DNA from: Rebecca billardiae RCC1528
Taxonomy: Eukaryota > Protista > Haptophyta
Assembly (NCBI GenBank): GCA_965240325.2
Contig: OZ251234.1
Coordinates: 372,001-436,000 of the forward strand
Length of the DNA stretch: 64,000 nucleotides
Direction: 5' to 3'
Shown here: piece after piece, positions 1 through 64,000 of the stretch
Layout: the number at the start of each line of letters is the position of its first letter
Position numbering within the stretch: the stretch's first letter is position 1
Made by a program: the position numbers and the translations under genes
Notes under the pieces: generated by a model
Databases searched by the model: none
What the model was told of the DNA's origin: nothing
Seen by the model: only the letters and a program-made list of their open reading frames with translations

Positions 1-842
1 GCCACGAACAGACCGGCACAGGCAGGTGAGGGGCGCGTTGCCGCCGCACCGCTGGCATCGAGGCGGCCATTGCAGCAAGCGGCCGCCCCGCGCTCGGAGG
101 CACGCGCTCACACTTCACAGTAATATTTTCTCCCGCCAGCGTATACGCGCCCGCAGTCGGAGCACAGGATCGCGAGCCGAGCGGGTGATGCTGTCTCATC
201 GTCAAGTGTCTGTTTCGGCACTCGGCGTGAGTGAGAGACCGTGTGCCGCAAGCACTCGAGGCGTGATTCAGGGCATCGCCACTATATGACGATGCTGCTG
301 ATCTCGAGATCAGTGTTACACCCGACTCTGCACTACGCTAAGTACGCTTGCGCCCGACCCGCGGACCGCGCGGTGACAACGACTACAGATATAGTTCGTC
401 GTGATCATTTGTCATCACATCCGAAGGTGCTGCTGGACGCTGGCGTCGTACTCTATTGTAAGCGCCGAGTGCCCGATGTCAGGGGGCAGGGCGCGTCCGC
501 GACGAGCGCCCGAGGCCGCCTGGAGGGCGCCATCCGCCGGACGGCAGCCGATTGTTTGTTGCGGACTCGCGGAGTGACAGAGGCTGCGGCTCATCCGCGC
601 CGAAGAGCTCTGGCTCACGACTCTGCGGTCACACGGTCACGGCTGGCACGGTCTGCGGCGGTGTGATGTATTAATCGGGCGGGCCGTACTCTCACGGCAC
701 GAAAGCTAGACTGCCCGCCCCGTAGTACTGCAATAATAATACTCGGCCTGGGGCGATCACCTCACTGCTCAGGGGCCGTTGCGCCAGCTTGACAACTGAA
801 CACGGCCGTTCCCAGTCTCATTCTTCAGATCTCGCTTTTCAA

Positions 843-847
<5 letters not shown>

Positions 848-899
<52 letters not shown>
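848..899. repeat. (AT)26 microsatellite
   Basis: Perfect dinucleotide run in an otherwise GC-rich sequence. Confidence 0.97.
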
Positions 900-901
<2 letters not shown>

Positions 902-934
902 CGCGCCCTAGTATTATAACTACCCCATTGTGAC

Positions 935-1289
935 CAAGGGGGTTATTCACTATCTAGGGGGGAGAAAGCATGCAGCGGGACCGCATGATCAGGTGCGCCG
1001 CAGCGCCGTCCCGCTCTGTCTCGGGAAGCGAGCGTCCGGTGTTCCGTCCCATACTCCCATACTTAAAGCGACGAACACGTTTTGCTCGTCGTCGTTTGAC
1101 GTTTTGACGATGACGAAATATTTTGCTCCCGGACCGATGGATTTACATGGGAAAACACCGCCGGACACTCTCGCTTCCCGAGACGGGACGGGATGGCGCA
1201 CCTGAATCCTGATGGTCCCGCCGGACTGGCCGGAGCCCCCGCTGTGCTTTCTCCCCCCTTGCGGGGCCTTGATTGAATGAACCCCCTTG
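935..1289. mobile_element. Non-autonomous foldback DNA transposon (MITE), possibly P-superfamily-like
   Basis: Perfect 10-bp terminal inverted repeats CAAGGGGGTT (935-944) / AACCCCCTTG (1280-1289). Further nested inverted blocks at 957-970/1245-1258, 975-982/1214-1221 and ~987-1052/1147-1208. Flanked by the 7-bp direct repeat TTGTGAC (928-934 and 1290-1296). Confidence 0.85.
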
Positions 1290-1878
1290 TTGTGACTACC
1301 GCCGTTAATTCTGTATGCATCAATTTACCCACCAGGCACTGGGTCCAAGGATCCCGGCTGGGACTGGGAGTCTTGCGGGTCCGTTCGGGCGTTTACGAAT
1401 CCGCAGCAGTGGCGCCGACTCTGACTGGCGGAGGCCAGTACGCTCCGCTGCTCCGACTGACACTAGCCATACTAGTGATGCTGCTAGTGCTAGTGACGCA
1501 GCTGCTGCCGGCTTTTTTATTGCCGCCGGTATAGCCTATAGGTACTAGGCTTCGTCCACAGACCGGTCCGGTCCATCACTCGCCTGACACTGGCATCCCG
1601 TACCGCCGTACGTGCCGCGCGGCCACGTACGGGATGCCGAGCGGCGTGACGATGTGCAGGAGGAAGAACTCGAGGCCATCCTGCCTTTGCCGCTGCCTTT
1701 GCCGGCGGTCCCACGGCCGGCACGGCGCCATGCTGACGATGTCGATCCGGTAGGAGACATACCGTCCGTATCAGCTCAGGACAAAAAGGCAGCGGCTTTT
1801 GGTATCAGCAGCAGTTGGCAGATGGCCCGGAGGCACCTTAATTACCCGCACTGGCCTATATTGGGTTTATACGCGGTC

Positions 1879-1936
1879 AATCGGGCGGGCCACAAAGGGT
1901 CCTCGATTTCTGGTTGAGCCTGATGAGAACCAATAG
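1879..1936 (+). promoter_or_regulatory. Candidate proximal promoter elements (GC box and CCAAT box)
   Basis: GGGCGG within 1879-1891 and AACCAATAG at 1928-1936, about 175-230 bp upstream of the ATG. Short motifs only; the TSS is unknown. Confidence 0.25.
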
Positions 1937-2108
1937 CAATGCGGCAGAGCAGACGGTCCACCGCTCCAAAGGTGCCAAGGTAACGGACATGCGGGTACGC
2001 GCTTAGGCCAGTCCTTTTTTAGCAATAAGTGCGGCCCGATGCAACCGCGGCGACGCCCGCTGCGCGCGCGACCTGTTGGTGTGCCCCTCGCCGCCCTCGC
2101 CGCCAGCG

Positions 2109-2291
2109 ATGGTGGCTCTCTGGGCCGCGCAGCGCCTCGGGCTTGCGCCCCGCGCACAAGGCGCGTCCGCGCGCGCGTGCTCGCGGAGCGCGGGCGCCGG
2201 CGCGCTGCCCAAGGCGCGCTCCGCCCGCGCACTCGCAACCCCGATCGCACTGCTCCTCCTGCTCGCCGCATCGCTCGTGGCGGCGCGCTCC
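2109..2291 (+). other. Signal peptide or signal anchor with a long (~45 aa) basic n-region
   Basis: Hydrophobic core IALLLLLAASLVAA (2244-2285) follows an Arg/Ala-rich region and precedes R-S-D-A. No other TM-length hydrophobic segment was seen in the protein. Confidence 0.7.
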
Positions 2292-4433
2292 GACGCTGAC
2301 GTGAGCGCCGCCGCGCCGGCCGAGACGGCGGGGGACGCGCAAGCAACAAGTACCGCCGCCGCCGCTCCGGCAGGCGGCGTCGATGCCGCACGCGGCGTCG
2401 GCCCCGACGCGCTCGCCGGCGCGTCGGACGGCCGCCGTCGCCTCACCGGCGTCGACTCTGACGAAGATGGAGTCATCGACATGGACCCAGCGGAGTCGTG
2501 CACGCGTCTGTACGCTCAGGTGAGCTCGGACAGCGCCGGCTACTCCGACGAAGACTGGACCCACATCTTTCGGCTCAACGACGACGAGGAGGACGCCAAC
2601 CTCGACATCAGCTGCGGCAACCTGCCGCTCACGATCGATGTGAAGCTGTCCTCCGAGCCGTTCAGCGACGAAGACGAAGACGACGACGACGACGACTCAG
2701 GCAACAATGGCAAGGGCAAGGGGAACAACCGCCTTCGCCGCCGCCTGCAAGACATCGACTTGAGCGACCTGTACGTGCGTATCAGCTCGAACTGGTGGCT
2801 CAGTCGGCCCAAGCAGATCAAGTTCTCCATGATGGACGAGGAGGACGACTACTACGTGGTCGCCGAGTACACGTTTGACGACGACGTCACCTCGTCGTGC
2901 GGCAACGGGCACACGTCGTTCGGCGGGCAGCTGTGCTCGTACGGCGGGCTGTACCAGCGCTCGTTCAAGACGGTGCACATGGGCACGCCGCCGGCCGGCG
3001 CGACGGGCGACCTGCGCATCGAGATCCTCACCGGCTGGTGCGCGAGCTACTACATCGAGCTGTGGGACATTGACTTCCTCGTCGGCTGCGGCTCGCCGCC
3101 GCCGCCGCCGCCGTCGCCCGCGCCGCCGCCGCCGCAGCCGGCGGAGCTCTCGCCGCCGGCCGGGTGCGACTACATCGAGGTCATCATCGTGCCCGACTTC
3201 TACCTCCAGGAGACCTCGTGGCACGTGAAGGAGGTCGACCCGTCGCTGCTCGACGAGGAGCCAGAGTCGGTGGCGTGCACGTCGGCGATCGCCTTCTCCG
3301 ACTGCGGCGTGCCGGGCGAGATCAAGCTGCAGGGCATCCACCAGCAGTCGGGCTCGTACTGCGCGCCGCCCGGCGTGTACACCTTCGAGATCTTCGACAT
3401 CTACGGCGACGGCCTCATCCCCGAGGCCCACTTCCGGCTCTACGTCAGCGGCACGCTCATCTCCATGGACTCCAACTTTGGCGGCTACCACATCAAGACG
3501 TTCACCGTGCCGCTCAGCCCGCCGAGCCCGCCCACGCCGCCGCTCTCGCCGCCGCCGCCCTCGCCCGTCGACTACTGCGTGCAGTTCGAGGTGAACATCG
3601 TGCAGGACCCGTGGCCGTACGAGACCGAGTGGTCGATCACCGACGACAGCACCAACGAGGTGCTGTACGAGAAGGCGCTGCAGCAGTCGGGCGACGGCTG
3701 CCTCAAGCCGGGCTCGTACACGTTTGAGATCCTCGACTCGTACGGCGACGGCATCTACTTCGGCTCGTACACGCTGATCGTCGACGGCGTGGTCGTGCGG
3801 CAGGACTCGAACTTCGGGCACCAGGACCTGTACACGATCGTCGTCGAGCCGCAGCAGGAGGCCTCGCCGCCGCCGCTCTCGCCGTCGCCGCCGCCGCCGC
3901 CGCCGCCGCCGCCGTCCATCGCGCCGCCGCTGCCGCCGATGAGCTACGACCTGTGCAGCCCGCTCGAGTGCACCAACGCCGAGGCGCGGCTGGACTGGAA
4001 GGCGTCGTGGCCGCTGTCGCGCACGTTCACGCAGTACGGCTACCAGTGGACGCAGACGGCCGACATGAAGTTCGTCGCGCTCGGCACGCACAAGCTCAAG
4101 ATGATCGACGCGGACAACCAGCCGCAGCCGGGCGAGAGCGGCCAGCGCAGCAACAAGAACGACGGCTGCGAGCGCACGTGCCTCTGCCTGTGCGCCGCGC
4201 ACCCGGACTGCATGGCGTTCGAGTACAAGCTGACCGGCTCGCACACGCGGTGCGACTTCTTCAAGAGCGCGCCGCCCAAGAGCGGGCAGGCCAACGACCA
4301 GCAGTACATCACCGTGTGGGAGCGCTCGGGCGACTACGACCCCATCTTCTGGAACGCGGGCGGCACGCCGCCGCCCTCGCCGCCGCCGCCCTCGCCCGCC
4401 TCGCCGCCGCCGCCGCCGCCCACGCCGCCGCAG

Positions 4434-4484
<51 letters not shown>

Positions 4485-6604
4485 ATGCCGATGCCGCCGC
4501 CCAGCCCGCCGCCGCCCAGCCCGCCCTCGCCGCTCTCGCCGCCGCCGCCGCCGAGCCCGCCGCCGCCGCCGTCGCCGAGCCCGCCGCCCTTCCCGCCGCT
4601 GCTCTTCCGCGACGAGTTCACCGACGCGTTCCGCTCGAGCAACGTCCTGTGGGACTTTTTGCCGCTCGACGAGGACGGGCGCTCGGAGTACTGGCACGTG
4701 CACGACTTCGGCATGATGCTGCAGAACGGCGAGCGCCGCGCCGTGCGCTGGGCGCAGGCCATCGGCTCGGCGACCGACTACGACGGCGAGTCGTTTGCGG
4801 TCGGCGCGACGTTTGAGATGTCCAAGCCGCCGCTGCACACGTCGATGGCCGCGGAGGACTCGGCCACCATCATGGTGTGCACGGACAACGAGCACTTCGG
4901 CTGGGTGCAGGGGCCCGAGCCGGGCTGCGTCAAGCTGGTGGTCACGCAGATGGGCTTCCTCGGCCTGCGCTTTGTCGGGTACGGGCAGGCCGGCAACACG
5001 GCGTCCGCCTACTGCTCGTACGAGCCGGACGACGACTTTGAGGGCGACGGCGACGGCTTCGACTTTGAGGGCGACGGCGAGGAGGGCACGCTGACGGGCG
5101 GCTTCGGCGGCTTCGGCGAGCTCTCGCGCCGCCGCCAGCTCCGCCAGCTGCGCGAGGAGCAGCGCCGCCGCCTCCAGGCCGGCGACGACGACGACGACGA
5201 CGGCGACGGCGACGGCGAGCTGATCAACCTCAACCTCAACTCCCTCTTCGACCTCGGGCCGATCAGCGCCATCACGCGCGCGCGCGCGACGAGCATCGGC
5301 GTGCGCGTCACGCCCAACCGCGTGTACTTCTACAACGAGGGCAGCAGCTGCGGCTCGCTCCAGCTCGAGGACGACCTCGGCTCGTCGCCGCGCCTCTTCG
5401 CCTACCTCGGCGTGGACCAGAAGAACAAGCACTACGTCGAGTGGCACAACTTCCACGTGCTGTCGGACGGCGAGGACAACCACGGGCCGCACCAGGACCT
5501 GCCGATCGTCGAGACCTTCGACGGCTCGCCCGCCGACTCGGCGCACAAGTGGCTGATCGCTGAGCCCGACGTGCACCGCGTGCGCTTCATGCCGCCGGGC
5601 ATGCTCAAGGGCGGCGGGCAGCGCAAGATGGTCGTGAAGCCGCCGATGCTCGTCGACAACTTCCGCGTCGAGGTGAAGATGCACCCGCGCGGCGCGGACA
5701 ACGACGTCGCGCTCTTCGTGTGCGACGCGGACAACGCGCCGTCGATGGCCTCGCCCGAGTGGAGCTGGGGGCAGGTCGCCGGGTGCTACCGCTTCGACCT
5801 GCGCGACAACGTGCAGGTCGCCCCGTCGACCGGCGGCGGCGGCGTCTCCGCGCACACGCTCGTCAAGCGCGTCGTCACCGCCGACGGCTCGGCGACCTCA
5901 GGCGGGCTGCCGGACGTGGAGTGCGCGCTCGAGGCGGCCGAGAGCGGCACGACGGCCGGCGGGGCGGTGGGCGTGCTCGGCGGCGCGTACGGCGCGGGCC
6001 GGCCGGCGGTCACCCTCTCGGTGACCGTGCGCCGCGACCACATGGTCTTTGAGGACGACGCGGGCTGCGCCGCCATCACCGTGCCCAACATGCTGCGCGG
6101 CAAGCCGTACAGGCTCGGGCTCGGCTTTGACGAGGACTCGGGCCGCAAGACGTTCGCCTCGCACTTCCGCGTGTACGCCGGCGAGGAGCCCGAGGGGCAG
6201 CGCTCGTGCCACGACTACTGCGCCGAGGCGGGCCACTGCTGCTCGGCGGGCGCCTCCGTGCGCCAGTCCGCCGGCCAGTACCACTCGTGCCTGCAGGGCT
6301 GCATGATGATCCGCTTTGGCGAGCACGCGGGCAGCTTTGAGGAGGTGCACGCGCGCTGCGCGACGTGCGCGCCGGGCAACACCGACCCGGCGTGCCTGCA
6401 CCCCGACAGCTCGTACTCCGCGTTCCGCTACTGCGGCTTCCACGACGGCGTGCTCGGCGACCTCGACACGTGCGCGCCGGCGACCAGCTGCGCGGACGCG
6501 GCGACGTGCACCGAGCCGCCGTCGGTCGACGGCTGCGTGTACGGCACGCTGTTCGGCCAGCCGAGCCCGCCGCCGTCGCCGCCGTCGCCGCCGTCGCCGC
6601 CGTC

Positions 6605-6637
<33 letters not shown>

Positions 6638-7894
6638 CTCGCCGCCGCCGCCGTCGCCCTCGCCGCCGCCGCCGCCGCTCCCGCCCATCCAGCCGTGCGA
6701 GCCCATCCCCACGTACCTGCTGTCCGCGACGCGCACGCTGCTCGTCACGGCCGACCTCGCCAACAACCCGGCGGTGCTCGAGGGCATCAGCGCGTTCGAC
6801 GCGGGCGAGGGCACGTTCGTCGCGGTGAACGGGAACACGCAGCTCAGCTCGATCGCGGGCGCGGTCAGCGGCAGCGGCCAGCTCACCGTCGCGGCCAACG
6901 TGCTCGCCGACCTGCGCTACGCCCGCGCGCTGCAGCTCGGCCAGACGGCGACCTGGTCGTGCAGCGAGCTGCCGCTCTCGATCACGTTCCGCGTGGGCGG
7001 CGGCGAGCCCGCGCGCTCGGAGATGTACCTGCGCCTGCAGTCGGACTGGTGGATGAAGCGCCCGAAGGACATGCGGCTGCACGCGCGCCTCGAGGACGGC
7101 TCGTGGGCGCTCGAGGCCGAGTTCACCTTCCCGAGCGACCTCGCGACGGTGTGCGGCGACGGCGTCGACACGTTCGGCGGCGAGCCGTGCTCGGTCGGCC
7201 TGAGCTCGTACCTCCACGTGCCCGTCGGCGCGCCGCCCGAGGGCGCGACGGGCGAGTACCGGCTCACGGTCCTCAGCTCGTACTGCAACGGCAACTGGAT
7301 GATGATCAAGTCGGCGCTCATGCTGTCTGCCGGCTGCCCCAGCCCGCCGCCGCCGCCGAGCGCGCCGCCGCAGCCGCCGCCCGCGCCGCCGCCGCCGCCG
7401 CCGGCCCCGCCGCCGCTGCCGCCCGCCGACTTCTCGCTGTGCGACTCGATCACGTGCGAGCTCGCGCCGTACGTCGTCCCCTTCGACGGCGACACCGAGG
7501 TCTCCTTCGGCGTCTTCGGCTACGAGTTCAAGCGCATCCCGAACCGGCGCTCCAACCAGCCGCGGCTGTCGGAGGCGGACCTGCTGCGCATCTTCACCGC
7601 GACCGGCGCGTTCGACGGCCCGACCGCGCCCGCCGCGGGCGCGCTCGAGTGGCGGCTCGAGAGCTCGTGCGAGCGGCAGTGCGCGTGCTACTGCGCGCGC
7701 GCGCCGCGCTGCGCCGCCTTCGACTTCACCGGCGTGAACAGCGTGTGCCGCCTGCTGACGAACGCGGACGTGCCGCTCACGCCCACGCCGCCGGGCAGCG
7801 AGACCGCCCACTACAAGCGCGGCGACCAGATGCCGTTCTCGCCGCCGCCGCCCCTGTCGCCGCCGACGCCGCCGCCCTCGCCGATGCCCGAGCC

Positions 7895-7937
<43 letters not shown>

Positions 7938-8358
7938 AGCCCGCCGAGCCCGCCGCCGCGCGAGGTCGCGTGCCAGGACCACTGCTCGCAGCGCGGCTAC
8001 TGCTGCAACGTCGACTACGAGAAGTCGACGGGCCAGCGCCACTCGTGCCTGCAGGGCTGCATGATGATCCGCTTCGGCGAGGACGCGGGCGACCTGGAGG
8101 GCGTGTTCAAGCGCTGCGCGACGTGCGCGCCCGACGCGCCCGCGTCCGTGCACCACCCGGACTGCGACGCGGAGGACCTCTCGCCGCCCAACACGCGCGC
8201 CGTCTACTCGGGGTACAACGACGCCGCGCTCGACGTGCGCCTCAAGACCATCGGCGGGATGTGCCAGGACGTGCGCGAGGAGTCGTGCTTCCGCATGCCG
8301 AGCATCGAGGCGTGCCGCTACGGCGCGCTCTTCGGCCAGCCCAGCCCGCCGCCCTCGA

Positions 8359-8392
<34 letters not shown>

Positions 8393-11300
8393 CGCGGGCG
8401 CGCCCGAGCCGCCCGAGAACGTGCGCCTCTTCTTCTCAGAGTACTGCGACCGGAACGGCCCCGCCGAGTACGTGGAGATCTACAACGGCGGCGAGGTCAC
8501 CGCGTACATGGACGAGGGGTGGGTGCTCGCGATGAACAAGAACGGGCCGCCCACCGTGCCCGGCCAGTGGCACGTCTTCTGGCGCTTCGCCGACGTCTTC
8601 CCCGACGTGACGATCGCGCCGGGCGCCGTGCTCGTGATCGCCAAGATGGGCGCGACCGACCACGTCGCCGAGATCGCCGACCTCCTCGTCGAGGGGTGGT
8701 TCTCCGACGGGAACGACGCGCTCGCGCTGCTCTACGGCATCCACAATCGGGAGGGCGCGTACACCGTCGTCGACCAGATCGGCGACCCGCTCACGCCCGC
8801 GACGGTCGCCATGCCCTCGGGCGCCGCCCAGCGGCCGCCGTGGGACGTGGCGGGCGTCGTCGGCGCGACCAAGGACCACGTGCTCGTGCGCCGGCGCGAC
8901 GTGCTGCACGGGAACGGCGGGGACTGGCTCGGCTCGGCCGGCTCGTCCGCGCTCGACTCGGAGTGGATGGTGCTGCCGCGCGACGAAGAGAGCTTCGTCG
9001 GCTTCCACCCGCACGAGTTCAACCCGTCGCCGCCGCCGCCGATGCCGCCGCCGAGCCCGCCGCCGAGCCCGCCGTGCTTCCCGGTGCGCGTCGACATCGC
9101 GCCCGACCCGTGGCGGTACGAGACGCAGTGGACGATCACGCGGCTCTCGGACGAGGAGCTGATGGCGAAGGAGGAGAACTCGAACTCGTGGGCCGGCTGC
9201 CTCGGCGCGGGCGTCTACGACTTCGCCATCACCGACGACTGGGGCGACGGCATCGTCGGCGACGGCACGCCGCTCGACGGCGTCGAGCTCGTCGCCGAGG
9301 CGACGGTGATCGCCGCCGCGACCAACTTCGGCTCGGAGATGCACAAGACGTTCACGCTGCCGCTGCCGCCGTGCACCGACGTCGCGGTCGAGTTCATCCA
9401 GGACCCGTGGTACTGGGAGACCTCGTTCTACATCACGCACGTCACCTCGGGCGCGACGGTGATGCAGGGGATCAACCAGGTGGGCGACGACTCGTGCCTC
9501 GAGGACGGCTCGTACCGGCTGGTGATCACCGACACGTACGGCGACGGCGTGTCGCTCGGCGCGGTGATCTTCAAGATCGGCGGCGAGATCATCTTCTCCG
9601 ACGACGACTTCGGCTACCAGATCATCTTCCCCTTCACGCTGCCGTACGACGGCGCCGAGACGGAGGGGCCCGATCTGCCGCCGCCGCCGTCGCAGATCCT
9701 CTTCGACGACTTCACCGACGCGGGCGGCTCGTCCGAGCTGTGGGACCACCTCGACCTGCAGATCTACGGCACGGTCTGGATCGAGGAGTCGGGCATGCTC
9801 GCCTCCACCGGCTCGGGCGTCGCCGTGCGCAAGCTCGCCGCGCTCGGCACCGCCGCGGACTACGGCGGCGAGTACACGGTGACCGCGCAGTATCTGCCCG
9901 TGTACGACCGGCTCACGGACGACGACGCGCTCGTGATGCTGTGCACGCTGCCCGACGTGCACGAGGTGAAGCCGTTCGTCGCGGACACGCACCTGCGCTT
10001 CGAGCAGCCCGGCTGCGTCAAGTTCCTCATGCACGACGTCTTCTCGCGCACGCTCAAGCGCATCTTCGGCGAGACCTCGCGCTCGGCCGAGCCGTACTGC
10101 TTCCCGAACACGGACGGCAACACGATGACCGTCAAGGTGACGCCCACCAGCGTCGTCTTCACGGACGACGTGGGCTGCGCGACGCTCGAGATGGAGACGG
10201 ACATCGGCGCGCGCGCCGAGCCGATCTACCTCTACCTCGGCTCGGACGAGGACTACGGCCGCTGGCTCGAGTGGAAGTTCGTCGAGATCAAGGACGCGTC
10301 GGGCGGCGTCGTGTTCTACGACTCGTTCGACGAGCCGGCCTTCTTCGACGCGGAGTGGGACATCGCGCTGAACCAGACGCTGAACCACCGGTACATCGGG
10401 CCGGGCACGCTCAAGATGCGCGGGCAGCGCAAGCTCGTCACGAAGCAGCCGTTCAACGCCGCCTCCTTCCGCGTGACGATGCACGTGTCCACGCACCACC
10501 TCGTCGTGCCGGACGACGACAACTTCGTCATCTGGGTGTGCGAGCTGGGCGCGTCCGAGACGCTCTCGTCGTTCTGGTCGTGGTCGGCGTCGTCGGGCTG
10601 CGTGCGCATGGACGCGATGGGCGAGTCGCGCTCGCTGCGCAAGCGCGGCCTCGCGGGCGGCGTGTACACCGACTCCGTCACGTGCAAGATGCCAGCCGAG
10701 CTGCTGCTGACGGTCGACGTGGCCGAGGGCGTGATGGAGTTCTCCGACGACGCGGGCTGCCCGCGCGTGCACGTCGAGCACTCGCTCTCGCCGCCGTACA
10801 AGGTGGGGATCGGCACGCACGAGCCGCACGGCATCTGGTCGTGGTTCCACTCGGTCAACATCACGCACAACCTCACCTACGCCGAGTCGCCGCCCACGCC
10901 GCCGCGGCCGCCGCCGCCGTCGGCGAGCCCGCCGCCCAACCTGGGCGGCTCGTGCCCCGTGCAGCACCTCAACCCGGGCTCGCAGATCCTCGACTGCGGC
11001 AACGCGGTCTCGGGGAACACGGTGGGCGCGCCCAACGTGTACCACAACCTCGCGGGCGAGCACTGGTACTCGATCAACGTGGACACGACCAAGCAGGTGG
11101 TGATCACCTCGTGCGCGGACGACGCGTTCGACCAGTACCTCCACCTGTACCAAGGCTGCCCGGCGAGCGGCGGCGTGCGCATCAAGTACAACGACGACTC
11201 GTACTGCACGACGCACACGGAGGGCAACCACTACTCGCTGCAGCCCACCATCAACGTCAACCTCGAGGCGGGCGTCGACTACTACCTCATGGTCGAGGGC

Positions 11301-11900
11301 TACTACTGGTTCGAGGGCTACTACGTCGTCGAGATGTTCTGCCCGGGCGACTCGCCGTGGCCGCCGCCGCCGTCGGAGCCGCCGTCCGCGCCGCCGTCGC
11401 CGCCGTCGCCGCCGCCGCCGCCGCCGTCGCCGCCGCCGTACCCGCCGGGCTTCTGCCCGGTGCTCGGCCTCGAGCCGCCTCGCGCCGGCGCCGAGCAGCT
11501 GCTCATGTGCGGCGAGACCGTGAGCGGCGACACGACGGGCGCGCCGGTCGCGATCGGCGCCAACGTCGCGGGCCACTCCAACTCGGGCCAGCACTGGTAC
11601 CGGGTGCTCGTGAACGTGCCCGAGGGCTCGACGTTCCACGTGACGCTGGACACGTGCGCGGAGGCGCTCGCGACGACGGGCTTCGACACGCGCCTCCACC
11701 TCTACCGCGGCTGCCCCACGCGCGACGGCGTGCGGCTGAGCAACAACCTCGTCGGCCCGGCGTGGGACGACGACCCGACGTGCGCGTACGGCAACTCGCG
11801 CTCGCGCATCGAGTACGAGCTGCAGCCGGCAGAGGAGTACTTCGTCGCGGTGCAGGGCTTCTCGACGCACGAGGGGCCGTACGAGCTGCGCCTCACGTGC

Positions 11901-11931
<31 letters not shown>

Positions 11932-12917
11932 CAAGCCCGCCGCCGCCGCCGAGCCCGCCGCCGAGCCCGCCGCCGAGCCCGCCGCCGCCGCCGCCGCCGC
12001 CGACGCCGCCGCCGAGCCCGCCGCCGAGCCCGCCGCCGCCGCCGCCGCCGCCGACCCCGCCGCCCAGCCCGCCGCCGCCGCCGCCGCCGACGCCGCCGCC
12101 GAGCCCGCCGCCGAGCCCGCCGCCGAGCCCGCCGCCGAGCCCGCCGCCGAGCCCGCCACCGCCAAGCCAGCCGCCGCCGCCGCCCACGCCTCCGCCGCCG
12201 TTCGCGCCACCCGACCCGAGCCCGCCGCCCGTGCCGCCGCCGAGCCCGCCGCCCGCGCCGCCGCCGACGCCGCCGCCGAGCCCGCCGCCGCCGTCGCCGC
12301 CGCCAAGCCCGCCGCCGAGCTCGCCGCCGGCGCCGCCGCCGAGCCCGCCGCCGAGCCCGCCGCCAAGCCCGCCGCCGAGCCCGCCGCCGTCGCCGCCGCC
12401 GAGCCCGCCGCCGCCGCCTCCGCCGTCGCCGCCGCCGAGCCCGCCGCCGCCGCCGCCGCCGAGCCCGCCGCCGAGCCCGCCGCCGAGCCCGCCGCCGCCG
12501 CCGCCGCCGAGCCCGCCGCCGAGCCCGCCGCCGAGCCCGCCGCCGAGCCCGCCGCCCTCTCCGCCGCCGCCGAGCCCGCCGCCGAGCCCGCCGCCATCGC
12601 CGCCGCCATCGCCGCCGCCGAGCCCGCCGCCGCCGTCCCCGCCGCCGTCGCCGCCGCCGAGCCCGCCGCCGTCGCCGCCGCCCTCGCCGCCGCCGCCGAG
12701 CCCGCCGCCGTCGCCGCCGCCGTCGCCGCCGCCGCCGAGCCCGCCGCCGAGCCCGCCGCCGTCGCCGCCTCCGGCTCCGCCGCCGAGCCCGCCGCCGCCG
12801 CCACCCGCGCCCCCTCCGCTCCCGCCGCCGCCGCCGTCGCCCTCGCCGCCGCCGCCGCCGCCGCCACCGAGCCCGCCGCCGTCGCCGCCGCCGCCGCGCC
12901 CGCCGCCGTCGCCGCCG

Positions 12918-12950
<33 letters not shown>

Positions 12951-13034
12951 CCGTCTTCGCCGCCGCCCTCGGCGCCGCCTCCGCCGTCTCCGCCGCCGCC
13001 ACCCAGCCCGCCGCCGCCGTCTCCGCCGCCGCCG

Positions 13035-13100
<66 letters not shown>

Positions 13101-14099
13101 CCGCCGAGCGTGCCTCCGCCGTCGCCGCCGCCGCCGCCGCCGCCGCTGCCGCCGCCGAGCCCGCCGTCGCCGCCGCCACCGCCGCCTTCGCCCTCGCCGC
13201 CGCCGCCCTCGTCGCCGCCCAGCCCCCCGACCCCGCCGCCGCCCAGCGCGCCGCCGCCGCCCTCGCCGCCCTCCTTGCCGCCGTCTGAGCCGCCCGCGCT
13301 GCCGCCCATCCCGGGCTGCGAGCCGCTCGCCCTCAAGCTGCTCGCGCTGAGCACCGCCTCGGGGCGCACGCTCGCCAACGAGGGCTTCGCCGCGGAGATC
13401 GCCGCGGTGTTCGGCGCGACTAACCCCGAGTTCGCCGAGCTCGCCGCCGAGCTCGCGGGCAACGGGCTCACGATCGGGTGCGCCGAGCTGCCGCTGTCGG
13501 TCACGTTCCACGCGACGAGCGGGCTCGCCCGGCTCGCGGGCGCGTACCTGCGGATCTCGTCCGACTGGTGGCTGAAGCGGCCGCGCGCCATCGAGCTGTA
13601 CGCGCAGCTGAGCGACGAGTCGTGGGCGCTCGAGAGCGCGTACACCTTCCCGGGCGACTCGGCCACCGCGTGCGGCGACGGCGTCGACACGTTTGGCCTG
13701 CAGCCGTGCACTCAGACGACGTACTCGTACCTCAACGCACAGCTGGGCAACGGCGACTACCCGGCGGGGCTCAACCGGACCGGCGAGTTCCGGCTGGACT
13801 TCGTGGACGGGTACTGCAACGGCAACCTCTTCAAGCTGCACGACGTGCGGCTGATCTCGTCGGGCTGCGGCTCGCCGCCGCCGCCGCCGCCGTCGCTCCC
13901 GCCGCCGAGCCCGCCGAGCCCGCCGCCGCCAAGCTCGCCGCCGCCGCCGTCGCCGTCGCCACCGCTGCCGCCGTCGCCCGCGCCGCCGCCGCCGCCGCCG
14001 CCGGACCCGCCCATCCCGCCGTTCCCGCCGCCGCAGTCGCCTCCGCCGCCGCTGCCGTCGCCGCCGTCGCCGCCGCCGTCGCCCGGGCCGCCGCCCGAG

Positions 14100-14130
<31 letters not shown>

Positions 14131-14328
14131 TGCCGCCGTCGCCGCCGCCGCCGCCGCCGCCGCCGCCGAGCGCGCCGCCGCCGAGCGCGCCGCCGCCGCC
14201 CAGCCCACCGCCGCCCAGCCCGCCCCCGCCGCCGCCGTCGCTGCCGCCGCCGCCGCCCTCGGCGCCGCCGCCAGCGCCTCCGCTGCCGCCGCCGCCCTCG
14301 CCGCCGCCGCAGGCGCCGCCGCCGCCCA

Positions 14329-14367
<39 letters not shown>

Positions 14368-14568
14368 GCCTGCCGCCGCCGAGCCTTCCGCCGGCACCGC
14401 CGCCGCCCACGCCGCCCACGCCGCCGTCGCCGCCGCCAGAGTCGCCCTTCCCGCCGCCGTTCCCCACGCCGCCGCCGCCCGTGCCGCCGCCACGCCCGCC
14501 GCCCGCGCCGCCGCCGGCGCCGCCTCCGAGCCCGCCGCCACCGCCGCCGCCGAGCCCACCGCCGCCCT

Positions 14569-14610
<42 letters not shown>

Positions 14611-14935
14611 GGCTCCCGCCGCCGCCGAGCCCGAGCCCAGTGCCGCCGCCGAGCCCGCCGCCGAGCCCGCCGCCACCCCCGCCGAGCCCGCCGCCGAGCC
14701 CGCCGCCGAGCCCGCCGCCGAGCCCGCCGCCGCCGCCGCCGCCGCCGACTCCTCCGCCAAGCCCGCCGCCCTCGCCGCCACCGCCGCCGCCGCCCCCTCC
14801 CACGCCACCACCCTCGCCACCGCCGCCGAGCCCGCCGCCACCGTCGCCGTCGCCGCCGCCGCCGCCTCCGCCACCGCCGCCGCCCACGCCGCCGTCGCCG
14901 CCGCCGCCACCGCTGCCCGCGCCGCCGCCGAGCCC

Positions 14936-14976
<41 letters not shown>

Positions 14977-15216
14977 CGTCACCACCCCCTCCGCCGCCAC
15001 CGACGCCGCCACCGAGCCCGCCGCCGCCGCCGCCTCCGACGCCGCCGCCAAGCCCGCCGCCTTCGCCGCCGCCGCTGCCGCCGCCGTCGCCGCCGCCGAG
15101 CCCGCCGCCGTCGCCTCCGCCGAGCCCGCCGCCGTCGCCGCCGCCGCGCCCGCCGCCGAGCCCGCCGCCGTCGCCGCCACCGAGCCCGCCGCCGCCGCCC
15201 AGTCCGCCGCCACCCT

Positions 15217-15247
<31 letters not shown>

Positions 15248-16131
15248 CAAGGCGCCGCCGCCGCCGCTCCCATCGCCGCCGCCCTCGGCGCCGCCAATGC
15301 CGCCGCCGAGCCCGCCGCCGGCGCCGCCGCCTTCGCCGCCGCCTTCGCCGCCGCCGCGCCCGCCACCGAGCCCGCCGCCGAGCCCGCCGCCGCCGCCGCC
15401 GCCGCCGCCACCCACGCCGCCACCGAGCCCGCCCCCACTGCCGCCGCCCTCGCCGCCGCCTTCCCCGCCGCCCTCGCCGCCGCCCTCGCCGCCGCCCTCG
15501 CCGCCGCCCAGGCCGCCGCCCTCGCCGCCGCCGAGCCCGCCGCCGCCGCCCTCGCCGCCGCCGCCCTCGCCCTCACCGCCGCCGCCGCCGCCACCGCCGC
15601 CGCCACCGCCACCGCCGAGCGCGCCGCCGCCTCCGCCGCCACCTTCGCCCCCACCGTCGCCACCGCCGCCGCCGCCGCCGACGCCGCCGCCGAGCCCGCC
15701 GCCGAGCCCGCCGCCGAGCCCGCCGCCGAGCCCGCCGCCGAGCCCGCCGCCGAGCCCGCCGCCGCCGCCGCCGCCCATGCCGCCGCCGTCGCCGCCGCCC
15801 CCACCGCCGCCATCGCCGCCGCCGAGCCCACCGCCGTCGCCGCCGCCGTCACCGCCGCCGTCACCGCCACCGCCACCCCCGCCGTCGCCGCCGCCGTCGC
15901 CGCCGCCGTCGCCGCCGCCCGCGCCGCCGCCGAGCCCGCCGCCGAGCCCGCCACCGAGCCCGCCGCCCGCGCCGCCGCCGAGCCCGCCGCCGAGCCCGCC
16001 TCCGAGCCCGCCGCCAGCGCCGCCACCGAGCCCGCCGCCCAGCCCGCCGCCGTCGCCGCCGCCGATCCCACCGCCCTCGCCGCCGCCGTCGCCGCCGCCG
16101 AGCCCACCGCCGCCGTCGCCGCCGCCCCCGT

Positions 16132-16164
<33 letters not shown>

Positions 16165-18189
16165 GCTTCCCGCCGCCGCCATCGCCGCCGCCGCCTCCCT
16201 CGCCGCCGCCGCCAAGCCCGCCGCCGAGCCCGCCACCGTTGCCGCCGCCGCCGCCGCCGCCGAGCCCGCCGCCGAGCCCGCCGCCGGTACCCCCGCCGAG
16301 CCCGCCGCCCTCGCCGCCGCCCTCGCCGCCGCCCTCGCCGCCGCCGTCGCCGCCGCCGCCGCCGCCGCCGTACGACGAGTGCGCGCCGCTCGTCGCGACG
16401 CCGACGTACGCGTTCGCCGGGGGCGCGGCCGACGGCGCGGGCGCCGACCTGACGAACAACGCGAAGATCAACCGGCTCTTCGACACGTCGCTCATGACGG
16501 CGGGCAGCACGTGGCCGTGCTCGCACCTGCCGCTCACGATCGAGTTCGACGTGTCGGGCGGGCACGGCGCGCGCGACACAATGTACCTGCGCGTGGTCGC
16601 CGAGGGCAACTCGAAGCGGCCGCAGGACATGGAGCTGTACGCGCAGCTCGACGACGCGAACGGCACGTACCGGCTCGAGGCAGCGTTCACCTTCCCCGCC
16701 GCGGACTCGAACTCGTGCGGCGACGGCAACGTGACGTTTGGCGGCGAGCCGTGCGAGACGGCCAACACGCGCTCGTTCGCCAACGTGCAGGTGCCCTCGT
16801 CCACGCCCGACGACGACGGCCTCGTCGGCGGCTCGGTCTCGGGCTCGGTCTCGGGCAGCGTCGAGAGCTACACGCTCAGCCCGAGCGGCGAGTTCGTCGA
16901 GAGCAGCGGCCACTACCGCCTGGTCGTGCGCAGCGCGTACTGCACGCAGCGCTTCTTCACGCTGTACGAGGTGCAGGCCATCTCGTCTGACTGCCAGAGC
17001 CCGCCGCCGCCGAGCCCGCCGCCGCCGAGCCCGCCGCCGCTCCCGCCGCCGAGCCCGCCGCCGAGCCCGCCGCCGTCGCCGCCGCCGAGCCCGCCGAGCC
17101 CGCCGCCGCCCTCGCCGCCGCCGCCAAGCCCGCCGCCGCCCTCGTCGCCGCCGCCGCCGCCGAGCCCGCCCTCGCCGCCGCCGGGCGAGTGGTGCGCGTA
17201 CGTGGTCGTCACGATCGTCAAGGACCCGTGGCCCGAGGAGACGCGCTGGGAGATCCGCAAGCTGAACGAGACGGGCGACGGCGCGCCCGCGGTCGTGCTC
17301 GAGCGCGAGAACCAGGAGTCTGGCGGCAACTGCCTGCTCGACGGCTCGTACGTGTTCGAGATCACCGACTCGTTTGGCGACGGCGTCCGGCTCGGCAGCT
17401 TCCAGGTGCACATCGGGCTGGACAAGGACGGGACGGGCGAGGGCGAGCTGCTGTGCGAGGGCTCCAACTTTGGGCGCATCAAGCAGTGCCCGTTCGTGCT
17501 GCGCACGCCGTCGCCCGAGCCGCCGCCGAGCCCGCCGCCGAGCCCGCCGCCGCCGAGCCCGCCGCCGAGCCCGCCGCCGAGCCCGCCGCCGCCGAGCCCG
17601 CCGCCGAGCCCGCCGCCGTCGCCGCCGCCGTCGCCGCCGCCGAGCCCGCCGCCCTCGCCGCCGCCCTCGCCGCCGCCGTTGCCGCCGCCGAGCCCGCCGC
17701 CCTCGCCACCGCCGTCGCCGCCGCCGTCGCCGCCGCCGAGCCCGCCGCCGTCGCCGCCACCGTCGCCGCCGCCGTCGCCGCCGCCCTCGCCGCCGCCGCC
17801 CTCGCCGCCGCCGCCCTCGCCGCCGCCGCCGTCGCCGCCGCCGCCCTCGCCGCCGCCGCCCTCGCCACTGCCGCCCTCTCCGCCGTCGGAGCCGCCGCCG
17901 CCGCCCTCGCCCACGTCCTACCCGATGTTCCTCGAGTTCGACTTCCCAGACAAGCTGCAGGTGGAGACGGCGTCGCTGCCGCACGTCGTGCAGCCGCCCG
18001 CCGATCTGCCCGAGTTCCCCTCGTTCGTCGGCTTCGACATGCAGGGCGTGCCGGCGTCGCTCGTGATCTCGGCCCTGCCGAAGATCACGCCGCAGATGCC
18101 CGAGCTGCCGCGCATGCTGCTCTCGATCCCGATGATGCTGCCCGAGCAGCCGTCGCCGCCGCCGTCGCCGCCGCCGTCGCCGCCGCCCT

Positions 18190-18255
<66 letters not shown>

Positions 18256-21200
18256 TGTGCCGCAACCGCTTCACGACGTCCTTCTGCTGGCGGCACCGCG
18301 CCAAGTGCTGGTGCCCGCTCATCCGCAACCTGTGCGAGCGCACGTGCCGCCGGTGCAACCCGACAGAGTGCAACGACGCGTACGGCTCGCACTTCTGCAG
18401 CTTCCGCACGTACAAGTGCCACAAGCCGTACATGGTGGAGGGGTGCAAGGCGACGTGCGGCTTCTGCGGCGGCACGCCGCCCGCGTCGCCGCCGCCGTGG
18501 TCTTGCTTCGACGAGCGCTCCGCCGCCTTCTGCGACGACGCGCTCTCCAAGGGGCGGTGCGCGACGTCCGAGCTCGTGCGCACGCGCTTCTGCAAGTCGA
18601 CGTGCGGTGCGTGCACGCCCGTCGGCGCGTACGCCGTGTGCGAGTCGCACGGCGACCCGCACTTCACGACGTGGACGGGCGTGCGGTACGACTGGCAGGG
18701 CCTCGGGCCGTACACGCTCGCGGACGTGCCCCTCGCCAACCTGCACATGCAGGCGTACCAGTGCCGCTGGGGGTACGGCGCGTCCTCGAACGCGGCGCTC
18801 GCGTTCACGCTCGGGGACCACCTGTACGAGCTGTACGGCCCCTCGCTCTTCATCGACGGCAAGGGCTCCGGCATCAACGGCGGCGGCCGCCGCGCGCTCG
18901 GCGACGGCTCGACCGTCACGGTCGACGACAAGACGGTCGCCGTCGAGTTCGACGAGGTGTCGATCTCGATCGCGCGGCGCGACGGCTCGCTGGTCGCGGC
19001 GGTGGGCCACTGGCACGACGCGACGATCCGGATGCCCACGCCGCGCACGCGCGGCGCGTCCGGCCTGTGCACGAGCCAGCAGTCCGGCGCGGCCGAGCTG
19101 TCCGCCTCTGAGCTGCTCTTCACGCGCCAGGGGCGGCTCAGCACGATCGTCGAGAACTGCCTGCGCACGCCCGCCGGCGGCGAGGGCCCGGGCGGCGAGT
19201 GCAACAACCCGGGCAAGGACTGCTGCTTCCGGCCGATCGGCGAGGTGGAGGCGCTCTGCGCCAACGTGATCTGCGACCCGGTGAACCACGAGCGCTGCAT
19301 GTACGACTGCTGCCTGGCGGGCGTGGACGAGTGCGCCGCCGGGTACCTCGACTACATCCCGTGCCCGCCGCCGCCGTCGCCGCCGCCGCCGTACTTTCCG
19401 AGCCCGCCGCCGAGCCCGCCGCCGCCGAGCCCGCCGCCGAGCCCGCCGCCGAGCCCGCCGCCGCCGAGCCCGCCGCCGAGCCCGCCGCCGCCGAGCCCGC
19501 CGCCGTCGCCGCCGCCGAGCCCGCCGCCGCCGAGCCCGCCGCCGAGCCCGCCACCGAGCCCTCCGCCGCCGAGCCCGCCGCCGAGCCCGCCGCCGTCGCC
19601 GCCGCCGTCGCCGCCGCCGTCGCCGCCGCCGAGCCCGCCGCCGAGCCCGCCGCCGTCGCCGCCGCCGTCGCCGCCGCCCAGCCCGCCGCCACCGAGCCCG
19701 CCGCCGAGCCCGCCGCCCTCGCCTCCGCCCTCGCCGCCGCCCTCGCCGCCGCCGAGCCCGCCACCCTCGCCGCCGCCGCCGAGCCCGCCGCCGAGCCCAC
19801 CGCCGAGCCCGCCGCCGAGCCCGCCGCCGAGCCCGCCGCCCTCGCCGCCGCCGAGCCCCCCGCCCTCGCCGCCGCCCTCGCCGCCGCCCTCGCCGCCGCC
19901 GCCCTCGCCGCCGCCCTCGCCGCCGCCCTCGCCGCCGCCCTCGCCGCCGCCGAGCCCTCCGCCGTCGCCGCCGCCCTCGCCGCCGCCCTCGCCGCCGCCG
20001 AGCCCTCCGCCGTCGCCGCCGCCGTCGCCGCCGCCGTCGCCGCCGCCATCGCCACCACCGAGCCCGCCGCCGTCCCCGCCGCCGCCCTCGCCGCCGCCGT
20101 CGCCGCCGCCGAGCCCGCCGCCTGCGCCGCCGCCAAGCCCGCCACCGAGTCCGCCGCCGCCCTCGCCGCCGCCCTCGCCGCCGCCGTCCCCGCCGCCGAG
20201 CCCGCCGCCTGCGCCGCCGCCCTCGCCGCCGCCCTCGCCGCCGCCGAGCCCGCCGCCGTCTCCGCCGCCGAGCCCGCCGCCGCCGAGCCCGCCGCCATCG
20301 CCCCCGCCGAGCCCGCCGCCGTCGCCGCCGCCGTCGCCGCCGCCGGCGCCGCCACCGTCCCCGCCGCCGAGCCCGCCGCCGAGCCCGCCGCCGAGCCCGC
20401 CGCCTGCGCCGCCGCCGAGTCCGCCGCCCAGCCCACCACCGAGCCCGCCGCCGAGCCCGCCGCCGCCGAGCCCGCCGCCGAGCCCGCCGCCCTTGCCGCC
20501 TCCGTCCCCGCCGCCGTCGCCGCCGCCGAGCCCGCCGCCCTTGCCGCCGCCGAGCCCGCCGCCGAGCCCGCCGCCGTCGCCGCCCCCGCCGTCGCCTCCG
20601 CCGAGCCCGCCGCCGAGCCCGCCGCCGCCGAGCCCGCCGCCGTCGCCGCCGCCGAGCCCGCCGCCGAGCCCGCCGCCGCCATCGCCGCCGCCCTCGCCGC
20701 CGCCGAGCCCTCCGCCTGCGCCGCCGCCGAGCCCGCCGCCGAGTCCGCCGCCGAGCCCGCCGCCTGCGCCGCCACCGAGCCCGCCGCCGAGCCCGCCGCC
20801 TGCGCCACCGCCTGCGCCGCCGCCGAGCCCGCCGCCGAGCCCGCCGCCTGCGCCGCCGCCCGCGCCGCCGCCGAGCCCGCCGCCGAGCCCGCCGCCGAGC
20901 CCGCCGCCTGCGCCGCCGCCGAGTCCGCCGCCCAGCCCACCACCGAGCCCGCCGCCGAGCCCGCCGCCGCCGAGCCCGCCGCCGAGCCCGCCGCCCTTGC
21001 CGCCTCCGTCCCCGCCGCCGTCGCCGCCGCCGAGCCCGCCGCCCTTGCCGCCTCCGTCCCCGCCGCCGTCGCCGCCGCCGAGCCCGCCGCCCTTGCCGCC
21101 TCCGTCGCCGCCGCCGTCGCCGCCGCCGCCCTCGCCGCCGCCGCCCTCGCCGCCGCCGCCCTCGCCGCCGCCGCCCTCGCCACCGCCGCCCTCGCCGCCG

Positions 21201-24200
21201 CCGCCCATCCCTCCGCCCGCGCCGCCGAGCCCGCCAAGCCCGCCGTCGGCGCCGCCGCCGCCCAGGCCGCCGCCGCCGCCGCACTGCGACGGCAGCGAGC
21301 AGCTCACCGAGGGCCTGATCGCCTCGTTCAACCTGCAGAGCGGCGCGCCCGGCTTCAAGGTCGCCGGCAGCGACACGGAGTCGGCCGCCTCGTTCGCCTA
21401 CTTTGTGACCCACGCCGCGCCGGCGTCGGGCAAGGTCGAGGGCACCGTGCAGGGCTTCTCGTACCTGCGCTCGCGCCGGAGCTATGCGACGACCGTCGCG
21501 CCCGCCGCGGAGGTGGTGCCCGTGCTGCGCACCTCGACGGTGTACGCGGACCGCAGCAGCGTGCGCGTCGCGTACCAGGTGCGCGACGCGCAGGGCCGCA
21601 CGTCCGTCGACTCGAGCAACCTGAACGCTCGGCTCTGGCTGCGCAAGGTGGGCTCGACGCAATCGAGCTACACGAGCTGCGGCGGCGCGAGCGGCGCCGG
21701 CAGCATCGGCGAGTGCACCGTCAGCCTCGACGCGTCGTGGTTCGGCGGGGCGGACGCCGAGGCGACGGTGGACGTCGCGATCCGCTACGGCTCGCTCACG
21801 GTCGCGATGCGCTCGGCGGGCACGCTCACGCTGCGCGGCTCGCCCGCGCACGGCGAGCTCAGCTCGGCGGGCATGCTCGCGACGCTCGAGAGCGCGCCGG
21901 TCTTCCCGGGCGACTCGTTCGACGTGGTGCTCAGCGCGCACACCGGCGGCTTCGCGCTCAAGGCGTGGGAGATCGCGCTGAGCTACGACAGCGCCTCGCT
22001 CAGCTACGAGGGCGCGACCGGCTCGGGGCTGTACGACGCAAACCCGCAGGGCTCGGACGGCGAGCTCACCGTGAACGTGCCGGGCACGGACACGGCGGAC
22101 GCGCTCGTCACCGGCGGCGCGGTGCACCTGCTCACGCTCACCTTCGGCGTGCGCGCCGGCGTCACCGCCGGCGCGACGCTGAGCGACGTGCTCTCGTTCA
22201 CCGCCGTCGCGATGATCAACGCGGGCAACGTCCAGTTCCTCTCGAACGCGGCCGGCCAGGTGGCCGACCACCGGGACGGGCTGCACGCGTCGGGCGAGGT
22301 CGTCGTCGACGCGGTGCGCGTGGTGGGCGCGCACGCGTACACGGACATCGTCGAGGTGGTGAACACCGCGCCGCTCACGGGCTCCGCGCTCAGCGCGCAG
22401 CTCACCGTGCTCGAGCACTACTCGCGCGCCGCGACCGGCTCGAGCGTGCAGACGAGCGCGTACACGTGCGGCGTCGCGGACGCCAACGCGACGGCCGTGC
22501 TCGAGGTAAACGCCGCGACGTGCGAGCTCACGCTCGGCCCGGAGCACACGGCGGGTGCCGCGCGCGTGAGCATCACCGCCGCCTCCGCCGCCGACCCGGC
22601 CATCAACGCCACCACGCCGATGCGCGTGTGGTACCCGCTGAGCACGTCGCTCGGCGTGTCCGACGCGCGGCTGCAGCAGGTCGAGCTGCTGCAGGCCGCG
22701 GGCGCGTGCGGCTCGCCCGGCTTCCAGAGCGCCGACCTGCTGCTCACCGCCACGTTCGGCGGCGCCGGGCTGGAGACGAGCGCGCCGCTCGACGTGTCCG
22801 CGCTCGCCGCGTTCGAGACGAGCGACTCCTCCGTCGTCCAGGTCGACGGCTCCGTCGTGACGGGCAAGACGGTGGGCAGCGCGACGATCGGCGTCGGCAA
22901 CGGCGCCGCCGTCGCCGACACGGTCGACGTGCTGGTCGACGCGCAGCTGGTGAACGTGACGATCAGCGCGGTGGTCGCGTCGTCGATCTCGTTCACCTCG
23001 TCGCCGCCCTCCACGATCCCCGTCGCGAGCGCCGCGGCGGCAAGCTTCGACGTCGCCGCCTCGGCCGTGCAGGAGCTGAAGCTCGAGGGCGACCGCGCGG
23101 GCGTGTACGCCTGGGGCGCGTTTGGCGACGGCACGGTGCGCGCGATCAAGCCGTCGGAGATGCTCGTGCTCTCGCGCTCGGACGGGATCGAGCTGATCGA
23201 GGGCGACGCCTCGACGCCGTGGAAGATCGAGGTCGCGACCGGCGCCTTCGCCGAGTGCGGCCTGCTCGTGCAGGCCGAGTGGTACGTGTGCGACACCGTG
23301 GTCGCCAACGGGTACGCGACCGTGTTCCTCGACCTGCCCAAGGCGGGCGCGCTGCTCGTCTCGGCGGACGAGGAGCGCGTGACGACGCCGGACGACCCGG
23401 TGGCGCAGTACCCCGTGTCGGTGGCGACGTCGAGCGAGGTCGTCGTCAAGGTCGAGTTCGAGACGGGCGCCGTCGTCGACTTCTCCGACGACCCGCGCGT
23501 GACGGTGCGCGTCGCCGCGTCCTCGCAGGCGTGCGCGTTCATGTCGAGCTCGACCAAGTTCAGCATGCGCACCAACTCGACGTGCTCCGAGGTGGAGGTG
23601 CACGTGCAGCTCTCGGCGTACGCGCTGGGCGCGACGCTCTTCGTGCCCGTCGTCTACCTCGAGCGCCTGTACGTCACCGCCTCGCCGTACCCGGCGTACT
23701 CGGGCTCGACGGGCGTCGTGAAGAGCACGCTGCACAAGATCGACTGCACCGACCACTTCCAGCACGCGAGCGCGGTCGCGATCGCGCGGCTGACCGACGG
23801 CGACGAGGTGCCCGTGACGGTCGCCGCGGCGTTCGGCTCGACGAACAGCTCGGTCGTGCGCGTCGAGGGCACGCGGCTGCGCGGCGAGAACGCGGGCAGC
23901 GCGGTGATCACGAGCGTGTGGGCGGCGACGCGCTCCGAGCCGTACCCGATGCTCGTCTCGATGGTGCCGGTCGTCGTGAGCGGCCTGCAGCTTCGCTTCA
24001 ACGGGCTGGCGCAGAACACGCTGGTCGGGCCGGTGGGCACGGAGCGGAGCAGCCGCGTGCGCGTCGACTTCGACGACGGCACCGTCTTCACCAACTTCTT
24101 CTCGCAGGTCGACTGGATCCCGACCTCGGAGCTGCTGCTCTTCTCGAGCGGCGCGACGAGCGCCGTCACCGTCTCGGCCGAGGGCGTGATGCGCCTGCTC

Positions 24201-25676
24201 GGCAACCACCCCGAGCTGGTGGTGATGACGGTGACGTCGGCGTGCGACGCGGCGACGCTGGACACGAACAGCCTCGCGGCCAACCTCGCCGCCGAGGACG
24301 GCGACGTCGACCTCGGCAGCCGGTACGGCCTGCAGTTCGAGCAGGACGGCGACACGCTCAAGGTGGAGGTGCGCGTGCACGCGGACGGCCAGCTCAAGAA
24401 CTTCCAGATCAACCTCGAGATCGACCCGTCGGTGTTCGTCGCGAGCGCGTGCGACCAGGGCGCCGACTGGAGCGGGCTGTGGTCGTGCACGCGCAACGAC
24501 CCGGTCGACGTCGTCACCATCGTGGGCAACAACGCCGACTCGACCAAGTCGGGCGACAACCTCGAGGTGGCGGTCGTCTACTTCACGGTGCAGTCGTCCG
24601 CGCAGTCGACGATCGGCGGCTCGATCCTCGAGCTGATCCAGTACGTGGGCGGCGTGGAGCAGCGCACGGTGGGCGGCACCGTCTTCGCGGGCGAGGGCGT
24701 CGCCGCCGTGAGCACGAGCCGCCGCCGCCGCCTCGCGGCCGTGCAGCGCCAGTCGGCGCAGCGGCTCGCCGCCGCGCGCGCCGCGCAGCCGCCGCGCCGC
24801 CGGCTGCAGTCGTCGATCACGACCGCGGACATCCAGTACCTCGTGTACGAGGAGTGGAACCTGGACGGCGACTGCGCGTCCAAGTGCGCCGTGCTGGGCG
24901 ACCTCAACGGCGACTGCTCCTTCTCGTCGTACGACGTCTTCGCCGGCTCGATCGTGCTCAGCGGCATCTCGCTCGGCGCGGTCACGTTCAGCGACCTGTG
25001 CCCGGCCATCCAGAGCCGGCTCGACCCCAACCTCGACTCTGCGTTCGGCCTCGCCGACATCCGGTACCTGCTGCTCACGGTCGGGCGCAAGCTGCACTTC
25101 GTGGTGGACGTGAGCGCGGACGCGTCCGACATGATCGCGGGCACGACGGGCGACCTCGTCTTCGCCGTCGCGCTGCGCAACTACGCGGGCGCGCCCGTGT
25201 CGACGCAGGCGGGCGTGCGCGCCGAGATCGCCTACCCCAAGAAGGACGGCGAGCCTGTGTACGCGCTGGGCGCGGGCGACGGGCGCACGCCGGCGAACAA
25301 CTGGCTGGCCGAGCTCGCGCTCTTCAACGCGTCGGCCGGCGTGTACGCGGTGCACGTGCACGCCGCGCCGTACTGGGTGTCCAGCCGCACGTTCGGCATC
25401 GCGTTCATGCTCGAGACGGTCGACGGCTCGGGCGGCACGGAGAGCGAGCGCAACCTCGCCTTCTTCGGCAGCAGCGCGTCGCCGTACGCGGAGCAGGGCT
25501 CGTCGTTCTCGCCGTTCACCACGGTGACGGTGGGCGGGCCGACGAACATCGCGCTGCCGCCGAGCCCGCCGCCGCCCACGCCGCCTCTGTCGCCGCCGCC
25601 GCCCTCCACGCCGCCGCCGCCGCCTCAGTCGCCGCCGCCCTCGCCGCCGCCGCCGCCGTCGCAGCCGCCGCCGCTC

Positions 25677-25709
<33 letters not shown>

Positions 25710-25755
25710 AGCCCGTCGCCGCCGTCGCCACCCAGCCCGCCGCCGCCGCCGCCCT

Positions 25756-25787
<32 letters not shown>

Positions 25788-28700
25788 ACGCCGCCGCGCC
25801 CGCCCACGCCGCCGCCGCCGCCGACCCCGCCGCTCACGTGCGTGCTGGGTGACGTGCTCGTGCAGGGCGTGCGCGCCGAGTTGAGCGCAGCCGCGACCGG
25901 CCCGGGCTTTGCGCTCGACGGCACCTACTCGTCGACCTCGCCGACGTTCACGCGGGACTTTGGGTTCTTCTACGCGTACCCGCCGCAGACGAGCGGCGCC
26001 ATCGCGGCGACGATCCAGGGCTACTCGTACCTGCGCCGCTCGCGCAGCTTCTCGATGGCGCGCAGCGAGGTGGCGAGCGTGAGCGCCGTCGTGCGCACGG
26101 CGACGCTCTACTCGGGCCGCAACAAGGTGCGCGTCGCGTACCAGGTGCGCGATGAGGCGGGCCGCACGGACGTGGAGACGGGCGGGCTGACGGTGCAGCT
26201 CGCGCTCGCGCACTCGAGCGGCTCGCCGACGAGCACCACGTCGTGCTCGTCGCCGTCGACGGGCGGCATCGGCCTGTGCTCGGTGACGCTGAACAGCGGA
26301 TGGTTCTCGACGAGCGCGGGCTCTGCCACGGTGACGGTGACGGCCAAGTACGGCAGCACGGTCGCCGCGACGCACGCCGTGGGCTCCGTCGCGCTGGCGG
26401 CGTCGCCGGCGCACGGCACGCTCTCGTCGGCGGGCATGCTCGCCACGATGGCGACGGCGCCGCTGTACCCGACCGACTCGTTCGAGGTGAGCTTCCGCGC
26501 GCACACGGGCGCGTTTGCGCTCAAGTCGTGGTCGGTGCTGCTGCAGTACGACGCCTCCGTGCTGCAGTACGGCGGCGCGACGGGCAGCGCGCTGTACGCC
26601 GCGCCCACCGTGAGCCACAACGAGGCGGAGGGCCTCCTCGACGTGACGGCGCTCGACACCGCGGGCGGCGTCTCCAACGCGGCCGTGACGGGCAGCGCGG
26701 TGCACGTGCTCACGCTCACGTTCAGCGTGCGCGCCACCGCGCTCACCAACACGACGCACGCCGGCGTGCTCTCCTTCGTCGTCTCGTCGATGATCAACGC
26801 GGGCAACATCGAGTACGCCGCCGACGTGGCTGGCGACGTGGCCGACGACCGCGACGGCCTGCAGACCTCGGGCCGCGTGTTCGTCGAGGCGGTCGCGGCG
26901 GTGGGCGCGCACGCGTACACGGACGTGGCCGAGGTGGTGAACACCGCGCCGCTCACTGGCGACGCGATCAGCGCGCAGGTGACCGTGCTCGAGCACTACA
27001 ACCGCGACTCCGTCTCGTCGAGCGAGGAGACGTCGGGCTACCGCTGCTCGACCACCGACACCGCCGTGCTCTCCGTCAGCTCGTCGAGCTGCGCGGTGAC
27101 GATCACGGGCGCTCACACCGGCGGCGCGGCCTCGGCGACGATCACCGTCGCGTCCGTGGACGGCGCCGTGGGCGCGCAGACGCCGATGCGCGTGTGGTAC
27201 CCGCTGAGCGCGACGATGAGCGTGTCGGACGACGAGCTGCAGCGCGTCGAGCTGCTGTCGAACACGGCGTCGTGCGGCTCGCCCGGCTACCAGAGCGCCG
27301 AGGTGAGCGTCGTCGCCGACTTTGGCGGCGCGTTGCTCACGACGGTGAGCGGCGTCGACGTGAGCGCGCTGGTGACGCTCGCCTCGTCCGACGCGGCCGT
27401 GCTCAGCGTGTCCGGCTCGACGATGACCGGCCTCGCCGACGGCGTGGCGAACGTGACGCTGGGTGGCGGCGCGACGCTCGGGCTCTACGAGGCCGTGGGC
27501 GTGAGCGACGAGTACGTCAGCGTCAACCTGACCGCCGTGGTCGTGTCCAAGCTCGCGTGGTCGCCGCAGCCGCCGGGCAGCGTCGACGCCGCGCACGGCG
27601 AGACGGTCACGGCGGGCGCGGAGCTCGCGCAGGAGCTCGAGCTCGAGGGTGACACGGCGGGCATCTACGCGTGGGCGACGTTCAGCGACGGCGCGACGTA
27701 CGCCGTGCCGCAGGCGCAGCTCTCGCTCGCCGCCGAGTCGAACAACCTCTTCCTCTCCACGCCGAGCAGCTCGGCGCCCTGGCGGCTCACCGTCGCGGAC
27801 GGCGCGCGCCGCGACTGCGGCGCGCTCGTGCGTGTCGAGTGGAACGTGTGCGGCGCGATGGTGGCGCTGGACTACCCGGAGGTGACGCTCAACCTGCCGG
27901 GCGCCACGTCCATGACCATCAAGCCCGCGCGCTCGCGGCTCACCTCGCCCGACGACGACGCGCGCATGGTGCCCGTCTCGATCGCCACGTGGAGCGCTCT
28001 CTCGGTCGACGTCGAGTACGAGACGGGCGACGTGGTCGACCTCACGGGCGACGCGCGGATCCGGCTGCGCGTGGCGGACGCGTCGGCGGGCTGCGCGGAG
28101 ATGACGAGCTCGTTCACCGTCGCCATCAAGGCGGGCGCGGCGTGCACCTCGATCGAGCTCGAGGGCAGCGCCATCGGCCTGGGCGTGTCCACGAGCGTCG
28201 TGATCCCTGTCGTGTACGTGCAGCACGCGTACCTGGGGCTCTCGCCCTACCCCACCTACTCGGGCTCGTCGAGCGTGGTGACGACGACGCTGCGCAAGAT
28301 CGACTGCACGGACTTCTACCAGCACGCGATCGCGATCGCGACCGTCGTCCTCACCGACGCGTCCGAGGTGCAGGTGACCGGGCAGAGCGCCTTCTCGTCG
28401 TCCGACTCGGCGCTCGTGAACGTCGACGAGCGCGAGATCGAGGGTCTCGCCGTGGGTGCGGTCAACATCACCGCGCTGTGGGCGTCGACGACGAGCCGGC
28501 CGTACGCGCTGTCGGTGTCGGACGACCCGGTGCTCGTCACCACCCTGCGCCTCAGCTTCGCCGGCCTCTCCGCCTCCACGCTCGTCGGGCCGGTCGGCAC
28601 GGAGCGCGCGACGCGCGTGCGCGTCGTGTTCGACGACGGCACCGAGTTCAGCAACTTCTTCACCAAGGTGGACTGGATCGTGCCGACGTCGGCGCTGCTC

Positions 28701-31700
28701 ACCTTCTCGAGCGACGCGCCGACGGCGGTCGGCGTCTCCACGGACGGCGTGCTCGCGCTGTACAACAACCACCCGACGCTCGTCTCGATCGCCGTCTTCA
28801 ACGCGTGCAACGCGGCCGTCTCGGACAGCAGCTCGCTCGCGGCCAACCTCGCCGCCGAGGAGCGCGACGTCGACCTCGGCCACCGCTTCGGGCTGCAGTT
28901 CGACCAGTTCGGGGACACGGTCGAGGTGAACGTGCGCATCAACGCCAACGGCGACCTCAAGAACTTCCAGCTCGACATCAAGTTCGACGACTCGGTCCTT
29001 CGCGCGAGCGAGTGCGACCAGGGCGCCGAGTGGCAGGGCCTGTGGTCGTGCACGCTCAACGACCCGACCGACACGGTCACGGTCGTGGGCAACGACGCCG
29101 AGTCGACGGTGTCGGGCGACGACGTGGAGGTGGCGATCATCTACCTCACCGTGCAGTCCACCGCGCTCACGCAGATCCGCGGCACCGTCGTCGAGCTCAT
29201 CCAGTACGTGGGCGACACCGAGGAGCGCATCACGGGCGAGGAGATCTTTGCGGGCAAGGGCAACGTGCAGGTCACGTTCAGCCGGCGCCGCGCGCTCGCC
29301 GAGGTGCAGGAGCGCGCGCGCCACCGGCGCGCAGCACGCATCGCGGCGGCGCCGCCACGCCGGCGCCTGCAGTCCTCCTTCTCCACCGCCGAGATCGTCG
29401 ACCTGGTGTACGAGGAGTGGAACATGGACGGCGACTGCGCGTCCAAGTGTGCCGTGCTCGGCGACCTGGACGGCGACTGCGTCTTCTCGTCGTACGACGT
29501 GTTCGCGGGCTCGATCGTGCTGAGCGGCATCTCGCTCGGCGTGGTGACGTTCGGCGACCTGTGCCCGACGATCCAGAGCCGGCTCAACCCGAACCTGGAC
29601 AGCGACTTTGGGCTGACCGACATCCGGTACCTGCTGCTCACGGTCGGGCGCAAGCTGCACTTTGTGACGGACGTGTCGTTCGACGCGAGCCGGATGTTCG
29701 CGGGGACGCAGAACGACCTTGCGGTCGCCGTGACGCTGCGCAACTACGCGGGCGAGCCAGTCTCGACGCAGACGGGCATGCGCGCGGAGATCGCGTACCT
29801 GGCGTCTGAGGGCACGCCCGAGTACAACATCGGCTCGTCGGACGGCACGTCGCCGGCTGGGTACTGGCTGTCCAACCTGGCGCTGACGAACGCTTCGGCG
29901 GGCGTGTACTCGGTGCACGTGCACCCGGACTCGTTCTGGCTGGCCAGCCGCGCCTTTGGCATTGCGGTCATGCTCGAGACCGTCGACGCCTCTGGCGGGA
30001 GCACGTCGGACCGCAACATCGCCTTCTTTGGCAGCAGCGCGTCGCCGTACTCGGAGCAGGGCTCGTCGTTCTCGCCGTACGGCAGCGTCAGCGTGGTTGG
30101 CAGCCTGCCGCCGTCCAGCCCTCCGACGCCGCCGCCGCCGAGCCCGCCATCGGAGCCGCCATCTTCGCCGCCTGGCGCGCCGCCCCCTCCGCCGCCATCG
30201 CCGCCGCCAAGCCCGCCGCCGTCGCGGCCACCGCCTCCACCGCCATCGCCCCCGCCGAGCCCACCTCCGTCGCCACCTCCGCCACCGCCACCAAGCCCGC
30301 CACCGAGCCCGCCGCCATCGCCGCCGCCGCCGCCGCCGCCGACGCCCCCTCCGCCCAGTCCGCCGCCGCCGCCACCGCCAGCACCGCCGCCGCCGCCGCC
30401 GCCGACGCCCCCACCGCCAGGGAGTCCGCCGAGCCCGCCGCCTTCGCCGCCGCCACCGCCTCCGACCCCTCCACCGCCCTCGCCCACTCCACCCTCGCTG
30501 CCGCCTCCACGACCCGCCCCTCCGCCATCGCAGCCGCCATCGTCACCGCCGGGCGCGCCCAGCTCACCGCCGCCGCTGTCGCCGCCGCCGGCGCCTCCTC
30601 GCCAGTGCGAGTATTCCGCGGACGACCTCGTGGCGGGCGCCTCCGCCGTGTTCGAGGCGAGCGCGTCGGGCCCGGGCTTTGCGCTCGACGGCACGTACTC
30701 GTCGACCAACCCGACCTTCTCGGAGGACTTTGGCTTCTTCTACGCGTACCCGCCGCAGACGAGCGGCCGCGTGACCGCGTCGATCCAGGGCTACTCGTAC
30801 CTCGAGCGCTCGCGCTCGTTCAAGATGAGCCGCAGCGAGGTGGCGAGCGTCAGTGCCGTCGTGCGCACGACGACGCTGCACGAGGGCGAGAACCGCAACC
30901 TGCTCCGCGTCGCGTACCAGGTGCGCGACGATGCGGGCCGCACGGACGTGGAGACGAGCGGGCTGACGGTGCAGGTGGAGCTTGCGCACTCGGCAGGCTC
31001 GCCGACAAGCACCACTTCGTGCTCGTCGCCGTCGACGGGCGGCATCGGCCTGTGCTCGGTGACGCTGAACAGCGGATGGTTCTCGACGAGCGCGGGCTCT
31101 GCCACGGTGACGGTGACGGCCAAGTACGGCAGCACGGTCGCCGCGACGCACGCCGTGGGCTCCGTCGCGCTGGCGGCGTCGCCGACGCACGGCACGCTCT
31201 CGTCGGCGGGCATGCTCGCCACGATGGTCTCGTCGCCGCAGTACCCGACCGACTCGTTCGACGTGGTGATCACCGCGCACGCGGGCGCCTTTGCGCTCAA
31301 GTCGTGGGAGCTCTTCCTGCAGTACGACACGTCTGTGCTCGAGTACCGCCAGCACACGGGCGGCTCGGACTACGCGACGCCGACGGTGAGTATCAGCACG
31401 GCGAACGGCGAGCTGAGCGCGTCGGCCCTCGACATCGTCACGACTGAGGGCGACGTGTCGGGCACGGACGTGTGGGTGCTCACCGTCCAGTTCCGTGTCG
31501 TGGGCTCTGCTGCCACGGGCGTGACGCATCCGGACGTGCTGTCGTTCAACGTGGTGTCGATGATCAACGCGGGGACGGTCGAGTACCTGGCTGACACTGC
31601 GGGCTTCGTGGCCGACGACCGTGACGGCCTGCAGTCGTCGGGCCATCTCGCCGTCGAGGCGGTCCTCGCGGTGGGCGCGCACGCGTACACGGACATCGTC

Positions 31701-34700
31701 GAGGTGGTGAACACCGCGCCGCTCACGGGCGATGCGATCAGCGCGCAGGTGAGCGTGCTCGAGCACTACAACCGCGCAGCGAAGGCATCCCTCGAGCAGA
31801 CGTCGTCGTACGCGTGCAGCACAACCTCGGCGACGGTGCTCTCGGTGGACGGCTCGACGTGCGCTGTGACGCTCTCGGGCGCGCACAGCGCGGGCGCGGC
31901 GTCGGCCGTGATCGACGTGGTCTCCGGCTCGCTGAGCGCGCAGACGCCGATGCGCGTGTGGTACCCGCTGAGCGCGACAATGAGCGTGTCGGACGCCGCT
32001 CTCGAGCGCGTCGAGCTGCTGCAGAGCGCGGCGTCGTGCGGCTCGCCGGGCTACCAGAGCGCCGAGGTGAGCGTCGTCGCCGACTTTGGCGGCGCGTCGC
32101 TCACGACGGTGAGCGGCGTCGACGTGAGCGCGGTGGTGACGCTCGTCTCGGGCGACAGCGGCGTGGTGACCGTCGACGGCTCGATGGTGACTGGCGTGGG
32201 CGCCGGCTCGACGAGCGTGTCGCTCGGAGGCGGCGCGACGTCGCCGGCGAGCGCGAGCGTGAGCGTGAGCGACGTTGTGCTGTCGGCCAACCTGACGGCG
32301 GTCGCCATCTCCGACTTCTCGTGGACGTCCGCGCCGCCGTCCAAGGTGCCGGCCACGCCTGCCACGTACTCGTTCACCACGGGCGCGCAGGTTGCGCAGG
32401 TGCTCGCACTGGAGGGCGACGAGGCGGGCGTGTACGGCTGGGCAACGTTCTCGGACGGCACACGGGCGAAGGTGCCGCCGGCGCAGCTGCAGCTCACGTC
32501 GCTCACGTCCAGCATCGAGCTGACGTCGGGCAGCTCATCGACGCCGTGGAAGCTCGAGGTGGCGACGGGCGCGGTGTACGGCTGCGGCAAGCTGCTGTAC
32601 GCCGAGTGGAGCGTGTGCGGCACCGTGGTCGCCGACACGCACGCGCTGGTCTTCCTCGACATGCCGCAGCCGTCTGGGCTGCGCGTGTCGTCCTCGCGCT
32701 CGTATCTGACCTCGCCGGACGATCCGGTGGCCTCGGCGCCCGTGTCGATCGCGTCGTCTGCCAGCCTCACTGTGATCGTCGACTACGAGACGGGCACATC
32801 TGCGGACTTCACGGGCGATGAGCGCGTGTCGGTGACGGTGGACGCTGGCTCGGCGAGCTGCGCGCAGATGTCGGCGTCGAGCACGGTGTCCATCGTGAGC
32901 GGCGCGACGTGCTCGTCGATCACCCTCTCGGTGAGCGCGTTTGGGCTGTCGACGACGCTGGAGATCCCGGTGGTGTACCTCGACTACATGTACGTGTTCG
33001 CGTCGCCGTACCCGTCGTTCAGCGGCTCGACGAGCATGGAGAAGACGACGCTGCGCCGCATCGACTGCACGGACGCGTACCAGCACGCGAGCACCGTGGC
33101 GATCGCGGTGATCACCGGCGGGTACCCCGACCAGGCGGTGACGTCGCACGCGCTGTTCACCTCGTCGAACAGCTCGGTGATCGAGATCGACGCCAACCTG
33201 TACACGCGGCTGCGCGGCACGAACGCGGGCGCGACGAACGTGACGGCCGCGTGGGCGGGCGCGACGAGCCTGGCGTACCCGATGGTCGTGTCGAACGAGC
33301 CGGTCCTGGTGACCCAGCTCACGCTGACGTTCCGCGGCCTGACGAGCAACACGCTGTACGGGTCTGTGGGCACTCGGCGCGAGGTGAAGGTGCGCGTCGA
33401 GTTTGACGACGGCACCGAGTTCCCCAACTTCATCACGCAGGTGGAGTCGGACTGGATCCCGACGTCGGACCTGCTGCTCTTCTCGAGCGACGCGACGAGT
33501 GCAGTCACCGTCGACACCGAGGGCGAGATGACGCTCCGGGGCAACCACTACGCGCTCGTGACGATGACGGTCACGTCGGCGTGCAACGCTGCGATGCTGG
33601 ACACGAGCCAGCTCGCCGCCAACCTCGCGGCGGAGGATGGCGACGTTGACCTGGGCAACATCTACGGCGTGCAGTTCGACCAGTTTGGCGACACGGTCGA
33701 GATCCTGGTGCGCATCCACTCGGGCGGCGACCTGAAGAACTTCCAGATCGACATCAAGTTCGACCCGTCGGTGTTTGTCGCGAGCGCGTGCAACCAGGGC
33801 GCCGACTGGGGCGGCCTCTGGTCGTGCACGCGCAACGACCCGGTCGACGTGGTGACGGTGGTGGGCAACGACGCGGAGTCGACGGCTTCGGGCACGGACG
33901 TGGAGGTTGCCGTGGTGTTCCTCACGGTGCAGGGCTCGACGCTGTCCGAGATCAGCGGCGAGGTCGTCGAGCTGATCCAGTACGTGGACGGCGTCGAGGT
34001 GCGCACCGGTCCAGAGGCCCTGTTCGCGGGCAACGGCTTTGTGTCGACGAGCGCGGGCGGCGCGCGCCGGCTCGCCGAGGTGCAGCAGCGCTCGCAGCGT
34101 CGGCAGCAGGCGCGCCTGGCGGCGATGCCGCCGCGCCGGCGTCTGCAGTCGTCCTTCTCCGAGTCGGACATCATCGACCTGGTGTACGAGGAGTGGAACA
34201 TGGACGGCGACTGCGCGTCCAAGTGCGCCGTGCTGGGCGACCTGGACGGCGACTGCGTCTTCTCGTCGTACGACGTGTTCGCGGGCTCGATCGTGCTGAG
34301 CGGCATCTCGCTCGGCGCGGTGACGTTCGGCGACCTGTGCCCGACGATCCAGAGCCGGCTCAACCCGAACCTGGACAGCGACTTTGGGCTGACCGACATC
34401 CGGTACCTGCTGCTCACGGTCGGGCGCAAGCTGCACTTTGTGACGGACGTGTCGTTCGACGCGAGCCAGATGTTCGCGGGGACGCAGAACGACCTTGCGG
34501 TCGCCGTGACGCTGCGCAACTACGCGGGCGACGCCGTCTCGACGCAGACGGGCATGCGCGCGGAGATCGCGTACCTGGCGTCTGAGGGCACGCCCGAGTA
34601 CGCCGCCGGCTCGTCGGACGGCACGTCGCCGGCTGGGTACTGGCTGTCCAACCTGGCGCTGACGGACGCGTCTGAGGGCGTGTACTCGGTGCACGTGCAC

Positions 34701-37700
34701 CCGACGACGTTCTGGCTGCCGTCGCGCACGTTCGGCATCGCCTTCATGCTCGAGACGGTCGACGCGTCGGGCGGCTCTGAGAGCGAGCGCAACTTCGCCT
34801 TCTTCGGCAGCAGCGCGTCGCCGTACTCGGAGCAGGGCTCGTCGTTCTCGCCGTACGGCACTGTCAGCGTGGTCGGCGCCCTCCCGCCTTCGCCGCCGCC
34901 GAGCCCGCCGCCAACGCCGCCGCCGTCCCCGCCGCCACCGTCACCAGCGCCTCCTCCACCGCCTTCCTCCCCTCCTCCGCCTCCTCCGCCTCCTCCGCCG
35001 AGCACACCGCCTCCCAGCCCGCTTCCTCCATCCCCCTACTTGCCTCCGTCCAGGCCACCTTCTCCTCCGCCCTCGCCGTTGACGCCGCCGTCCCTGCCGC
35101 CTGCTGAGCCGCGATCGCCGCCGCCGCTGTCGCCGCCGCCGGCGCCTCCTCGCCAGTGCGAGTATTCCGCGGACGACCTCGTGGCGGGCGCCTCCGCCGT
35201 GTTCGAGGCGAGCGCGTCGGGCCCGGGCTTTGCGCTCGACGGCACCTACTCGTCGACCAACCCGACCTTCTCGGAGGACTTTGGCTTTTTCTACGCGTAC
35301 CCGCCGCAGACGAACGGCCGCGTGACCGCGTCGATCCAGGGCTACTCGTACCTCGAGCGCTCGCGCTCGTTCAAGATGAGCCGCAGCGAGGTGTCGAGCG
35401 TCAGTGCCGTCGTGCGCACGACGACGCTGCACGAGGGCGAGAACCGCAACCTGCTCCGCGTCGCGTACCAGGTGCGCGACGATGCGGGCCGCACGGACGT
35501 GGAGACGAGCGGGCTGACGGTGCAGGTGGAGCTTGCGCACTCGGCAGGCTCGCCGACAAGCACCACTTCGTGCTCGTCGCCGTCGACGGGCGGCATCGGC
35601 CTGTGCTCGGTGACGCTGAACAGCGGATGGTTCTCGACGAGCGCGGGCTCTGCCACGGTGACGGTGACGGCCAAGTACGGCAGCACGGTCGCCGCGACGC
35701 ACGCCGTGGGCTCCGTCGCGCTGGCGGCGTCGCCGACGCACGGCACGCTGTCGTCGGCGGGCATGCTCGCCACGATGGTCTCGTCGCCGCAGTACAGGTT
35801 CGACGAGTTCGACGTGGTGATCACCGCGCACGCGGGCGCCTTTGCGCTCAAGTCGTGGGAGCTCTTCCTGCAGTACGACACGTCTGTGCTCGAGTACCGC
35901 CAGCACACGGGCGGCTCGGACTACGCGACGCCGACGGTGAGTATCAGCACGGCGAACGGCGAGCTGAGCGCGTCGGCCCTCGACATCGTCACGACTGAGG
36001 GCGACGTGTCGGGCACGGACGTGTGGGTGCTCACCGTCCAGTTCCGTGTCGTGGGCTCTGCTGCCACGGGCGTGACGCATCCGGACGTGCTGTCGTTCAA
36101 CGTGGTGTCGATGATCAACGCGGGGACGGTCGAGTACCTGGCTGACACTGCGGGCTTCGTGGCCGACGACCGCGACGGCCTGCAGTCGTCGGGCCGTCTC
36201 GCCGTCGAGGCGGTCCTCGCGGTGGGCGCGCACGCATACACGGACATCGTCGAGGTGGTGAACACCGCGCCGCTCACGGGCGACGCGATCAGCGCGCAGG
36301 TGAGCGTGCTCGAGCACTACAACCGCGCGTCCACGTCGTCGAGCGAGGAGACGTCGTCGTACGCGTGCAGCACGACCTCAGCGACGGTGCTCTCAGTGGA
36401 CGGCTCGACGTGCGCCGTGACGCTCTCGGGCGCGCACAGCGCGGGCGCGGCGTCGGCCGTGATCGACGTGGTCTCGGGCTCGCTGAGCGCGCAGACGCCG
36501 ATGCGCGTGTGGTACCCGCTGAGCGCGACGATGAGCGTGTCGGACGCCGCTCTCGAGCGCGTCGAGCTGCTGCAGAGCGCGGCGTCGTGTGGCTCGCCGG
36601 GCTACCAGAGCGCCGAGGTGAGCGTCGTCGCCGACTTTGGCGGCGCGTCGCTCACGACGGTGAGCAACGTCGACGTGAGTTCGCTGGTGACGCTCGTCTC
36701 GGGCGACAGCGGCGTGGCGACCGTCGACGGCTTGATGGTGACGGGCGTGGGCGCCGGCTCGACGAGCGTGTCGCTCGGCGGCGGCGCAACGTCGCCGGCG
36801 AGCGCGAGCGTGAGCGTGAGCGACGTGGTGCTGACGGCCAACCTGACGGCGGTCGCCATCTCCGACTTCTCGTGGACGTCCGCGCCGCCGTCCAAGGTGC
36901 CGGCCACGCCTGCCACGTACTCGTTCACCACGGGCGCGCAGGTGGCGCAGGTGCTCGAGCTGGAGGGCGACGAGGCGGGCGTGTACGGCTGGGCAACGTT
37001 CTCGGACGGCACGCGGGCGAAGGTGTCCCCGACGCAGCTGCAGCTCACGTCGCTCACGTCCAGCATCGAGCTGACGTCGGGCAGCTCATCGACGCCGTGG
37101 AAGCTCGAGGTGGCGACTGGCGCGGTGTACGGCTGCGGCAAGCTGCTGTACGCGGAGTGGAGCGTGTGCGGCACCGTGGTCGCCGACACGCACGCGCTGG
37201 TCTTCCTCGATATGCCGCAGCCGTCTGGGCTGCGCGTGTCGTCCTCGCGCTCGTATCTGACTTCGCCGGACGATCCGGTGGCCTCGCCGCCCGTGTCGAT
37301 CGCGTCGTCTGCCAGCCTCACTGTGATCGTCGACTACGAGACGGGCACATCTGCGGACTTCACGGGCGATGAGCGCGTGTCGGTGACGGTGGACGCTGGC
37401 TCGGCGAGCTGCGCGCAGATGTCGGCGTCGAGCACGGTGTCCATCGTGAGCGGCGCGACGTGCTCGTCGATCACCCTCTCGGTGAGCGCGTTTGGGCTGT
37501 CGACGACGCTGGAGATCCCGGTGGTGTACCTCGACTACATGTACGTGTTCGCGTCGCCGTACCCGTCGTTCAGCGGCTCGACGAGCATGGAGAAGACGAC
37601 GCTGCGCCGCATCGACTGCACGGACGCGTACCAGCACGCGAGCACCGTGGCGATCGCGGTGATCACCGGCGGGTACCCCGACCAGGCGGTGACGTCGCAC

Positions 37701-40700
37701 GCGCTGTTCACCTCGTCGAACAGCTCGGTGATCGAGATCGACGCCAACCTGTACACGCGGCTGCGCGGCACGAACGCGGGCGCGACGAACGTGACGGCCG
37801 CGTGGGCGGGCGCGACGAGCCTGGCGTACCCGATGGTCGTGTCGAACGAGCCGGTCCTGGTGACCCAGCTCACGCTGACGTTCCGCGGCCTGACGAGCAA
37901 CACGCTGTACGGGTCTGTGGGCACTCGGCGCGAGGTGAAGGTGCGCGTCGAGTTTGACGACGGCACCGAGTTCCCCAACTTCATCACGCAGGTGGAGTCG
38001 GACTGGATCCCGACGTCGGACCTGCTGCTCTTCTCGAGCGACGCGACGAGTGCAGTCACCGTCGACACCGAGGGCGAGATGACGCTCCGGGGCAACCACT
38101 ACGCGCTCGTGACGATGACGGTCACGTCGGCGTGCAACGCTGCGATGCTGGACACGAGCCAGCTCGCCGCCAACCTCGCGGCGGAGGATGGCGACGTTGA
38201 CCTGGGCAACATCTACGGCGTGCAGTTCGACCAGTTTGGCGACACGGTCGAGATCCTGGTGCGCATCCACTCGGGCGGCGACCTGAAGAACTTCCAGATC
38301 GACATCAAGTTCGACCCGTCGGTGTTTGTCGCGAGCGCGTGCAACCAGGGCGCCGACTGGGGCGGCCTCTGGTCGTGCACGCGCAACGACCCGGTCGACG
38401 TGGTGACGGTGGTCGGCAACGACGCGGAGTCGACGGCTTCGGGCACGGACGTGGAGGTTGCCGTGGTGTTCCTCACGGTGCAGGGCTCGACGCTGTCCGA
38501 GATCAGCGGCGAGGTCGTCGAGCTGATCCAGTACGTGGACGGCGTCGAGGTGCGCACCGGTCCAGAGGCCCTGTTCGCGGGCAACGGCTTTGTGTCGACG
38601 AGCGCGGGCGGCGCGCGCCGGCTCGCCGAGGTGCAGCAGCGCTCGCAGCGTCGGCAGCAGGCGCGCCTGGCGGCGATGCCGCCGCGCCGGCGTCTGCAGT
38701 CGTCCTTCTCCGAGTCGGACATCATCGACCTGGTGTACGAGGAGTGGAACATGGACGGCGACTGCGCGTCCAAGTGCGCCGTGCTGGGCGACCTGGACGG
38801 CGACTGCGTCTTCTCGTCGTACGACGTGTTCGCGGGCTCGATCGTGCTGAGCGGCATCTCGCTCGGCGCGGTGACGTTCGGCGACCTGTGCCCGACGATC
38901 CAGAGCCGGCTCAACCCGAACCTGGACAGCGACTTTGGGCTGACCGACATCCGGTACCTGCTGCTCACGGTCGGGCGCAAGCTGCACTTTGTGACGGACG
39001 TGTCGTTCGACGCGAGCCAGATGTTCGCGGGGACGCAGAACGACCTTGCGGTAGCCGTGACGCTGCGCAACTACGCGGGCGACGCCGTCTCGACGCAGAC
39101 GGGCATGCGCGCGGAGATCGCGTACCTGGCGTCTGAGGGCACGCCCGAGTACGCCACCGGCTCGTCGGACGGCACGTCGCCGGCTGGGTACTGGCTGTCC
39201 AACCTGGCGCTGACGGACGCGTCTGAGGGCGTGTACTCGGTGCACGTGCACCCGACGACGTTCTGGCTGCCGTCGCGCACGTTCGGCATCGCCTTCATGC
39301 TCGAGACGGTCGACGCGTCGGGCGGCTCTGAGAGCGAGCGCAACTTCGCCTTCTTCGGCAGCAGCGCGTCGCCGTACTCGGAGCAGGGCTCGTCGTTCTC
39401 GCCGTACGGCAGCGTCAGCGTGGTTGGCAGCCTGCCGCCGTCCAGCCCTCCGACGCCGCCGCCGAGCGTGCCTCCGAGCACGCCGCCCTCGTCTCCTCCG
39501 CCAAGCCAGCCCCCAAGCTCCCCACCGAGCTCACCCCCGCCAAGCCAGCCACCAGGCTCCCCACCGCCGCCACCACCCTCTCCGCCACCGGGCTCGCCAC
39601 CTTTCACTCCGCCTCGGTCTCCGCCCCCTGTGTCTCCGCCAACACCACCGCCACTCCCTCCTTCGCCCACACCGCCGCCGCCGTCGCCGCCGCCCCCGTC
39701 GCCGCCCCCACCGAATCTCCTCCCTGCACCACCGCCCTCGCCTCCTCGCCAGTGCGAGCTTTCCGCGGACGACCTCGTGGCGGGCGCCTCCGCCGTGTTC
39801 GAGGCGAGCGCGTCGGGCCCGGGCTTTGCGCTCGACGGCACGTACTCGTCGACCAACCCGACCTTCTCGGAGGACTTTGGCTTCTTCTACGCGTACCCGC
39901 CGCAGACGAGCGGCCGCGTGACCGCGTCGATCCAGGGCTTCTCGTACCTCTCGCGCTCGCGGAGCTTCCGCATGGACCGCAGCGCCGTGACCAGCGTGAG
40001 TGCCATCGTGCGCACGGGCACGCTGTACGAGGACCGCAACAAGCTGCGCGTCGCGTACCAGGTGCGCGACGCAGCGGGCCGCACGGACGTGGACACGAGC
40101 GGGCTGACGGTGCAGCTCGCGCTCGTGCACACTTCGGGCTCGCAGACCAGCACCACTACGTGCTCGTCCCCGTCCGACGGTGGTATCAGCTCGTGCTCCA
40201 TGACGCTCGGCAGCGGATGGTTCTCGACCGGTGCGGGCTTGGCCACGGTGACGGTGACGGCCAAGTACGGCAGCACGGTTGCTGCGACGCACTCTGTCGG
40301 CACCGTCACTCTCGCGCCCTCGCCGACGCACGGCACGCTGTCGTCGGCGGGCATGCTCGCCACGATGGTGGCGGCGCCGCTGTATCCTACAGACACATTC
40401 GACGTGGTGATCACCGCGCACGCGGGCGCCTTTGCGCTCAAGTCGTGGGAGCTCTTCCTGCAGTACGACACGTCTGTGCTCGAGTACCGCCAGCACACGG
40501 GCGGCTCGGACTACGCGACGCCGACGGTGAGTATCAGCACGGCGAATGGCGAGCTGAGCGCGTCGGCCCTCGACATCGTCACGACTGAGGGCGACGTGTC
40601 GGGCACGGACGTGTGGGTGCTCACCGTCCAGTTCCGTGTCGTGGGCTCTGCTGCCACGGGCGTGACGCATCCGGACGTGCTGTCGTTCAACATGGTGTCG

Positions 40701-43700
40701 ATGATCAACGCGGGGACGGTCGAGTACCTGGCTGACACTGCGGGCTTCGTGGCCGACGACCGCGACGGCCTGCAGTCGTCGGGCCGTCTCGCCGTCGAGG
40801 CGGTCCTCGCGGTGGGTGCGCACGCGTACACGGACATCGTCGAGGTGGTGAACACCGCACCGCTCACGGGCGATGCGATCAGCGCGCAGGTGAGCGTGCT
40901 CGAGCACTACAACCGCGCGTCCACGTCGTCGAGCGAGGAGACGTCGTCGTACGCGTGCAGCACGACCTCGGCGACGGTGCTCTCAGTGGACGGCTCGACG
41001 TGCGCCGTGACGCTCTCGGGCGCGCACAGCGCGGGCGCGGCGTCGGCCGTGATCGACGTGGTCTCGGGCTCGCTGAGCGCGCAGACGCCGATGCGCGTGT
41101 GGTACCCGCTGAGCGCGACGATGAGCGTGTCGGACGCCGCTCTCGAGCGCGTCGAGCTGCTGCAGAGCGCGGCGTCATGCGGCTCGCCCGGCTACCAGAG
41201 CGCCGAGGTGAGCGTCGTCGCCGACTTTGGCGGCGCGTCGCTCACGACGGTGAGCAACGTCGACGTGAGCGCGCTGGTGACGCTCGTCTCGGGCGACAGC
41301 GGCGTGGCGACCGTCGACGGCTCGATGGTGACGGGCGTGGGCGCCGGCTCGACGAGCGTGTCGCTCGGCGGTGGCGCGGCATCGCCAGCGAGCGTTGGCG
41401 TGAGCGTGAGTGACGTGGTGGTGACGGCCAACCTGACGGCGGTCGCCATCTCGCAGTTCTCGTGGACGTCCGCGCCGCCGTCGAGCGTGCCGGCCACGCC
41501 TGCCACGTACTCGTTCACCACGGGCGCACAGGTGGCGCAGGAGCTCGCGCTGGAGGGCGACGAGGCGGGCGTGTACGGCTGGGCAACGTTCTCGGACGGC
41601 ACGCGGGCGAAGGTGTCCCCGGCGCAGCTGCAGCTCACGTCGCTCACGTCCAGCATCGAGCTGACGTCGGGCAGCTCATCGACGCCGTGGAAGCTCGAGG
41701 TGGCGACGGGCGCGGTGTACGGCTGCGGCAAGCTGCTGTATGCGGAGTGGAGCGTGTGCGGCACCGTGGTCGCCGACACGCACGCGCTGGTCTTCCTCGA
41801 TATGCCGCAGCCTGCCAACGTGCGCGCGACCTCGTCAGAGGACTGGCTGACCTCGCCGGACGATCCGGTGGCCTCGCCGCCCGTGTCGATCGCGTCGTCT
41901 GCCAGCCTCACTGTGATCGTCGACTACGAGACGGGCACATCTGCGGACTTCACGGGCGATGAGCGCGTGTCGGTGACGGTGGACGCCGGCTCGGCGAGCT
42001 GCGCGCAGATGTCGGCGTCGAGCACGGTGTCCATCGTGAGCGGCGCGACGTGCTCGTCGATTACCCTCTCGGTGAGCGCGTTTGGGCTGTCGACGACACT
42101 GGAGATCCCGGTGGTGTACCTCGACTACATGTACGTGTTCGCGTCGCCGTACCCGTCGTTCAGCGGCTCGACGAGCATGGAGAAGACGACGCTGCGCCGC
42201 ATCGACTGCACGGACGCGTACCAGCACGCGAGCACCGTGGCGATCGCGGTGATCACCGGCGGGTACCCCGACCAGGCGGTGACGTCGCACGCGCTGTTCA
42301 CCTCGTCAAACAGCTCGGTGATCGAGATCGACGCCAACCTGTACACGCGGCTGCGCGGCACGAACGCGGGCGCGACGAACGTGACGGCCGCGTGGGCGGG
42401 CGCGACGAGCCTGGCGTACCCGATGGTCGTGTCGAACGAGCCGGTCCTGGTAACCCAGCTCACGCTGACGTTCCGCGGCCTGACGAGCAACACGCTGTAC
42501 GGGTCTGTGGGCACTCGGCGCGAGGTGAAGGTGCGCGTCGAGTTTGACGACGGCACCGAGTTCCCCAACTTCATCACGCAGGTGGAGTCGGACTGGATCC
42601 CGACGTCGGACCTGCTGCTCTTCTCGAGCGACGCGACGAGTGCAGTCACCGTCGACACCGAGGGCGAGATGACGCTCCGGGGCAACCACTACGCGCTCGT
42701 GACGATGACGGTCACGTCGGCGTGCAACGCTGCGATGCTGGACACGAGCCAGCTCGCCGCCAACCTCGCGGCGGAGGATGGCGACGTTGACCTGGGCAAC
42801 ATCTACGGCGTGCAGTTCGACCAGTTTGGCGACACGGTCGAGATCCTGGTGCGCATCCACTCGGGCGGCGACCTGAAGAACTTCCAGATCGACATCAAGT
42901 TCGACCCGTCGGTGTTTGCCGCGAGCGCGTGCGACCAGGGCGCCGACTGGGGCGGCCTGTGGTCGTGCACGCGCAACGACCCGGTCGACGTGGTGACGGT
43001 GGTGGGCAACGACGCGGAGTCGACGGCTTCGGGCACGGACGTGGAGGTTGCCGTGGTGTTCCTCACGGTGCAGGGCTCGACGCTGTCCGAGATCAGCGGC
43101 GAGGTCGTCGAGCTGATCCAGTACGTGGACGGCGTCGAGGTGCGCACCGGTCCAGAGGCCCTGTTCGCGGGCAACGGCTTTGTGTCGACGAGCGCGGGCG
43201 GCACGCGCCGGCTCGCCGAGGTGCAGCAGCGCTCGCAGCGTCGGCAGCAGGCGCGCCTGGCGGCGATGCCGCCGCGCCGGCGTCTGCAGTCGTCCTTCTC
43301 CGAGTCGGACATCATCGACCTGGTGTACGAGGAGTGGAACATGGACGGCGACTGCGCGTCCAAGTGCGCCGTGCTGGGCGACCTGGACGGCGACTGCGTC
43401 TTCTCGTCGTACGACGTGTTCGCGGGCTCGATCGTGCTGAGCGGCATCTCGCTCGGCGCGGTGACGTTCGGCGACCTGTGCCCGACGATCCAGAGCCGGC
43501 TCAACCCGAACCTGGACAGCGACTTTGGGCTGACCGACATCCGGTACCTGCTGCTCACGGTCGGGCGCAAGCTGCACTTTGTGACGGACGTGTCATTCGA
43601 CGCGAGCCGGATGTTCGCGGGGACGCAGAACGACCTTGCGGTTGCCGTGACGCTGCGCAACTACGCGGGCGACGCCGTCTCGACGCAGACGGGCATGCGC

Positions 43701-46700
43701 GCGGAGATCGCGTACCTGGCGTCTGAGGGCACGCCCGAGTACGCCACCGGCTCGTCGGACGGCACGTCGCCGGCTGGGTACTGGCTGTCCAACCTGGCGC
43801 TGACGGACGCGTCTGAGGGCGTGTACTCGGTGCACGTGCACCCGACGACGTTCTGGCTGCCGTCGCGCACGTTCGGCATCGCCTTCATGCTCGAGACGGT
43901 CGACGCGTCGGGCGGCTCTGAGAGCGAGCGCAACTTCGCCTTCTTCGGCAGCAGCGCGTCGCCGTACTCGGAGCAGGGCTCGTCGTTCTCGCCGTACGGC
44001 AGCGTCAGCGTTGGTGGTGCACTGCCGCCGTCGCCGCCCCCTTCGTCGCCGCCGCCGTTCACGCCACCGCCGCTTCCTCCGTCGCCGACCCCGCCGAGCC
44101 CGCCGAGTCCGCCTCCGCAGCTCCCTCCATCGTCGCCGCCACTCCCGCCGAGTGTGCCGCCGCCATCGCCGGGCTCGCCCCCGCCAGCCCCACCAACCCC
44201 GCCAAGCTCCCCGACGCCGCCGCCTCCTTCGCCGCCGCCGCCGTCTCCGCCTCCTGTGACAATCCCGGCGCCGCCGCCGCCGCCGCCGAAGCCTCCTTCA
44301 GCGTGCTCGATCAGCGCAGAGGAGCTCGTGGCGGGCGCCTCCGCCGTGTTCGAGGCGAGCGCGTCGGGCCCGGGCTTCCCGCTCGACGGCACTTTCAGAT
44401 CGACCAACCCGACCTTCTCGGAGGACTTTGGCTTCTTCTACGCGTACCCGCCGCAGACGAACGGTCGCGTGACCGCGTCGATCCAGGGCTTCTCGTACCT
44501 CGAGCGCTCGCGCTCGTTCAAGATGAGCCGCAGCCAGGTGGCCAGCTTGACTGCCATCGTGCGCACGGCGACCCTGTACGCAGACCGCAACGCCGTGCGC
44601 GTCGCGTACCAGGTGCGCGACGACGCGGGCCGCACGGACGTGGACACGAGCGGGCTGACGGTGCAGCTCGCGCTCGCGCACTCGAGTGGCTCGCCGACGA
44701 GCTTGAGGACATGCTCGTCGCCCTCTGACGGCGGCATCGGCACGTGCTCGGTGTCGCTGGGCAGCGAGTGGTTCTCGACGAGCGCGGGCTCGGCCACGGT
44801 GACCGTCACTGCCAAGTACGGCAGCACGGTCGTCGGTACGGCCTCGGACGCACTCACGCTCGCGAGCACACCCAGCTACGGCCCGCTACCCGGCGACGCG
44901 GGCATGTTCGCCGAGATGAGCGCCTCACCGAGGTACCGCTTCGACACGTTCGACGTCGAGGTGTACGCGTACACGTCCATCTTTGCGCTCAAGTCGTGGT
45001 CGGTGATGCTGCAGTACGACACGGCGGTGCTCGAGTTCCGCTCCGCGAGCGGCAGCGACCTGTACGCGTCGCCCACTGTCAGCCACGATGAGCCGACGGG
45101 CGTGCTCGTCATCTCCGCCCTCGACGTCGCGGGAGACACGACGGACACCGACGTGGCTGGTGGCCGCGTGCACGTGCTCAGCCTCACGATGCGCGTGCTC
45201 ACGTCCGCGACGACGTCGGTGATGCACAACGACGTGATCGCCTTCACCGTGGAGTCGATGATCAACTCCGGCAACGTCGAGTTCGTCGCAGAGGCGGTGG
45301 GCAGCGTGTACGATGATCGTGACGACGCGCAGACGTCGGGCCGACTGTTCGTCGAGGCGGTCGCCGCGGTGGGCGCGCACGCGTACACGGACATCGCCGA
45401 GGTGGTGAACACCGCGCCGCTCACGGGCGATGCGATCAGCGCGCAGGTGAGCGTGCTCGAGCACTACAACCGCGCGGCCACCTCATCTAGCGACGAAACG
45501 TCGTCGTACACGTGCAGTGCCAACGCCACGTCGGTGCTCTCAGTGGACGGCTCGACGTGCGCCGTGACGCTCTCGGGCGCGCACAGCGCGGGCGCGGCGT
45601 CGGCCGTGATCGACGTGGTCTCGGGCTCGCTGAGCGCGCAGACGCCGATGCGCGTGTGGTACCCGCTGAGCGCGACGATGAGCGTGTCGGACGCCGAGCT
45701 GCAGCGCGTCGACCTGCTGCAGAACGCAGCCTCGTGCGGCTCGCCGGGCTACCAGAGCGCCGAGGTGAGCGTCGTCGCCGACTTTGGCGGCGCGTCGCTG
45801 GCGACGGTGAGCGGCGTCGACGTGAGCGCGCTGGCGACGCTCGTCTCGGGCGACAGCGGCGTGGCGACCGTCGACGGCTCGATGGTGACGGGCGTGGGCG
45901 CCGGCTCGACGAGCGTGACGCTCGGTGGTGGCGCGACGTTGCCGGCGAGCGCGAGCGTGAGCGTGAGCGACGTGGTGGTGACGGCCAACCTGACGGCGGT
46001 CGCCATCTCGCAGTTCTCGTGGACGTCCGCGCCGCCGTCGAGCGTGCCGGCCACGCCTGCCACGTACTCGTTCACCACGGGCGCACAGGTGGCGCAGGTG
46101 CTCGAGCTGGAGGGCGACGAGGCGGGCGTGTACGGCTGGGCGAGCTTCTCGGACGGCACGCGGGCGAAGGTGTCTCCGGCGCAGCTGCAGCTGACGTCGC
46201 TCACCTCCAGCATCGACCTGACGTCGGGCGATGCTTCCACGCCGTGGAAGCTCGAGGTGGCGACAGGCGCCATCTTTGGCTGCGGCAACCTGGTGCACGC
46301 GGAGTGGAGCGTGTGCGGCACCGTGGTGGCGGACACGCACGCCCCGATCTTCCTCGACATGCCGCAGGCGTCTGGCGTGCGCGCGACCTCGTCGGAGGAC
46401 TGGCTGACCTCGCCGGACGACCCGGTGGCCTCGGCGCCGGTCTCGATTGCCACATCGGCCAGCATCACCGTCACGGTCGACTACGAGACGGGCACGTCAG
46501 CGGACTTCACGGGCGACGAGCGCGTGTCGGTGACGGTGGACGCCGGCTCGGCGAGCTGCGCGCAGATGACGGCATCGAACACCGTGTCCATCCTGAGCGG
46601 CGCGACGTGCTCGTCGATCGTCGTGTCGGTGACCGTCGACCTATTTGGGCTGTCGACGACGCTGGAGATCCCGGTGGTGTACCTCGACTACATGTACGTG

Positions 46701-49700
46701 TTCGCGTCGCCGTACCCGTCGTTCAGCGGCTCGACGAGCATGGAGAAGACGACGCTGCGCCGCATCGACTGCACGGAGTACTACCAGCACGCGAGCGCCG
46801 TGTCGATCGCCGTGCTCACCGGCGAGTACGGCGAGGAGGCCGTGACGTCTGCCGCCGCGTTCCAATCGTCGAACAGCTCGGTGGTCGAGGTTGACGCGCA
46901 GGATGACACGCGCCTCCGCGGCACCAACGCGGGCGTGACGAACGTCACCGCGACGTGGGCGGGCGCGGAGAGCCGCGTGTACCCGATGCGCGTGTCCAAC
47001 GAGCCGGTGCTCGTCACCAGCCTGCGGCTCACCTTCACCTCGCTCGTGAGCAACACGCTGTACGGCGTGCGCGGCACGACGCGCGACGTGAAGGTGCGCG
47101 TCGAGTTCGACGACGGCACCGAGTTCACCAACTTCCTCACGCGCGTGGACTGGATCCCGACGTCCGACCTGCTGCTCTTCTCGAGCGAGGTGTCGAGCGC
47201 CGTCGCCGTCTCGTCCGAGGGCGTGATGACGCTGCGCGACAACCACCACGCGTTTGTGACGCTCCAGGTCACGTCGGCGTGCAACGCTGCGATGTTGGAC
47301 ACCAACTCGCTCGCGGCCAACCTCGCCGCGGCGGACGGCGACATCGACCTGGGCAACATCTACGGCGTGCAGTTCGACCAGTTCGGCGACACGGTGGAGG
47401 TGCCGGTGCGCATCCACTCGGGCGGCGACCTGAAGAACTTCCAGATCGACATCAAGTTCGACCCCTCGGTGTTTGTCGCGAGCGCGTGCGACCAGGGCGC
47501 CGACTGGGGCGGCCTCTGGTCGTGCACGCGCAACGACCCGGTCGACGTGGTGACGGTGGTCGGCAACGACGCGGACTCGACCGTCTCCGGCACGGACGTG
47601 GAGGTGGCCGTGATCTACCTCAGCGTGCAGTCGAGCGCGCTCGCCGAGCTGAACGCCACCGTCGTCGAGCTGATCCAGTACGTGAGCGGCGCGGAGGTGC
47701 GCACCGGCCCGCTGCAGGCGGAGGCTGGACACGGCTTCGTCTCCGTCACCGAAGGCGGCGCCCGTCGGCTCGCGGAGGTCCAGCGGCGCACGCAACGGCG
47801 GCAGGTGGCGCGCCGCGCCGCGCAGCCCCCCGCTCGGCGCCGTCTGCAGTCCTCCTTCTCGTCGTCCGACATCCAGCAGCTCGTGTACGAGGAGTGGAGC
47901 CTCGACAGCGGCTGCGACGCCAAGTGCGACGTGCTCGGCGACCTGGACGGCGACTGCGTCTTCTCGTCGTACGACGTGTTCGCCGGCTCGATCGTGCTGA
48001 GCGGCATCGGGCTCGGCGCGGTGACGTTCGACGGCCTGTGCCCCAACATCCAGAGCCGGCTCAACCCGAACCTGGACAGCGACTTTGGGCTGACCGACAT
48101 CCGGTACCTGCTGCTCACGGTCGGGCGCAAGCTGCACTTTGTGACGGACGTCACCATCGACGCTGGCACGGTCATCGCCGGTCAGACGGACCCGCTCGCG
48201 ATCTCGATCACCGTGCAGAACTACGCGGGCGAGGCCGTCACGTCGCAGCTGGGCATGCGCGCGGAGATCGCGTATCTCGCCTCCGAGGGCACGCCCGTGT
48301 ACGACCTCGGCTCGTCGGACGGCACGTCGCAGGACGGGCACTGGCTCGCCAACCTCGCGCACATCGGTGCGGGCGTGTACTCGGTCGAGGTGCACGCGGA
48401 TCCGTACTGGCTGTCCGGGCGGGTCTTCGGCTTCGCGTTCATGCTCGAGACGCTCGACAGCTCGGGCGCGTCCGAGTCGGACCGCAACATCGCCTTCTTC
48501 GGCAGCAGCGCGTCGCCGTACGCGGAGCAGGGCTCGTCGTACGCCGAGTACGCGTCCATCACCGTGCAGGGGCCGACCGGCGTCGAGCTGCCGCCAAGCC
48601 CGCCGCCGCCGTCGCCGCCAGTGCCGCCGGCGCCGCCACCGGCGCCGCGCCAGCCGCCGCCGCCGGTGCCACCGGCGCCGCCGAGCTCGCCGCCGGCGCC
48701 ACCCTCGGAGCCGCCGCCGTCGCCTGCGCCGCCGCCGCCGGAGCCGCCTGCGCCGCCGTCGCCGCCGTCGCCGCCACCTGCAAACCCATCGCCGCCGCCG
48801 TCGCCGCCGTTGCCGCCCTTCAACTGCCTCCCCGCGTCGGAGCTGGTGCAGGGTGCCTCGGCGCTCTTCGAGACGAGCGCGTCGGGCCCGGGCTTTGCGC
48901 TCGACGGCACGTACTCGTCGACCAACCCGACCTCCTCGGAGGACTTTGGCTTCTTCTACGCGTACCCGCCGCAGACGAGCGGCCGCGTGACCGCGTCGAT
49001 CCAGGGCTACTCGTACCTCGAGCGCTCGCGCACGTTCAAGATGAGCCGCAGCGAGGTGGCGAGCGTGAGCGTCGTCGTGCGCACGGGCACGGTGTACGAG
49101 GACCGCAACGCGGTGCGCGTCGCGTACCAGGTGCGCGACGACGCGGGCCGCACGGACGTGGACACGAGCGGGCTGACGGTGCAGCTCGAGCTCGCGCACA
49201 CCACGCGCGGGCAGACGGACACGGCGACGTGCTCGTCGCCGTCGACGGGCGGCATCGGCCTGTGCACGATGACGCTGGGCAGCGAGTGGTTCTCGACGAC
49301 GGAGCTCGCGACCGCGGTCACGGTGACGGCCAAGTACGGCAGCACCGTCGCCGCGACCGCGGCGGGGAGCGAGATCACCCTCGCGCGCATCCCGCTGCAC
49401 GGCACGCTGAGCTCGGAGGGCATGCGGCTCGCCATGGTCGAGTCCCCGCGCTTCCGCGGCGACTCGATCACCGTGCCGATCACCGCGCACACGGGCGGCT
49501 TCGCGCTCAAGTCGTGGTCGGTGATCGTGCAGTACGACCCGGCCGTGCTCAGCTACTCGAGCGCGAGCGCGAGCAGCCTCTACTCGTCGCCCACGATCAC
49601 GCACAGCGCGTCGGACGGCCGGCTGGTCGTGACGGCGCTCGACGTCTCGGGCAGCACGGAGGATGCGGACGTGACCTCGACGGAGGGCGCGCTCGTCGAC

Positions 49701-52700
49701 GTGCTGAGCGTCACCTTCAGCGTGCTCAACGCGGTGGCGACCGACGAGCTGTACAACGACGTCATCTCGCTCTTCGTCACGTCCATGGTGAACCAGGGCA
49801 CGACCGAGTTCGTGTCCGAGACCGCCGGCTCCGTGACGGATCTGCGCGACGGCGTGCAGACGGCGGGCCGGCTCGAGATCGAGGCGGTCGCGGCGGTGGG
49901 CGCGCACGCGTACACGGACGTGGCCGAGGTGGTGAACACCGCGCCGCTCACAGGCGACGCGCTTAGCGCGCAGGTCACCGTCGTCGAGCACTACAACCGC
50001 GCGGCCACCTCGTCGAGCGTCGAGACCTCTTCGTACGCGTGCAGCTCGACCGCCGCGACGGTGCTCTCGGTGGACGGCCCGAGCTGCGCGGTGACGATCT
50101 CGGCCGCGCACAGCGCGGGCGCGGCGTCGGCCGTGATCGACGTGGTCTCCGGCTCGCTGAGCGCGCAGACGCCGATGCGCGTGTGGTACCCGCTGAGCGC
50201 GACGATGAGCGTGTCGGACGCCGCTCTGGAGCGCGTCGAGCTGCTGCAGAGCGCGTCGTCGTGCGGCTCGCCCGGCTACCAGAGCGCCGAGGTGAGCGTC
50301 GTCGCCGACTTTGGCGGCGCGTCGCTCACGACGGTGAGCAACGTCGACGTGAGTTCGCTGGTGACGCTCGTCTCGGGCGACAGCGGCGTGGCGACCGTCG
50401 GCGGCTCGATGGTGACGGGCGTGGGTGCCGGCTCGACGAGCGTGACGCTCGGCGGCGGCGCGACGTCGCCGGCGAGCGCGAGCGTGAGCGTGAGCGACGT
50501 GGTACTGACGGCCAACCTGACGGCGGTCGCCATCTCGACGCTCTCGTGGTCGACGACGCCGCCGTCCACAATCTCGGCCGCGCACGGCACCACGTTCACC
50601 GCGGGCGCGGAGCTGGCGCAGTCGCTGACGCAGGAGGGCGACGAGGCGGGCGTGTACGCGTGGGCGAGCTTCTCGGACGGCACGACCGCGCGGGTGCCCG
50701 CGACGCAGCTGCAGGTGTCCACGACCTCGACCGGCATCGAGCTCACGTCGGGCGACTCGTCCACGCCGTGGACGATGGCGGTCGCCACCGGCGCCATCGT
50801 CGAGTGCGGCGAGCTGCTGGCCGTCGAGTGGACGGTGTGCTCGACGACCGTGGCGAGCGACACGGCGTACGTGCACCTCGACATGCCCGCGCCAGAGTCG
50901 GTGACGGCCACATCGGCGCGGTCACGGCTGACGACGCCGGACGACCCCGCCGCCGTGTCGCCCGTCTCCGTGAAGACGAGCTCGCAGATCGCGGTGAGCG
51001 TCCGCTTCGAGAACGGCGTCGACGTCTCCTTCTCGAGCGACAGCCGCGTGCGCATCACCGTGGACAGCGCGTCGGAGTCGTGCGCGTGGATCCGCAGCCA
51101 GTTCACGGTCGTCATGTACGAGGGCTCGGCGTGCACGCAGGTCGACCTGACGGTCAGCGTGCTCGGCGTGAGCACGAGCCTGAGCATCCCGGTCGTCTAC
51201 CTCGACCGCTTCTTCGTCTTCGCGTCGCCCTACCCGTCGTTCAGCGGCTCGACCGAGGTGGAGAAGTCGACGCTGCGCAAGATCGACTGCACGGACGCGT
51301 ACCAGCACGCGAGCGCCGTCGCGATCGCGCGCCTCACCGACGCGACGGAGACGTTTGTCACGTCTGCGGCCTCGTTCTCGTCGAGCAACAGCTCGGTGGT
51401 TCGCGTGGACGGCACGCGGCTGATGGGCGAGAACGTTGGCGCGACCGACGTGACGGCCAGCTGGGCGAGCATCGTGAGCGACGTGTACGCGATGGCCGTG
51501 TCGAACGACCCTGTCGTCATCACCTCGCTCATCCTCAACTTTGCCGGCCTGACGCAGGGCACGCTGATTGGCGCGGCGGGCACGCAGCGCGACATGAAGG
51601 TGCGCGTCATGTTCGACGACGGCACCGAGTTCAGCAACTTCCTCACCAAGGTCGAGTCGTGGTGGATCCCGACGTCCGACCTGCTGCTCTTCTCGAGCGG
51701 CGCGACCTCGGCCATCACCACCTCCGCAGAGGGCGTGATGACGCTGGTCGACAACCACTACGAGGAGGTGACGATGACGGTCACGTCGGCGTGCGCCGCG
51801 GCGATGCTCGACACAAACACGCTCGCCGCCAACCTCGCGCCGGAGGACGGCGACGTCGACCTGGGCAACCAGTACGGCGCGCCGTTCGTGCAGGACGGCG
51901 ACACGGTCGCCGTCGAGGTGCGCGTCCGCGCCGACGGCGAGCTCAAGAACTACCAGGTCGACCTCGAGTTTGACGACTCGGTCCTGCGCGCGAGCGAGTG
52001 CGACCAGGGCGCCGACTGGGGCGGGCTCTTCTCGTGCACGCTCAACGACCCGTCCGACAAGGTCACGGTCGTGGGCAACGACGCCGACTCGACCGCGTCG
52101 GGCTCCGACCTGCACGTCGCGACCGTCTACTTCACGGTGCAGTCGTCCGCGCAGTCCGCCATCTCCGGCACGGTGCTCGAGCTCATCCAGTTTGTGAGCG
52201 GCGCGGAGGTGCGCACGGGGCCGTTCGCGCTCGTCGCCGGCGACGGCCCGATCCTGGTGCAGCAGACGACCCGGCTGCGCCGCCTCAGCGCCGTGCGCGA
52301 GGAGCGCGCGCAGCGCGACGCGGAGCGGCGCGCACTCGCGCCCGCACCCGCCGAGCGCCGCCGCCTCCAGTCCTCGTTCTCCACCGCCGAGATCGAGGAG
52401 CTCGTGTACACGGAGTGGAGCCTCGACAGCGGCTGCGCGTCCAAGTGCGACGTGGAGGGCGACATCGACGGCGACTGCGAGTTCTCGTCGTACGACGTGT
52501 TCGCCGCGTCGATCGTGTTCAGCGGCATCGCGCTCGACGTCGTCGAGTTCGGCGCGCTGTGCTCCAACATCCAGGGCCGCCTCGACGCCAACCTCGACGG
52601 CGAGCTCGGGCTGACCGACCTCAAGTACCTGCTGCTGGTCGTGAGCCGCAAGCTGCACTTCGTGACCGCCGTCACCACCACCTCGAGCAACGTGATCGCC

Positions 52701-55700
52701 GGCTCGACGGGCAACCTCGCCTTGGCCATCACGCTGCGCAACTACGCGGGCGAGGCGGTGACGACGCAGGCGGCCATGCGCGCGGAGATCAGCTACCTCG
52801 CGACGGAGGGCACTGCCGTCTACACGCTCGGCTCGTCGGACGGCACGTCGCCGGACGGGTACTGGCTCGCCAACCTCGCGCACGCTGGCAACGGCGTGTA
52901 CTCGCTGCTGGTGCACCCGCTGCCGTACTGGGTGAGCGGCCGGCTCTTCGGGATCGCGTTCATGCTCGAGACGACCGACAGCTCGGGCGGCACCGAGAGC
53001 GAGCGCAACTTCGCCTTCTTTGGCAGCAGCGCGCCGCCGTACTCGGAGACGGGCTCGTCGTTCAGCCCGTACAAGTACATTGCCGTCACCGGCCCGACCG
53101 TCCTGCTGCCGCCGCTGCCGCCGCCGTCTCCGCCGCCGCAGCCGCCACCCTCGCCGCCGCCGCGGCCGCCGCCGCCTTCCCCCCCGCCGAGCTCACCGCC
53201 GCCCTCGTCGCCGCCCGCGTCGCCGCCACCGCCGCCTCCGCCCTCGCCGCCGCCCGTGACGTGCCGCGGCGCCGCCGCGCTCGTCGAGGGTGCAACGGCC
53301 GTGTTCGAGGCGAGCGCGTCGGGCCCGGGCTTTGCGCTCGACGGCACGTACTCGTCGACCAACCCGACCTTCTCGGAGGACTTTGGCTTCTTCTACGCGT
53401 ACCCGCCGCAGACGAACGGCCGCGTGACCGCGTCAATCCAGGGCTACTCGTACCTCGAGCGCTCGCGCACCTTCAAGATGAGCCGCAGCGAGGTGGCGAG
53501 CGTGAGCGTCGTCGTGCGCACGGACACGGTGTACGAGGACCGCAACGCCGTGCGCGTCGCGTACCAGGTGCGCGACGACGCGGGCCGCACGGACGTGGAC
53601 ACCAGCGGGCTGACGGTGCAGCTCGCGCTCGCGCACTCGAGCGGCTCGCCCACGAGCACCACGTCGTGCTCGTCGCCGTCGACGGGCGGCATCGGCCTGT
53701 GCTCGGTGTCGCTGGGCAGCGAGTGGTTCTCGACGAGCGCGGGCTCGGCCACGGTGACCGTCACTGCCAAGTACGGCAGCACGGTCGCCGCGAGCGAGGC
53801 GGGCAGCGCCGTCACGCTGGCGGCCTCGCCGACGCACGGCACGCTGTCGGCGGCGGGCATGCTCGCGACGATGGTCTCCGCCCCGCAGTACCCCGGCGAC
53901 ACCGTCACCGTCGAGATCAGCGCGCACACCGGCGAGTTTGCGCTCGGCTCGTGGTTCCTGCTGGCGCAGTTCGACACGTCGGTGCTCGAGTTCGCGAGCT
54001 CGACGGGCAGCGACCTGTACGCGTCGCCGCAGGTGGTGGTGGACCTCGAGAACGGCCGGCTCACGGGGCAGGCGCTGTCGCTCAACGACGGCGTCGCTAG
54101 CGCCGAAGTGACCGGCTCGGCCGTCCCCCTGCTCACGCTCAGCTTCACGGTGCGAAGCGTCTCGGCCGGCACGTACGCCGACGCCATCTCGCTGTCCATC
54201 GACTCGATGGCCAACACCGGCGGGAACACGTACGTGCAGGACCAGGCGGGCTTCGTGGCCGACGATCGCGACGGCCTGCAGTCGTCTGGCCGCCTCGCCG
54301 TCGAGGCGGTCGCCGCGGTGGGCGCGCACGCGTACACGGACATCGTCGAGGTGGTGAACACCGCGCCGCTCACGGGCGATGCGATCAGCGCGCAGGTGAG
54401 CGTGCTCGAGCACTACAACCGCGCGTCCACGTCGTCGAGCGTGGAGACCTCGTCCTACCTGTGCAGCTCGGCGGACGACACCGTCGTCACCGCCGACTTT
54501 GGCACGTGCGCGCTCTCGCTCACGGCTTCGCACCTCGCCGGCGCTGCCTCGGTCGCCATCACCGCCTCCGGGCCGTCGGCGCTGAGCGCGCAGACGCCGA
54601 TGCGCGTGTGGTACCCGCTGAGCGCGACGATGAGCGTGTCGGACGGCGAGCTGCAGCGCGTCGACCTGCTGCAGAGCGCGTCGTCGTGCGGCTCGCCGGG
54701 CTACCAGAGCGCCGAGGTGAGCGTCGTCGCCGACTTTGGCGGCGCGTCGCTGGCGACGGTGAGCAGCGTCGACGTGAGCGCGCTGGTGACGCTCGTCTCG
54801 GGCGACAGCGGCGTGGCGACCGTCGACGGCTCGATGGTGACGGGCGTGGGCGCCGGCTCGACGAGCGTGACGCTCGGCGGCGGCGCAACGTCGCCGGCGA
54901 GCGCCAGCGTGAGCGTGAGCGACGTGGTGCTGACGGCCAACCTGACGGCGGTCGCCATCTCGACGCTCTCGTGGTCGACGACGCCGCCGACGAGTGTGCC
55001 TGCCACGCCTGCCACGTACTCGTTCACCGCGGGCGCTGAGCTGGCGCAGTCGCTGACGCAGGAGGGCGACGAGGCGGGCGTGTACGCGTGGGCGAGCTTC
55101 TCGGACGGCACGACGGCCAAGGTCTCCCCGGCGCAGCTGCAGGTCACCACGAGCTCGTCCGGCGTCGAGCTGACGTCGGGCGACTCGTCCACGCCGTGGA
55201 AGCTGGCGGTCGCGTCCGGCGCGCTGCCCGAGTGCCGCGAGATGCTCGAGGTCGAGTGGACGGTGTGCTCGGCGACGGTGGCGCGCGACACGGCGTACGT
55301 GCACCTCGACATGCCGGGCGCCGAGTCGCTCACCGCCACCTCCGTCGAGTCGCGCCTCACCTCGCCCGACGACCCCGCGCGCGTGGCGCCCGTGTCGGTC
55401 GCGACGTCGTCGGCCATCCGCGTCGAGGTGCGCTTTGAGAACGGCAACACGCAGACGATGACCGGCGACAGCCGCGTCGAGATCTCGGTGACGAGCCCGA
55501 CGTCGTGCGCGACGATGAGCGGCTCGTTCGAGGTGTCGATCACCAACGGCGCGAGCTGCGAGACCGTCGAGCTCGCCGTCTCGATCCCCACGTTTGGCGT
55601 GAGCGGCACGCTGAGCGTCCCCGTCGTGTACCTGGATCGCTTCTTCCTCACCGCCTCGCCGCACCCGACCTACTCGGGCTCGACGAGCGTGGTGAAGTCG

Positions 55701-58700
55701 ACGCTGCACAAGGTCGACTGCACGGACGCGTACCAGCACGCGCAGGCGGCGGCGACCGCGCTGCTCACCGACGCCACCTCCGTCGCGGTGACGAGCAAGG
55801 CGGCGTTCAGCTCGACCAACTCGTCGGTGGTGGACGTGGACGGCACGCGCCTGATGGGCGTGCGCCCCGGCACCGTCGGCGTCACCGCGCGCTGGGCGAG
55901 CATCGACAGCGAGATGTACGTGCTGTCGGTCTCGGACGTGCCGGTGGTCATCACGGCGCTGCAGCTCCAGTTCGCCAGCCTCGATCGCGACGACACGCTG
56001 CTCGGCGTCGCGGGCACGCAGCGCACCGTCAAGGTGCGCGTCGAGTTTGACGACGGCACCGTCTTCACCAACTTCATCACCAAGGTCGAGTCGTGGTGGA
56101 TCCCGACGTCCGACCTGCTGCTCTTCTCGAGCGGCGCGGCCTCGGCCGTCACCGTCTCGACCGAGGGCATGATGACGCTGCTCGACAACCACTTCGAGCT
56201 CGTGACGATGACGGTCACGTCGGCGTGCGACGCGGCGATGCTCGACGCAAACACGCTCGCCGCCAACCTCGCGCCCGCCGACTTCGACGTCGACCTGGGC
56301 AGCCAGTACGGCGTGCAGTTCCAGCAGGAGGGCGACACGCTCGAGGTCGCGCTGCGCATGCACTCGGACGGCGAGCTCAAGAACTTCCAGATCGATGTCG
56401 AGTTCGACGACGCGGTAGTGCTCGCGCAGTCGTACGTGCAGGGCGCCGACTGGGGCGGACAGTTCTCGTGCACGCTCAACGACCCGAGCAACAAGGTCAC
56501 GTGCATCGGCAACGACGCTGAGTCGACGGCGTCCGGCTCGGACCTCGAGCTGGCGGTCATCCAGTTCACGGCGCAGTCGACGGCGCACGTCACGTTCTCC
56601 GCGTCGATCATCGACGCGCTGCAGTTCGTGGGCGGCGTCGAGACGCGCCTCACCGACGCGACCGCTGTCGCCGGCCGCGGCGTGGCCGCGCTCACGCTCA
56701 GCCGGCTGCGCCGGCTCGCCGAGGTGCGCGCCAAGACGCAGCGCCGGACGGCCGCGCGGCGGCATGCGCGCGCGCACAACAACCGGCGCCGGCTGCAGAC
56801 CTCGTTCACCACCGAGGACATCGAGGACTTCGTGTACACAGAGTGGAGCCTCGACAGCGGCTGCGACGCCAAGTGCGACGTGCTCGGCGACCTGAACAAC
56901 GACTGCGTCTTCACGTCGTACGACGTGTTCGCCGCGTCGATCGTGTTCAGCGGCGTCGCGCTCGACGTGGTCAACCTCGGCGGCCTCTGCGCCAACATCC
57001 AGAGCCGGCTCGACCCGACGCTCGACGGCGACTTTGGCCTCTCCGACCTGACGTACCTGCTGCTCACGGTCGGGCGCAAGCGCCACTTTGTGACCAACGT
57101 GACCGTCGACTCGACCGCCGTGGTCGCAGGCACCCAGGGCAACGTCGAGCTCGCGCTCACGCTGGTGAACGCGGAGGGCGGCGCCGTCACGACGCAGGCG
57201 AGCGTGCGCTCCGAGATCAGCTACGACCAGAGCGAGGGCACCGCCCTCTTCGACGAGGGCACCGACGGCGGCACGTCGCCGGACGGCGGCTGGCTCGGCG
57301 TGCTCGATCACGTCGGCGCGGGCCGGTACTCGATGAAGGTGCACCCCGATCCGTTCTGGCTGACGGCGCGCACGTTCGGCATCGCGTTCATGCTCGAGAC
57401 GACCGACAGCTCGGGCAACTCGGACGACGACCGCAAGTACCCGTTCTTCGGCTCGAGCGTCGAGACGTACGCCGCGCAGGGCTTCACGTTCTCGCCGTTC
57501 GCCGAGCTGGCTGTCTCCGGCTTCTCCAACCTGACGCTGCCGCCGTCGCCGCCGCCGCTGCCGTCGCCGCCGCCGCCGCCGTCGTCGCCGCCACCGGACG
57601 TGCCCTCGCCGCCGCCCAAGCCGCCGCCGCGTCAGCCGCCACCGCCGAGTGCGCCGCCGCCGCCGCCGCCGGCACCGTCGCCAAGCCCGCCGCCCGCGCC
57701 GCCCGCGCAGCCGTCGCCGCCGCCGGGCCTGCCGTCGCCACCGCCGCCGCCGCCAAAGGTGTGCCCGACGACTGCGGAGCTGCTCAACGGCGCCTCCGCC
57801 ATGTTCGAGGCGAGCGCGTCGGGCCCGGGCTTCCCGCTCGACGGCACGTACTCGTCGACCAACCCGACCTTCTCGGAGGACTTTGGCTTCTTCTACGCGT
57901 ACGCGCCGCAGACGAGCGGCCGCGTGACCGCGTCGATCCAGGGCTACTCGTACCTCGAGCGCTCGCGCACGTTCACGATGAGCCGCAGCGAGGTGGCGAG
58001 CGTGAGCGTCGTCGTGCGCACGGACACGGTGTACGAGGACCGCAACGCGGTGCGCGTCGCGTACCAGGTGCGCGACGACGCGGGCCGCACGGACGTGGAC
58101 ACGAGCGGGCTGACGGTGCAGCTCGCGCTCGCGCACTCGAGCGGCTCGCCCACGAGCACCACGTCGTGCTCGTCGCCGTCGACGGGCGGCGTCGGCCTGT
58201 GCTCGGTGTCGCTGGGCAGCGAGTGGTTCTCGACGAGCGCGGGCTCGGCCACGGTGACCGTGTCGGCCAAGTACGGCAGCACGGTCGCCGCGAGCGAGAC
58301 GGGGGCCGCCATCACGCTGGACGCCTCGCCGGCGCACGGCACGCTGACGGCGGCGGGCATGCTCGCGACCACGGTCTCCTCGCCGCGCTTCCCGGGCGAC
58401 ACGTTCGACGTGAGGATCACCGCGCACACGGGCGGCTTCTCCATGCTGTTCTGGGGCATCACCGCGCAGTACGACACGTCGGTGCTCGAGTACGAGGGCG
58501 CGACCCAGAGCAGCCTGTACAACTCGCCGAGCGTCGGCGTCGACAGCGGCGCCGGCCTGATCAGCGCGTCCGTGCTCGACATCGCGGGCGGTGTGGACGA
58601 GGCGGACGTGCTGGGCACGGCCGTGCACGTGATCACGCTGAGCTTCCGCGTGGCCTCGGGCGCGCCGACCGGCGCGGTGCACGCCGACGTGCTCGCGCTC

Positions 58701-61700
58701 ACCGTGGACAACATGAACAACCAGGACCGCTCGTACGTGACCAACCAGGTTGGCTCGCTGCTCGACGACCGCGACGGGCTGCAGACGTCCGCGCGCCTGG
58801 CCGTGGAGGCGGAGGCGGTGGTGGGCGCGCACGCGTACACGGACGTGGCCGAGGTGGTGAACACCGCGCCGCTCACGGGCGACGCGCTCAGCGCGCAGGT
58901 CAGCGTGCTCGAGCACTACAACCGCGCGTCCACCTCGTCGGGCGAGGCGGCCACCTCCTCGTACACGTGCGCCACTGTCGCCAGCGCCGTGCTCTCGGTC
59001 GGCGCGTCGAGCTGCGCCGTGACGATCTCGGCCGCGCACAGCGCGGGCTCGGCGTCCGCCAGCATCGACGTCACCTCGGTGGACACCGCCGTGGTCGCGC
59101 AGACGCCGATGCGCGTGTGGTACCCGCTGAGCGCGACGATGAGCGTGTCGGACGCCGCTCTGGAGCGCGTCGACCTGCTGCAGAGCGCGTCGTCGTGCGG
59201 CTCGCCGGGCTACCAGAGCGCCGAGGTGAGCGTCGTCGCCGACTTTGGCGGCGCGTCGCTCACGACGGTGAGCGGCGTCGACGTGAGTTCGCTGGTGACG
59301 CTCGTCTCGGGCGACAGCGGCGTGGCGACCGTCGACGGCTCGATGGTGACGGGCGTGGGCGCCGGCTCGACGAGCGTGTCGCTCGGCGGCGGCGCGACGT
59401 CGCCGGCGAGCGTGGGCGTGAGCGTGAGCGACGTGGTGCTGACGGCCAACCTGACCGTCGTCGCCATCTCGACGCTCTCGTGGTCGACGACGCCGCCGTC
59501 CACGGTCTCGGCCGCGCACGGCACCACGTTCACCGCGGCCGCGGACGTGGCGCAGGTGCTCGAGCTCGAGGGCGACGAGGCGGGCGTGTACGGCTGGGCG
59601 AGCTTCTCGGACGGCACGACCGCGCGGGTGCCCGCGACGCAGCTGCAGCTCACGTCGCTCACGTCCGGCATCGAGCTGACGTCGGGCGACGCGTCGACGC
59701 CGTGGAAGATGGCGGTCGCCACCGGCGCCGCCTTCGAGTGCGGCGACCTGCTCTCCGCGTCGTGGAGCGTGTGCGGCGTCGTGGTGGCCGAGGACCTGGT
59801 GCCCGTGCTGCTCGACCGGCCGGGCGCGAGCGGCCTCAGCCTCGCGTCGTCGCGCTCGCGGCTCACCTCGCCGAGCGACCCCGCGGCCGCGACGCCGGTG
59901 TCCGTCTCGACGAGCGCGGAGATCACCGTGCTCGTCCAGTTCGAGACCGGCGACTCGCAGGACTTCAGCTCGGACGAGCGCGTGACGGTGGAGGTGCTCA
60001 ACCCGCTGTGCGCGACGCTCGAGTCGGGCACGGCCAAGCCGACCGTGCGCGTCAAGTTCACGCTCGACGTGGCCGCGTGCACGAGCGTGGAGGTGCGCGT
60101 CGCCGTGCCGTCGCTCGCGGTCTCGGAGACGCTCTCCGTGCCCATCGTGTACCTCGACGAGCTGTACGTCGGCGTCTCGCCGTACCCGGCGTACTCGAGC
60201 CCGGACTCGTCGACGTACGTGGTGAGCAGTCTGAACAAGATCGAGTGCACCGGCTACTACCAGCACGGCAAGGCGAGCGCGACCGCGCGGCTCACGGACG
60301 GCGACGAGATCTCGGTCACGTCGTTCGCGACGTTCGCCTCGACCGACTCGGCGGTCGTCCTCGTCGAGGCGCCCACGCGGCTGCGCGGCGAGAGCGCCGG
60401 GCTCGTCGACGTCACCGCGACGTGGGCGTCGACCGTGTCGACGCCGTACGCGCTCGAGGTCTCTGACACGCTCGTGCTCGTGACCGACCTCATCCTCACC
60501 TTCCAGGGGCTCACGCGCGGCACGCTGTACGGCGAGGTGGGGCACAGCCGCTCGGTGCGCGTCAAGGTGATCTTCTCCGACGGCACGCGCTTCTCCAACT
60601 TCCTCACCGACGTCGACTGGATCCCGACGAGCGAGCTGCTCACCTTCGCCACGAGCGCGCCCGCCGCCGTCTCGATCTCGACCGAGGGCGTGATGACGCT
60701 GCTCGGCAACCACCACGAGGCGGTGGGCGTGCAGGTGAGCAAGGCGTGCGACGGCTCGCAGGAGATGACGAACGAGCTCTTCGCCAACCTCAAGCCCGCC
60801 AACGGCGACGTCGACCTCGGCCACCAGTACGGCCTGCAGTTCTCGCAGGACTCGGACGGCACGTTTGAGGTCGCTGTGCGCGTGCACGCCGACGGCCTGC
60901 TCAACAACTTCCAGATCGACGTGTACATCGACCCCGCCGTGTTCCACGTCGCGTCGGAGGACGACTGCGAGCAGGGCGCGGACTGGGGCGGCATCTTCTC
61001 CTGCACGCCCAACGACCCAACCGACGTGGTCACCGTCGTGGGCAACGACGCCGAGTCGTCCGCGACGGGCGAGGCGATCGAGGTGGCGGTGATCAAGCTC
61101 ACGCCCAAGACATCGGCGCGCTCGACCATCTCCGCGCTCATCATCGACCTGGTGCAGACGAGCAGCGGCGTGGAGCAGCGGCTGAGCAACGTCGACGTGT
61201 TCGCCGGGCTGGGCGACGCGCTCGCCGTCGTCGACCGCCGCCGCGCGCGCCAGCTCTCCGCAGCGAACGTGCTCGCCGCCGCGGACGCGCGCGCCGCGCG
61301 CCGCGCGGCCGCCGCCGCCGCCGCCGCCGCGCGCGCCGCCAACCGGCGCGCGCTGCAGACGGCCTCGTTCACGTCCGCGCAGATCGTCGAGCTGGTGTAC
61401 GAGACGTGGGACCTGGACGACGAGGCGAACGGCAACTGCGACGCCAAGTGCGACGTGCTCGGCGACCTGGACGGCGACTGCGTCTTCACGTCGTACGACG
61501 TGTTCGCGGGCTCGATGGTGTACACGGGCATCCAGCTGGGCGTGGTCACGTGGAACGACCTCTGCCTCAACGTGCGGCAGCGGCTCAACGTCAACCTGGA
61601 CACGTCCTTCTCGCTGACCGACCTGCGCTACCTGCTGCTCGTCGTCGGGCGCAAGCTGCACTTCATCACCAGTGTCGAGTCGGACGACAGCGCGTGCGTC

Positions 61701-62477
61701 GCGGGCAGCACGGGCGACCTCGCCATCGACGTCACGCTCAAGAACTACCTGGGCGAGCCCGTCACCTCGCAGACGGCGCTGCGCGCCGAGATCAGCTACG
61801 GCGCGACGCAGGGCAGCTCGCAGCTCACCACCGGCACCGCCGACGGCACCTCGCCCGACGGGTACTGGCTCGCGAGGTTTGCGCACGTCGGCGGCGGCGT
61901 CTGGTCGCTGCGCGTGCACGCCGGGCCGTACTGGCTCGACGCCGTCGCGTTCGGCGCGGCGATCATGCTCGAGACGGCCGACTCGAACGGCGGCACGGAG
62001 GATCCGAACCGGCGCGTCGCCTTCTTCGGCTCGTCCGTCTCGCCCTACTCGGACACGGGCGGCACCTTCCTGCCCGTCGCCGAGTTCGCCACGTCTGGCG
62101 CCATCATCCCCTCGCCCTCGCCGCCGCCCTTCCCTCCGCCGTACATCATCCCCGAGTACGACGAGGACGAGCTCGGCGCGATCTTCGACGAGGCGAGCGG
62201 CGTGCTCTACGTGGCGGGCAACGACCCGCTGCCCGACCGGTTCGGCAAGGTGGACATGCAGTTCTCGCCGCTCGTCTCGCGCGCGACGCGCGGCTCGAAG
62301 GTGTACTGGGCGTTCCTGCCGTCGGAGGAGGACGGCACGCTCAGCCCGGCGCGCATCGAGCAGCTCATCGACGAGCACGAGCGCTGGAGCGCGTGGACGG
62401 GCGGCAAGGACAAGTCGGTTGACATCAACGCCAAGATCACGCAGCAGGTCGAGGCCGCCCTCGCGCGCCGGCGCTGA
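2109..62477 (+). CDS. Giant (20,122 aa, ~2 MDa) secreted Pro-rich modular polyprotein with nine TMEM132-like/cohesin/Ig/dockerin super-repeats
   Basis: Single stop-free frame of 60.4 kb with strong G/C third-position bias throughout. The ORF-track start at 2076 is TTG; the first ATG is at 2109 in a good Kozak-like context (GCCAGCGATGG). TGA at 62475-62477. Coherent repeated globular modules alternate with SPPP linkers. Confidence 0.93.
2499..3089 (+). other. Module A1: Cys-bracketed discoidin/galactose-binding-like beta-sandwich. Paralogues A2 6696-7337, A3 13317-13868, A4 16380-16994
   Basis: Shared motif C..LPL.I.F...YLR..S.WW.KRP..I.L.A...D..W..E..FTF......CG.G..TFG..PC...YRL......C....L..C in four copies. 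The fold assignment is by pattern only. Confidence 0.55.
3165..3848 (+). other. Modules B1 and B2: 'D-x-W/Y-x-x-ET-x-W ... Y.F.I.D.YGDG' small beta domains. Paralogues B3/B4 9075-9645, B5 17193-17504
   Basis: Five copies, e.g. QDPWPYETEWSI...CLKPGSYTFEILDSYGDGI...SNFG. The motif is familiar from secreted proteins of marine bacteria and algae. Confidence 0.7.
3954..4352 (+). other. Module C1: PAN/Apple-like domain. Paralogue C2 7440-7830
   Basis: CERTCLCLCAAHPDCMAFEY...RCDFF and CERQCACYCARAPRCAAFDF...VCRLL match the PAN C-x3-C-x5-C-x2-F-x-Y...C pattern. Confidence 0.6.
4599..6185 (+). other. Module pair D1a and D1b: ConA/lectin-like beta-sandwiches. Paralogue pair D2a/D2b 9696-10880
   Basis: Each half begins F.D/E.F.D......W and contains GCVK/GCYR and D..GC motifs. 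The pair recurs at 9696-10880 (LFDDFTD..LWD; PG.LK..GQRK). Confidence 0.5.
6207..6560 (+). other. Module E1: unnamed Cys-rich domain. Paralogue E2 7971-8339
   Basis: C.D.C...G.CC......GQ.HSCLQGCMMIRFGE.AG..E.V..RCATCAP...C.YG.LFGQ in two copies, near-identical at DNA level in the core. Confidence 0.75.
8418..9020 (+). other. Bacterial-type lamin-tail (LTD) domain
   Basis: LFFSEY...EYVEIYN...NG...TIAPGAVLVIA...DGNDALAL...VDQIGD...WDVAGVVGATKDHVLVRR...GN..W...SEW is the signature of LTDs in secreted bacterial proteins. Confidence 0.8.
10953..11900 (+). other. Two PPC-like (pre-peptidase C-terminal-type) beta domains, G1 10953-11342 and G2 11454-11900
   Basis: CG..VSG.T.GA....HWY.....V....C...FD..LHLY.GCP......NDD..C....S.I...L..G..Y...V.G....EG.Y.....C. 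Confidence 0.65.
11901..13307 (+). repeat. Extensin/pherophorin-like (Ser-Pro3-4)n rod 1, ~470 aa
   Basis: CCG/AGC/TCG-dominated coding minisatellite encoding SPPP(P) units. Confidence 0.95.
13872..16370 (+). repeat. Extensin-like Pro-rich rod 2, ~830 aa
   Basis: Continuous SPPP/TPPP/APPP coding repeats. Confidence 0.95.
17508..17912 (+). repeat. Extensin-like Pro-rich rod (a shorter one lies at 16998-17183)
   Basis: SPPP coding repeats. Confidence 0.95.
18258..18614 (+). other. Three ShKT (ShK toxin-like) domains: 18258-18356, 18369-18467, 18504-18614
   Basis: C-x8-C-x6/8-C...C-x2-TC-x2-C pattern ending CERTCRRC, CKATCGFC and CKSTCGAC. Confidence 0.85.
18630..19364 (+). other. von Willebrand factor type D (VWD) domain with GDPH motif and C8-like Cys-rich tail
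   Basis: AVCESHGDPHFTTWTGVRYDWQG.G.Y.L...GLC...C.YDCC, with GDPH at 18651-18662. Confidence 0.85.
19365..21281 (+). repeat. Extensin-like Pro-rich rod 3, ~640 aa, separating the N-terminal modules from the super-repeat array
   Basis: SPPP/APPP/LPPP units. Internal duplication with a 504-bp offset (e.g. 20417 vs 20921). Confidence 0.95.
21285..25556 (+). repeat. Super-repeat R1. Cohesin-like 1 ~21895-22305; Ig-like series; cohesin-like 2 ~24345-24712; RRRRL..RRRLQ 24720-24809; dockerin-like 24897-25092
   Basis: One of the two most divergent copies. Carries all shared motifs (VRVAYQVRD..GR, EVVNTAPLTG, TPMRVWYP, GDLNGDC..SSYD). Confidence 0.9.
25839..30107 (+). repeat. Super-repeat R2. Processing sites 29283-29372; dockerin-like 29460-29655
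   Basis: Colinear protein similarity to R1 and R3-R9. Confidence 0.92.
30606..34883 (+). repeat. Super-repeat R3. Sites 34065-34148; dockerin-like 34236-34430
   Basis: Near-identical DNA to R4 (offset 4551). Confidence 0.95.
35157..39434 (+). repeat. Super-repeat R4. Sites 38616-38699; dockerin-like 38787-38982
   Basis: Near-identical to R3 and to most of R5 (offset 4590). Confidence 0.95.
39753..44024 (+). repeat. Super-repeat R5. Sites 43206-43289; dockerin-like 43377-43572
   Basis: Near-identical to R3/R4 except for its N-terminal ~600 bp and short patches. Confidence 0.95.
44304..48590 (+). repeat. Super-repeat R6. Sites 47763-47849; dockerin-like 47937-48132
   Basis: Colinear similarity, with a distinct cohesin-like 1. 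Confidence 0.93.
48825..53108 (+). repeat. Super-repeat R7. Sites 52272-52370; dockerin-like 52458-52653
   Basis: Colinear similarity. Dockerin loops GDIDGDCEFSSYD and DANLDGELGLTD. Confidence 0.93.
53262..57539 (+). repeat. Super-repeat R8. Sites 56703-56798; dockerin-like 56886-57080
   Basis: Colinear similarity. Dockerin loops GDLNNDCVFTSYD and DPTLDGDFGLSD. Confidence 0.93.
57762..62108 (+). repeat. Super-repeat R9. Sites 61236-61358; dockerin-like 61461-61655
   Basis: Colinear similarity, with a divergent C-terminal half. Confidence 0.92.
62142..62477 (+). other. Unique ~110-aa C-terminal domain, no TM or GPI signal
   Basis: YIIPEYDEDELGAIF...QQVEAALARRR-stop, with no hydrophobic tail. 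Confidence 0.6.
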
Positions 62478-62520
62478 TCGCTCCCGCCGCCGCATGCCAT
62501 CAAGTCCCAAGACCCCAAGG

Positions 62521-62587
62521 CACACCGCACACACTACCTTGCACGCACACACACCACTCACACGCACACACACACATACACACACAT
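62521..62587. repeat. Imperfect (CA)n tract in the presumed 3' UTR
   Basis: cacaccgcacacac...cacacacacatacacacaca starting ~45 bp after the stop. Confidence 0.8.
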
Positions 62588-63210
62588 GCATAGTAGGAAA
62601 CACCTGCACACGCTGCCGATGCCGGCGCGAGCTGCTGCCAGCGAGCCCGCGGACGCCGTACGTGGCACCCTTCCGCCGACGACCCTCGGCCTGGGCCGCG
62701 AGCGCGAGGCTCGAGGGTCTTCGCTCCCCCGCCATTTGTGACCATGATCAAAGTTCATCCAGAGCCCGTGCCGCGCGTTCGCATGGTGAGCTGCTTCGAT
62801 GAGCAGCCACGCGCCGACGGCGCGACGGCCGCGCCACACGTGGTCCTGGCGCTCGTGGCCTCGGTTGCCACGGTGCCGGCAGCGTTTGCTGACTTGCTGT
62901 CGTGGCATCAGTTCATGCCGCGGCGCGACGCCGACATCCGGGCAAATGCTGTCAGTGTCACGCGTCAGGGCAACATCAGTATTAATTATAACAGAGTATG
63001 ACCGCGTTCCGCGGTCCTTTTCCGTAGAACGAACGTAGTTCGGGGCCCGCGGTGGCGGTGCACCCTCCGTCGCAGTCGTCCCGTACACGTGTAACTAGAC
63101 TCCATCCAGCGGCGCGCCGCCCCAGCGCCGCGCCGCCGCCGGCGTGCGCCGAGTGTGGATGTCGGTCGTCGGCCGAGCTGCCCTCATCACAGACGGCCCT
63201 TACCTGACCC

Positions 63211-63757
63211 CCTGCGCGTGCGCGACGGCCGACAGGCGGATGCGACTCGGCGTGATCGACGCACGAGCGCGACTCTTGCACGCCAGGCCACCGGCGGAGC
63301 TGACTGACAGCCAGGGAGCCGGACGGCGCGGGACCGCGCGGATTCGACCGTTCGTTCGGGCCTGCCGCTGACCGTCGTCGCCGCGACGCCAGCAGCGCAG
63401 GAGTAGATGATCTGCAGGTCAGTAGGGTTCGACCTGCGCGCCTGCGCGACGGCCGACAGGCGGGCGCGAGGCGTGAGCGACGCATGAGCGCGACTCTACG
63501 TGCACACCAGGCACCACGCGGCCGAGCTGACTGACCGCGAGCCAGGGAGCACGGTGCGAGCAGCCATGCAGCACCGGTGCTTGCGCGCGCCGCGCGTGCA
63601 CGGGGTGACACACCTCGGTCAGGCTCGGCACGCGTCGCAGAGGCACGGCCAGCTCTGGGCACGCCAGGCGCCCAGGCCACGCGGAGCTGACAGCCACGGG
63701 GAGCCGACGGCGCGCGGGGCCGCGGCCAGTTCCGAGTTCGACTTGCGCCTGCTCTGA
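63211..63757. repeat. Degenerate direct repeats, ~220-bp spacing, two copies plus a partial third
   Basis: TGCGCGACGGCCGACAGGCGG...GAGCGCGACTCT...GAGCTGACTGAC...AGCCAGGGAGC at ~63211-63340 and ~63433-63560. The 3' half appears again at ~63650-63757. Confidence 0.75.
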
Positions 63758-64000
63758 AGAAGAGTTCTGGGAGACCCTGGCGGAGAGGCATGGCAAGGGG
63801 GGCGTGTGGTGAAGTCGGAGACTCAGAGATCGATCAGTCCGGCATCATGCGCCGCTGCCCCCGAGCTTGCGAGAGCCCGAACACAGGGCGGCGGCTGCGG
63901 CGGCGGCGGCGCGGCCGCGCGCCGGCCGGCCGCGCAGGCATCGACAGGGCGCGGCAGGGGCGTGCGGAGTGACTAGTGAGCGGGCACGAACGCGATGTCG

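Follow-up and report, generated by a model that had tools for sequence, protein, structure and literature searches.

A 20,122-codon open reading frame in the haptophyte Rebecca billardiae probably encodes a giant secretory protein with TMEM132-, cohesin- and dockerin-type cassettes

The window, a stretch of 64,000 nucleotides of Rebecca billardiae RCC1528 DNA with a GC content of 72.5%, contains a single full-length open frame. In the ORF listing it lies on the plus strand, as do all gene features below, and runs from the first alternative start at 2076 to 62477, which makes 20,133 codons. An upstream in-frame stop at 2004–2006 leaves the frame open from 2007 onwards, with the first ATG at 2109. 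The coding sequence (2109–62477) thus has 20,122 codons plus a stop, exactly the length without stop or frameshift that a previous sequence-only reading had given, and the product from this ATG has a computed mass of 2.079 MDa, in line with the approximately 2 MDa suggested there, and a pI of 4.4. The microsatellites and MITE claimed to flank the ORF could also be located: a (TA)n microsatellite (847–899) and a 304-bp MITE-like palindromic element (956–1259; perfect terminal inverted repeats of 15 nt, subterminal inverted repeats of 33 nt) upstream of the gene, and an imperfect CA-rich microsatellite at approximately 62,520–62,590.

The window holds a genuine coding frame with folded, homologous domains throughout. 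GC at codon positions 1, 2 and 3 is 0.645, 0.588 and 0.957, and no 50-codon window has a GC3 below 0.84 unless it lies in a Pro-rich linker or within the first 170 codons (0.76–0.82). The codon bias, previously described as uniform, is so across most of the ORF but not in four Pro linkers between repeats, where GC3 falls to 0.54–0.74. All 39 stops of the coding frame in the window lie beyond the ORF limits, and each of the other five frames has 57–566. Stops make up approximately 1.5% of random codons at this base composition, and hence chance cannot yield 20,000 stop-free codons. Spurious long ORFs are typical of very GC-rich DNA, and antisense and off-frame ORFs here reach 4,687 aa, as by-products of the GC bias. 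Even so, a chance frame in non-coding DNA or a dead gene is refuted by the position-specific GC, the confident predicted folds (pLDDT 93), the Pfam and PDB homology found in the coding frame, a family of more than 1,000 homologues and 60 kb without one stop or frameshift, and we give it practically no weight. Between young repeat pairs dN/dS is 0.29–0.40; between older repeats it is 0.7–1.1, which is uninformative given that synonymous sites are pinned by GC3.

The protein begins with an N-terminal mosaic (aa 1–3266; 2076–11873) of thirteen globular modules of 87–641 aa from about five recurring families, connected by Ser-Pro linkers of 28–90 aa and with weak LTD and PAN matches. Near its start lies the only strong hydrophobic segment in a Kyte–Doolittle scan of the 20,133 aa, ALATPIALLLLLAASLVAA (2229–2285; 18–19 residues); the scan shows just one other peak, a weak one. 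It is preceded by a basic stretch of 40 aa, an unusually long n-region for a signal sequence, and may be a signal peptide, possibly cleaved between VAA and RS, or a type II signal anchor. Three long polyproline rods follow the mosaic: an SPPP-type rod of 484 aa (11874–13325), a second of 850 aa with GC up to 90% (13854–16403), which would measure approximately 260 nm as a PPII helix, and a third of 654 aa (19341–21302). Directly before the third rod, a Cys-rich module of 354 aa with 31 Cys (18279–19340) weakly resembles the VWD domain, at a score below threshold. Ser-Pro-rich sequence totals about 3,600 residues (3,594) with 423 SPPP+ motifs, and we infer that the polyproline stretches are stiff, probably glycosylated PPII spacers with a total length of approximately 1.1 µm.

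The remainder consists of nine tandem super-repeats of approximately 1,415 aa (21303–62096), namely U1 (21303–25535), U2 (25854–30089), U3 (30609–34862), U4 (35160–39425), U5 (39762–44009), U6 (44313–48566), U7 (48837–53084), U8 (53283–57518) and U9 (57780–62096), separated by Pro linkers of 66–173 aa and followed by a unique, hydrophilic C-terminal tail of 126 aa (62097–62474), where the hydropathy scan found no transmembrane or GPI-like hydrophobic end. Each repeat has the same order of domains. In U7, these are a TMEM132-type ectodomain (48861–50900, repeat residues 9–688; conserved region, cohesin-like domain and Ig domains 4–6), extra Ig-like domains, a canonical cohesin (51891–52166; Pfam PF00963), an Arg-rich helical spacer with two polybasic motifs (52272–52436), a dockerin with two Ca-binding loop-helix repeats, GDIDGDCEFSSYD ... 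DANLDGELGLTD..YLL (52458–52655), and a final beta-sandwich. The Pfam matches to Ig_TMEM132_4th and Cohesin are both above the curated cut-offs. In the AF2 model of one repeat, which has the pLDDT given above, residues 9–688 align with the entire ectodomain of animal TMEM132A–E (E 1e-35 to 1e-30), and the predicted cohesin fold matches cellulosomal cohesins at a TM-score of 0.6–0.7. A family profile matches solved type I dockerins over both repeats (E 3.9e-8), and in the sequence both calcium loops of the dockerins are intact. Cohesin, spacer, dockerin and closing beta-sandwich together are modelled as a single compact body (pTM 0.89).

The best relatives are from Pavlovales sp. CCMP2436, at 46–52% identity, in a gene of at least 27 kb that is collinear in module order and interrupted by assembly gaps only. 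Diacronema lutheri has a paralogue, with similar rods annotated as introns, whose ORF encodes at least 11,481 aa. In the public protein sets searched, we found no protein model covering the repeat region of the gene and, with the relatives demonstrably fragmented, the expectation that it would be fragmented or missed in annotation is supported.

The D. lutheri annotation raises the question of whether the coding DNA, although real, forms one unspliced unit, or whether rods and other parts are spliced out in frame or internal promoters are used, with products well below 2 MDa. In the three long CCG-rich rods none of the three frames is interrupted by a stop, and the lack of stops there therefore proves nothing; BRAKER2 with RNA-seq, as run by the D. 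lutheri authors, modelled the rods of the paralogue as introns; and in that genome (GC 73.25%, in agreement with the window), 55% of genes have introns and 45% are single-exon (PMC8379373). However, rod Ser is encoded by AGC and TCG alike and S-P-P-P is read in the coding frame only, which supports the rods as coding. Moreover, all 25 Pro-rich segments, long rods included, keep their downstream modules in one frame, and similar but shorter Pro linkers are clearly part of the coding sequence. Apart from 8 aa in U9 and the C-terminal tail, none of the nine repeats has an insertion of its own that reaches 6 aa and could hide an intron, and GC3 is never relaxed in globular parts. The annotated introns are explained more simply by coverage dropouts at 85–90% GC. 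We hence consider splicing or separate transcripts unlikely. The frame, codon bias, domains and N-terminal hydrophobic segment agree with the proposal of a real eukaryotic, apparently intronless giant frame with a secretory-pathway product.

Amino acid identity between repeats is 50–78%, with the exception of U3–U5 at 95–98%. Over 4.25 kb, DNA identity is 98.6% for U3/U4 and 95.9% for U3/U5, the 3' 2 kb are almost identical in each, and the block spans 13.4 kb; the repeat number could therefore be off. A length that is partly an assembly artefact, through a wrong U3–U5 count, a wrong rod length or the joining of two paralogous loci, would also fit rods of simple sequence at 85–90% GC and the existence of the D. 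lutheri paralogue. We nevertheless regard it as improbable, given that any single indel error in globular parts would break the frame and none does, that the other six repeats are too divergent for assembler collapse or duplication, and that module order is collinear with the CCMP2436 orthologue. The published D. lutheri assembly had a read N50 of 23 kb at more than 300-fold coverage (PMC8379373), which would suffice to bridge a block of 13.4 kb if the window came from such data.

The spacer between cohesin and dockerin carries the motif RRRLQ in every repeat, at 52356–52370 in U7 and starting at nucleotides 24795, 29358, 34134, 38685, 43275, 47835, 56784 and 61344 in the other eight. The protein has 11 RR[RA]LQ sites, two of them outside the repeats (approximately 0.006 expected by chance), and RRRLQ occurs in the mosaic at nucleotides 2736 and 5163, both within acidic loops. 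At least two dibasic sites surround the variable spacer in 42 of 45 family segments, the strict furin consensus occurs in only 21 of the 45, and it is at the spacer loop that confidence in the predicted structures is lowest. In diatom secreted proteins, an unknown protease removes an ‘RXL domain’ that ends in RRL (PMC5525289). The conserved polybasic motifs that flank the spacer and the recurring RR[RA]LQ lend indirect support to polyprotein processing. In each cassette, the polybasic sites separating cohesin from dockerin (RRRR-L ... R-x-R-R-x-L; here RRRLQ) may be cut in the secretory pathway, with a kexin/furin-like or diatom ‘RXL’-type protease as candidate. Cutting would yield pieces of approximately 1,500 aa that start with a dockerin and end with a cohesin; non-covalent bonds between these two domains could then keep the pieces together or link them again head to tail.

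Alternatively, the protein could stay whole as a type II-anchored, unprocessed fibre, in which cohesins and dockerins bind other proteins and the spacer is a structural helix or polyanion-binding site. The hydrophobic segment behind a strongly basic 40 aa suits a signal anchor, 34 of 174 relatives are membrane-anchored, the spacer is mostly helical in the model, and the second site in the repeats reads P-R-R-R-L, not strict R-x-[KR]-R. We hold this to be rather unlikely, as two polybasic motifs are kept around a non-conserved spacer from haptophytes to Cymbomonas and Mesostigma, the same pentapeptide lies in two acidic loops outside the repeats, and the small residues ending the hydrophobic core (V-A-A, before R) fit signal-peptidase cleavage.

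Several known systems resemble parts of the protein. TMEM132A–E share the ectodomain order (conserved region, cohesin-like domain, tandem BIG/Ig) in the first approximately 680 residues of every repeat. Unlike them, the giant protein has no transmembrane helix or cytoplasmic tail, carries nine ectodomains per chain instead of one, extends each with further Ig-like domains, a dockerin and another cohesin of the canonical type, and is fused to polyproline rods. It is also algal, whereas the complete TMEM132 architecture was reported in holozoans, and dockerins are undetectable in vertebrates (Sanchez-Pulido and Ponting 2018, PMC6030884). Cellulosome scaffoldins share the cohesin fold and are likewise giant extracellular scaffolds with tandem repeats and linkers rich in Pro, Ser and Thr, and type I dockerins share the two calcium-loop/helix repeats. 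In contrast to the cellulosome, adjacent cohesin and dockerin are encoded 1:1 in one polypeptide, in a eukaryotic secretory context; loop position 6 of the dockerin is a conserved Cys, not Gly; and no enzymes or carbohydrate-binding modules were found in the giant protein.

Hydroxyproline-rich glycoproteins (extensins, volvocine pherophorins, the Chlamydomonas mastigoneme protein and FMG1B) likewise enter the secretory pathway, serve at the surface or in the matrix and have globular domains set apart by PPII-type Ser-Pro(3+) shafts, although the mastigoneme and FMG1B structures resemble the Ig-like arrays only generically. The giant protein differs in its haptophyte host, in its scale, with 3,594 Pro-rich residues and a longest rod of 850 aa, and in its globular parts, which consist of TMEM132/cohesin/dockerin cassettes instead of pherophorin or lectin domains. 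Large mucins are multi-MDa secreted or surface matrix proteins of many small repeated modules, with proteolytic processing involved. The same likeness holds for Drosophila Dumpy, described as a multi-MDa extracellular ZP-domain matrix protein in the passage of PMC10597583 that cites Wilkin et al. 2000; on that description, the generalization that the best-known giants are intracellular and multi-exon was overstated as to location. These animal giants differ in having multi-exon genes, EGF/DPY/ZP or SEA/VWD domains and membrane anchors. Diatom silaffins and silicanin-1 carry R-R-L-type motifs after acidic stretches in secreted precursors (PMC5525289), but there is no sequence homology to these biosilica polyproteins, lysine/serine-rich silica-forming repeats are absent, and the motif of the giant protein, at which cleavage would occur, sits between cohesin and dockerin. 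PKZILLA-1 and -2 of Prymnesium parvum (4.7 and 3.2 MDa products; 17 and 12 exons; 10.1101/2024.01.29.577497) are also giant haptophyte genes missed by standard annotation, but encode intracellular polyketide synthases, are multi-exon and are unrelated in sequence.

On balance we favor, with moderate confidence, a single giant gene whose product is a 20,122-aa, 2.08-MDa acidic secretory protein and forms a fibrous part, on the micrometre scale, of the cell surface or extracellular matrix. Through calcium-dependent pairing of its cohesins and dockerins, either within a molecule or from one molecule to another, the protein would associate with itself as a fibre or lattice. The cassette from which it is built is widespread in algae and uncharacterised.

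A single open reading frame runs through positions 2076..62477 of the forward strand, with the next in-frame stop upstream at 2004-2006 and the first ATG at 2109. Translated from this ATG, the giant protein has 20,122 aa, a computed mass of 2.079 MDa and a computed pI of 4.4, and our count agrees with the 20,122 codons of the sequence-only reading. The frame is not explained by the GC content of 72.5%, as codon-position GC, GC3 and stop counts show. GC at codon positions 1/2/3 is 0.645/0.588/0.957, and GC3 is at least 0.84 in all 50-codon windows except in proline-rich linkers and the first 170 codons, with no relaxation within the globular parts of the gene. Across the whole window the other five frames carry 57-566 stops each, and every one of the 39 stops in the giant frame's own register lies outside the ORF. 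No change of frame occurs over 60 kb, and the frame is kept through all 25 Pro-rich segments. Young repeat pairs have a dN/dS of 0.29-0.40. Between old repeats it is 0.7-1.1, values that we discarded as evidence either way because a GC3 of 96% caps dS. Internal promoters within the giant frame are a live alternative to a single gene product. Two antisense ORFs lie opposite the gene, at 53433-62735 (-) (3,100 aa, ATG start) and 15861-29924 (-) (4,687 aa). Long off-frame ORFs of this kind commonly accompany coding sequence that is rich in GC3, and as artefacts they are open to mis-calling by gene finders.

The flanks are as the sequence-only reading had described them, with microsatellites and a MITE: the 5' flank holds a (TA)n tract at 847-899 and a 304-bp MITE-like palindromic element at 956-1259, and a CA-rich microsatellite lies 3' of the stop codon. 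The haptophyte closest relatives, the microsatellites in the flanks and the clear coding statistics led us to reject both a bacterial contaminant and an ORF arisen by chance. An imperfect direct repeat of ~115 bp (63211-63319 and 63433-63550, 83% identity) is also present in the 3' flank. Comparison of the flanks with the loci of two relatives, the Diacronema lutheri paralogue and Pavlovales sp. CCMP2436, gave no match.

The protein begins with a Met at ORF residue 12, followed by a basic 40-residue stretch and a hydrophobic segment at residues 52-70, the sole strong hydrophobic segment of the entire protein, which is either a type II signal anchor or a signal peptide with an extended n-region. 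The N-terminal mosaic (ORF residues 1-3266) consists of thirteen globular modules from approximately five recurring families, separated by Ser-Pro linkers of 28-90 aa, and its only Pfam matches are weak ones to LTD and PAN. ORF residues 3267-6409 form the rod region, in which small modules lie between three polyproline rods of 484, 850 and 654 aa. A 31-Cys module in this region has a sub-threshold resemblance to VWD, and a Pfam scan of aa 3101-6800 gave no match. The nine tandem super-repeats U1-U9 (window 21303..62096, ORF residues 6410-20007) are ~1,415 aa each with Pro linkers of 66-173 aa between them, and the last 126 aa form a hydrophilic tail without a membrane or GPI-type end. In total the protein contains 423 SPPP+ motifs and 3,594 Pro-rich residues, with 2,113 Pro in runs of three or more; as a PPII helix the Pro-rich total would be ~1.1 µm long.

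Splicing of the rods out of the mRNA is a live rival to the intronless gene. All frames are open in the three rods, and their openness therefore proves nothing. However, the giant frame has an S-P-P-P periodicity there and uses both AGC and TCG as Ser codons, which speaks for the rods being coding and not introns. Also against splicing, no insertion of 6 aa or more is specific to one repeat in U1-U9, other than 8 aa in U9 and its C-terminal tail. In the Pro linkers between U2/U3, U3/U4, U4/U5 and U5/U6 (30066-30635, 34836-35195, 39396-39845 and 43986-44375), GC3 drops to 0.54-0.74 compared with 0.96 for the gene, and the Pro codons are mixed (CCA/CCT/CCC/CCG), while the remaining linkers and the long rods have a GC3 of 0.8-1.0. 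The low GC3 of these four linkers may reflect selection against perfect DNA repeats or differing linker age.

Most repeat pairs share 50-78% protein identity. Identity among U3, U4 and U5 is 95-98% at the protein level and 96-98.6% at the DNA level, and their 3' halves are nearly identical. Differences among U3-U5 (30609-44009) cluster in the 5' halves, and the final ~2 kb of U3 and U4 differ at 5 positions. The pattern resembles that of a recent duplication accompanied by gene conversion, or of a homogenisation gradient. A wrong copy number of U3-U5 is a live alternative for this part of the array.

For residues 1-1200 of U7, the repeat used as worked example, an AlphaFold2 model built from 80 homologous segments has a mean pLDDT of 93 and shows approximately eleven beta-sandwich domains followed by helices. 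In a Foldseek search of AlphaFold Swiss-Prot, the top 14 matches were, with one exception, TMEM132 proteins, from human, mouse, rat, zebrafish and C. elegans. Repeat residues 9-688 align to the entire TMEM132 ectodomain (TMEM132A-E ~44-810) with E-values of 3e-35 to 4e-30. At the sequence level, Pfam Ig_TMEM132_4th reaches 45-54 bits, above its cut-off of 27, and the 5th and 6th TMEM132 Ig domains are sub-threshold and in the expected order. As modelled, the repeat keeps the TMEM132 order of a conserved region, a cohesin-like domain and three tandem BIG/Ig domains, and beyond this ectodomain it continues with further Ig-like domains and then a canonical cohesin. PDB matches of the 1,200-aa model (including Nup210, alpha-2-macroglobulins and S-layers) were set aside as generic Ig-array proteins, not relatives. 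Hearing loss and panic disorder in humans have been linked to the TMEM132 ectodomain, for which we know of no molecular function.

The cohesin of the repeat (PF00963) has Pfam scores of 39-44 bits, above the cut-off of 24.1, and in fold it resembles solved cohesins, at a Foldseek TM-score by target of 0.60-0.70. It is followed by a partly helical Arg-rich spacer, after which the next segment reads GDLDGDCVFSSYDV...LNPNLDSDFGLTDIRYLLL. Pfam Dockerin_1 was not detected in single repeats, but when a profile built from 45 family segments was used, solved type I dockerins were hit over both calcium-loop/helix repeats at E-values of 3.9e-8 to 1e-4. Calcium-ligand positions 1, 3, 5 and 12 are D/N in both loops in all nine repeats. 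Cohesin and dockerin share one chain, ~60 residues apart, and no catalytic or CBM domain was found by Pfam in the parts scanned. A second AlphaFold model, of U7 residues 952-1416 (pLDDT 93.4, pTM 0.89), places cohesin, spacer, dockerin and a closing beta-sandwich in one defined compact body, and it is compatible with the dockerin folding back on the adjoining cohesin.

Between cohesin and dockerin, two polybasic motifs are kept family-wide, with the consensus RRRR-L and R-x-R-R-x-L, separated by 20-30 residues whose sequence is not conserved. At least two dibasic sites are found in 42 of the 45 family segments, and the strict R-x-[KR]-R in 21 of them. The second motif is RRRLQ in the giant protein (RRALQ in U9), and RR[RA]LQ occurs 11 times, once per repeat and at residues 221 and 1030, against a chance expectation of ~0.006 matches. 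The loop that bears it is the region of lowest confidence in both U7 models. The two occurrences outside the repeats (window 2736-2750 and 5163-5177) are located in acidic low-complexity loops of the N-terminal region, …GKGKGNNRLRRRLQDIDL… and …REEQRRRLQAGDDDDDDGDGDG…, and the former could mark a site where a ~150-aa pro-region behind the signal peptide is removed. Diatom secreted cell-wall proteins carry an 'RXL domain' that ends in RRL and is removed by an unidentified protease (PMC5525289), and the giant protein is like polyproteins processed at dibasic/RXL sites in having conserved basic motifs at module boundaries. These motifs give substance to the polyprotein processing proposed in the sequence-only reading; cleavage itself we only infer.

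The repeat comes closest to proteins of Pavlovales sp. CCMP2436, with 46-52% identity, followed by those of Prymnesium parvum; a paralogue from Diacronema lutheri shares 37-38% identity. With the repeat region as query, no protein exceeded 49% identity to a repeat in a 1.84-billion representative library of all lengths or in a 5.8-billion library at lengths of 780-17,500 aa, searched in brackets of 780-2,480, 2,750-8,750 and 5,500-17,500 aa; models restricted to the N-terminal third, word-index models above 17,500 aa and models under 50% cluster representatives fall outside this scope. The cassette itself has 1,055 relatives at E ≤1e-3 and 289 at ≤1e-30, with Prymnesium, Cymbomonas tetramitiformis, Mesostigma viride, an MMETSP transcript and numerous environmental contigs among the named sources. 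Many of the relatives measure 4,000-8,000 aa and carry up to six cassettes, and the part from cohesin through spacer and dockerin to the closing sandwich is kept in 37 segments from 33 relatives. The longest of 174 retrieved relatives has 7,984 aa; the giant protein, if it is a single chain, would be 2.5 times longer. It also has far more polyproline than every other annotated family member and is exceeded only by an unannotated part of the D. lutheri paralogue ORF.

All family members are 'hypothetical' or automatically named, and the expectation that such a gene would be fragmented or missed in annotation holds for the family. The published D. lutheri genome, whose composition the window fits, has a GC content of 73.25%, a PacBio assembly in 103 contigs and a single exon in 45% of its genes (PMC8379373). 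Its paralogue ORF spans at least 11,481 aa on JAGTXO010000038.1:55213-99674 (17-34462), continues upstream past the fetched locus and has polyproline rods of at least 3,134, 2,845 and 552 aa. The GenBank model KAG8459670.1 (4,660 aa) represents it as three blocks, skips two in-frame rods (2,845 and 552 aa) as though they were introns and leaves the first 3,328 aa (10 kb) of the fetched ORF unannotated. In CCMP2436, a collinear orthologue (MU631561.1:176986-213720) extends over at least 27 kb and at least six repeats up to the contig end, and because of this end and ten N-gaps it is present as at least four partial models. The complete CCMP2436 gene is probably also tens of kilobases long.

The repeats share the ectodomain architecture of the TMEM132 family, whose members are single-pass type I proteins with one ectodomain, a TM segment near the C-terminus and a cytoplasmic tail with WIRS and PP1 motifs. 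A TM-like segment near the C-terminus is found in 34 of the 174 retrieved relatives, whereas the giant protein has neither this segment nor the tail and carries nine tandem cassettes. Given the absence of a membrane anchor and the nine ectodomains, it is not a strict member of the TMEM132 family. With cellulosome-type systems it has in common the cohesin domain (nine-stranded jelly-roll, PF00963) and the dockerin with a duplicated calcium-binding loop plus helix. However, scaffoldin cohesins bind dockerins on separate enzyme subunits, and since both partners lie in one chain here and no enzyme domains were found in the parts scanned, the protein is not a cellulosome. Repeated Ser-Pro(3-5) motifs and an N-terminal targeting segment are shared with extensin-like hydroxyproline-rich glycoproteins. 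The choanoflagellate and sponge coherin-hedgling-lefftyrin cadherins join cadherin repeats to a TMEM132-type cassette, whereas Pfam gave no cadherin match in the parts of the giant protein scanned. An environmental protein of 5,696 aa on a 700-kb contig (P0173), a distant relative, has cadherin, cohesin, dockerin (PF00404) and TMEM132 domains; its architecture is coherin/hedgling-like, its dockerin is detectable by Pfam, and it could be a link between the cassette of algae and the cadherins of holozoans.

The size class has precedents in the multi-MDa extracellular protein Dumpy (PMC10597583) and in the PKZILLAs, giant annotation-evading haptophyte genes with 17 and 12 exons (10.1101/2024.01.29.577497). 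The protein resembles a giant modular matrix or adhesion protein in which a shaft of the algal HRGP type is joined to adhesion ectodomains of the TMEM132 type and connectors of the cellulosome type. What is unusual is that a secretory protein is apparently encoded by a single 60-kb exon, that nine cohesin-dockerin pairs have conserved basic sites between the partners, and that a TMEM132 ectodomain occurs in an algal setting.

We propose that the 2-MDa precursor would be exported and cut at the conserved RRxL/dibasic sites that separate each cohesin from the dockerin after it. Cutting at every site would yield a large N-terminal piece that ends in the U1 cohesin, eight pieces of ~1,500 aa, each with a dockerin at its start and a cohesin at its end, and a short C-terminal piece starting with a dockerin. 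Within each piece, the TMEM132-like adhesion module and a polyproline linker would space dockerin from cohesin. Calcium-dependent, mechanically strong, non-covalent bonds could then hold the pieces together or polymerise them head to tail, giving a fibre or lattice at the cell surface that assembles itself and reaches micrometre scale. On this view the animal TMEM132 ectodomain would have its ancestral context in this cassette, which is widespread in haptophytes and in green-lineage flagellates, Cymbomonas and Mesostigma among them. Taken as a whole, this reading, in which a eukaryotic version of the cellulosome principle serves building instead of degrading and the algal cassette is ancestral, is tentative and we consider it rather doubtful.

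If made as one chain, the protein would be among the largest predicted for any eukaryote, and from an intronless gene. A secretory protein of 20,000 residues raises questions about transcription, translation, ER translocation and export. In algal genomes, an entire class of giant genes with high GC and proline rods is lost or fragmented by standard gene finders. The paired cohesin/dockerin modules are a possible source of orthogonal protein 'connectors', and the nine pairs with their basic sites provide a directly testable model of a self-assembling extracellular material in a eukaryote. For the TMEM132 ectodomain, the much older algal cohesin-dockerin context may hint at a binding partner.

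Follow-up and report, generated by a model that had tools for sequence, protein, structure and literature searches.

Few non-covalent protein pairs are known to be as strong as cohesin-dockerin, which is regarded as a prokaryotic device. In TMEM132 proteins a cohesin directly precedes Ig domains and works without any known dockerin; vertebrates have no recognizable dockerin homologue, which leaves the binding mode of eukaryotic cohesins unexplained (PMC6030884). From diatoms, an unidentified secretory protease has been reported that removes RXL domains (PMC5525289). Our literature search yielded no relevant publication on dockerins or TMEM132 in haptophytes, and no paper describing the cassette reported below was found. 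Here we present a giant gene of the haptophyte Rebecca billardiae, which documents that both the cohesin and the dockerin fold are encoded by one eukaryote, in a fixed cassette that is kept across two haptophyte classes.

The window, i.e. the whole analysed stretch of 64,000 nucleotides, harbors a giant ORF whose first ATG lies at position 2109 (aa 12) and whose GC3 is 95.7% (Table 1). The N-terminal third of the protein is built as a mosaic that combines small domains with P/S-rich rods, and the C-terminal two thirds comprise nine repeats. Proline (15.3%) and serine (12.5%) are abundant, and 20 P/S-rich tracts, the longest of 851 aa, sum to 3,403 aa. They contain the long Ser-Pro(3-4) repeats of extensin-like or hydroxyproline-rich glycoproteins, a class to which the translated protein thus appears to belong. 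Small Cys-rich, ShK-like and VWD-like domains are interspersed between the (S/A)PPP rods, and the VWD-like domain carries a GDPH motif at 18651-18662. The hydrophobic segment at aa 50-70 resembles a signal peptide or a signal anchor; a Kyte-Doolittle scan of the whole protein gave no further TM-like segment and no C-terminal anchor. An RRRL motif also closes the pro-region-like stretch behind the signal peptide. The C-terminal tail is retained at the C-terminus of homologue P0028. As the preliminary description of this DNA had stated, no catalytic domain is present among the Pfam matches anywhere in the giant ORF, and glycoside hydrolase, CBM and SLH domains are likewise absent from it, so that the protein does not qualify as a cellulosomal scaffoldin. 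Long antisense ORFs (e.g. 15861-29924, minus strand) were dismissed as composition artefacts. In the only run that contains the region, the giant gene is covered by three 151-nt contigs at a depth of 2-3.5, compared with 20-50 for the neighbouring gene; it is possibly weakly expressed, the coverage being too thin for more.

Table 1. Features of the giant ORF and of its nine repeat units (positions in the window).
Feature	Position	Strand	Remarks
Giant ORF	2076-62477	+	20,133 aa/codons, zero internal stops
Hydrophobic segment, aa 50-70 (ARALATPIALLLLLAASLV...)	2223-2285	+	Kyte-Doolittle scan; sole strongly hydrophobic stretch
First RRRL site, aa 120-123	2433-2444	+	closes ~50-aa Ala/Gly-rich stretch after the signal-peptide-like segment
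Additional RRRL site	2736-2747	+	within acidic low-complexity linker
Additional RRRL site	5163-5174	+	within acidic low-complexity linker
Rod region	11874-21299	+	three longest (S/A)PPP extensin-like rods, small domains in between
(S/A)PPP rod	11874-13316	+	
(S/A)PPP rod	13845-16397	+	
(S/A)PPP rod	19344-21299	+	
Repeat unit 1	21285-25559	+	
Unit 1 cohesin A	21846-22313	+	
Unit 1 cohesin B	24303-24710	+	
Unit 1 linker	24711-24806	+	
Unit 1 dockerin	24807-25109	+	
Unit 1 Ig-like 'post' domain	25092-25559	+	
Repeat unit 2	25851-30122	+	unit used for modelling
Unit 2 cohesin A	26424-26891	+	directly followed by Ig_TMEM132_4th
Unit 2 cohesin B	28866-29273	+	
Unit 2 linker	29274-29369	+	
Unit 2 dockerin	29370-29672	+	
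Unit 2 post	29655-30122	+	
Repeat unit 3	30627-34898	+	
Unit 3 cohesin A	31194-31661	+	
Unit 3 cohesin B	33642-34049	+	
Unit 3 linker	34050-34145	+	
Unit 3 dockerin	34146-34448	+	
Unit 3 post	34431-34898	+	
Repeat unit 4	35178-39449	+	
Unit 4 cohesin A	35745-36212	+	
Unit 4 cohesin B	38193-38600	+	
Unit 4 linker	38601-38696	+	
Unit 4 dockerin	38697-38999	+	
Unit 4 post	38982-39449	+	
Repeat unit 5	39768-44039	+	
Unit 5 cohesin A	40335-40802	+	
Unit 5 cohesin B	42783-43190	+	
Unit 5 linker	43191-43286	+	
Unit 5 dockerin	43287-43589	+	
Unit 5 post	43572-44039	+	
Repeat unit 6	44319-48593	+	
Unit 6 cohesin A	44892-45359	+	
Unit 6 cohesin B	47340-47747	+	
Unit 6 linker	47748-47846	+	
Unit 6 dockerin	47847-48149	+	
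Unit 6 post	48132-48593	+	
Repeat unit 7	48837-53114	+	
Unit 7 cohesin A	49419-49886	+	Pfam Cohesin E 8.8e-5
Unit 7 cohesin B	51852-52259	+	
Unit 7 linker	52260-52367	+	
Unit 7 dockerin	52368-52670	+	
Unit 7 post	52653-53114	+	
Repeat unit 8	53274-57542	+	
Unit 8 cohesin A	53841-54308	+	
Unit 8 cohesin B	56286-56693	+	
Unit 8 linker	56694-56795	+	
Unit 8 dockerin	56796-57098	+	
Unit 8 post	57081-57542	+	
Repeat unit 9	57774-62120	+	most divergent unit
Unit 9 cohesin A	58344-58811	+	
Unit 9 cohesin B	60810-61217	+	
Unit 9 linker	61218-61358	+	47 aa, Ala/Arg, end RRALQ
Unit 9 dockerin	61359-61673	+	
Unit 9 post	61656-62120	+	
C-terminal tail, ~118 aa (YWAFLPSEEDGTLS...)	62121-62474	+	no hydrophobic anchor

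The nine repeats of 1,476-1,592 aa are 50-98% identical at the protein level, and unit 3 is 95-98% identical to units 4 and 5. Seven motifs (AYQVRD, GAHAYTD, MRVWYPL, L[KN]N[FY]Q, VY[ET][ET]W, [GS]RK[LR]HF and FFGSS) occur nine times each with a period of 1,479-1,592 aa. Every repeat consists of a TMEM132-like ectodomain (cohesin A plus Ig domains), cohesin B, a basic linker, a dockerin and an Ig-like domain, and P-rich spacers separate the nine modules. The two cohesin-like segments, the basic spacer and the single duplicated EF-hand-like motif that had been described for each repeat were recovered in all nine, at agreeing coordinates. Between units, the dockerin is the slowest-evolving domain (dN 0.18), followed by cohesin B (0.30), and cohesin A (0.45) is the fastest folded domain; the nine dockerins are 65-95% identical to each other. 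NG86 dN/dS values of 0.66-0.99 between units are not taken as relaxed selection, since the GC3 of 95.7% implies constrained synonymous sites, and only the ranking of dN was therefore used. An Atlas feature search with the post-dockerin domain provided weak Ig/invasin-like leads and nothing else.

The cohesin assignment is carried by profile and structural comparisons. Unit 2 matches the Pfam Cohesin model (PF00963) in two stretches with 38.4 bits (cutoff 24.1; E 1.8e-9), and cohesin B alone exceeds the gathering score of 24.1 with 28.2 bits. At E <= 0.01, 10 of the 20 members of the cohesin B family (best 3.7e-8) and 10 of the 13 members of the cohesin A family (best 6.3e-8) match the model; single copies below the threshold, e.g. 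cohesin A of unit 1 and cohesin B of unit 9, are 50-60% identical to matching ones. The AF2 model of cohesin B (pLDDT 88) has nine strands (E18-136), as in the jelly-roll beta-sandwich of solved cohesins, and a VIA search places 32 cohesins, and no other fold, at the top of its matches (Z 9.8-12.6; superposition of 121-130 residues with an rmsd of 2.4-3.4 A). Its Foldseek probability is 1.00, and its best structural matches are 2jh2, 2vo8 and 2w1n from Clostridium perfringens and 2xdh from Archaeoglobus fulgidus. For cohesin A, the six best matches of the profile against the PDB are cohesins (1g1k, E 4.7e-4), and hhalign relates it to cohesin B with a probability of 96.5%. Both segments are thus cohesins as previously proposed, cohesin B according to Pfam and its predicted fold and cohesin A at the level of sequence.

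The preliminary description called cohesin A correctly and missed its TMEM132-type context: the domain lies immediately upstream of Ig_TMEM132_4th, an arrangement as in TMEM132. The Pfam match of this Ig domain has an E of 1.5e-12 in unit 2 and of 2.3e-21 in homologue P0007. Ig_TMEM132_6th follows further downstream with marginal support (E 0.002-0.02), and neither the TMEM132 conserved region nor the 5th domain was detected by Pfam in the giant ORF. The ectodomain order of TMEM132 (conserved region, cohesin, three BIG/Ig domains) is recognizable in cohesin A and the 4th and 6th domains. The giant protein shares this architecture and is not a TMEM132 orthologue, because its sole hydrophobic segment is N-terminal and its C-terminus is a soluble conserved tail.

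The dockerin of 100 aa was modelled by AF2 with a pLDDT of 92.5 as a three-helix dockerin fold, and its best 29 Foldseek matches in the PDB are all dockerins (TM by target mostly 0.75-0.83, overall 0.35-0.83; rmsd mostly 2.1-3.3 A). Among the 30 listed matches in the AFDB clusters, 15 are named dockerin-domain or dockerin-like and most of the remaining ones are unnamed; one haptophyte-like relative precedes the named dockerin-domain proteins. A profile of 29 homologues retrieves PDB dockerins with E values of 1.7e-4 to 3e-2, 19 of its 21 matches being dockerin-bearing chains; the HMMER alignments with 4fl4_A and 6kg9_A cover the two loops as well as the two helices. This link appeared only after divergent homologues from a search of 1.84 billion representatives had been added, and the profile of the nine paralogous copies alone matched no PDB dockerin. 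Pfam Dockerin_1 (PF00404) matches seven of the 29 aligned family members (best E 4.6e-5) and none of the window's own copies that were scanned (three copies at E 10; seven aligned at E 1). Loop 1 reads D-L-[DN]-G-D-C-x-F-S-S-Y-D and loop 2 [ND]-P-N-L-D-S-x-F-G-L-x-D, a duplicated F-hand as in type I dockerins, for which Ca-coordinating Asp/Asn are expected at loop positions 1, 3, 5, 9 and 12. Invariant in the 29 sequences are D32, D36, D43, D77 and D84, which correspond to three positions of loop 1 (1, 5, 12) and two of loop 2 (5, 12). The earlier reading of the EF-hand-like pair as a dockerin is thus borne out by the homologue-family profile and the predicted fold, which identify it as a genuine Ca-type dockerin. 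We are highly confident that the cohesin and dockerin folds are correctly assigned; every functional step beyond these folds is what we infer.

The search identified about 19 true homologues, and the named ones stem from Pavlovales (Pavlovales sp. CCMP2436), Diacronema (D. lutheri) and Prymnesium (P. parvum), all at the protein level; P0010 and P0026, two of the 21 representative matches, proved to be repeat proteins of bacteria and were excluded as false positives. The order cohesin B, basic RXL-bounded linker, dockerin and Ig-like domain is fixed. The dockerin directly follows cohesin B in all homologues wherever the upstream sequence suffices, and all dockerin homologues found are cassette proteins and none are enzymes. 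Within haptophytes, the cassette is evolutionarily indivisible. An ESM Atlas shape search with the whole cassette retrieved cohesins only and no whole-cassette analogue.

The linker measures 32-47 aa and has a net charge of +6 to +12 between two acidic neighbours (cohesin B -12 to -17, dockerin -8 to -13). Its first site is RR(R)(A)L or RRRARQL and its last one RRRL/Q in units 1-8 and RRAL/Q in unit 9, thereby confirming for all nine repeats the basic spacer with RRL/RRRLQ-type borders that had been noticed before. RRL occurs 18 times compared with 1.7 expected from composition, the repeat copies not being independent events. RXL-type sites flank every linker of the giant protein and occur in 12 of the 16 foreign homologues. 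Across the family, which spans two haptophyte classes, the interior of the linker is variable in both length and sequence, and R166 of RRRL is conserved to at least 90%. That the linker is an unrecognised intron was rejected; it is in frame, forms a helix in the model and is present in homologues including the transcriptome-derived P0008 (MMETSP). In the AF2 model of the 419-aa construct of cohesin B, linker, dockerin and Ig domain, the four parts are predicted to form a single compact body (pTM 0.86), based on a shallow alignment of 23-29 sequences for the AF2 models. From this pTM we infer that the body may contain the canonical cohesin-dockerin interface. The only segment with a pLDDT below 50 (residues 166-168) lies inside the RRRL/Q site, and the position of the second RXL site in the sole low-confidence loop of the model fits a processing site. 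The diatom-type layout of a signal peptide, a short region ending in R-x-L and internal R-x-L at segment borders is apparent in the giant protein, and the linker is probably cleavable. Cutting after RR[RA]L would yield pieces of 7,577 aa, eight times 1,476-1,592 aa and 373 aa, in agreement with the sizes predicted earlier.

The explanation that we prefer, with a probability of about 0.5, is that the giant protein is a secreted, non-enzymatic, extensin-like fibre protein of a haptophyte, in which cohesin B would grip the adjoining dockerin in cis. A secretory RXL-type endoprotease, as with diatom cell-wall proteins, would nick the exposed RRRL/Q loop and perhaps excise the linker. The cut polypeptide would then represent a string of ~1,500-aa segments with non-covalent, Ca-dependent and mechanically strong cohesin-dockerin joints. 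With respect to the single steps, cohesin B and the dockerin are probably a cognate pair, and cleavage at RXL, proposed by analogy with diatoms, falls just short of an even chance. Nicked joints could swap partners between molecules and cohesin A could add sites, and such an exchange is the only route that we see to the network of the preliminary description; a network formed by trans exchange is doubtful.

The most serious alternative, although unlikely, is that the cassette stays unprocessed as a permanently covalent rigid block in a very long adhesive extensin-like matrix glycoprotein. Its basic helix would pack against the acidic faces of cohesin and dockerin, or bind acidic or sulfated polysaccharides, and the cohesins and dockerins would be stiff spacers or binders of other ligands. 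The confident modelling of the linker helix (pLDDT 83-85) within the compact cassette is in line with this alternative, and the helix could be a permanent structural element rather than an excised peptide. The same is true for the strong charge complementarity of the linker and its neighbours, for homologue P0015, which is almost devoid of a linker, and for the TMEM132 cohesins that function without a known dockerin (PMC6030884). However, a structural helix would need no conserved R-x-L at both ends while its middle varies across two haptophyte classes, the second RXL site resides in the sole disordered loop of the model, and further RRRL copies are present in other, unrelated linkers between domains and behind the signal peptide.

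The preliminary description had proposed a lattice, in which cuts at RRL/RRRLQ release subunits of dockerin, cohesin A and cohesin B that re-dock in trans and build a scaffold for scales, mucilage or cell cover, with the N-terminal piece as its initiator and the C-terminal piece of 373 aa as its cap. The confirmed folds, the ratio of two cohesins to one dockerin per unit, the conserved RXL sites with the second one exposed in the model, the matching fragment sizes and the lack of a membrane anchor and an enzyme domain are all compatible with such a scaffold. We nevertheless consider it improbable. No family member was found to have its dockerin apart from cohesin B, and the model shows the cassette as a compact body; both points favor cis pairing over head-to-tail or branched re-docking, and cis pairing in turn means that a lattice requires later partner exchange. 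A partner tethered 32-47 residues away would outcompete those in trans unless it is first released. Moreover, a shared interface predicts otherwise than the observed fast divergence of cohesin A alongside nearly uniform dockerins. Very improbable is a multivalent scaffoldin-like hub that recruits or cross-links other surface proteins without self-assembly. Its cohesins and dockerins would pair heterotypically with partners encoded elsewhere in the genome, for instance paralogous TMEM132/cohesin-dockerin giants or membrane receptors. Bacterial scaffoldins operate in this manner, and cohesin A differs between units as expected for distinct partners; against this stand nine nearly uniform dockerins and the lack of a stand-alone dockerin-bearing protein among the homologues.

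The cassette provides a concrete candidate for what eukaryotic cohesins bind. In its most far-reaching form, which we regard as a long shot, the preferred explanation amounts to a protease-armed 'snap joint' that is pre-docked in cis and cut at RXL, yielding extracellular megadalton fibres with non-covalent, Ca-switchable and force-rated links that could also gel into a network by partner swap. If true, and given that the cassette is attached to a TMEM132-type ectodomain, the dockerin would also represent the long-missing kind of partner for the orphan cohesin in the animal TMEM132, coherin and hedgling adhesion proteins. Cut-and-hold joints may be a new principle by which very large extracellular materials are made from one gene, and the nine cohesin/dockerin pairs, orthogonal or not, may interest protein engineers.

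Among the known systems, the diatom silaffins, cingulins and silicanin-1 (PMC5525289) share the signal peptide, the short stretch to RRL and the internal RXL sites. They are stramenopile proteins of unrelated sequence, and RXL processing is documented there and not in haptophytes; the giant protein hints at a secretory protease of the RXL type beyond diatoms as well. The SEA domain of mucins, the GAIN/GPS domain of adhesion GPCRs and polycystin-1 and the furin-cut NRR of Notch resemble the cassette in the proposed mechanism only, namely a secretory-pathway cut in a compact module whose chains are held non-covalently (Ca-dependent in Notch), resulting in a force-sensitive joint within a long extracellular protein. 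Their folds are unrelated, and the SEA and GPS cuts are autocatalytic, whereas the giant protein would require an RXL-type protease. The non-cellulosomal pairs, i.e. the glycoside hydrolase toxin complexes of C. perfringens and the cohesin of A. fulgidus, illustrate a general connector beyond cellulose degradation, but their partners are located on enzymes and pair in trans, without a tandem cassette and without a eukaryotic host.

Cellulosomal and adaptor scaffoldins (CipA of C. thermocellum, ScaA/ScaB of A. cellulolyticus; 1ohz, 2ccl, 4fl4, 3l8q) exhibit the same two folds and likewise combine numerous cohesins with a dockerin in a single long, linker-rich extracellular chain, which was overlooked in the earlier premise that the partners usually lie on separate proteins. 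In contrast to scaffoldins, the giant protein lacks enzymes, a CBM and a cell-wall anchoring module. The resident dockerin of a scaffoldin is placed at one end and mismatches the resident cohesins, whereas each repeat of the giant protein has its dockerin behind a cohesin, with a basic and probably cleavable linker in between. This dockerin further differs from those of scaffoldins in its length (~100 aa compared with 60-70), in an extra N-terminal helix with CxxxC and in a pair of conserved cysteines, at position 6 of loop 1 and in the segment between the helices. With the ectodomains of TMEM132 and of premetazoan coherin/lefftyrin/hedgling (Sanchez-Pulido & Ponting 2017, PMC6030884) the giant protein has in common the cohesin directly followed by Ig domains of the BIG type, the extracellular location and the presumed adhesive role. 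Unlike TMEM132, it is devoid of a TM helix and of cytoplasmic WIRS/PP1 motifs (PMC6030884), and it carries the ectodomain nine times in one chain, each supplemented with a second cohesin, a dockerin and an RXL linker.

The giant protein is encoded by an uninterrupted reading frame of 20,133 codons, detected by an ORF scan of the window, whose first methionine is codon 12 (see table). The GC content of the window is ~70% overall and reaches 85-90% across proline tracts, and the GC3 of the giant ORF amounts to 95.7%. Very long antisense or off-frame ORFs of 1,000-4,700 aa that overlap the giant gene, e.g., 15861-29924 (-), 53433-62735 (-) and 8436-13841 (-), result from this base composition and were rejected as genes. 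The sole strongly hydrophobic stretch of the giant protein (aa 50-70) looks like a signal peptide, and the hydrophobicity scan revealed no other transmembrane segment and no C-terminal anchor. Pfam detected no catalytic domain in the ORF, just as the preliminary description had stated. One public run that behaves like RNA covers the giant gene with a depth of only 2-3.5. The neighboring 269-aa ORF lacks a Pfam match; public-run contigs cover it (62997-63700) with a depth of 20-50, and one of them skips 165 nt (63506 to 63672), which resembles an intron in an expressed gene.

The C-terminal units 1-9, which exhibit 50-98% identity, are defined by seven anchor motifs, each present in exactly nine copies at a spacing of 1,479-1,592 aa. 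Units 3-5 are mutually 95-98% identical in protein, all other pairs 50-78%, which indicates a recent tandem duplication or gene conversion within the gene. Given this near-identity, assembly collapse or expansion is a risk in the region of units 3-5. Each of the nine units harbors two cohesin-like segments (cohesin A and cohesin B), a basic spacer of 32-47 aa and a duplicated loop-helix segment, in full agreement with the two cohesin-like and one duplicated EF-hand-like segments previously described for nine repeats. At the start of the spacer lies an RR(R)(A)L-type site and at its end RRRL|Q, replaced by RRAL|Q in unit 9, so that the proposed RRL/RRRLQ-type borders between cohesin B and the EF-hand-like segment were recovered in 9/9 units. 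The fragment sizes calculated earlier are likewise exact: cuts after these sites would yield a 7,577-aa product, eight products of 1,476-1,592 aa and a 373-aa product. Among the folded domains, dN between units increases from the EF-hand-like segment (0.18) via cohesin B (0.30) to cohesin A (0.45), a comparison that uses the dN ranking alone because GC3 renders dS meaningless.

Both cohesin-like segments are cohesins according to their profiles, as had been proposed. Unit 2 as a whole exceeds the gathering threshold of Pfam Cohesin in two stretches (E 1.8e-9), and single segments match with E 2.4e-6 (cohesin B, unit 2) and ~1e-4 (cohesin A, units 2 and 7); across the family, 10/20 cohesin B and 10/13 cohesin A segments are matched. 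The best PDB sequence matches of both profiles are solved cohesins, and hhalign shows the profiles to be mutually homologous (96.5%, E 1e-9). In the AlphaFold2 model of unit 2 comprising cohesin B, linker, EF-hand-like segment and Ig-like domain (419 aa, pLDDT 88.2), cohesin B is predicted to form a nine-stranded sandwich, for which the 32 top-ranking matches in VIA are exclusively cohesins (Z 9.8-12.6), headed by non-cellulosomal Clostridium perfringens cohesins and type I cohesins. This structural support applies to cohesin B only, the assignment of cohesin A being based on profiles. Cohesin A is directly followed by a match to Pfam Ig_TMEM132_4th (E 1.5e-12) and farther downstream by Ig_TMEM132_6th. 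The same order of cohesin and subsequent Ig domains has been reported for TMEM132 and premetazoan coherins (PMC6030884), and the N-terminal 1,000 aa of every unit are therefore assigned by sequence to a TMEM132-type ectodomain.

The identification of the EF-hand-like segment as a dockerin required its homologues. The window copies scanned lack a Pfam match up to E 10, and nothing was found in the PDB with a profile built from the nine copies alone. When 1.84 billion representatives were searched exhaustively with HMMER, only 21 matches were retrieved, ~19 of them true. With the enriched profile, 19/21 PDB matches were solved dockerins (best 4fl4_A, E 1.7e-4) aligned over both Ca loops and both helices; Pfam Dockerin_1 is reached by 7/29 aligned family members. 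The AlphaFold2 model of the 101-aa module (pLDDT 92.5) has dockerins as its best 29 PDB matches, most with a TM by target of 0.75-0.83 and an rmsd of 2.1-3.3 A, and among the AFDB clusters a haptophyte-type relative matches best, with named dockerin-domain proteins and unnamed entries ranking next. Family profile and predicted fold thus bear out the dockerin suggested earlier, in a divergent form. In the family alignment, Asp is invariant at loop 1 positions 1, 5 and 12 and at loop 2 positions 5 and 12. Unlike bacterial dockerins, the module pairs a conserved Cys in loop 1 (position 6) with an inter-helix Cys, possesses an additional N-terminal helix carrying CxxxC and is extended between the repeats.

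The closest relatives are haptophyte hypothetical proteins of Pavlovales sp. CCMP2436 (45% identity over a unit), Diacronema lutheri and Prymnesium parvum, so that the window is of haptophyte, probably pavlovophyte, origin. A weaker TMEM132-like relative is present in the green alga Trebouxia. Several units occur in Pavlovales (two, partial protein), Diacronema (two dockerins) and Prymnesium (three, near-identical). In all homologues with enough upstream sequence, cohesin B directly precedes the dockerin and the same Ig-like domain follows it. Most linkers carry an R-x-L-type site (RRRL, RRL, RSL, RAL) at each end, while length and sequence of their middle vary freely; the second-site Arg is at least 90% conserved (23 sequences), on par with the Ca ligands. 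The underlying alignments are shallow. In the four-part cassette model the parts are confidently placed relative to one another, since its pTM of 0.86 would otherwise be unattainable. Inside the cassette, the pLDDT falls below 50 in a single segment, residues 166-168, which lie in the RRRL|Q site. The net charge of the linker is +6 to +12, that of the flanking cohesin -12 to -17 and of the dockerin -8 to -13. The 339-aa homologue P0015 exhibits a cohesin B-dockerin junction (residues ~200-250) with almost no linker and without an RXL site; either the linker ends come close together once the cassette is folded, or the linker was lost as a false intron in the gene model.

The N-terminal third contains 20 P/S-rich extensin-like tracts (3,403 aa summed), several repeated modules (see table) and PPC-like (two copies), LTD-like and PAN-like (one each) domains, none of which could be assigned to a confident family; Pfam provided only weak LTD, PAN, PPC, ShK and VWD matches. 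The VWD-like match, a weak one (Pfam VWD E 0.046), opens with the motif GDPH. This is known as the self-cleavage motif of mucin and zonadhesin VWD domains, and its presence suggests a second cut-and-hold site unrelated to the RXL sites. The tail of ~118 aa (YWAFLPSEEDGTLS...INAKITQQVEAAL), for which no family was found, is conserved at the C-terminus of the 2,999-aa homologue P0028 and might serve in sorting or anchoring.

Features of the giant gene and its surroundings
Feature	Position in the window	Strand	Remarks
Giant ORF	2076-62477	+	
RRRL sites outside the repeats (n=3)	2433-2444, 2736-2747, 5163-5174		N-terminal third; low-complexity, mostly acidic interdomain linkers
"...SxWWxxRP..." domain, 4 copies	2787-2810, 7041-7064, 13560-13583, 16599-16622		N-terminal third
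"DPWxxETxW" domain, at least 4 copies	3606-3632, 9105-9131, 9402-9428, 17223-17249		N-terminal third
Cys-rich "CLQGCMMIRFGE" domain, 2 copies	6288-6323, 8046-8081		N-terminal third
GDPH motif	18651-18662		aa 5526-5529
Units 3-5	30627-44039		
C-terminal tail	62121-62474		~118 aa
269-aa ORF	62982-63791	-	neighbor of the giant gene

We propose that the giant protein is a secreted extensin-like fiber bearing nine TMEM132-type adhesive modules, each of which would end in a pre-assembled cohesin B-dockerin joint. Pairing of cohesin B and dockerin in cis is favored by their obligate adjacency, the compact model and their co-conservation, with the nature of the contact read from pTM alone. A cut in the RXL loop would convert the chain into a string of ~1,500-aa segments joined by Ca-dependent non-covalent joints. 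This putative cleavage is supported by the conserved Arg and RXL ends around a variable linker middle, the exposed position predicted for the second site and the three RRRL sites outside the repeats, in linkers of the N-terminal third. The first of these closes a ~50-aa stretch after the signal-peptide-like segment and resembles a diatom RXL pro-region. In diatoms, the signal peptide precedes a short region with RRL at its end, termed the "RXL domain", and RXL domains are removed by a protease of unknown identity (PMC5525289). This precedent from another lineage is a lead for haptophyte cleavage rather than a test. Alternatively, the cassette may stay uncleaved as a structural block, or the giant protein may serve as a heterotypic hub. 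The lattice of the preliminary description, in which cut subunits re-dock in trans, would need an extra step, namely partner exchange between molecules or the use of cohesin A, which is possible but less likely.

The cohesin and dockerin folds are both known, and the earlier premise that the partners usually belong to separate proteins is too strong, because cellulosomes as a rule contain scaffoldins that combine cohesins and a dockerin in a single chain. Pfam names, homologue database names and a literature search provided no description of a eukaryotic dockerin of this type, of a fixed tandem cohesin-RXL linker-dockerin cassette or of its attachment to a TMEM132-type ectodomain; all homologues are named "hypothetical" or "TMEM132 fourth domain-containing". 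The giant protein differs from the cellulosome by the absence of enzymes and CBM, and from TMEM132 by the absence of the membrane anchor and cytoplasmic motifs. The logic of the proposed cut-and-held joint would be comparable to that of SEA, GPS and furin-cut Notch modules.

What the first reader, a model, noticed from the sequence alone, without database searches (positions are those of the whole stretch)
21540..24300. Each super-repeat looks like a TMEM132-type ectodomain, multiplied nine times without a membrane anchor
Seen: the ordered motifs C...C.V.L...WF, cohesin-like, EVVNTAPLTG, C.S....VL.V...C, MRVWYPL...VSD..L.RV, C..PGYQSAEV.V.A.F and DVS.LV...S.D..V..V.G..VTG...G. Known (from memory): animal TMEM132 proteins carry NTA(I/V)LTG, VWxP..PL...SD..L and C..xYQ.A.V.V...F in the same order, and have an N-domain, a cohesin and bacterial-Ig domains. 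Inference: this is a non-animal relative that keeps extra Ig domains, a second cohesin and a dockerin. It could reveal the ancestral partner of the TMEM132 cohesin, which has no known dockerin.
Basis: partly seen in the sequence, partly recalled or inferred. Interest (0 to 1): 0.8.

Follow-up and report, generated by a model that had tools for sequence, protein, structure and literature searches.

The report
Nine TMEM132-like cohesin-dockerin units, one giant protein
A 20,133-codon gene of a haptophyte-type alga strings together nine copies of a 12-domain extracellular unit whose first half matches the whole outer part of animal TMEM132 proteins and whose second half adds a second cohesin and a dockerin, so this "animal" adhesion cassette exists outside animals together with a candidate binding partner.

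Summary
Window 21540-24300 lies in the first of nine ~1,430-aa super-repeats (50-98% identical) inside one uninterrupted ORF (2076-62477, 20,133 aa).

- Pfam places Cohesin and Ig_TMEM132_4th in the repeats. The 4th-domain score reached the gathering score in all four repeats scanned alone.
- Relatives also hit Ig_TMEM132_5th and 6th.
- An AlphaFold2 model of repeat 1 (pLDDT 94.6) has all 13 Swiss-Prot TMEM132 proteins as its best Foldseek matches (E 7e-38 to 6e-34). The match covers model residues ~11-710 against TMEM132 ~45-800. The next hit is at 6e-21.

The second half of each repeat holds three more Ig domains, a second type-I-like cohesin (Z 12.5), a basic linker, a dockerin with two calcium loops (family profile hits solved dockerins at 4e-8) and a final beta-sandwich.

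The same 12-domain unit occurs one to four times in hundreds of proteins. The named ones come from haptophytes (Pavlovales, Diacronema, Prymnesium) and the green alga Cymbomonas. Many relatives carry a C-terminal membrane helix; this protein has none.

Function is inferred: a secreted, multivalent, calcium-dependent adhesive or matrix scaffold. Which cohesin binds the dockerin is untested. No paper found links TMEM132 to haptophytes, and the published origin is holozoan.

The parts
2076..62477 (+). Single ORF of 20,133 codons (first ATG at 2109); the whole giant protein
   Evidence: homology-supported domains along the C-terminal 14,000 aa
2223..2288 (+). Only strongly hydrophobic segment (aa 50-71), signal-peptide-like or signal-anchor-like
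   Evidence: Kyte-Doolittle scan; the assignment is inferred
2076..21284 (+). N-terminal 6,400 aa: several kinds of small repeated globular modules separated by Pro/Ser-rich linkers up to 835 aa (13878-16382, GC 85-90%)
21285..25556 (+). Super-repeat 1, which holds the finding. 12 domains: D1 21333-21554, D2 21555-21851, cohesin 1 21864-22307, Ig4 22320-22649, Ig5 22656-22979, Ig6 22986-23366, Ig7 23373-23657, Ig8 23673-23972, Ig9 23976-24290, cohesin 2 24297-24725, dockerin 24870-25115, terminal beta-sandwich 25095-25523
   Evidence: AF2 models
24900..25058 (+). Repeat 1 dockerin: two 12-residue calcium-loop motifs (24900-24935 and 25023-25058) with D/N at positions 1, 3, 5 and D at 12
   Evidence: family profile against solved dockerins
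25833..30116 (+). Super-repeat 2
30591..34889 (+). Super-repeat 3 (98% identical to repeat 4)
35142..39446 (+). Super-repeat 4
39738..44036 (+). Super-repeat 5
44298..48590 (+). Super-repeat 6
48819..53108 (+). Super-repeat 7
53259..57545 (+). Super-repeat 8
57756..62123 (+). Super-repeat 9, followed by a 111-aa hydrophilic tail (62142-62474) and the stop codon

Best explanation
Shown: the finding lies in unit 1 of nine tandem 12-domain extracellular units in one giant ORF. The order in each unit is D1-D2-cohesin1-Ig4-Ig5-Ig6-Ig7-Ig8-Ig9-cohesin2-dockerin-beta-sandwich. Domains D1 to Ig6 are collinear with, and homologous to, the whole ectodomain of animal TMEM132 (N-region, second Ig, cohesin-like third domain, three BIG domains). 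The second half adds a second type-I-like cohesin, a conserved basic linker and a dockerin with two intact calcium loops. The units are separated by Pro/Ser-rich spacers. The protein has an N-terminal hydrophobic segment and no membrane helix. Inferred: the protein is secreted and works as a multivalent, calcium-dependent adhesion or matrix scaffold with 18 cohesins and 9 dockerins. Its dockerins engage cohesins, most likely cohesin 2, either inside a unit as a clamp or between units and molecules as a cross-link. Membrane-anchored relatives with one to four units could tether such a network to the cell. Evolutionary reading, also inferred: animal TMEM132 corresponds to the N-terminal half of this wider eukaryotic unit, which animals kept with a membrane anchor and without cohesin 2 and the dockerin.
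For: Repeat structure. Pfam Cohesin and Ig_TMEM132_4th in the repeats: the two 5,000-aa pieces give 3 stretches each, and repeats 1, 2, 4 and 9 scanned alone score 28-50 bits against a cut-off of 27. A weak 6th-domain hit lies in the right place. Among 61 family cassettes, the 4th domain hits in 58, the 5th in 7 (4.6e-9), the 6th in 9 (8.4e-6) and Cohesin in 12. AF2 model of repeat 1 residues 1-800: pLDDT 94.6, pTM 0.82. Foldseek against Swiss-Prot models: ranks 1-13 are all TMEM132 proteins, E 7e-38 to 6e-34, query 11-710 against hit ~45-800, TM 0.45-0.49; the next hit is at 6e-21 with TM 0.15. AFDB clusters and the ESM Atlas give the same picture. Invariant or near-invariant Cys at repeat-1 positions 395/413 and 475/669 fit the published TMEM132 disulfide pattern of one BIG1-internal and one BIG2-BIG3 bridge (PMC6030884). 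Cohesin 1 matches solved cohesins at Z 14.0 and cohesin 2 at Z 12.5. The dockerin profile hits solved dockerins 4fl4, 2ccl and 1ohz at 4e-8 to 1.5e-7, and Pfam Dockerin_1 hits 27 of 43 family segments. Both calcium loops are intact in all nine units. The 12-domain unit is conserved in relatives. There is no TM helix here, but at least 25 relatives have one.
Against: No binding, localisation or expression data exist. No RNA run could be listed. Pfam Dockerin_1, Ig_TMEM132_5th, TMEM132_N, Ig_TMEM132_2nd and TMEM132_3rd do not hit the window's own copies. For those parts the homology rests on family-level profiles and on predicted structures. TM-scores to TMEM132 are below 0.5 over the full length, which fits flexible multi-domain rods but is not a rigid match. 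I could not inspect model coordinates or PAE, so cis versus trans cohesin-dockerin pairing is open. The hydrophobic segment starts 44 residues after the first Met, so the start codon or the signal-peptide call may be wrong.
Confidence: 0.75

Rival explanations
1. The dockerin's partner is the TMEM132-type cohesin (cohesin 1). The algal unit would then preserve the ligand class that animal TMEM132 lost or moved to another gene.
For: One chain holds both a TMEM132-type cohesin and a dockerin. Cohesin 1 has a canonical cohesin fold, Z 14.
Against: Units that lack cohesin 1 (P0002; units 2-3 of P0140) still keep cohesin 2 plus the dockerin. Among the nine repeats the dockerin is the most conserved domain (78% mean pairwise identity) and cohesin 1 the least (54%), which is an odd pattern for a fixed pair. 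Animals kept cohesin 1 but neither cohesin 2 nor the dockerin.
Confidence: 0.2
2. Cohesin 2 and the dockerin form a purely intramolecular clamp that stiffens each unit. If the basic RRRL linker is cleaved, the clamp would hold the two halves together. Adhesion to other partners would then be done by other domains.
For: Cohesin 2, the basic linker and the dockerin are adjacent and almost always co-occur. The five-domain C-half model has pTM 0.84, which suggests a confidently packed arrangement.
Against: Contacts in the model could not be inspected. No cleavage evidence exists.
Confidence: 0.3
3. The resemblance to TMEM132 is only a convergent string of generic Ig and cohesin domains.
For: Big_2 and cohesin folds are common. 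Full-length TM-scores are below 0.5.
Against: Family-specific Pfam models for the 4th, 5th and 6th domains hit. All 13 TMEM132 entries outrank every other Swiss-Prot model by 13 or more orders of magnitude, and the alignment covers six domains in the same order. The Cys pattern is shared.
Confidence: 0.04
4. The number nine is partly an assembly artefact: near-identical repeats 3-5 could be over- or under-collapsed.
For: Repeats 3, 4 and 5 are 95-98% identical. The only run found holds just two exact 151-nt pieces, so the array is not independently verified.
Against: The other six repeats differ by 22-50% from every other repeat and cannot be assembly duplicates. The reading frame is intact throughout.
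Confidence: 0.1

Closest known systems
Animal TMEM132A-E and C. elegans TMEM-132 (Sanchez-Pulido & Ponting 2018, PMC6030884)
   Same: The same ordered ectodomain: N-region, Ig, cohesin-like domain and three BIG domains. Pfam Ig_TMEM132_4th hits the window, and the 5th and 6th domain models hit its relatives. The conserved Cys pattern is shared. They are the best structural matches.
   Different: This protein has no transmembrane helix and no TMEM132_C tail with WIRS or PP1 motifs. The cassette is repeated nine times, and each copy continues into three more Ig domains, a second cohesin, a dockerin and a beta-sandwich. The host is an alga, not a holozoan.
Uncharacterised algal proteins: Pavlovales sp. 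CCMP2436 KAJ1626334/KAJ1626336, Diacronema lutheri KAG8459670, Prymnesium parvum KAL1521827, Cymbomonas tetramitiformis KAK3238477/KAK3258399
   Same: They hold the same 12-domain unit. The Pavlovales protein is 49% identical to repeat 4 over a whole unit. UniRef already auto-names two of them 'TMEM132 fourth domain-containing protein'.
   Different: They carry one to three units, against nine here. None has a described function or a published domain analysis in the library searched.
Bacterial cellulosome cohesin-dockerin modules (e.g. 1ohz, 2ccl, 4fl4, 5nrk)
   Same: Cohesin folds match at Z 12-14. The dockerin has two calcium-loop repeats, and its profile matches at E ~1e-8 to 1e-7.
   Different: The setting is a eukaryotic extracellular protein with no enzymes attached. 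Conserved cysteines lie in and before the dockerin. Cohesins and dockerin sit in the same unit. Binding is untested.
Choanoflagellate and sponge coherin, lefftyrin and hedgling cadherins
   Same: They are reported to embed the five-domain TMEM132 cassette in larger adhesion proteins (PMC6030884).
   Different: Those carry cadherin repeats. No cadherin domain was found here. I could not fetch them for comparison.
Green-algal hydroxyproline-rich glycoproteins (from my own knowledge: sexual agglutinins, pherophorins)
   Same: Long (S)P-rich shafts alternate with globular modules.
   Different: No sequence homology was tested or shown. This is an analogy only.

Membership tests
TMEM132 | Ig_TMEM132_4th (PF16070) at or above the gathering score | tested here: met
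   Repeats 1, 2, 4 and 9 scanned alone score 28.0, 47.7, 50.4 and 38.0 bits against a cut-off of 27. Repeat 1 scores 26.2 when only its first 800 aa are scanned. The 5,000-aa pieces show three stretches each.
TMEM132 | Ig_TMEM132_5th and 6th domains following the 4th | tested here: inconclusive
   In the window's own copies the 6th scores only E 0.015-0.02 and the 5th gives no hit. Relatives in the same alignment hit the 5th at 4.6e-9 and the 6th at 8.4e-6. The structural alignment covers both.
TMEM132 | Cohesin-like third domain directly before the BIG domains | tested here: met
   Pfam Cohesin lies at repeat residues ~213-327. VIA Z is 14.0 against solved cohesins for repeat-1 residues 193-344.
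TMEM132 | N-terminal conserved region (TMEM132_N, Ig_TMEM132_2nd) | tested here: inconclusive
   There is no Pfam hit. The Foldseek alignments start at model residue ~11-13 against TMEM132 residue ~44-56, so they include these domains.
TMEM132 | Whole ectodomain collinear with TMEM132 and closer to it than to other Ig arrays | tested here: met
   The top 13 Swiss-Prot hits are all TMEM132, E 7e-38 to 6e-34, against 6e-21 for the next. AFDB clusters agree.
TMEM132 | Conserved cysteines: a BIG1-internal pair and a BIG2-BIG3 inter-domain pair | tested here: inconclusive
   C395 and C413 are invariant, and C475 and C669 nearly invariant, in 61 cassettes at fitting positions. 3D proximity was not checked.
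TMEM132 | Single-pass type I membrane anchor and cytoplasmic TMEM132_C tail (WIRS and PP1 motifs) | tested here: not met
   There is no hydrophobic helix after aa 71 apart from one weak segment inside a dockerin, and no PF15706 hit. At least 25 relatives do have a C-terminal helix.
Cohesin-dockerin system | Cohesin beta-sandwich fold | tested here: met
   Both cohesins match type I cohesins at Z 12-14, rmsd 2.3-3.0 A over ~130 residues.
Cohesin-dockerin system | Dockerin: duplicated calcium-binding loop-helix | tested here: met
   The family profile hits solved dockerins at 3.7e-8 to 1.5e-7 over ~65 of 83 positions. Dockerin_1 hits 27 of 43 family segments but none of the window's own at E<=1. 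All nine copies keep D/N at loop positions 1, 3, 5 and D at 12 in both loops. Language-model neighbours of the repeat-1 C-half carry Dockerin_1.
Cohesin-dockerin system | Calcium-dependent cohesin-dockerin binding | not testable with these tools
   This needs a binding assay or a complex prediction with PAE.

The most novel reading that the evidence does not exclude
Animal TMEM132 is the membrane-anchored, truncated remnant of an older 12-domain cohesin-dockerin adhesion unit found well beyond Holozoa. The dockerin kept in the algal units represents the ligand class of the TMEM132-type cohesin, giving the first concrete lead to what the TMEM132 cohesin binds.
Probability: 0.2. Interest if true: 0.85.

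Novelty: new variant of a known kind. Interest (0 to 1): 0.62.

Why it matters
TMEM132 genes are linked to hearing loss, panic disorder and Wnt signalling, but the ligand of their extracellular cohesin-like domain is unknown. The published view is that the architecture arose in early holozoans and that no dockerin partner is detectable in vertebrates (PMC6030884). Here the complete ectodomain cassette turns up in haptophyte and green-algal proteins, embedded in a conserved unit that also carries a bona fide-looking dockerin and a second cohesin. That widens the known range of the cassette beyond Holozoa, through either an older origin or gene transfer. It also supplies natural cohesin and dockerin pairs that can be expressed and tested for binding. 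Finally, it describes one of the largest predicted adhesion or matrix proteins of a marine alga.

Tried and rejected
- Three word-indexed homologue searches returned only 1-5 hits and no animal TMEM132 sequences. As a result I could make no direct algal-animal sequence alignment, hhalign comparison or phylogeny.
- Foldseek of the C-half against the PDB gave only generic multi-Ig arrays. The cohesin became clear only with VIA-align.
- Pfam Dockerin_1 does not hit the window's own dockerin segments even at E<=1. The call rests on the family profile and the loop residues.
- No RNA-seq run could be listed. The single run found holds two exact 151-nt pieces and says nothing about expression or copy number.
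- The search of earlier findings returned nothing for this place.
- The long antisense ORFs (4,687 and 3,100 aa) are best read as by-products of GC-rich coding sequence. I did not test them.
- The flanks 1-2075 and 62478-64000 showed no convincing ORF by eye and were not searched.
- I considered a bacterial origin for the window and rejected it. The best named relatives are eukaryotic algae, and the Pro-rich linkers are typical of algal wall proteins.
Full report
**What is in the sequence**

The window (about 70% GC, locally 85-90%) holds one uninterrupted ORF, 2076..62477 on the + strand, of 20,133 codons.
- The first ATG is codon 12.
- The only strongly hydrophobic stretch is aa 50-71. It looks like a signal peptide or signal anchor, which is an inference.
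- There is no transmembrane helix further on. The last 111 aa are hydrophilic.
- The first ~6,400 aa are small globular modules of several repeated kinds. Pro/Ser-rich linkers up to 835 aa long separate them. Pfam gives only weak LTD and PAN hits there.

**The observation**

EVVNTA, MRVW(YP) and [YF]QSA each occur exactly nine times. Pro-rich linkers cut the C-terminal 14,000 aa into nine globular blocks of 1,424-1,456 aa.
- The blocks align over their whole length at 50-98% identity. Repeats 3, 4 and 5 are 95-98% alike, and repeat 1 is the most divergent.
- The finding's coordinates, 21540-24300, cover domains D2 to Ig9 of repeat 1.

**Is it TMEM132-like?**

Sequence evidence:
- Pfam finds Cohesin (PF00963) and Ig_TMEM132_4th (PF16070) in the repeats. 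The four repeats scanned alone score 28-50 bits on the 4th-domain model, against a cut-off of 27.
- The 4th-domain match runs from EVVNTAPLTG to MRVWYP. The cohesin lies directly upstream, and a weak Ig_TMEM132_6th hit lies downstream in the right place.
- An exhaustive profile search with the nine N-halves found 1,114 proteins at E<=1e-3 and 287 at E<=1e-30. Most of the best 150 listed match across nearly the whole 800-aa cassette.
- In an alignment of 61 such cassettes, members hit Ig_TMEM132_4th (58 of 61), 5th (7, best 4.6e-9), 6th (9, best 8.4e-6) and Cohesin (12).
- The conserved cysteines are C395/C413 inside Ig4 and C475/C669 in Ig5 and Ig6. They fit the BIG1-internal and BIG2-BIG3 disulfides predicted for TMEM132 (PMC6030884).

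Structural evidence:
- With that alignment, AlphaFold2 models repeat 1 residues 1-800 at pLDDT 94.6 and pTM 0.82.
- Foldseek against Swiss-Prot models puts TMEM132A-E of human, mouse, rat and zebrafish, plus the C. elegans homologue, at ranks 1-13. E-values are 7e-38 to 6e-34, with model residues ~11-710 aligned to TMEM132 residues ~45-800 and TM 0.45-0.49.
- Rank 14 is at 6e-21 with TM 0.15.
- AFDB fold clusters and the ESM Atlas agree.
- VIA-align shows that residues 193-344 are a cohesin fold, Z 14.0.

Both sides of the structural comparison are predictions. The full-length TM-scores are below 0.5, as expected for flexible rods of many domains.

**The second half of each repeat**

A model of repeat 1 residues 796-1424 (pLDDT 93.3, pTM 0.84) shows, in order:
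- two Ig domains;
- a cohesin, Z 12.5 to type I cohesins;
- a basic helical linker with a conserved RRRL motif (RRRLQSS[FI] in repeats 1-7, RRRLQTSF in repeat 8, RRALQT in repeat 9);
- a small helical module;
- a final beta-sandwich.

A 43-sequence profile of the helical module hits solved dockerins (4fl4, 2ccl, 1ohz and others) at 3.7e-8 to 1.5e-7 across about 65 of its 83 positions. Pfam Dockerin_1 hits 27 of the 43 segments, though none of the window's own copies. All nine copies keep D/N at positions 1, 3, 5 and D at 12 in both 12-residue calcium loops. Language-model neighbours of the repeat-1 C-half are dockerin, Big_2 and cohesin clusters.

**The family**

I built HMMs for the 12 domains and scanned all fetched proteins.
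- The giant protein is exactly 9 x [D1-D2-Coh1-Ig4-Ig5-Ig6-Ig7-Ig8-Ig9-Coh2-Doc-Bs].
- The same unit occurs one to four times in relatives.
- Named relatives come from Pavlovales sp. CCMP2436 (49% identical over a whole unit), Diacronema lutheri, Prymnesium parvum and the green alga Cymbomonas tetramitiformis. The rest are unnamed marine metagenome, EukProt or long eukaryote-sized contigs.
- The window's organism is therefore probably a pavlovophyte haptophyte, which is an inference.
- At least 25 relatives end with a hydrophobic helix and a short tail, like type I membrane proteins. This protein does not.
- One Myxococcota protein shares a partial arrangement: cohesin, Ig domains, cohesin.

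**How it probably works (inferred)**

The protein is probably secreted. It would be a beads-on-a-string molecule in which nine rigid 12-domain rods are spaced by Pro-rich, probably glycosylated, linkers. With 18 cohesins and 9 calcium-loop dockerins it is built for multivalent, calcium-dependent protein-protein attachment. That attachment could be a clamp within a unit, a cross-link between units and molecules, or a link to membrane-anchored paralogues.

Two observations bear on which cohesin is the dockerin's partner.
- Units that lack cohesin 1 still keep cohesin 2 plus the dockerin.
- Among the nine repeats the dockerin is the most conserved domain (78% mean pairwise identity) and cohesin 1 the least (54%).

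Both lean towards cohesin 2 as the partner. Cohesin 1, the TMEM132-type one, would then be free to diversify towards other ligands. This is weak evidence. I could not read model coordinates or PAE.

**Known or new**

UniRef already auto-labels Prymnesium and Cymbomonas relatives as 'TMEM132 fourth domain-containing', so the single-domain hit is on record. I found no paper that mentions TMEM132 together with haptophytes. The reference analysis places the origin of the architecture in early holozoans and notes that no dockerin partner is detectable in vertebrates.

The following were not found in the papers searched:
- the whole six-domain ectodomain is conserved outside Holozoa;
- it is half of a conserved 12-domain unit carrying a second cohesin and a dockerin;
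- that unit is multiplied nine-fold in an anchorless giant protein.

I classify it as a new variant of a known kind.

**Limits**

- I could not fetch animal or choanoflagellate sequences, so there is no tree and the direction of evolution (ancient origin or transfer) is open.
- No expression data could be found.
- The copy number of the near-identical repeats 3-5 is not independently verified.

Noticed in passing
window 2076-21284: The N-terminal 6,400 aa hold at least four kinds of repeated small modules. Examples: aa 357-483, 496-599 and 5037-5147 are related; aa 1542-1757, 3743-3934 and 4770-4976 are related; aa 841-1498 and 2336-2942 are related. None resembles the super-repeats. Pfam gives only weak PAN and lamin-tail hits.
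   Followed up: partly
window 11901-13301, 13878-16382 and 19365-21284: Pro/Ser-rich linkers of 467, 835 and 640 aa (70-79% proline in 250-aa windows, GC up to 90%) built of 9-15-nt sub-repeats. They look like hydroxyproline-rich glycoprotein shafts.
   Followed up: no
between cohesin 2 and the dockerin in every super-repeat, about 24726-24869 in repeat 1 (motif about 24807-24830): A basic linker with four to six dibasic sites carries a conserved RRRL motif (RRRLQSS[FI] in repeats 1-7, RRRLQTSF in repeat 8, RRALQT in repeat 9). An RRRL..RxRRxL pattern is also conserved in distant relatives. It could be a convertase-type cleavage site; this was not tested.
   Followed up: partly
window 30591-44036: Super-repeats 3, 4 and 5 are 95-98% identical in protein, against 50-78% for all other pairs. 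This means recent duplication or gene conversion, and it is the one place where assembly copy number could be wrong.
   Followed up: partly
all nine super-repeats: Conservation among the repeats differs by domain. The dockerin (78%), Ig5 (77%) and Ig4 (76%) are the most conserved. The TMEM132-type cohesin 1 is the least conserved (54%).
   Followed up: yes
minus strand 15861-29924 and 53433-62735: Antisense ORFs of 4,687 and 3,100 aa with Arg/Ala/Gly-rich translations. They look like by-products of the GC-rich coding strand rather than genes.
   Followed up: no
P0157 (Myxococcota bacterium MAG protein, 1,434 aa): This bacterial protein matches part of the unit (cohesin, then Ig7/8/9-like domains, then cohesin) at E 1e-23. 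It may be a clue to a bacterial source for part of the architecture.
   Followed up: no
P0002 (EukProt) and P0140: These relatives have units that lack cohesin 1 but keep cohesin 2 and the dockerin. P0002 also has a Pro-rich stalk, a hydrophobic helix-like segment and a ~300-aa tail (read from its sequence).
   Followed up: partly
window about 62560-62700: Just after the stop codon, translations read as runs of HT or CV, which suggests a CA/TG-type dinucleotide repeat.
   Followed up: no

What the first reader, a model, noticed from the sequence alone, without database searches (positions are those of the whole stretch)
24720..61358. Paired RRL...RRRLQ sites would excise a basic helical spacer peptide from every repeat
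Seen: paired sites at 24720-24809, 29283-29372, 34065-34148, 38616-38699, 43206-43289, 47763-47849, 52272-52370, 56703-56798 and 61236-61358 (e.g. RRLAEVQQRSQRRQQARLAAMPPRRRLQ). The spacer sequence varies, but both boundaries and the Arg/Ala/Gln-rich composition are kept. Known: R-X-L/RRL motifs mark precursor processing in diatom wall proteins (silaffins, silacidins). Inference: removing a 25-40 aa cationic spacer could act as a maturation switch that prevents premature docking, or could release nine cationic peptides.
Basis: partly seen in the sequence, partly recalled or inferred. Interest (0 to 1): 0.75.

Follow-up and report, generated by a model that had tools for sequence, protein, structure and literature searches.

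The report
Paired cut-site linkers, cohesin to dockerin
In a 20,133-residue surface protein of a haptophyte-type alga, each of nine repeats has two arginine-rich motifs around a short variable spacer between a "socket" (cohesin) and a "plug" (dockerin) domain. Relatives from other algae and from choanoflagellates keep both motifs in the same places, so they are probably protease cut sites, but no cutting has been shown.

Summary
All nine paired sites lie at the stated coordinates in one open frame (2076-62477, +).

What the evidence shows:
- **Position.** Each pair sits between the second cohesin and a dockerin-like module. AlphaFold places both sites outside the folds, and site B lies in a pLDDT<50 loop.
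- **Conservation.** The pairing holds across the family. Of 156 cohesin-to-dockerin linkers from 118 representative relatives, 105 have a dibasic cluster 9-13 residues after the cohesin plus a second cluster at least 8 residues on. Shuffled linkers give a mean of 6.2.
- **Lineage dialects.** The algal clade (haptophytes, green algae, this window) uses RR-x-L. The choanoflagellate/cadherin clade uses the furin consensus R-X-K/R-R.
- **Spacer.** Its length, charge and helicity are not conserved.

Best reading (about 0.55): these are processing sites that remove a disposable connecting peptide and cut the polyprotein into roughly 1,500-residue dockerin-to-cohesin modules.

The protease is unknown.

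This scan had already noted the same linker in paralogues on other pieces of this genome (s1-338776, s1-355066). I found no published description.

The parts
2076..62477 (+). Giant open reading frame of 20,133 codons. It encodes a secreted multi-domain protein with nine units of about 1,500 residues and no C-terminal membrane anchor.
   Evidence: Pfam finds Cohesin and Ig_TMEM132_4th in each unit.
24720..24809 (+). Linker 1: site A (RRRRL) at 24720-24734, spacer, site B (RRRLQ) at 24795-24809.
29283..29372 (+). Linker 2: site A (RRRAL) at 29283-29297, spacer, site B (RRRLQ) at 29358-29372. This is the unit that was modelled.
   Evidence: AlphaFold puts site A in coil after the last cohesin strand and site B in a loop with pLDDT<50.
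34065..34148 (+). Linker 3: site A (RRL) at 34065-34073, site B (RRRLQ) at 34134-34148.
38616..38699 (+). Linker 4: site A (RRL) at 38616-38624, site B (RRRLQ) at 38685-38699.
43206..43289 (+). Linker 5: site A (RRL) at 43206-43214, site B (RRRLQ) at 43275-43289.
47763..47849 (+). Linker 6: site A (RRL) at 47763-47771, site B (RRRLQ) at 47835-47849.
52272..52370 (+). Linker 7: site A (RLRRL) ending at 52286, site B (RRRLQ) at 52356-52370.
56703..56798 (+). Linker 8: site A (RLRRL) ending at 56717, site B (RRRLQ) at 56784-56798.
61236..61358 (+). Linker 9: site A (RRRARQL) at 61236-61256, a longer Ala-rich spacer, site B (RRALQ) at 61344-61358.
28866..29273 (+). Second cohesin of unit 2, given as the example of the module upstream of each linker.
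   Evidence: Pfam Cohesin scores 27.4 bits against a cut-off of 24.1. Foldseek's top hits are bacterial cohesins.
29436..29657 (+). Dockerin-like module of unit 2, given as the example of the module downstream of each linker. It has two Asp-rich calcium-loop repeats, each followed by a helix.
   Evidence: Alignment A2. A profile search of the PDB gives weak hits (best E 0.009), and 15 of 17 are dockerins. Pfam alone gives no match.
2433..2444 (+). RRRL motif about 45 residues after the hydrophobic signal-peptide core, a possible N-terminal propeptide boundary.
5127..5177 (+). A tenth, short pair (RRRQL, seven residues, then RRRLQ) flanked by acidic and glycine-rich runs. It lies outside any cohesin/dockerin context.

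Best explanation
The two arginine-rich motifs are endoproteolytic processing sites at the ends of an exposed, poorly ordered connecting peptide. This peptide joins the second cohesin of one unit to the dockerin of the next.

Proposed course of events:
1. In the secretory pathway, a protease that reads basic residues followed by Leu cuts at both sites. It could be RXL-type, RXXL/RXLX-type or RRL-type in algae, and is a furin-type convertase in the choanoflagellate/cadherin relatives.
2. A disposable peptide of 24-33 residues is lost.
3. The 20,133-residue precursor becomes one N-terminal piece of about 7,550 residues, eight modules of 1,450-1,570 residues that each start with a dockerin and end with a cohesin, and a 373-residue tail.
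4. The modules can then stay joined, or join anew, through non-covalent cohesin-dockerin contacts.

Shown here: the motifs, their position outside the folds, their conservation and their lineage dialects. Inferred: that they are cut, that both are cut, and what the pieces do afterwards.
For: **Position**
- Site A lies 4-8 residues after the last cohesin strand.
- Site B lies in a pLDDT<50 loop just before the dockerin. This holds in two models, one of this gene and one of a paralogue.

**Selection on the boundaries only**
- The Arg codons vary synonymously between units while the residues are kept.
- Paralogues at 33-40% identity keep both motifs around unrelated spacers of 20-70 residues.
- Site B identity is 0.61, against about 0.3 in the flanking domains and 0.12 in the spacer.

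**Family-wide pattern**
- 902 relatives were found at E<=0.001.
- In 156 linkers, the first dibasic cluster lies at offset 9-13 in 123.
- Two separated clusters occur in 122.
- Both features occur in 105, against a shuffle mean of 6.2 and maximum of 14.

**Lineage dialects**
Clustering on the flanking domains alone separates two clades.
- The choanoflagellate/cadherin clade has R-X-K/R-R at site B in 47 of 64 linkers, never followed by Leu.
- The haptophyte/green-alga clade has RxL at site A in 66 of 92, and a basic run followed by Leu at site B in 53 of 92.
- This is what sites that track the local processing protease would look like.

**Precedents and context**
- RXL removal in diatom precursors (PMC4557024).
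- RXXL/RXLX sites of S1P-type subtilases (PMC4983112).
- RRL cleavage by the Golgi aspartyl protease ASP5 (PMC4764566).
- The same RRRL/RRRLQ motif also occurs after the signal peptide and as a short pair at aa 1018-1034.
- Candidate enzymes exist in this genome: a pepsin-type protease with both D[TS]G motifs and a C-terminal hydrophobic anchor, and at least 38 subtilase loci.
Against: - There is no proteomic or biochemical evidence of cleavage in any member.
- No canonical kexin/furin (S8 plus P domain) was seen in this genome. The single weak P-domain hit is not next to an S8 domain.
- RXL processing is documented in diatoms, not in haptophytes or green algae, and I found no paper on it.
- RR is not depleted in the repeat bodies: 13 observed against 12.2 expected.
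- RRRLQ-coding DNA is only 1.5 times more common genome-wide than the reversed pattern.
- About a third of family linkers lack one of the two features. The 156 linkers are not phylogenetically independent.
- A linker of 25-50 residues is, by my estimate, long enough for the neighbouring cohesin and dockerin to bind without any cut. The cut is therefore not obviously needed for docking.
Confidence: 0.55

Rival explanations
1. The linker is not cut. It is a flexible basic tether or hinge between cohesin and dockerin, and its arginine clusters bind an anionic partner such as acidic or sulfated polysaccharide of the cell covering, or an acidic patch on a neighbouring domain.
For: - In this gene the spacers are strongly cationic (net +3 to +9).
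- AlphaFold draws a helix starting at site A in both models.
- No cleavage has been shown, and no canonical kexin was found.
Against: - Only the boundaries are conserved. Family-wide, the interior net charge is zero or negative in 47% of linkers and the length ranges from 10 to 44 residues or more.
- The motif changes to the furin consensus in the choanoflagellate/cadherin clade. A generic charge tether does not predict this.
Confidence: 0.2
2. The sites are cut in order to release nine cationic peptides that have an activity of their own, for example antimicrobial, mineral-binding or polyanion-binding.
For: The excised peptides of this gene would be 24-33 residues long with net charge +3 to +9. 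Paired basic sites release active peptides from many precursors (established knowledge of prohormone processing).
Against: - The spacer interior is the least conserved part: identity 0.12 to paralogues.
- Paralogues carry Pro-rich or neutral spacers.
- Family-wide, charge and length are not kept. A peptide with its own function should be conserved.
Confidence: 0.07
3. Only one of the two sites is used. A single cut gives two chains that stay together non-covalently, as in furin-cut Notch or FAT cadherins. The second basic cluster is a backup or a trimming signal.
For: - Site A is position-locked (offset 9-13 in 123 of 156), whereas the distance of site B from the dockerin varies.
- In the algal clade, about 20% of linkers lack a second cluster.
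Against: - In this gene and its paralogues both sites are kept in nearly every copy.
- Here site B is the more conserved of the two.
Confidence: 0.13
4. The motifs have no function. They are a by-product of Arg/Ala-rich low-complexity sequence in a 70% G+C genome, copied nine times by tandem duplication.
For: The genome is very G+C rich. The units are homologous copies, three of them 90-94% identical.
Against: - Synonymous codon turnover with the residues conserved.
- Conservation in paralogues and in relatives from other phyla, at fixed positions, far above shuffles.
Confidence: 0.03

Closest known systems
RXL processing of diatom wall-protein precursors (silaffins, cingulins, silacidins, frustulins)
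   Same: R-X-L or RRxL motifs lie at the ends of repeat units and after the signal peptide of secreted precursors, and the motif is absent from the mature pieces (PMC4557024). All 18 sites here contain R-X-L.
   Different: The lineage is different (haptophyte, not diatom), and the protease is unknown in both. Here the repeats are folded modules of about 1,500 residues rather than short peptides. The sites come in pairs that would discard a spacer.
Paired basic sites around a discarded connecting peptide (proinsulin C-peptide type; proprotein convertases)
   Same: Two basic motifs flank a variable spacer, and the two flanking parts could stay associated after the cuts. The choanoflagellate/cadherin relatives carry the furin consensus R-X-K/R-R at the same positions.
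   Different: In the window the basic run is followed by Leu, and the strict furin consensus is mostly not met. No S8 plus P-domain convertase was detected in this genome. Association here would be by cohesin-dockerin contact, not by disulfides.
S1P/SBT6.1-type subtilase sites (RXXL, RXLX) and TEXEL/PEXEL sites (RRL, RxLxE/Q/D) cut by Golgi/ER aspartyl proteases
   Same: Every site B fits RXXL. Site A fits RXXL or RXLX, and RRLAE at site A of five units also fits RxLxE (PMC4983112, PMC4764566). A membrane-anchored pepsin-type protease and many subtilases are encoded in the genome.
   Different: No orthology of any enzyme was established. PEXEL sites lie near the N-terminus, whereas these sites are internal and repeated.
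Polyproteins cut into repeat monomers with loss of a linker (profilaggrin; nematode polyprotein allergens)
   Same: Many tandem units are separated by short linkers bounded by protease sites (established knowledge, not checked in papers here).
   Different: Those are intracellular or lipid-binding units without mutual docking domains. Here each predicted monomer carries a plug at one end and a socket at the other.
Coherin/lefftyrin/hedgling cadherins and animal TMEM132 (TMEM132-type cassette with cohesin)
   Same: The same cassette is present: Ig_TMEM132_4th plus Cohesin. The paper describing it notes cohesins in choanoflagellate and sponge cadherins (PMC6030884).
   Different: That paper mentions no cleavage sites and found no dockerin in vertebrates. 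The window's protein has no cadherin repeats and no membrane anchor.

Membership tests
Diatom-type RXL processing site | An R-X-L motif at the boundary of repeat units of a secreted precursor | tested here: met
   R-X-L is present at all 9 A sites and all 9 B sites, and after the signal peptide.
Diatom-type RXL processing site | The motif and the following or preceding segment are absent from the mature protein | not testable with these tools
   This needs terminomics or peptide sequencing of the mature protein.
Diatom-type RXL processing site | RXL processing is documented in the organism's lineage | tested here: not met
   The literature search found RXL processing described for diatoms only, and none for haptophytes.
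Furin/kexin (proprotein convertase) site | R-X-K/R-R or K/R-R motif in an exposed segment of a secretory protein | tested here: inconclusive
   A dibasic RR is present at all 18 sites and is exposed in the models. The strict R-X-K/R-R consensus is met only in part of the window's sites. It is met at site B in 47 of 64 linkers of the choanoflagellate/cadherin clade.
Furin/kexin (proprotein convertase) site | A convertase with an S8 catalytic domain plus a P domain encoded by the organism | tested here: not met
   There is one weak P-domain hit (28.9 bits) on contig 37, with no S8 hit on that contig and no Pfam match in the surrounding frame. At least 38 S8 loci lie elsewhere. The search works exon by exon, so absence is not proven.
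S1P-type subtilase site (RXXL / RXLX) | Arg at P4 with Leu at P1, or the R-X-L-X form | tested here: met
   Site B is RRRL or RRAL in 9 of 9 units. Site A is RRRL or RRAL in units 1-2, and RRLA or RRLS (the RXLX form) in units 3-8. The consensus is taken from PMC4983112.
S1P-type subtilase site (RXXL / RXLX) | An S1P orthologue is present | not tested
   Seven S8 frames were scanned and showed only the Peptidase_S8 domain. No orthology analysis was done.
Cohesin-dockerin pair | Cohesin fold and sequence family | tested here: met
   Pfam Cohesin scores 27.4 bits against a cut-off of 24.1. Foldseek's top hits are cohesins at probability 1.00.
Cohesin-dockerin pair | Dockerin: two calcium-loop-plus-helix repeats | tested here: inconclusive
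   Two Asp-rich loops with invariant Asp and Gly, each followed by a helix. Profile hits to the PDB are weak (best E 0.009), but 15 of 17 are dockerins. Pfam gives no match.
Cohesin-dockerin pair | Calcium-dependent binding of the two modules | not testable with these tools
   This needs binding assays, or a two-chain structure prediction with contact output.

The most novel reading that the evidence does not exclude
Eukaryotic cohesin-dockerin pairs are made as single-chain precursors and licensed by excision of a connecting peptide. This arrangement would be older than the split between the algal and the choanoflagellate/animal lineages. Each lineage has retuned the two cut sites to its own secretory protease: RR-x-L in algae and R-X-K/R-R in holozoans. 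In this alga, the result would be a 2-MDa polyprotein that is cut into about ten plug-and-socket modules, which then self-assemble non-covalently into the cell covering.
Probability: 0.3. Interest if true: 0.8.

Novelty: new variant of a known kind. Interest (0 to 1): 0.58.

Why it matters
Cohesin-dockerin is the strongest known protein "plug and socket" in bacteria. Its role in eukaryotes, in TMEM132-type cassettes and coherin-type cadherins, is unknown.

[quoted passage not shown] The sites are retuned between algae and choanoflagellates.

It also extends RXL-like processing signals beyond diatoms to haptophytes and green algae. That narrows the search for the still unidentified RXL protease, using candidates encoded in this genome.

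Tried and rejected
- **Word-index protein search.** A search with the 375-residue segment found nothing, because of its length filter. The full HMMER search then found 902 relatives.
- **Genome-wide count of RRRLQ-coding DNA.** 1,321 matches against 865 for the reversed pattern. The frame is unknown and repeats are included, so the result is too weak to use.
- **Test for avoidance of RR or RxL inside the repeat bodies.** No significant depletion was found, so it says nothing either way.
- **Neighbouring "silaffin-like RRL cassette" noted by the scan.** I fetched it. ORFs in this G+C-rich DNA were uninterpretable without more work, so I dropped it.
- **Canonical kexin.** Not found.
- **Pfam on the dockerin alone.** No match. 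Only the profile search against the PDB gave weak dockerin hits.
- **Literature.** Searches for cleavage in coherins or TMEM132, and for RXL motifs in haptophytes, found nothing relevant.
- **Cis docking in the models.** The structure tool returns no coordinates or contact map, so I could not see whether the modelled dockerin touches the cohesin.
Full report
**What is there**

The window (G000 contig 17, 372001-436000) comes from a 72-Mb eukaryotic genome. It has eukaryotic 18S genes, and earlier scan notes call it a haptophyte-type alga. The closest named relative of this protein is from Pavlovales sp. CCMP2436.

One uninterrupted frame, 2076-62477 on the + strand, encodes 20,133 residues. 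It begins with a hydrophobic signal-like segment and ends without a membrane anchor. The last 14,000 residues are nine units of about 1,500 residues. Their DNA identity is 72-94%, and the middle three are the most alike. Each unit carries Pfam Cohesin and Ig_TMEM132_4th.

**The observation**

- Site A is RR(x)L followed by A/S-E/A-V.
- Site B is RRRLQ(S/T), or RRALQT in unit 9.
- Between them lie 19-28 residues rich in Arg, Ala and Gln, whose sequence varies.

The Arg codons at both sites differ synonymously between units while the residues stay the same. In the repeat part, RR(x)L occurs only in these linkers, with none in about 13,800 residues of unit bodies. Shuffling predicts only 1.8 there, so this alone is not significant.

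The same motif also occurs in three other places:
- about 45 residues after the signal segment (RRRL, nt 2433);
- in an acidic loop (RRRLQ, nt 2736);
- as a short pair, RRRQL then seven residues then RRRLQ, at nt 5127-5177.

**Where the pair sits**

- Upstream is a genuine cohesin. Pfam scores it 27.4 bits against a cut-off of 24.1, and Foldseek's top hits are all bacterial or archaeal cohesins.
- Downstream is a module with two Asp-rich loop-plus-helix repeats. Its profile finds only weak PDB matches, but 15 of 17 are dockerins. Pfam alone does not recognise it.
- In the AlphaFold model of unit 2 (mean pLDDT 85), the last cohesin strand ends at residue 152. Site A (156-160) is in coil. The spacer is drawn as a helix of falling confidence (71 to 54). 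Site B (181-185) is in a loop with pLDDT below 50.
- In a model of a paralogue, only a short helix follows site A. The next 22 residues, including site B, are below pLDDT 50.

Both sites are therefore outside the folds and likely accessible. The "helical" character is weak and not general.

**Is it more than inheritance by duplication?**

The genome holds at least ten other giant frames (2,500-23,000 codons) with the same cohesin-linker-dockerin segment at 33-40% identity. They keep R-R-x-L after the cohesin and R-R-L before the dockerin. The spacer between is unrelated in sequence and is 20-70 residues long. Identity between units and paralogues is 0.61 at site B, about 0.3 in the cohesin and dockerin, and 0.12 in the spacer interior.

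A profile search of 1.84 billion representative proteins found 902 relatives at E<=0.001. From the best 150 I extracted 160 cohesin-to-dockerin segments in 118 proteins, giving 156 distinct linkers. The counts are:

| Feature | Observed (of 156) | Shuffled linkers |
|---|---|---|
| First dibasic cluster 9-13 residues after the conserved cohesin Gly | 123 | mean 13.4 |
| Second dibasic cluster at least 8 residues further on | 122 | mean 37.7 |
| Both features | 105 | mean 6.2, maximum 14 |

The linkers are not phylogenetically independent, so the shuffle comparison is not a probability.

The spacer interior has a median length of 20 residues (5th-95th percentile 10-44). Its median net charge is +1, and it is zero or negative in 47% of linkers.

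**Lineage dialects**

Clustering the segments on the flanking domains alone, with linker columns excluded, gives two main groups.

| Group | Named members | Site A | Site B |
|---|---|---|---|
| 64 segments, 29 proteins | Choanoflagellates Monosiga and Salpingoeca; cadherin-plus-TMEM132-type proteins | R-X-K/R-R in 37 of 64 | R-X-K/R-R in 47 of 64, never followed by Leu |
| 92 segments | The window; haptophytes Prymnesium and Pavlovales; green algae Cymbomonas and Mesostigma | RxL in 66 of 92 | Basic run followed by Leu in 53 of 92 |

The position is conserved while the motif type follows the lineage. In the holozoan group the motif is the well-known furin consensus. This is the strongest argument that the motifs are read by the local secretory protease, rather than serving as a charge patch.

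**Mechanism proposed**

The two sites bound a disposable connecting peptide. Cutting after Leu at both would remove 24-33 residues per linker. The products would be:
- one N-terminal piece of 7,553 residues;
- eight modules of 1,450-1,568 residues that start with a dockerin and end with a cohesin;
- a 373-residue tail.

Such modules could remain joined, or polymerise, through cohesin-dockerin contacts.

The cut register and the enzyme are open. The sites fit three known types:
- the diatom RXL type (PMC4557024);
- the RXXL/RXLX type of S1P-like subtilases (PMC4983112);
- the RRL/RxLxE type of Golgi and ER aspartyl proteases (PMC4764566).

The genome encodes a pepsin-type protease with both catalytic motifs and a C-terminal hydrophobic anchor, and at least 38 subtilase loci. 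No canonical S8-plus-P-domain convertase was seen.

Everything after "the motifs are conserved, exposed and lineage-tuned" is inference. No cleavage has been observed in any member.

- Processing at RRL-type sites is supported as the best reading.
- Release of nine functional cationic peptides is unlikely, because the spacer is the least conserved part and is not cationic family-wide.
- A switch that prevents premature docking cannot be judged here. By my estimate a tether of 25-50 residues would not obviously prevent binding in cis.

**Comparison with what is known**

The closest known systems are:
- diatom RXL precursors;
- paired basic sites around a discarded connecting peptide;
- furin-cut adhesion receptors whose halves stay together non-covalently;
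- linker-excising polyproteins.

The TMEM132 paper describes the cohesin-Ig cassette in animals, choanoflagellates and sponges. It mentions neither cleavage sites nor a eukaryotic dockerin partner (PMC6030884). Searches for coherin or lefftyrin with furin, and for RXL in haptophytes, found nothing. The library lacks most subscription journals, so this is not proof of novelty.

This scan had already noted the same linker in paralogues elsewhere in this genome (s1-338776, s1-355066) and the unit architecture on this window (s1-336794). I re-tested their claims independently and agree with them.

**Verdict**

The feature is a new variant of a known kind of signal (paired processing sites) in a new and conserved context, and it awaits a direct test of cleavage.

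Noticed in passing
window 2433-2444, 2610-2750 and 5127-5177: RRRL lies about 45 residues after the signal segment. Two acidic or Gly-rich loop insertions also carry RRRLQ, one of them as a short RRRQL...RRRLQ pair. They sit inside N-terminal domains whose sister copies further on lack the insertion.
   Followed up: partly
window 11899-16370 and 19365-21282: Very long Pro/Ser-rich tracts (CCG-type repeats, G+C up to 90%) lie inside the same reading frame, hydroxyproline-rich-glycoprotein style.
   Followed up: no
G000 contigs 1, 16, 19, 21, 22, 24, 30 (loci L017-L030): At least ten other giant open frames (2,500-23,000 codons) carry the same cohesin-linker-dockerin segment. The 23,065-codon frame on contig 30 carries at least four copies.
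   Followed up: partly
G000:C12:478224-490751 (L048, L049, L050, L052): Four tandem subtilase genes each show one in-frame TGA inside the S8 domain match. This could be an intron, selenocysteine or a shared defect.
   Followed up: no
G000:C1:529503-530504 (L039): A pepsin-type aspartyl protease with TAXi_N/TAXi_C signatures, both D[TS]G motifs and a strongly hydrophobic C-terminal segment. By my recollection this is the topology of plasmepsin V/ASP5/BACE-type enzymes.
   Followed up: partly
protein P0146: A relative in the choanoflagellate/cadherin clade is labelled in NCBI as coming from a Rhodobacteraceae metagenome bin. It is probably a eukaryotic contig that was mis-binned.
   Followed up: no
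window 18888-18899: A single RRAL lies in a Gly-rich stretch (aa 5605) between the two proline-rich tracts. It is the only other RR(x)L in the protein.
   Followed up: no
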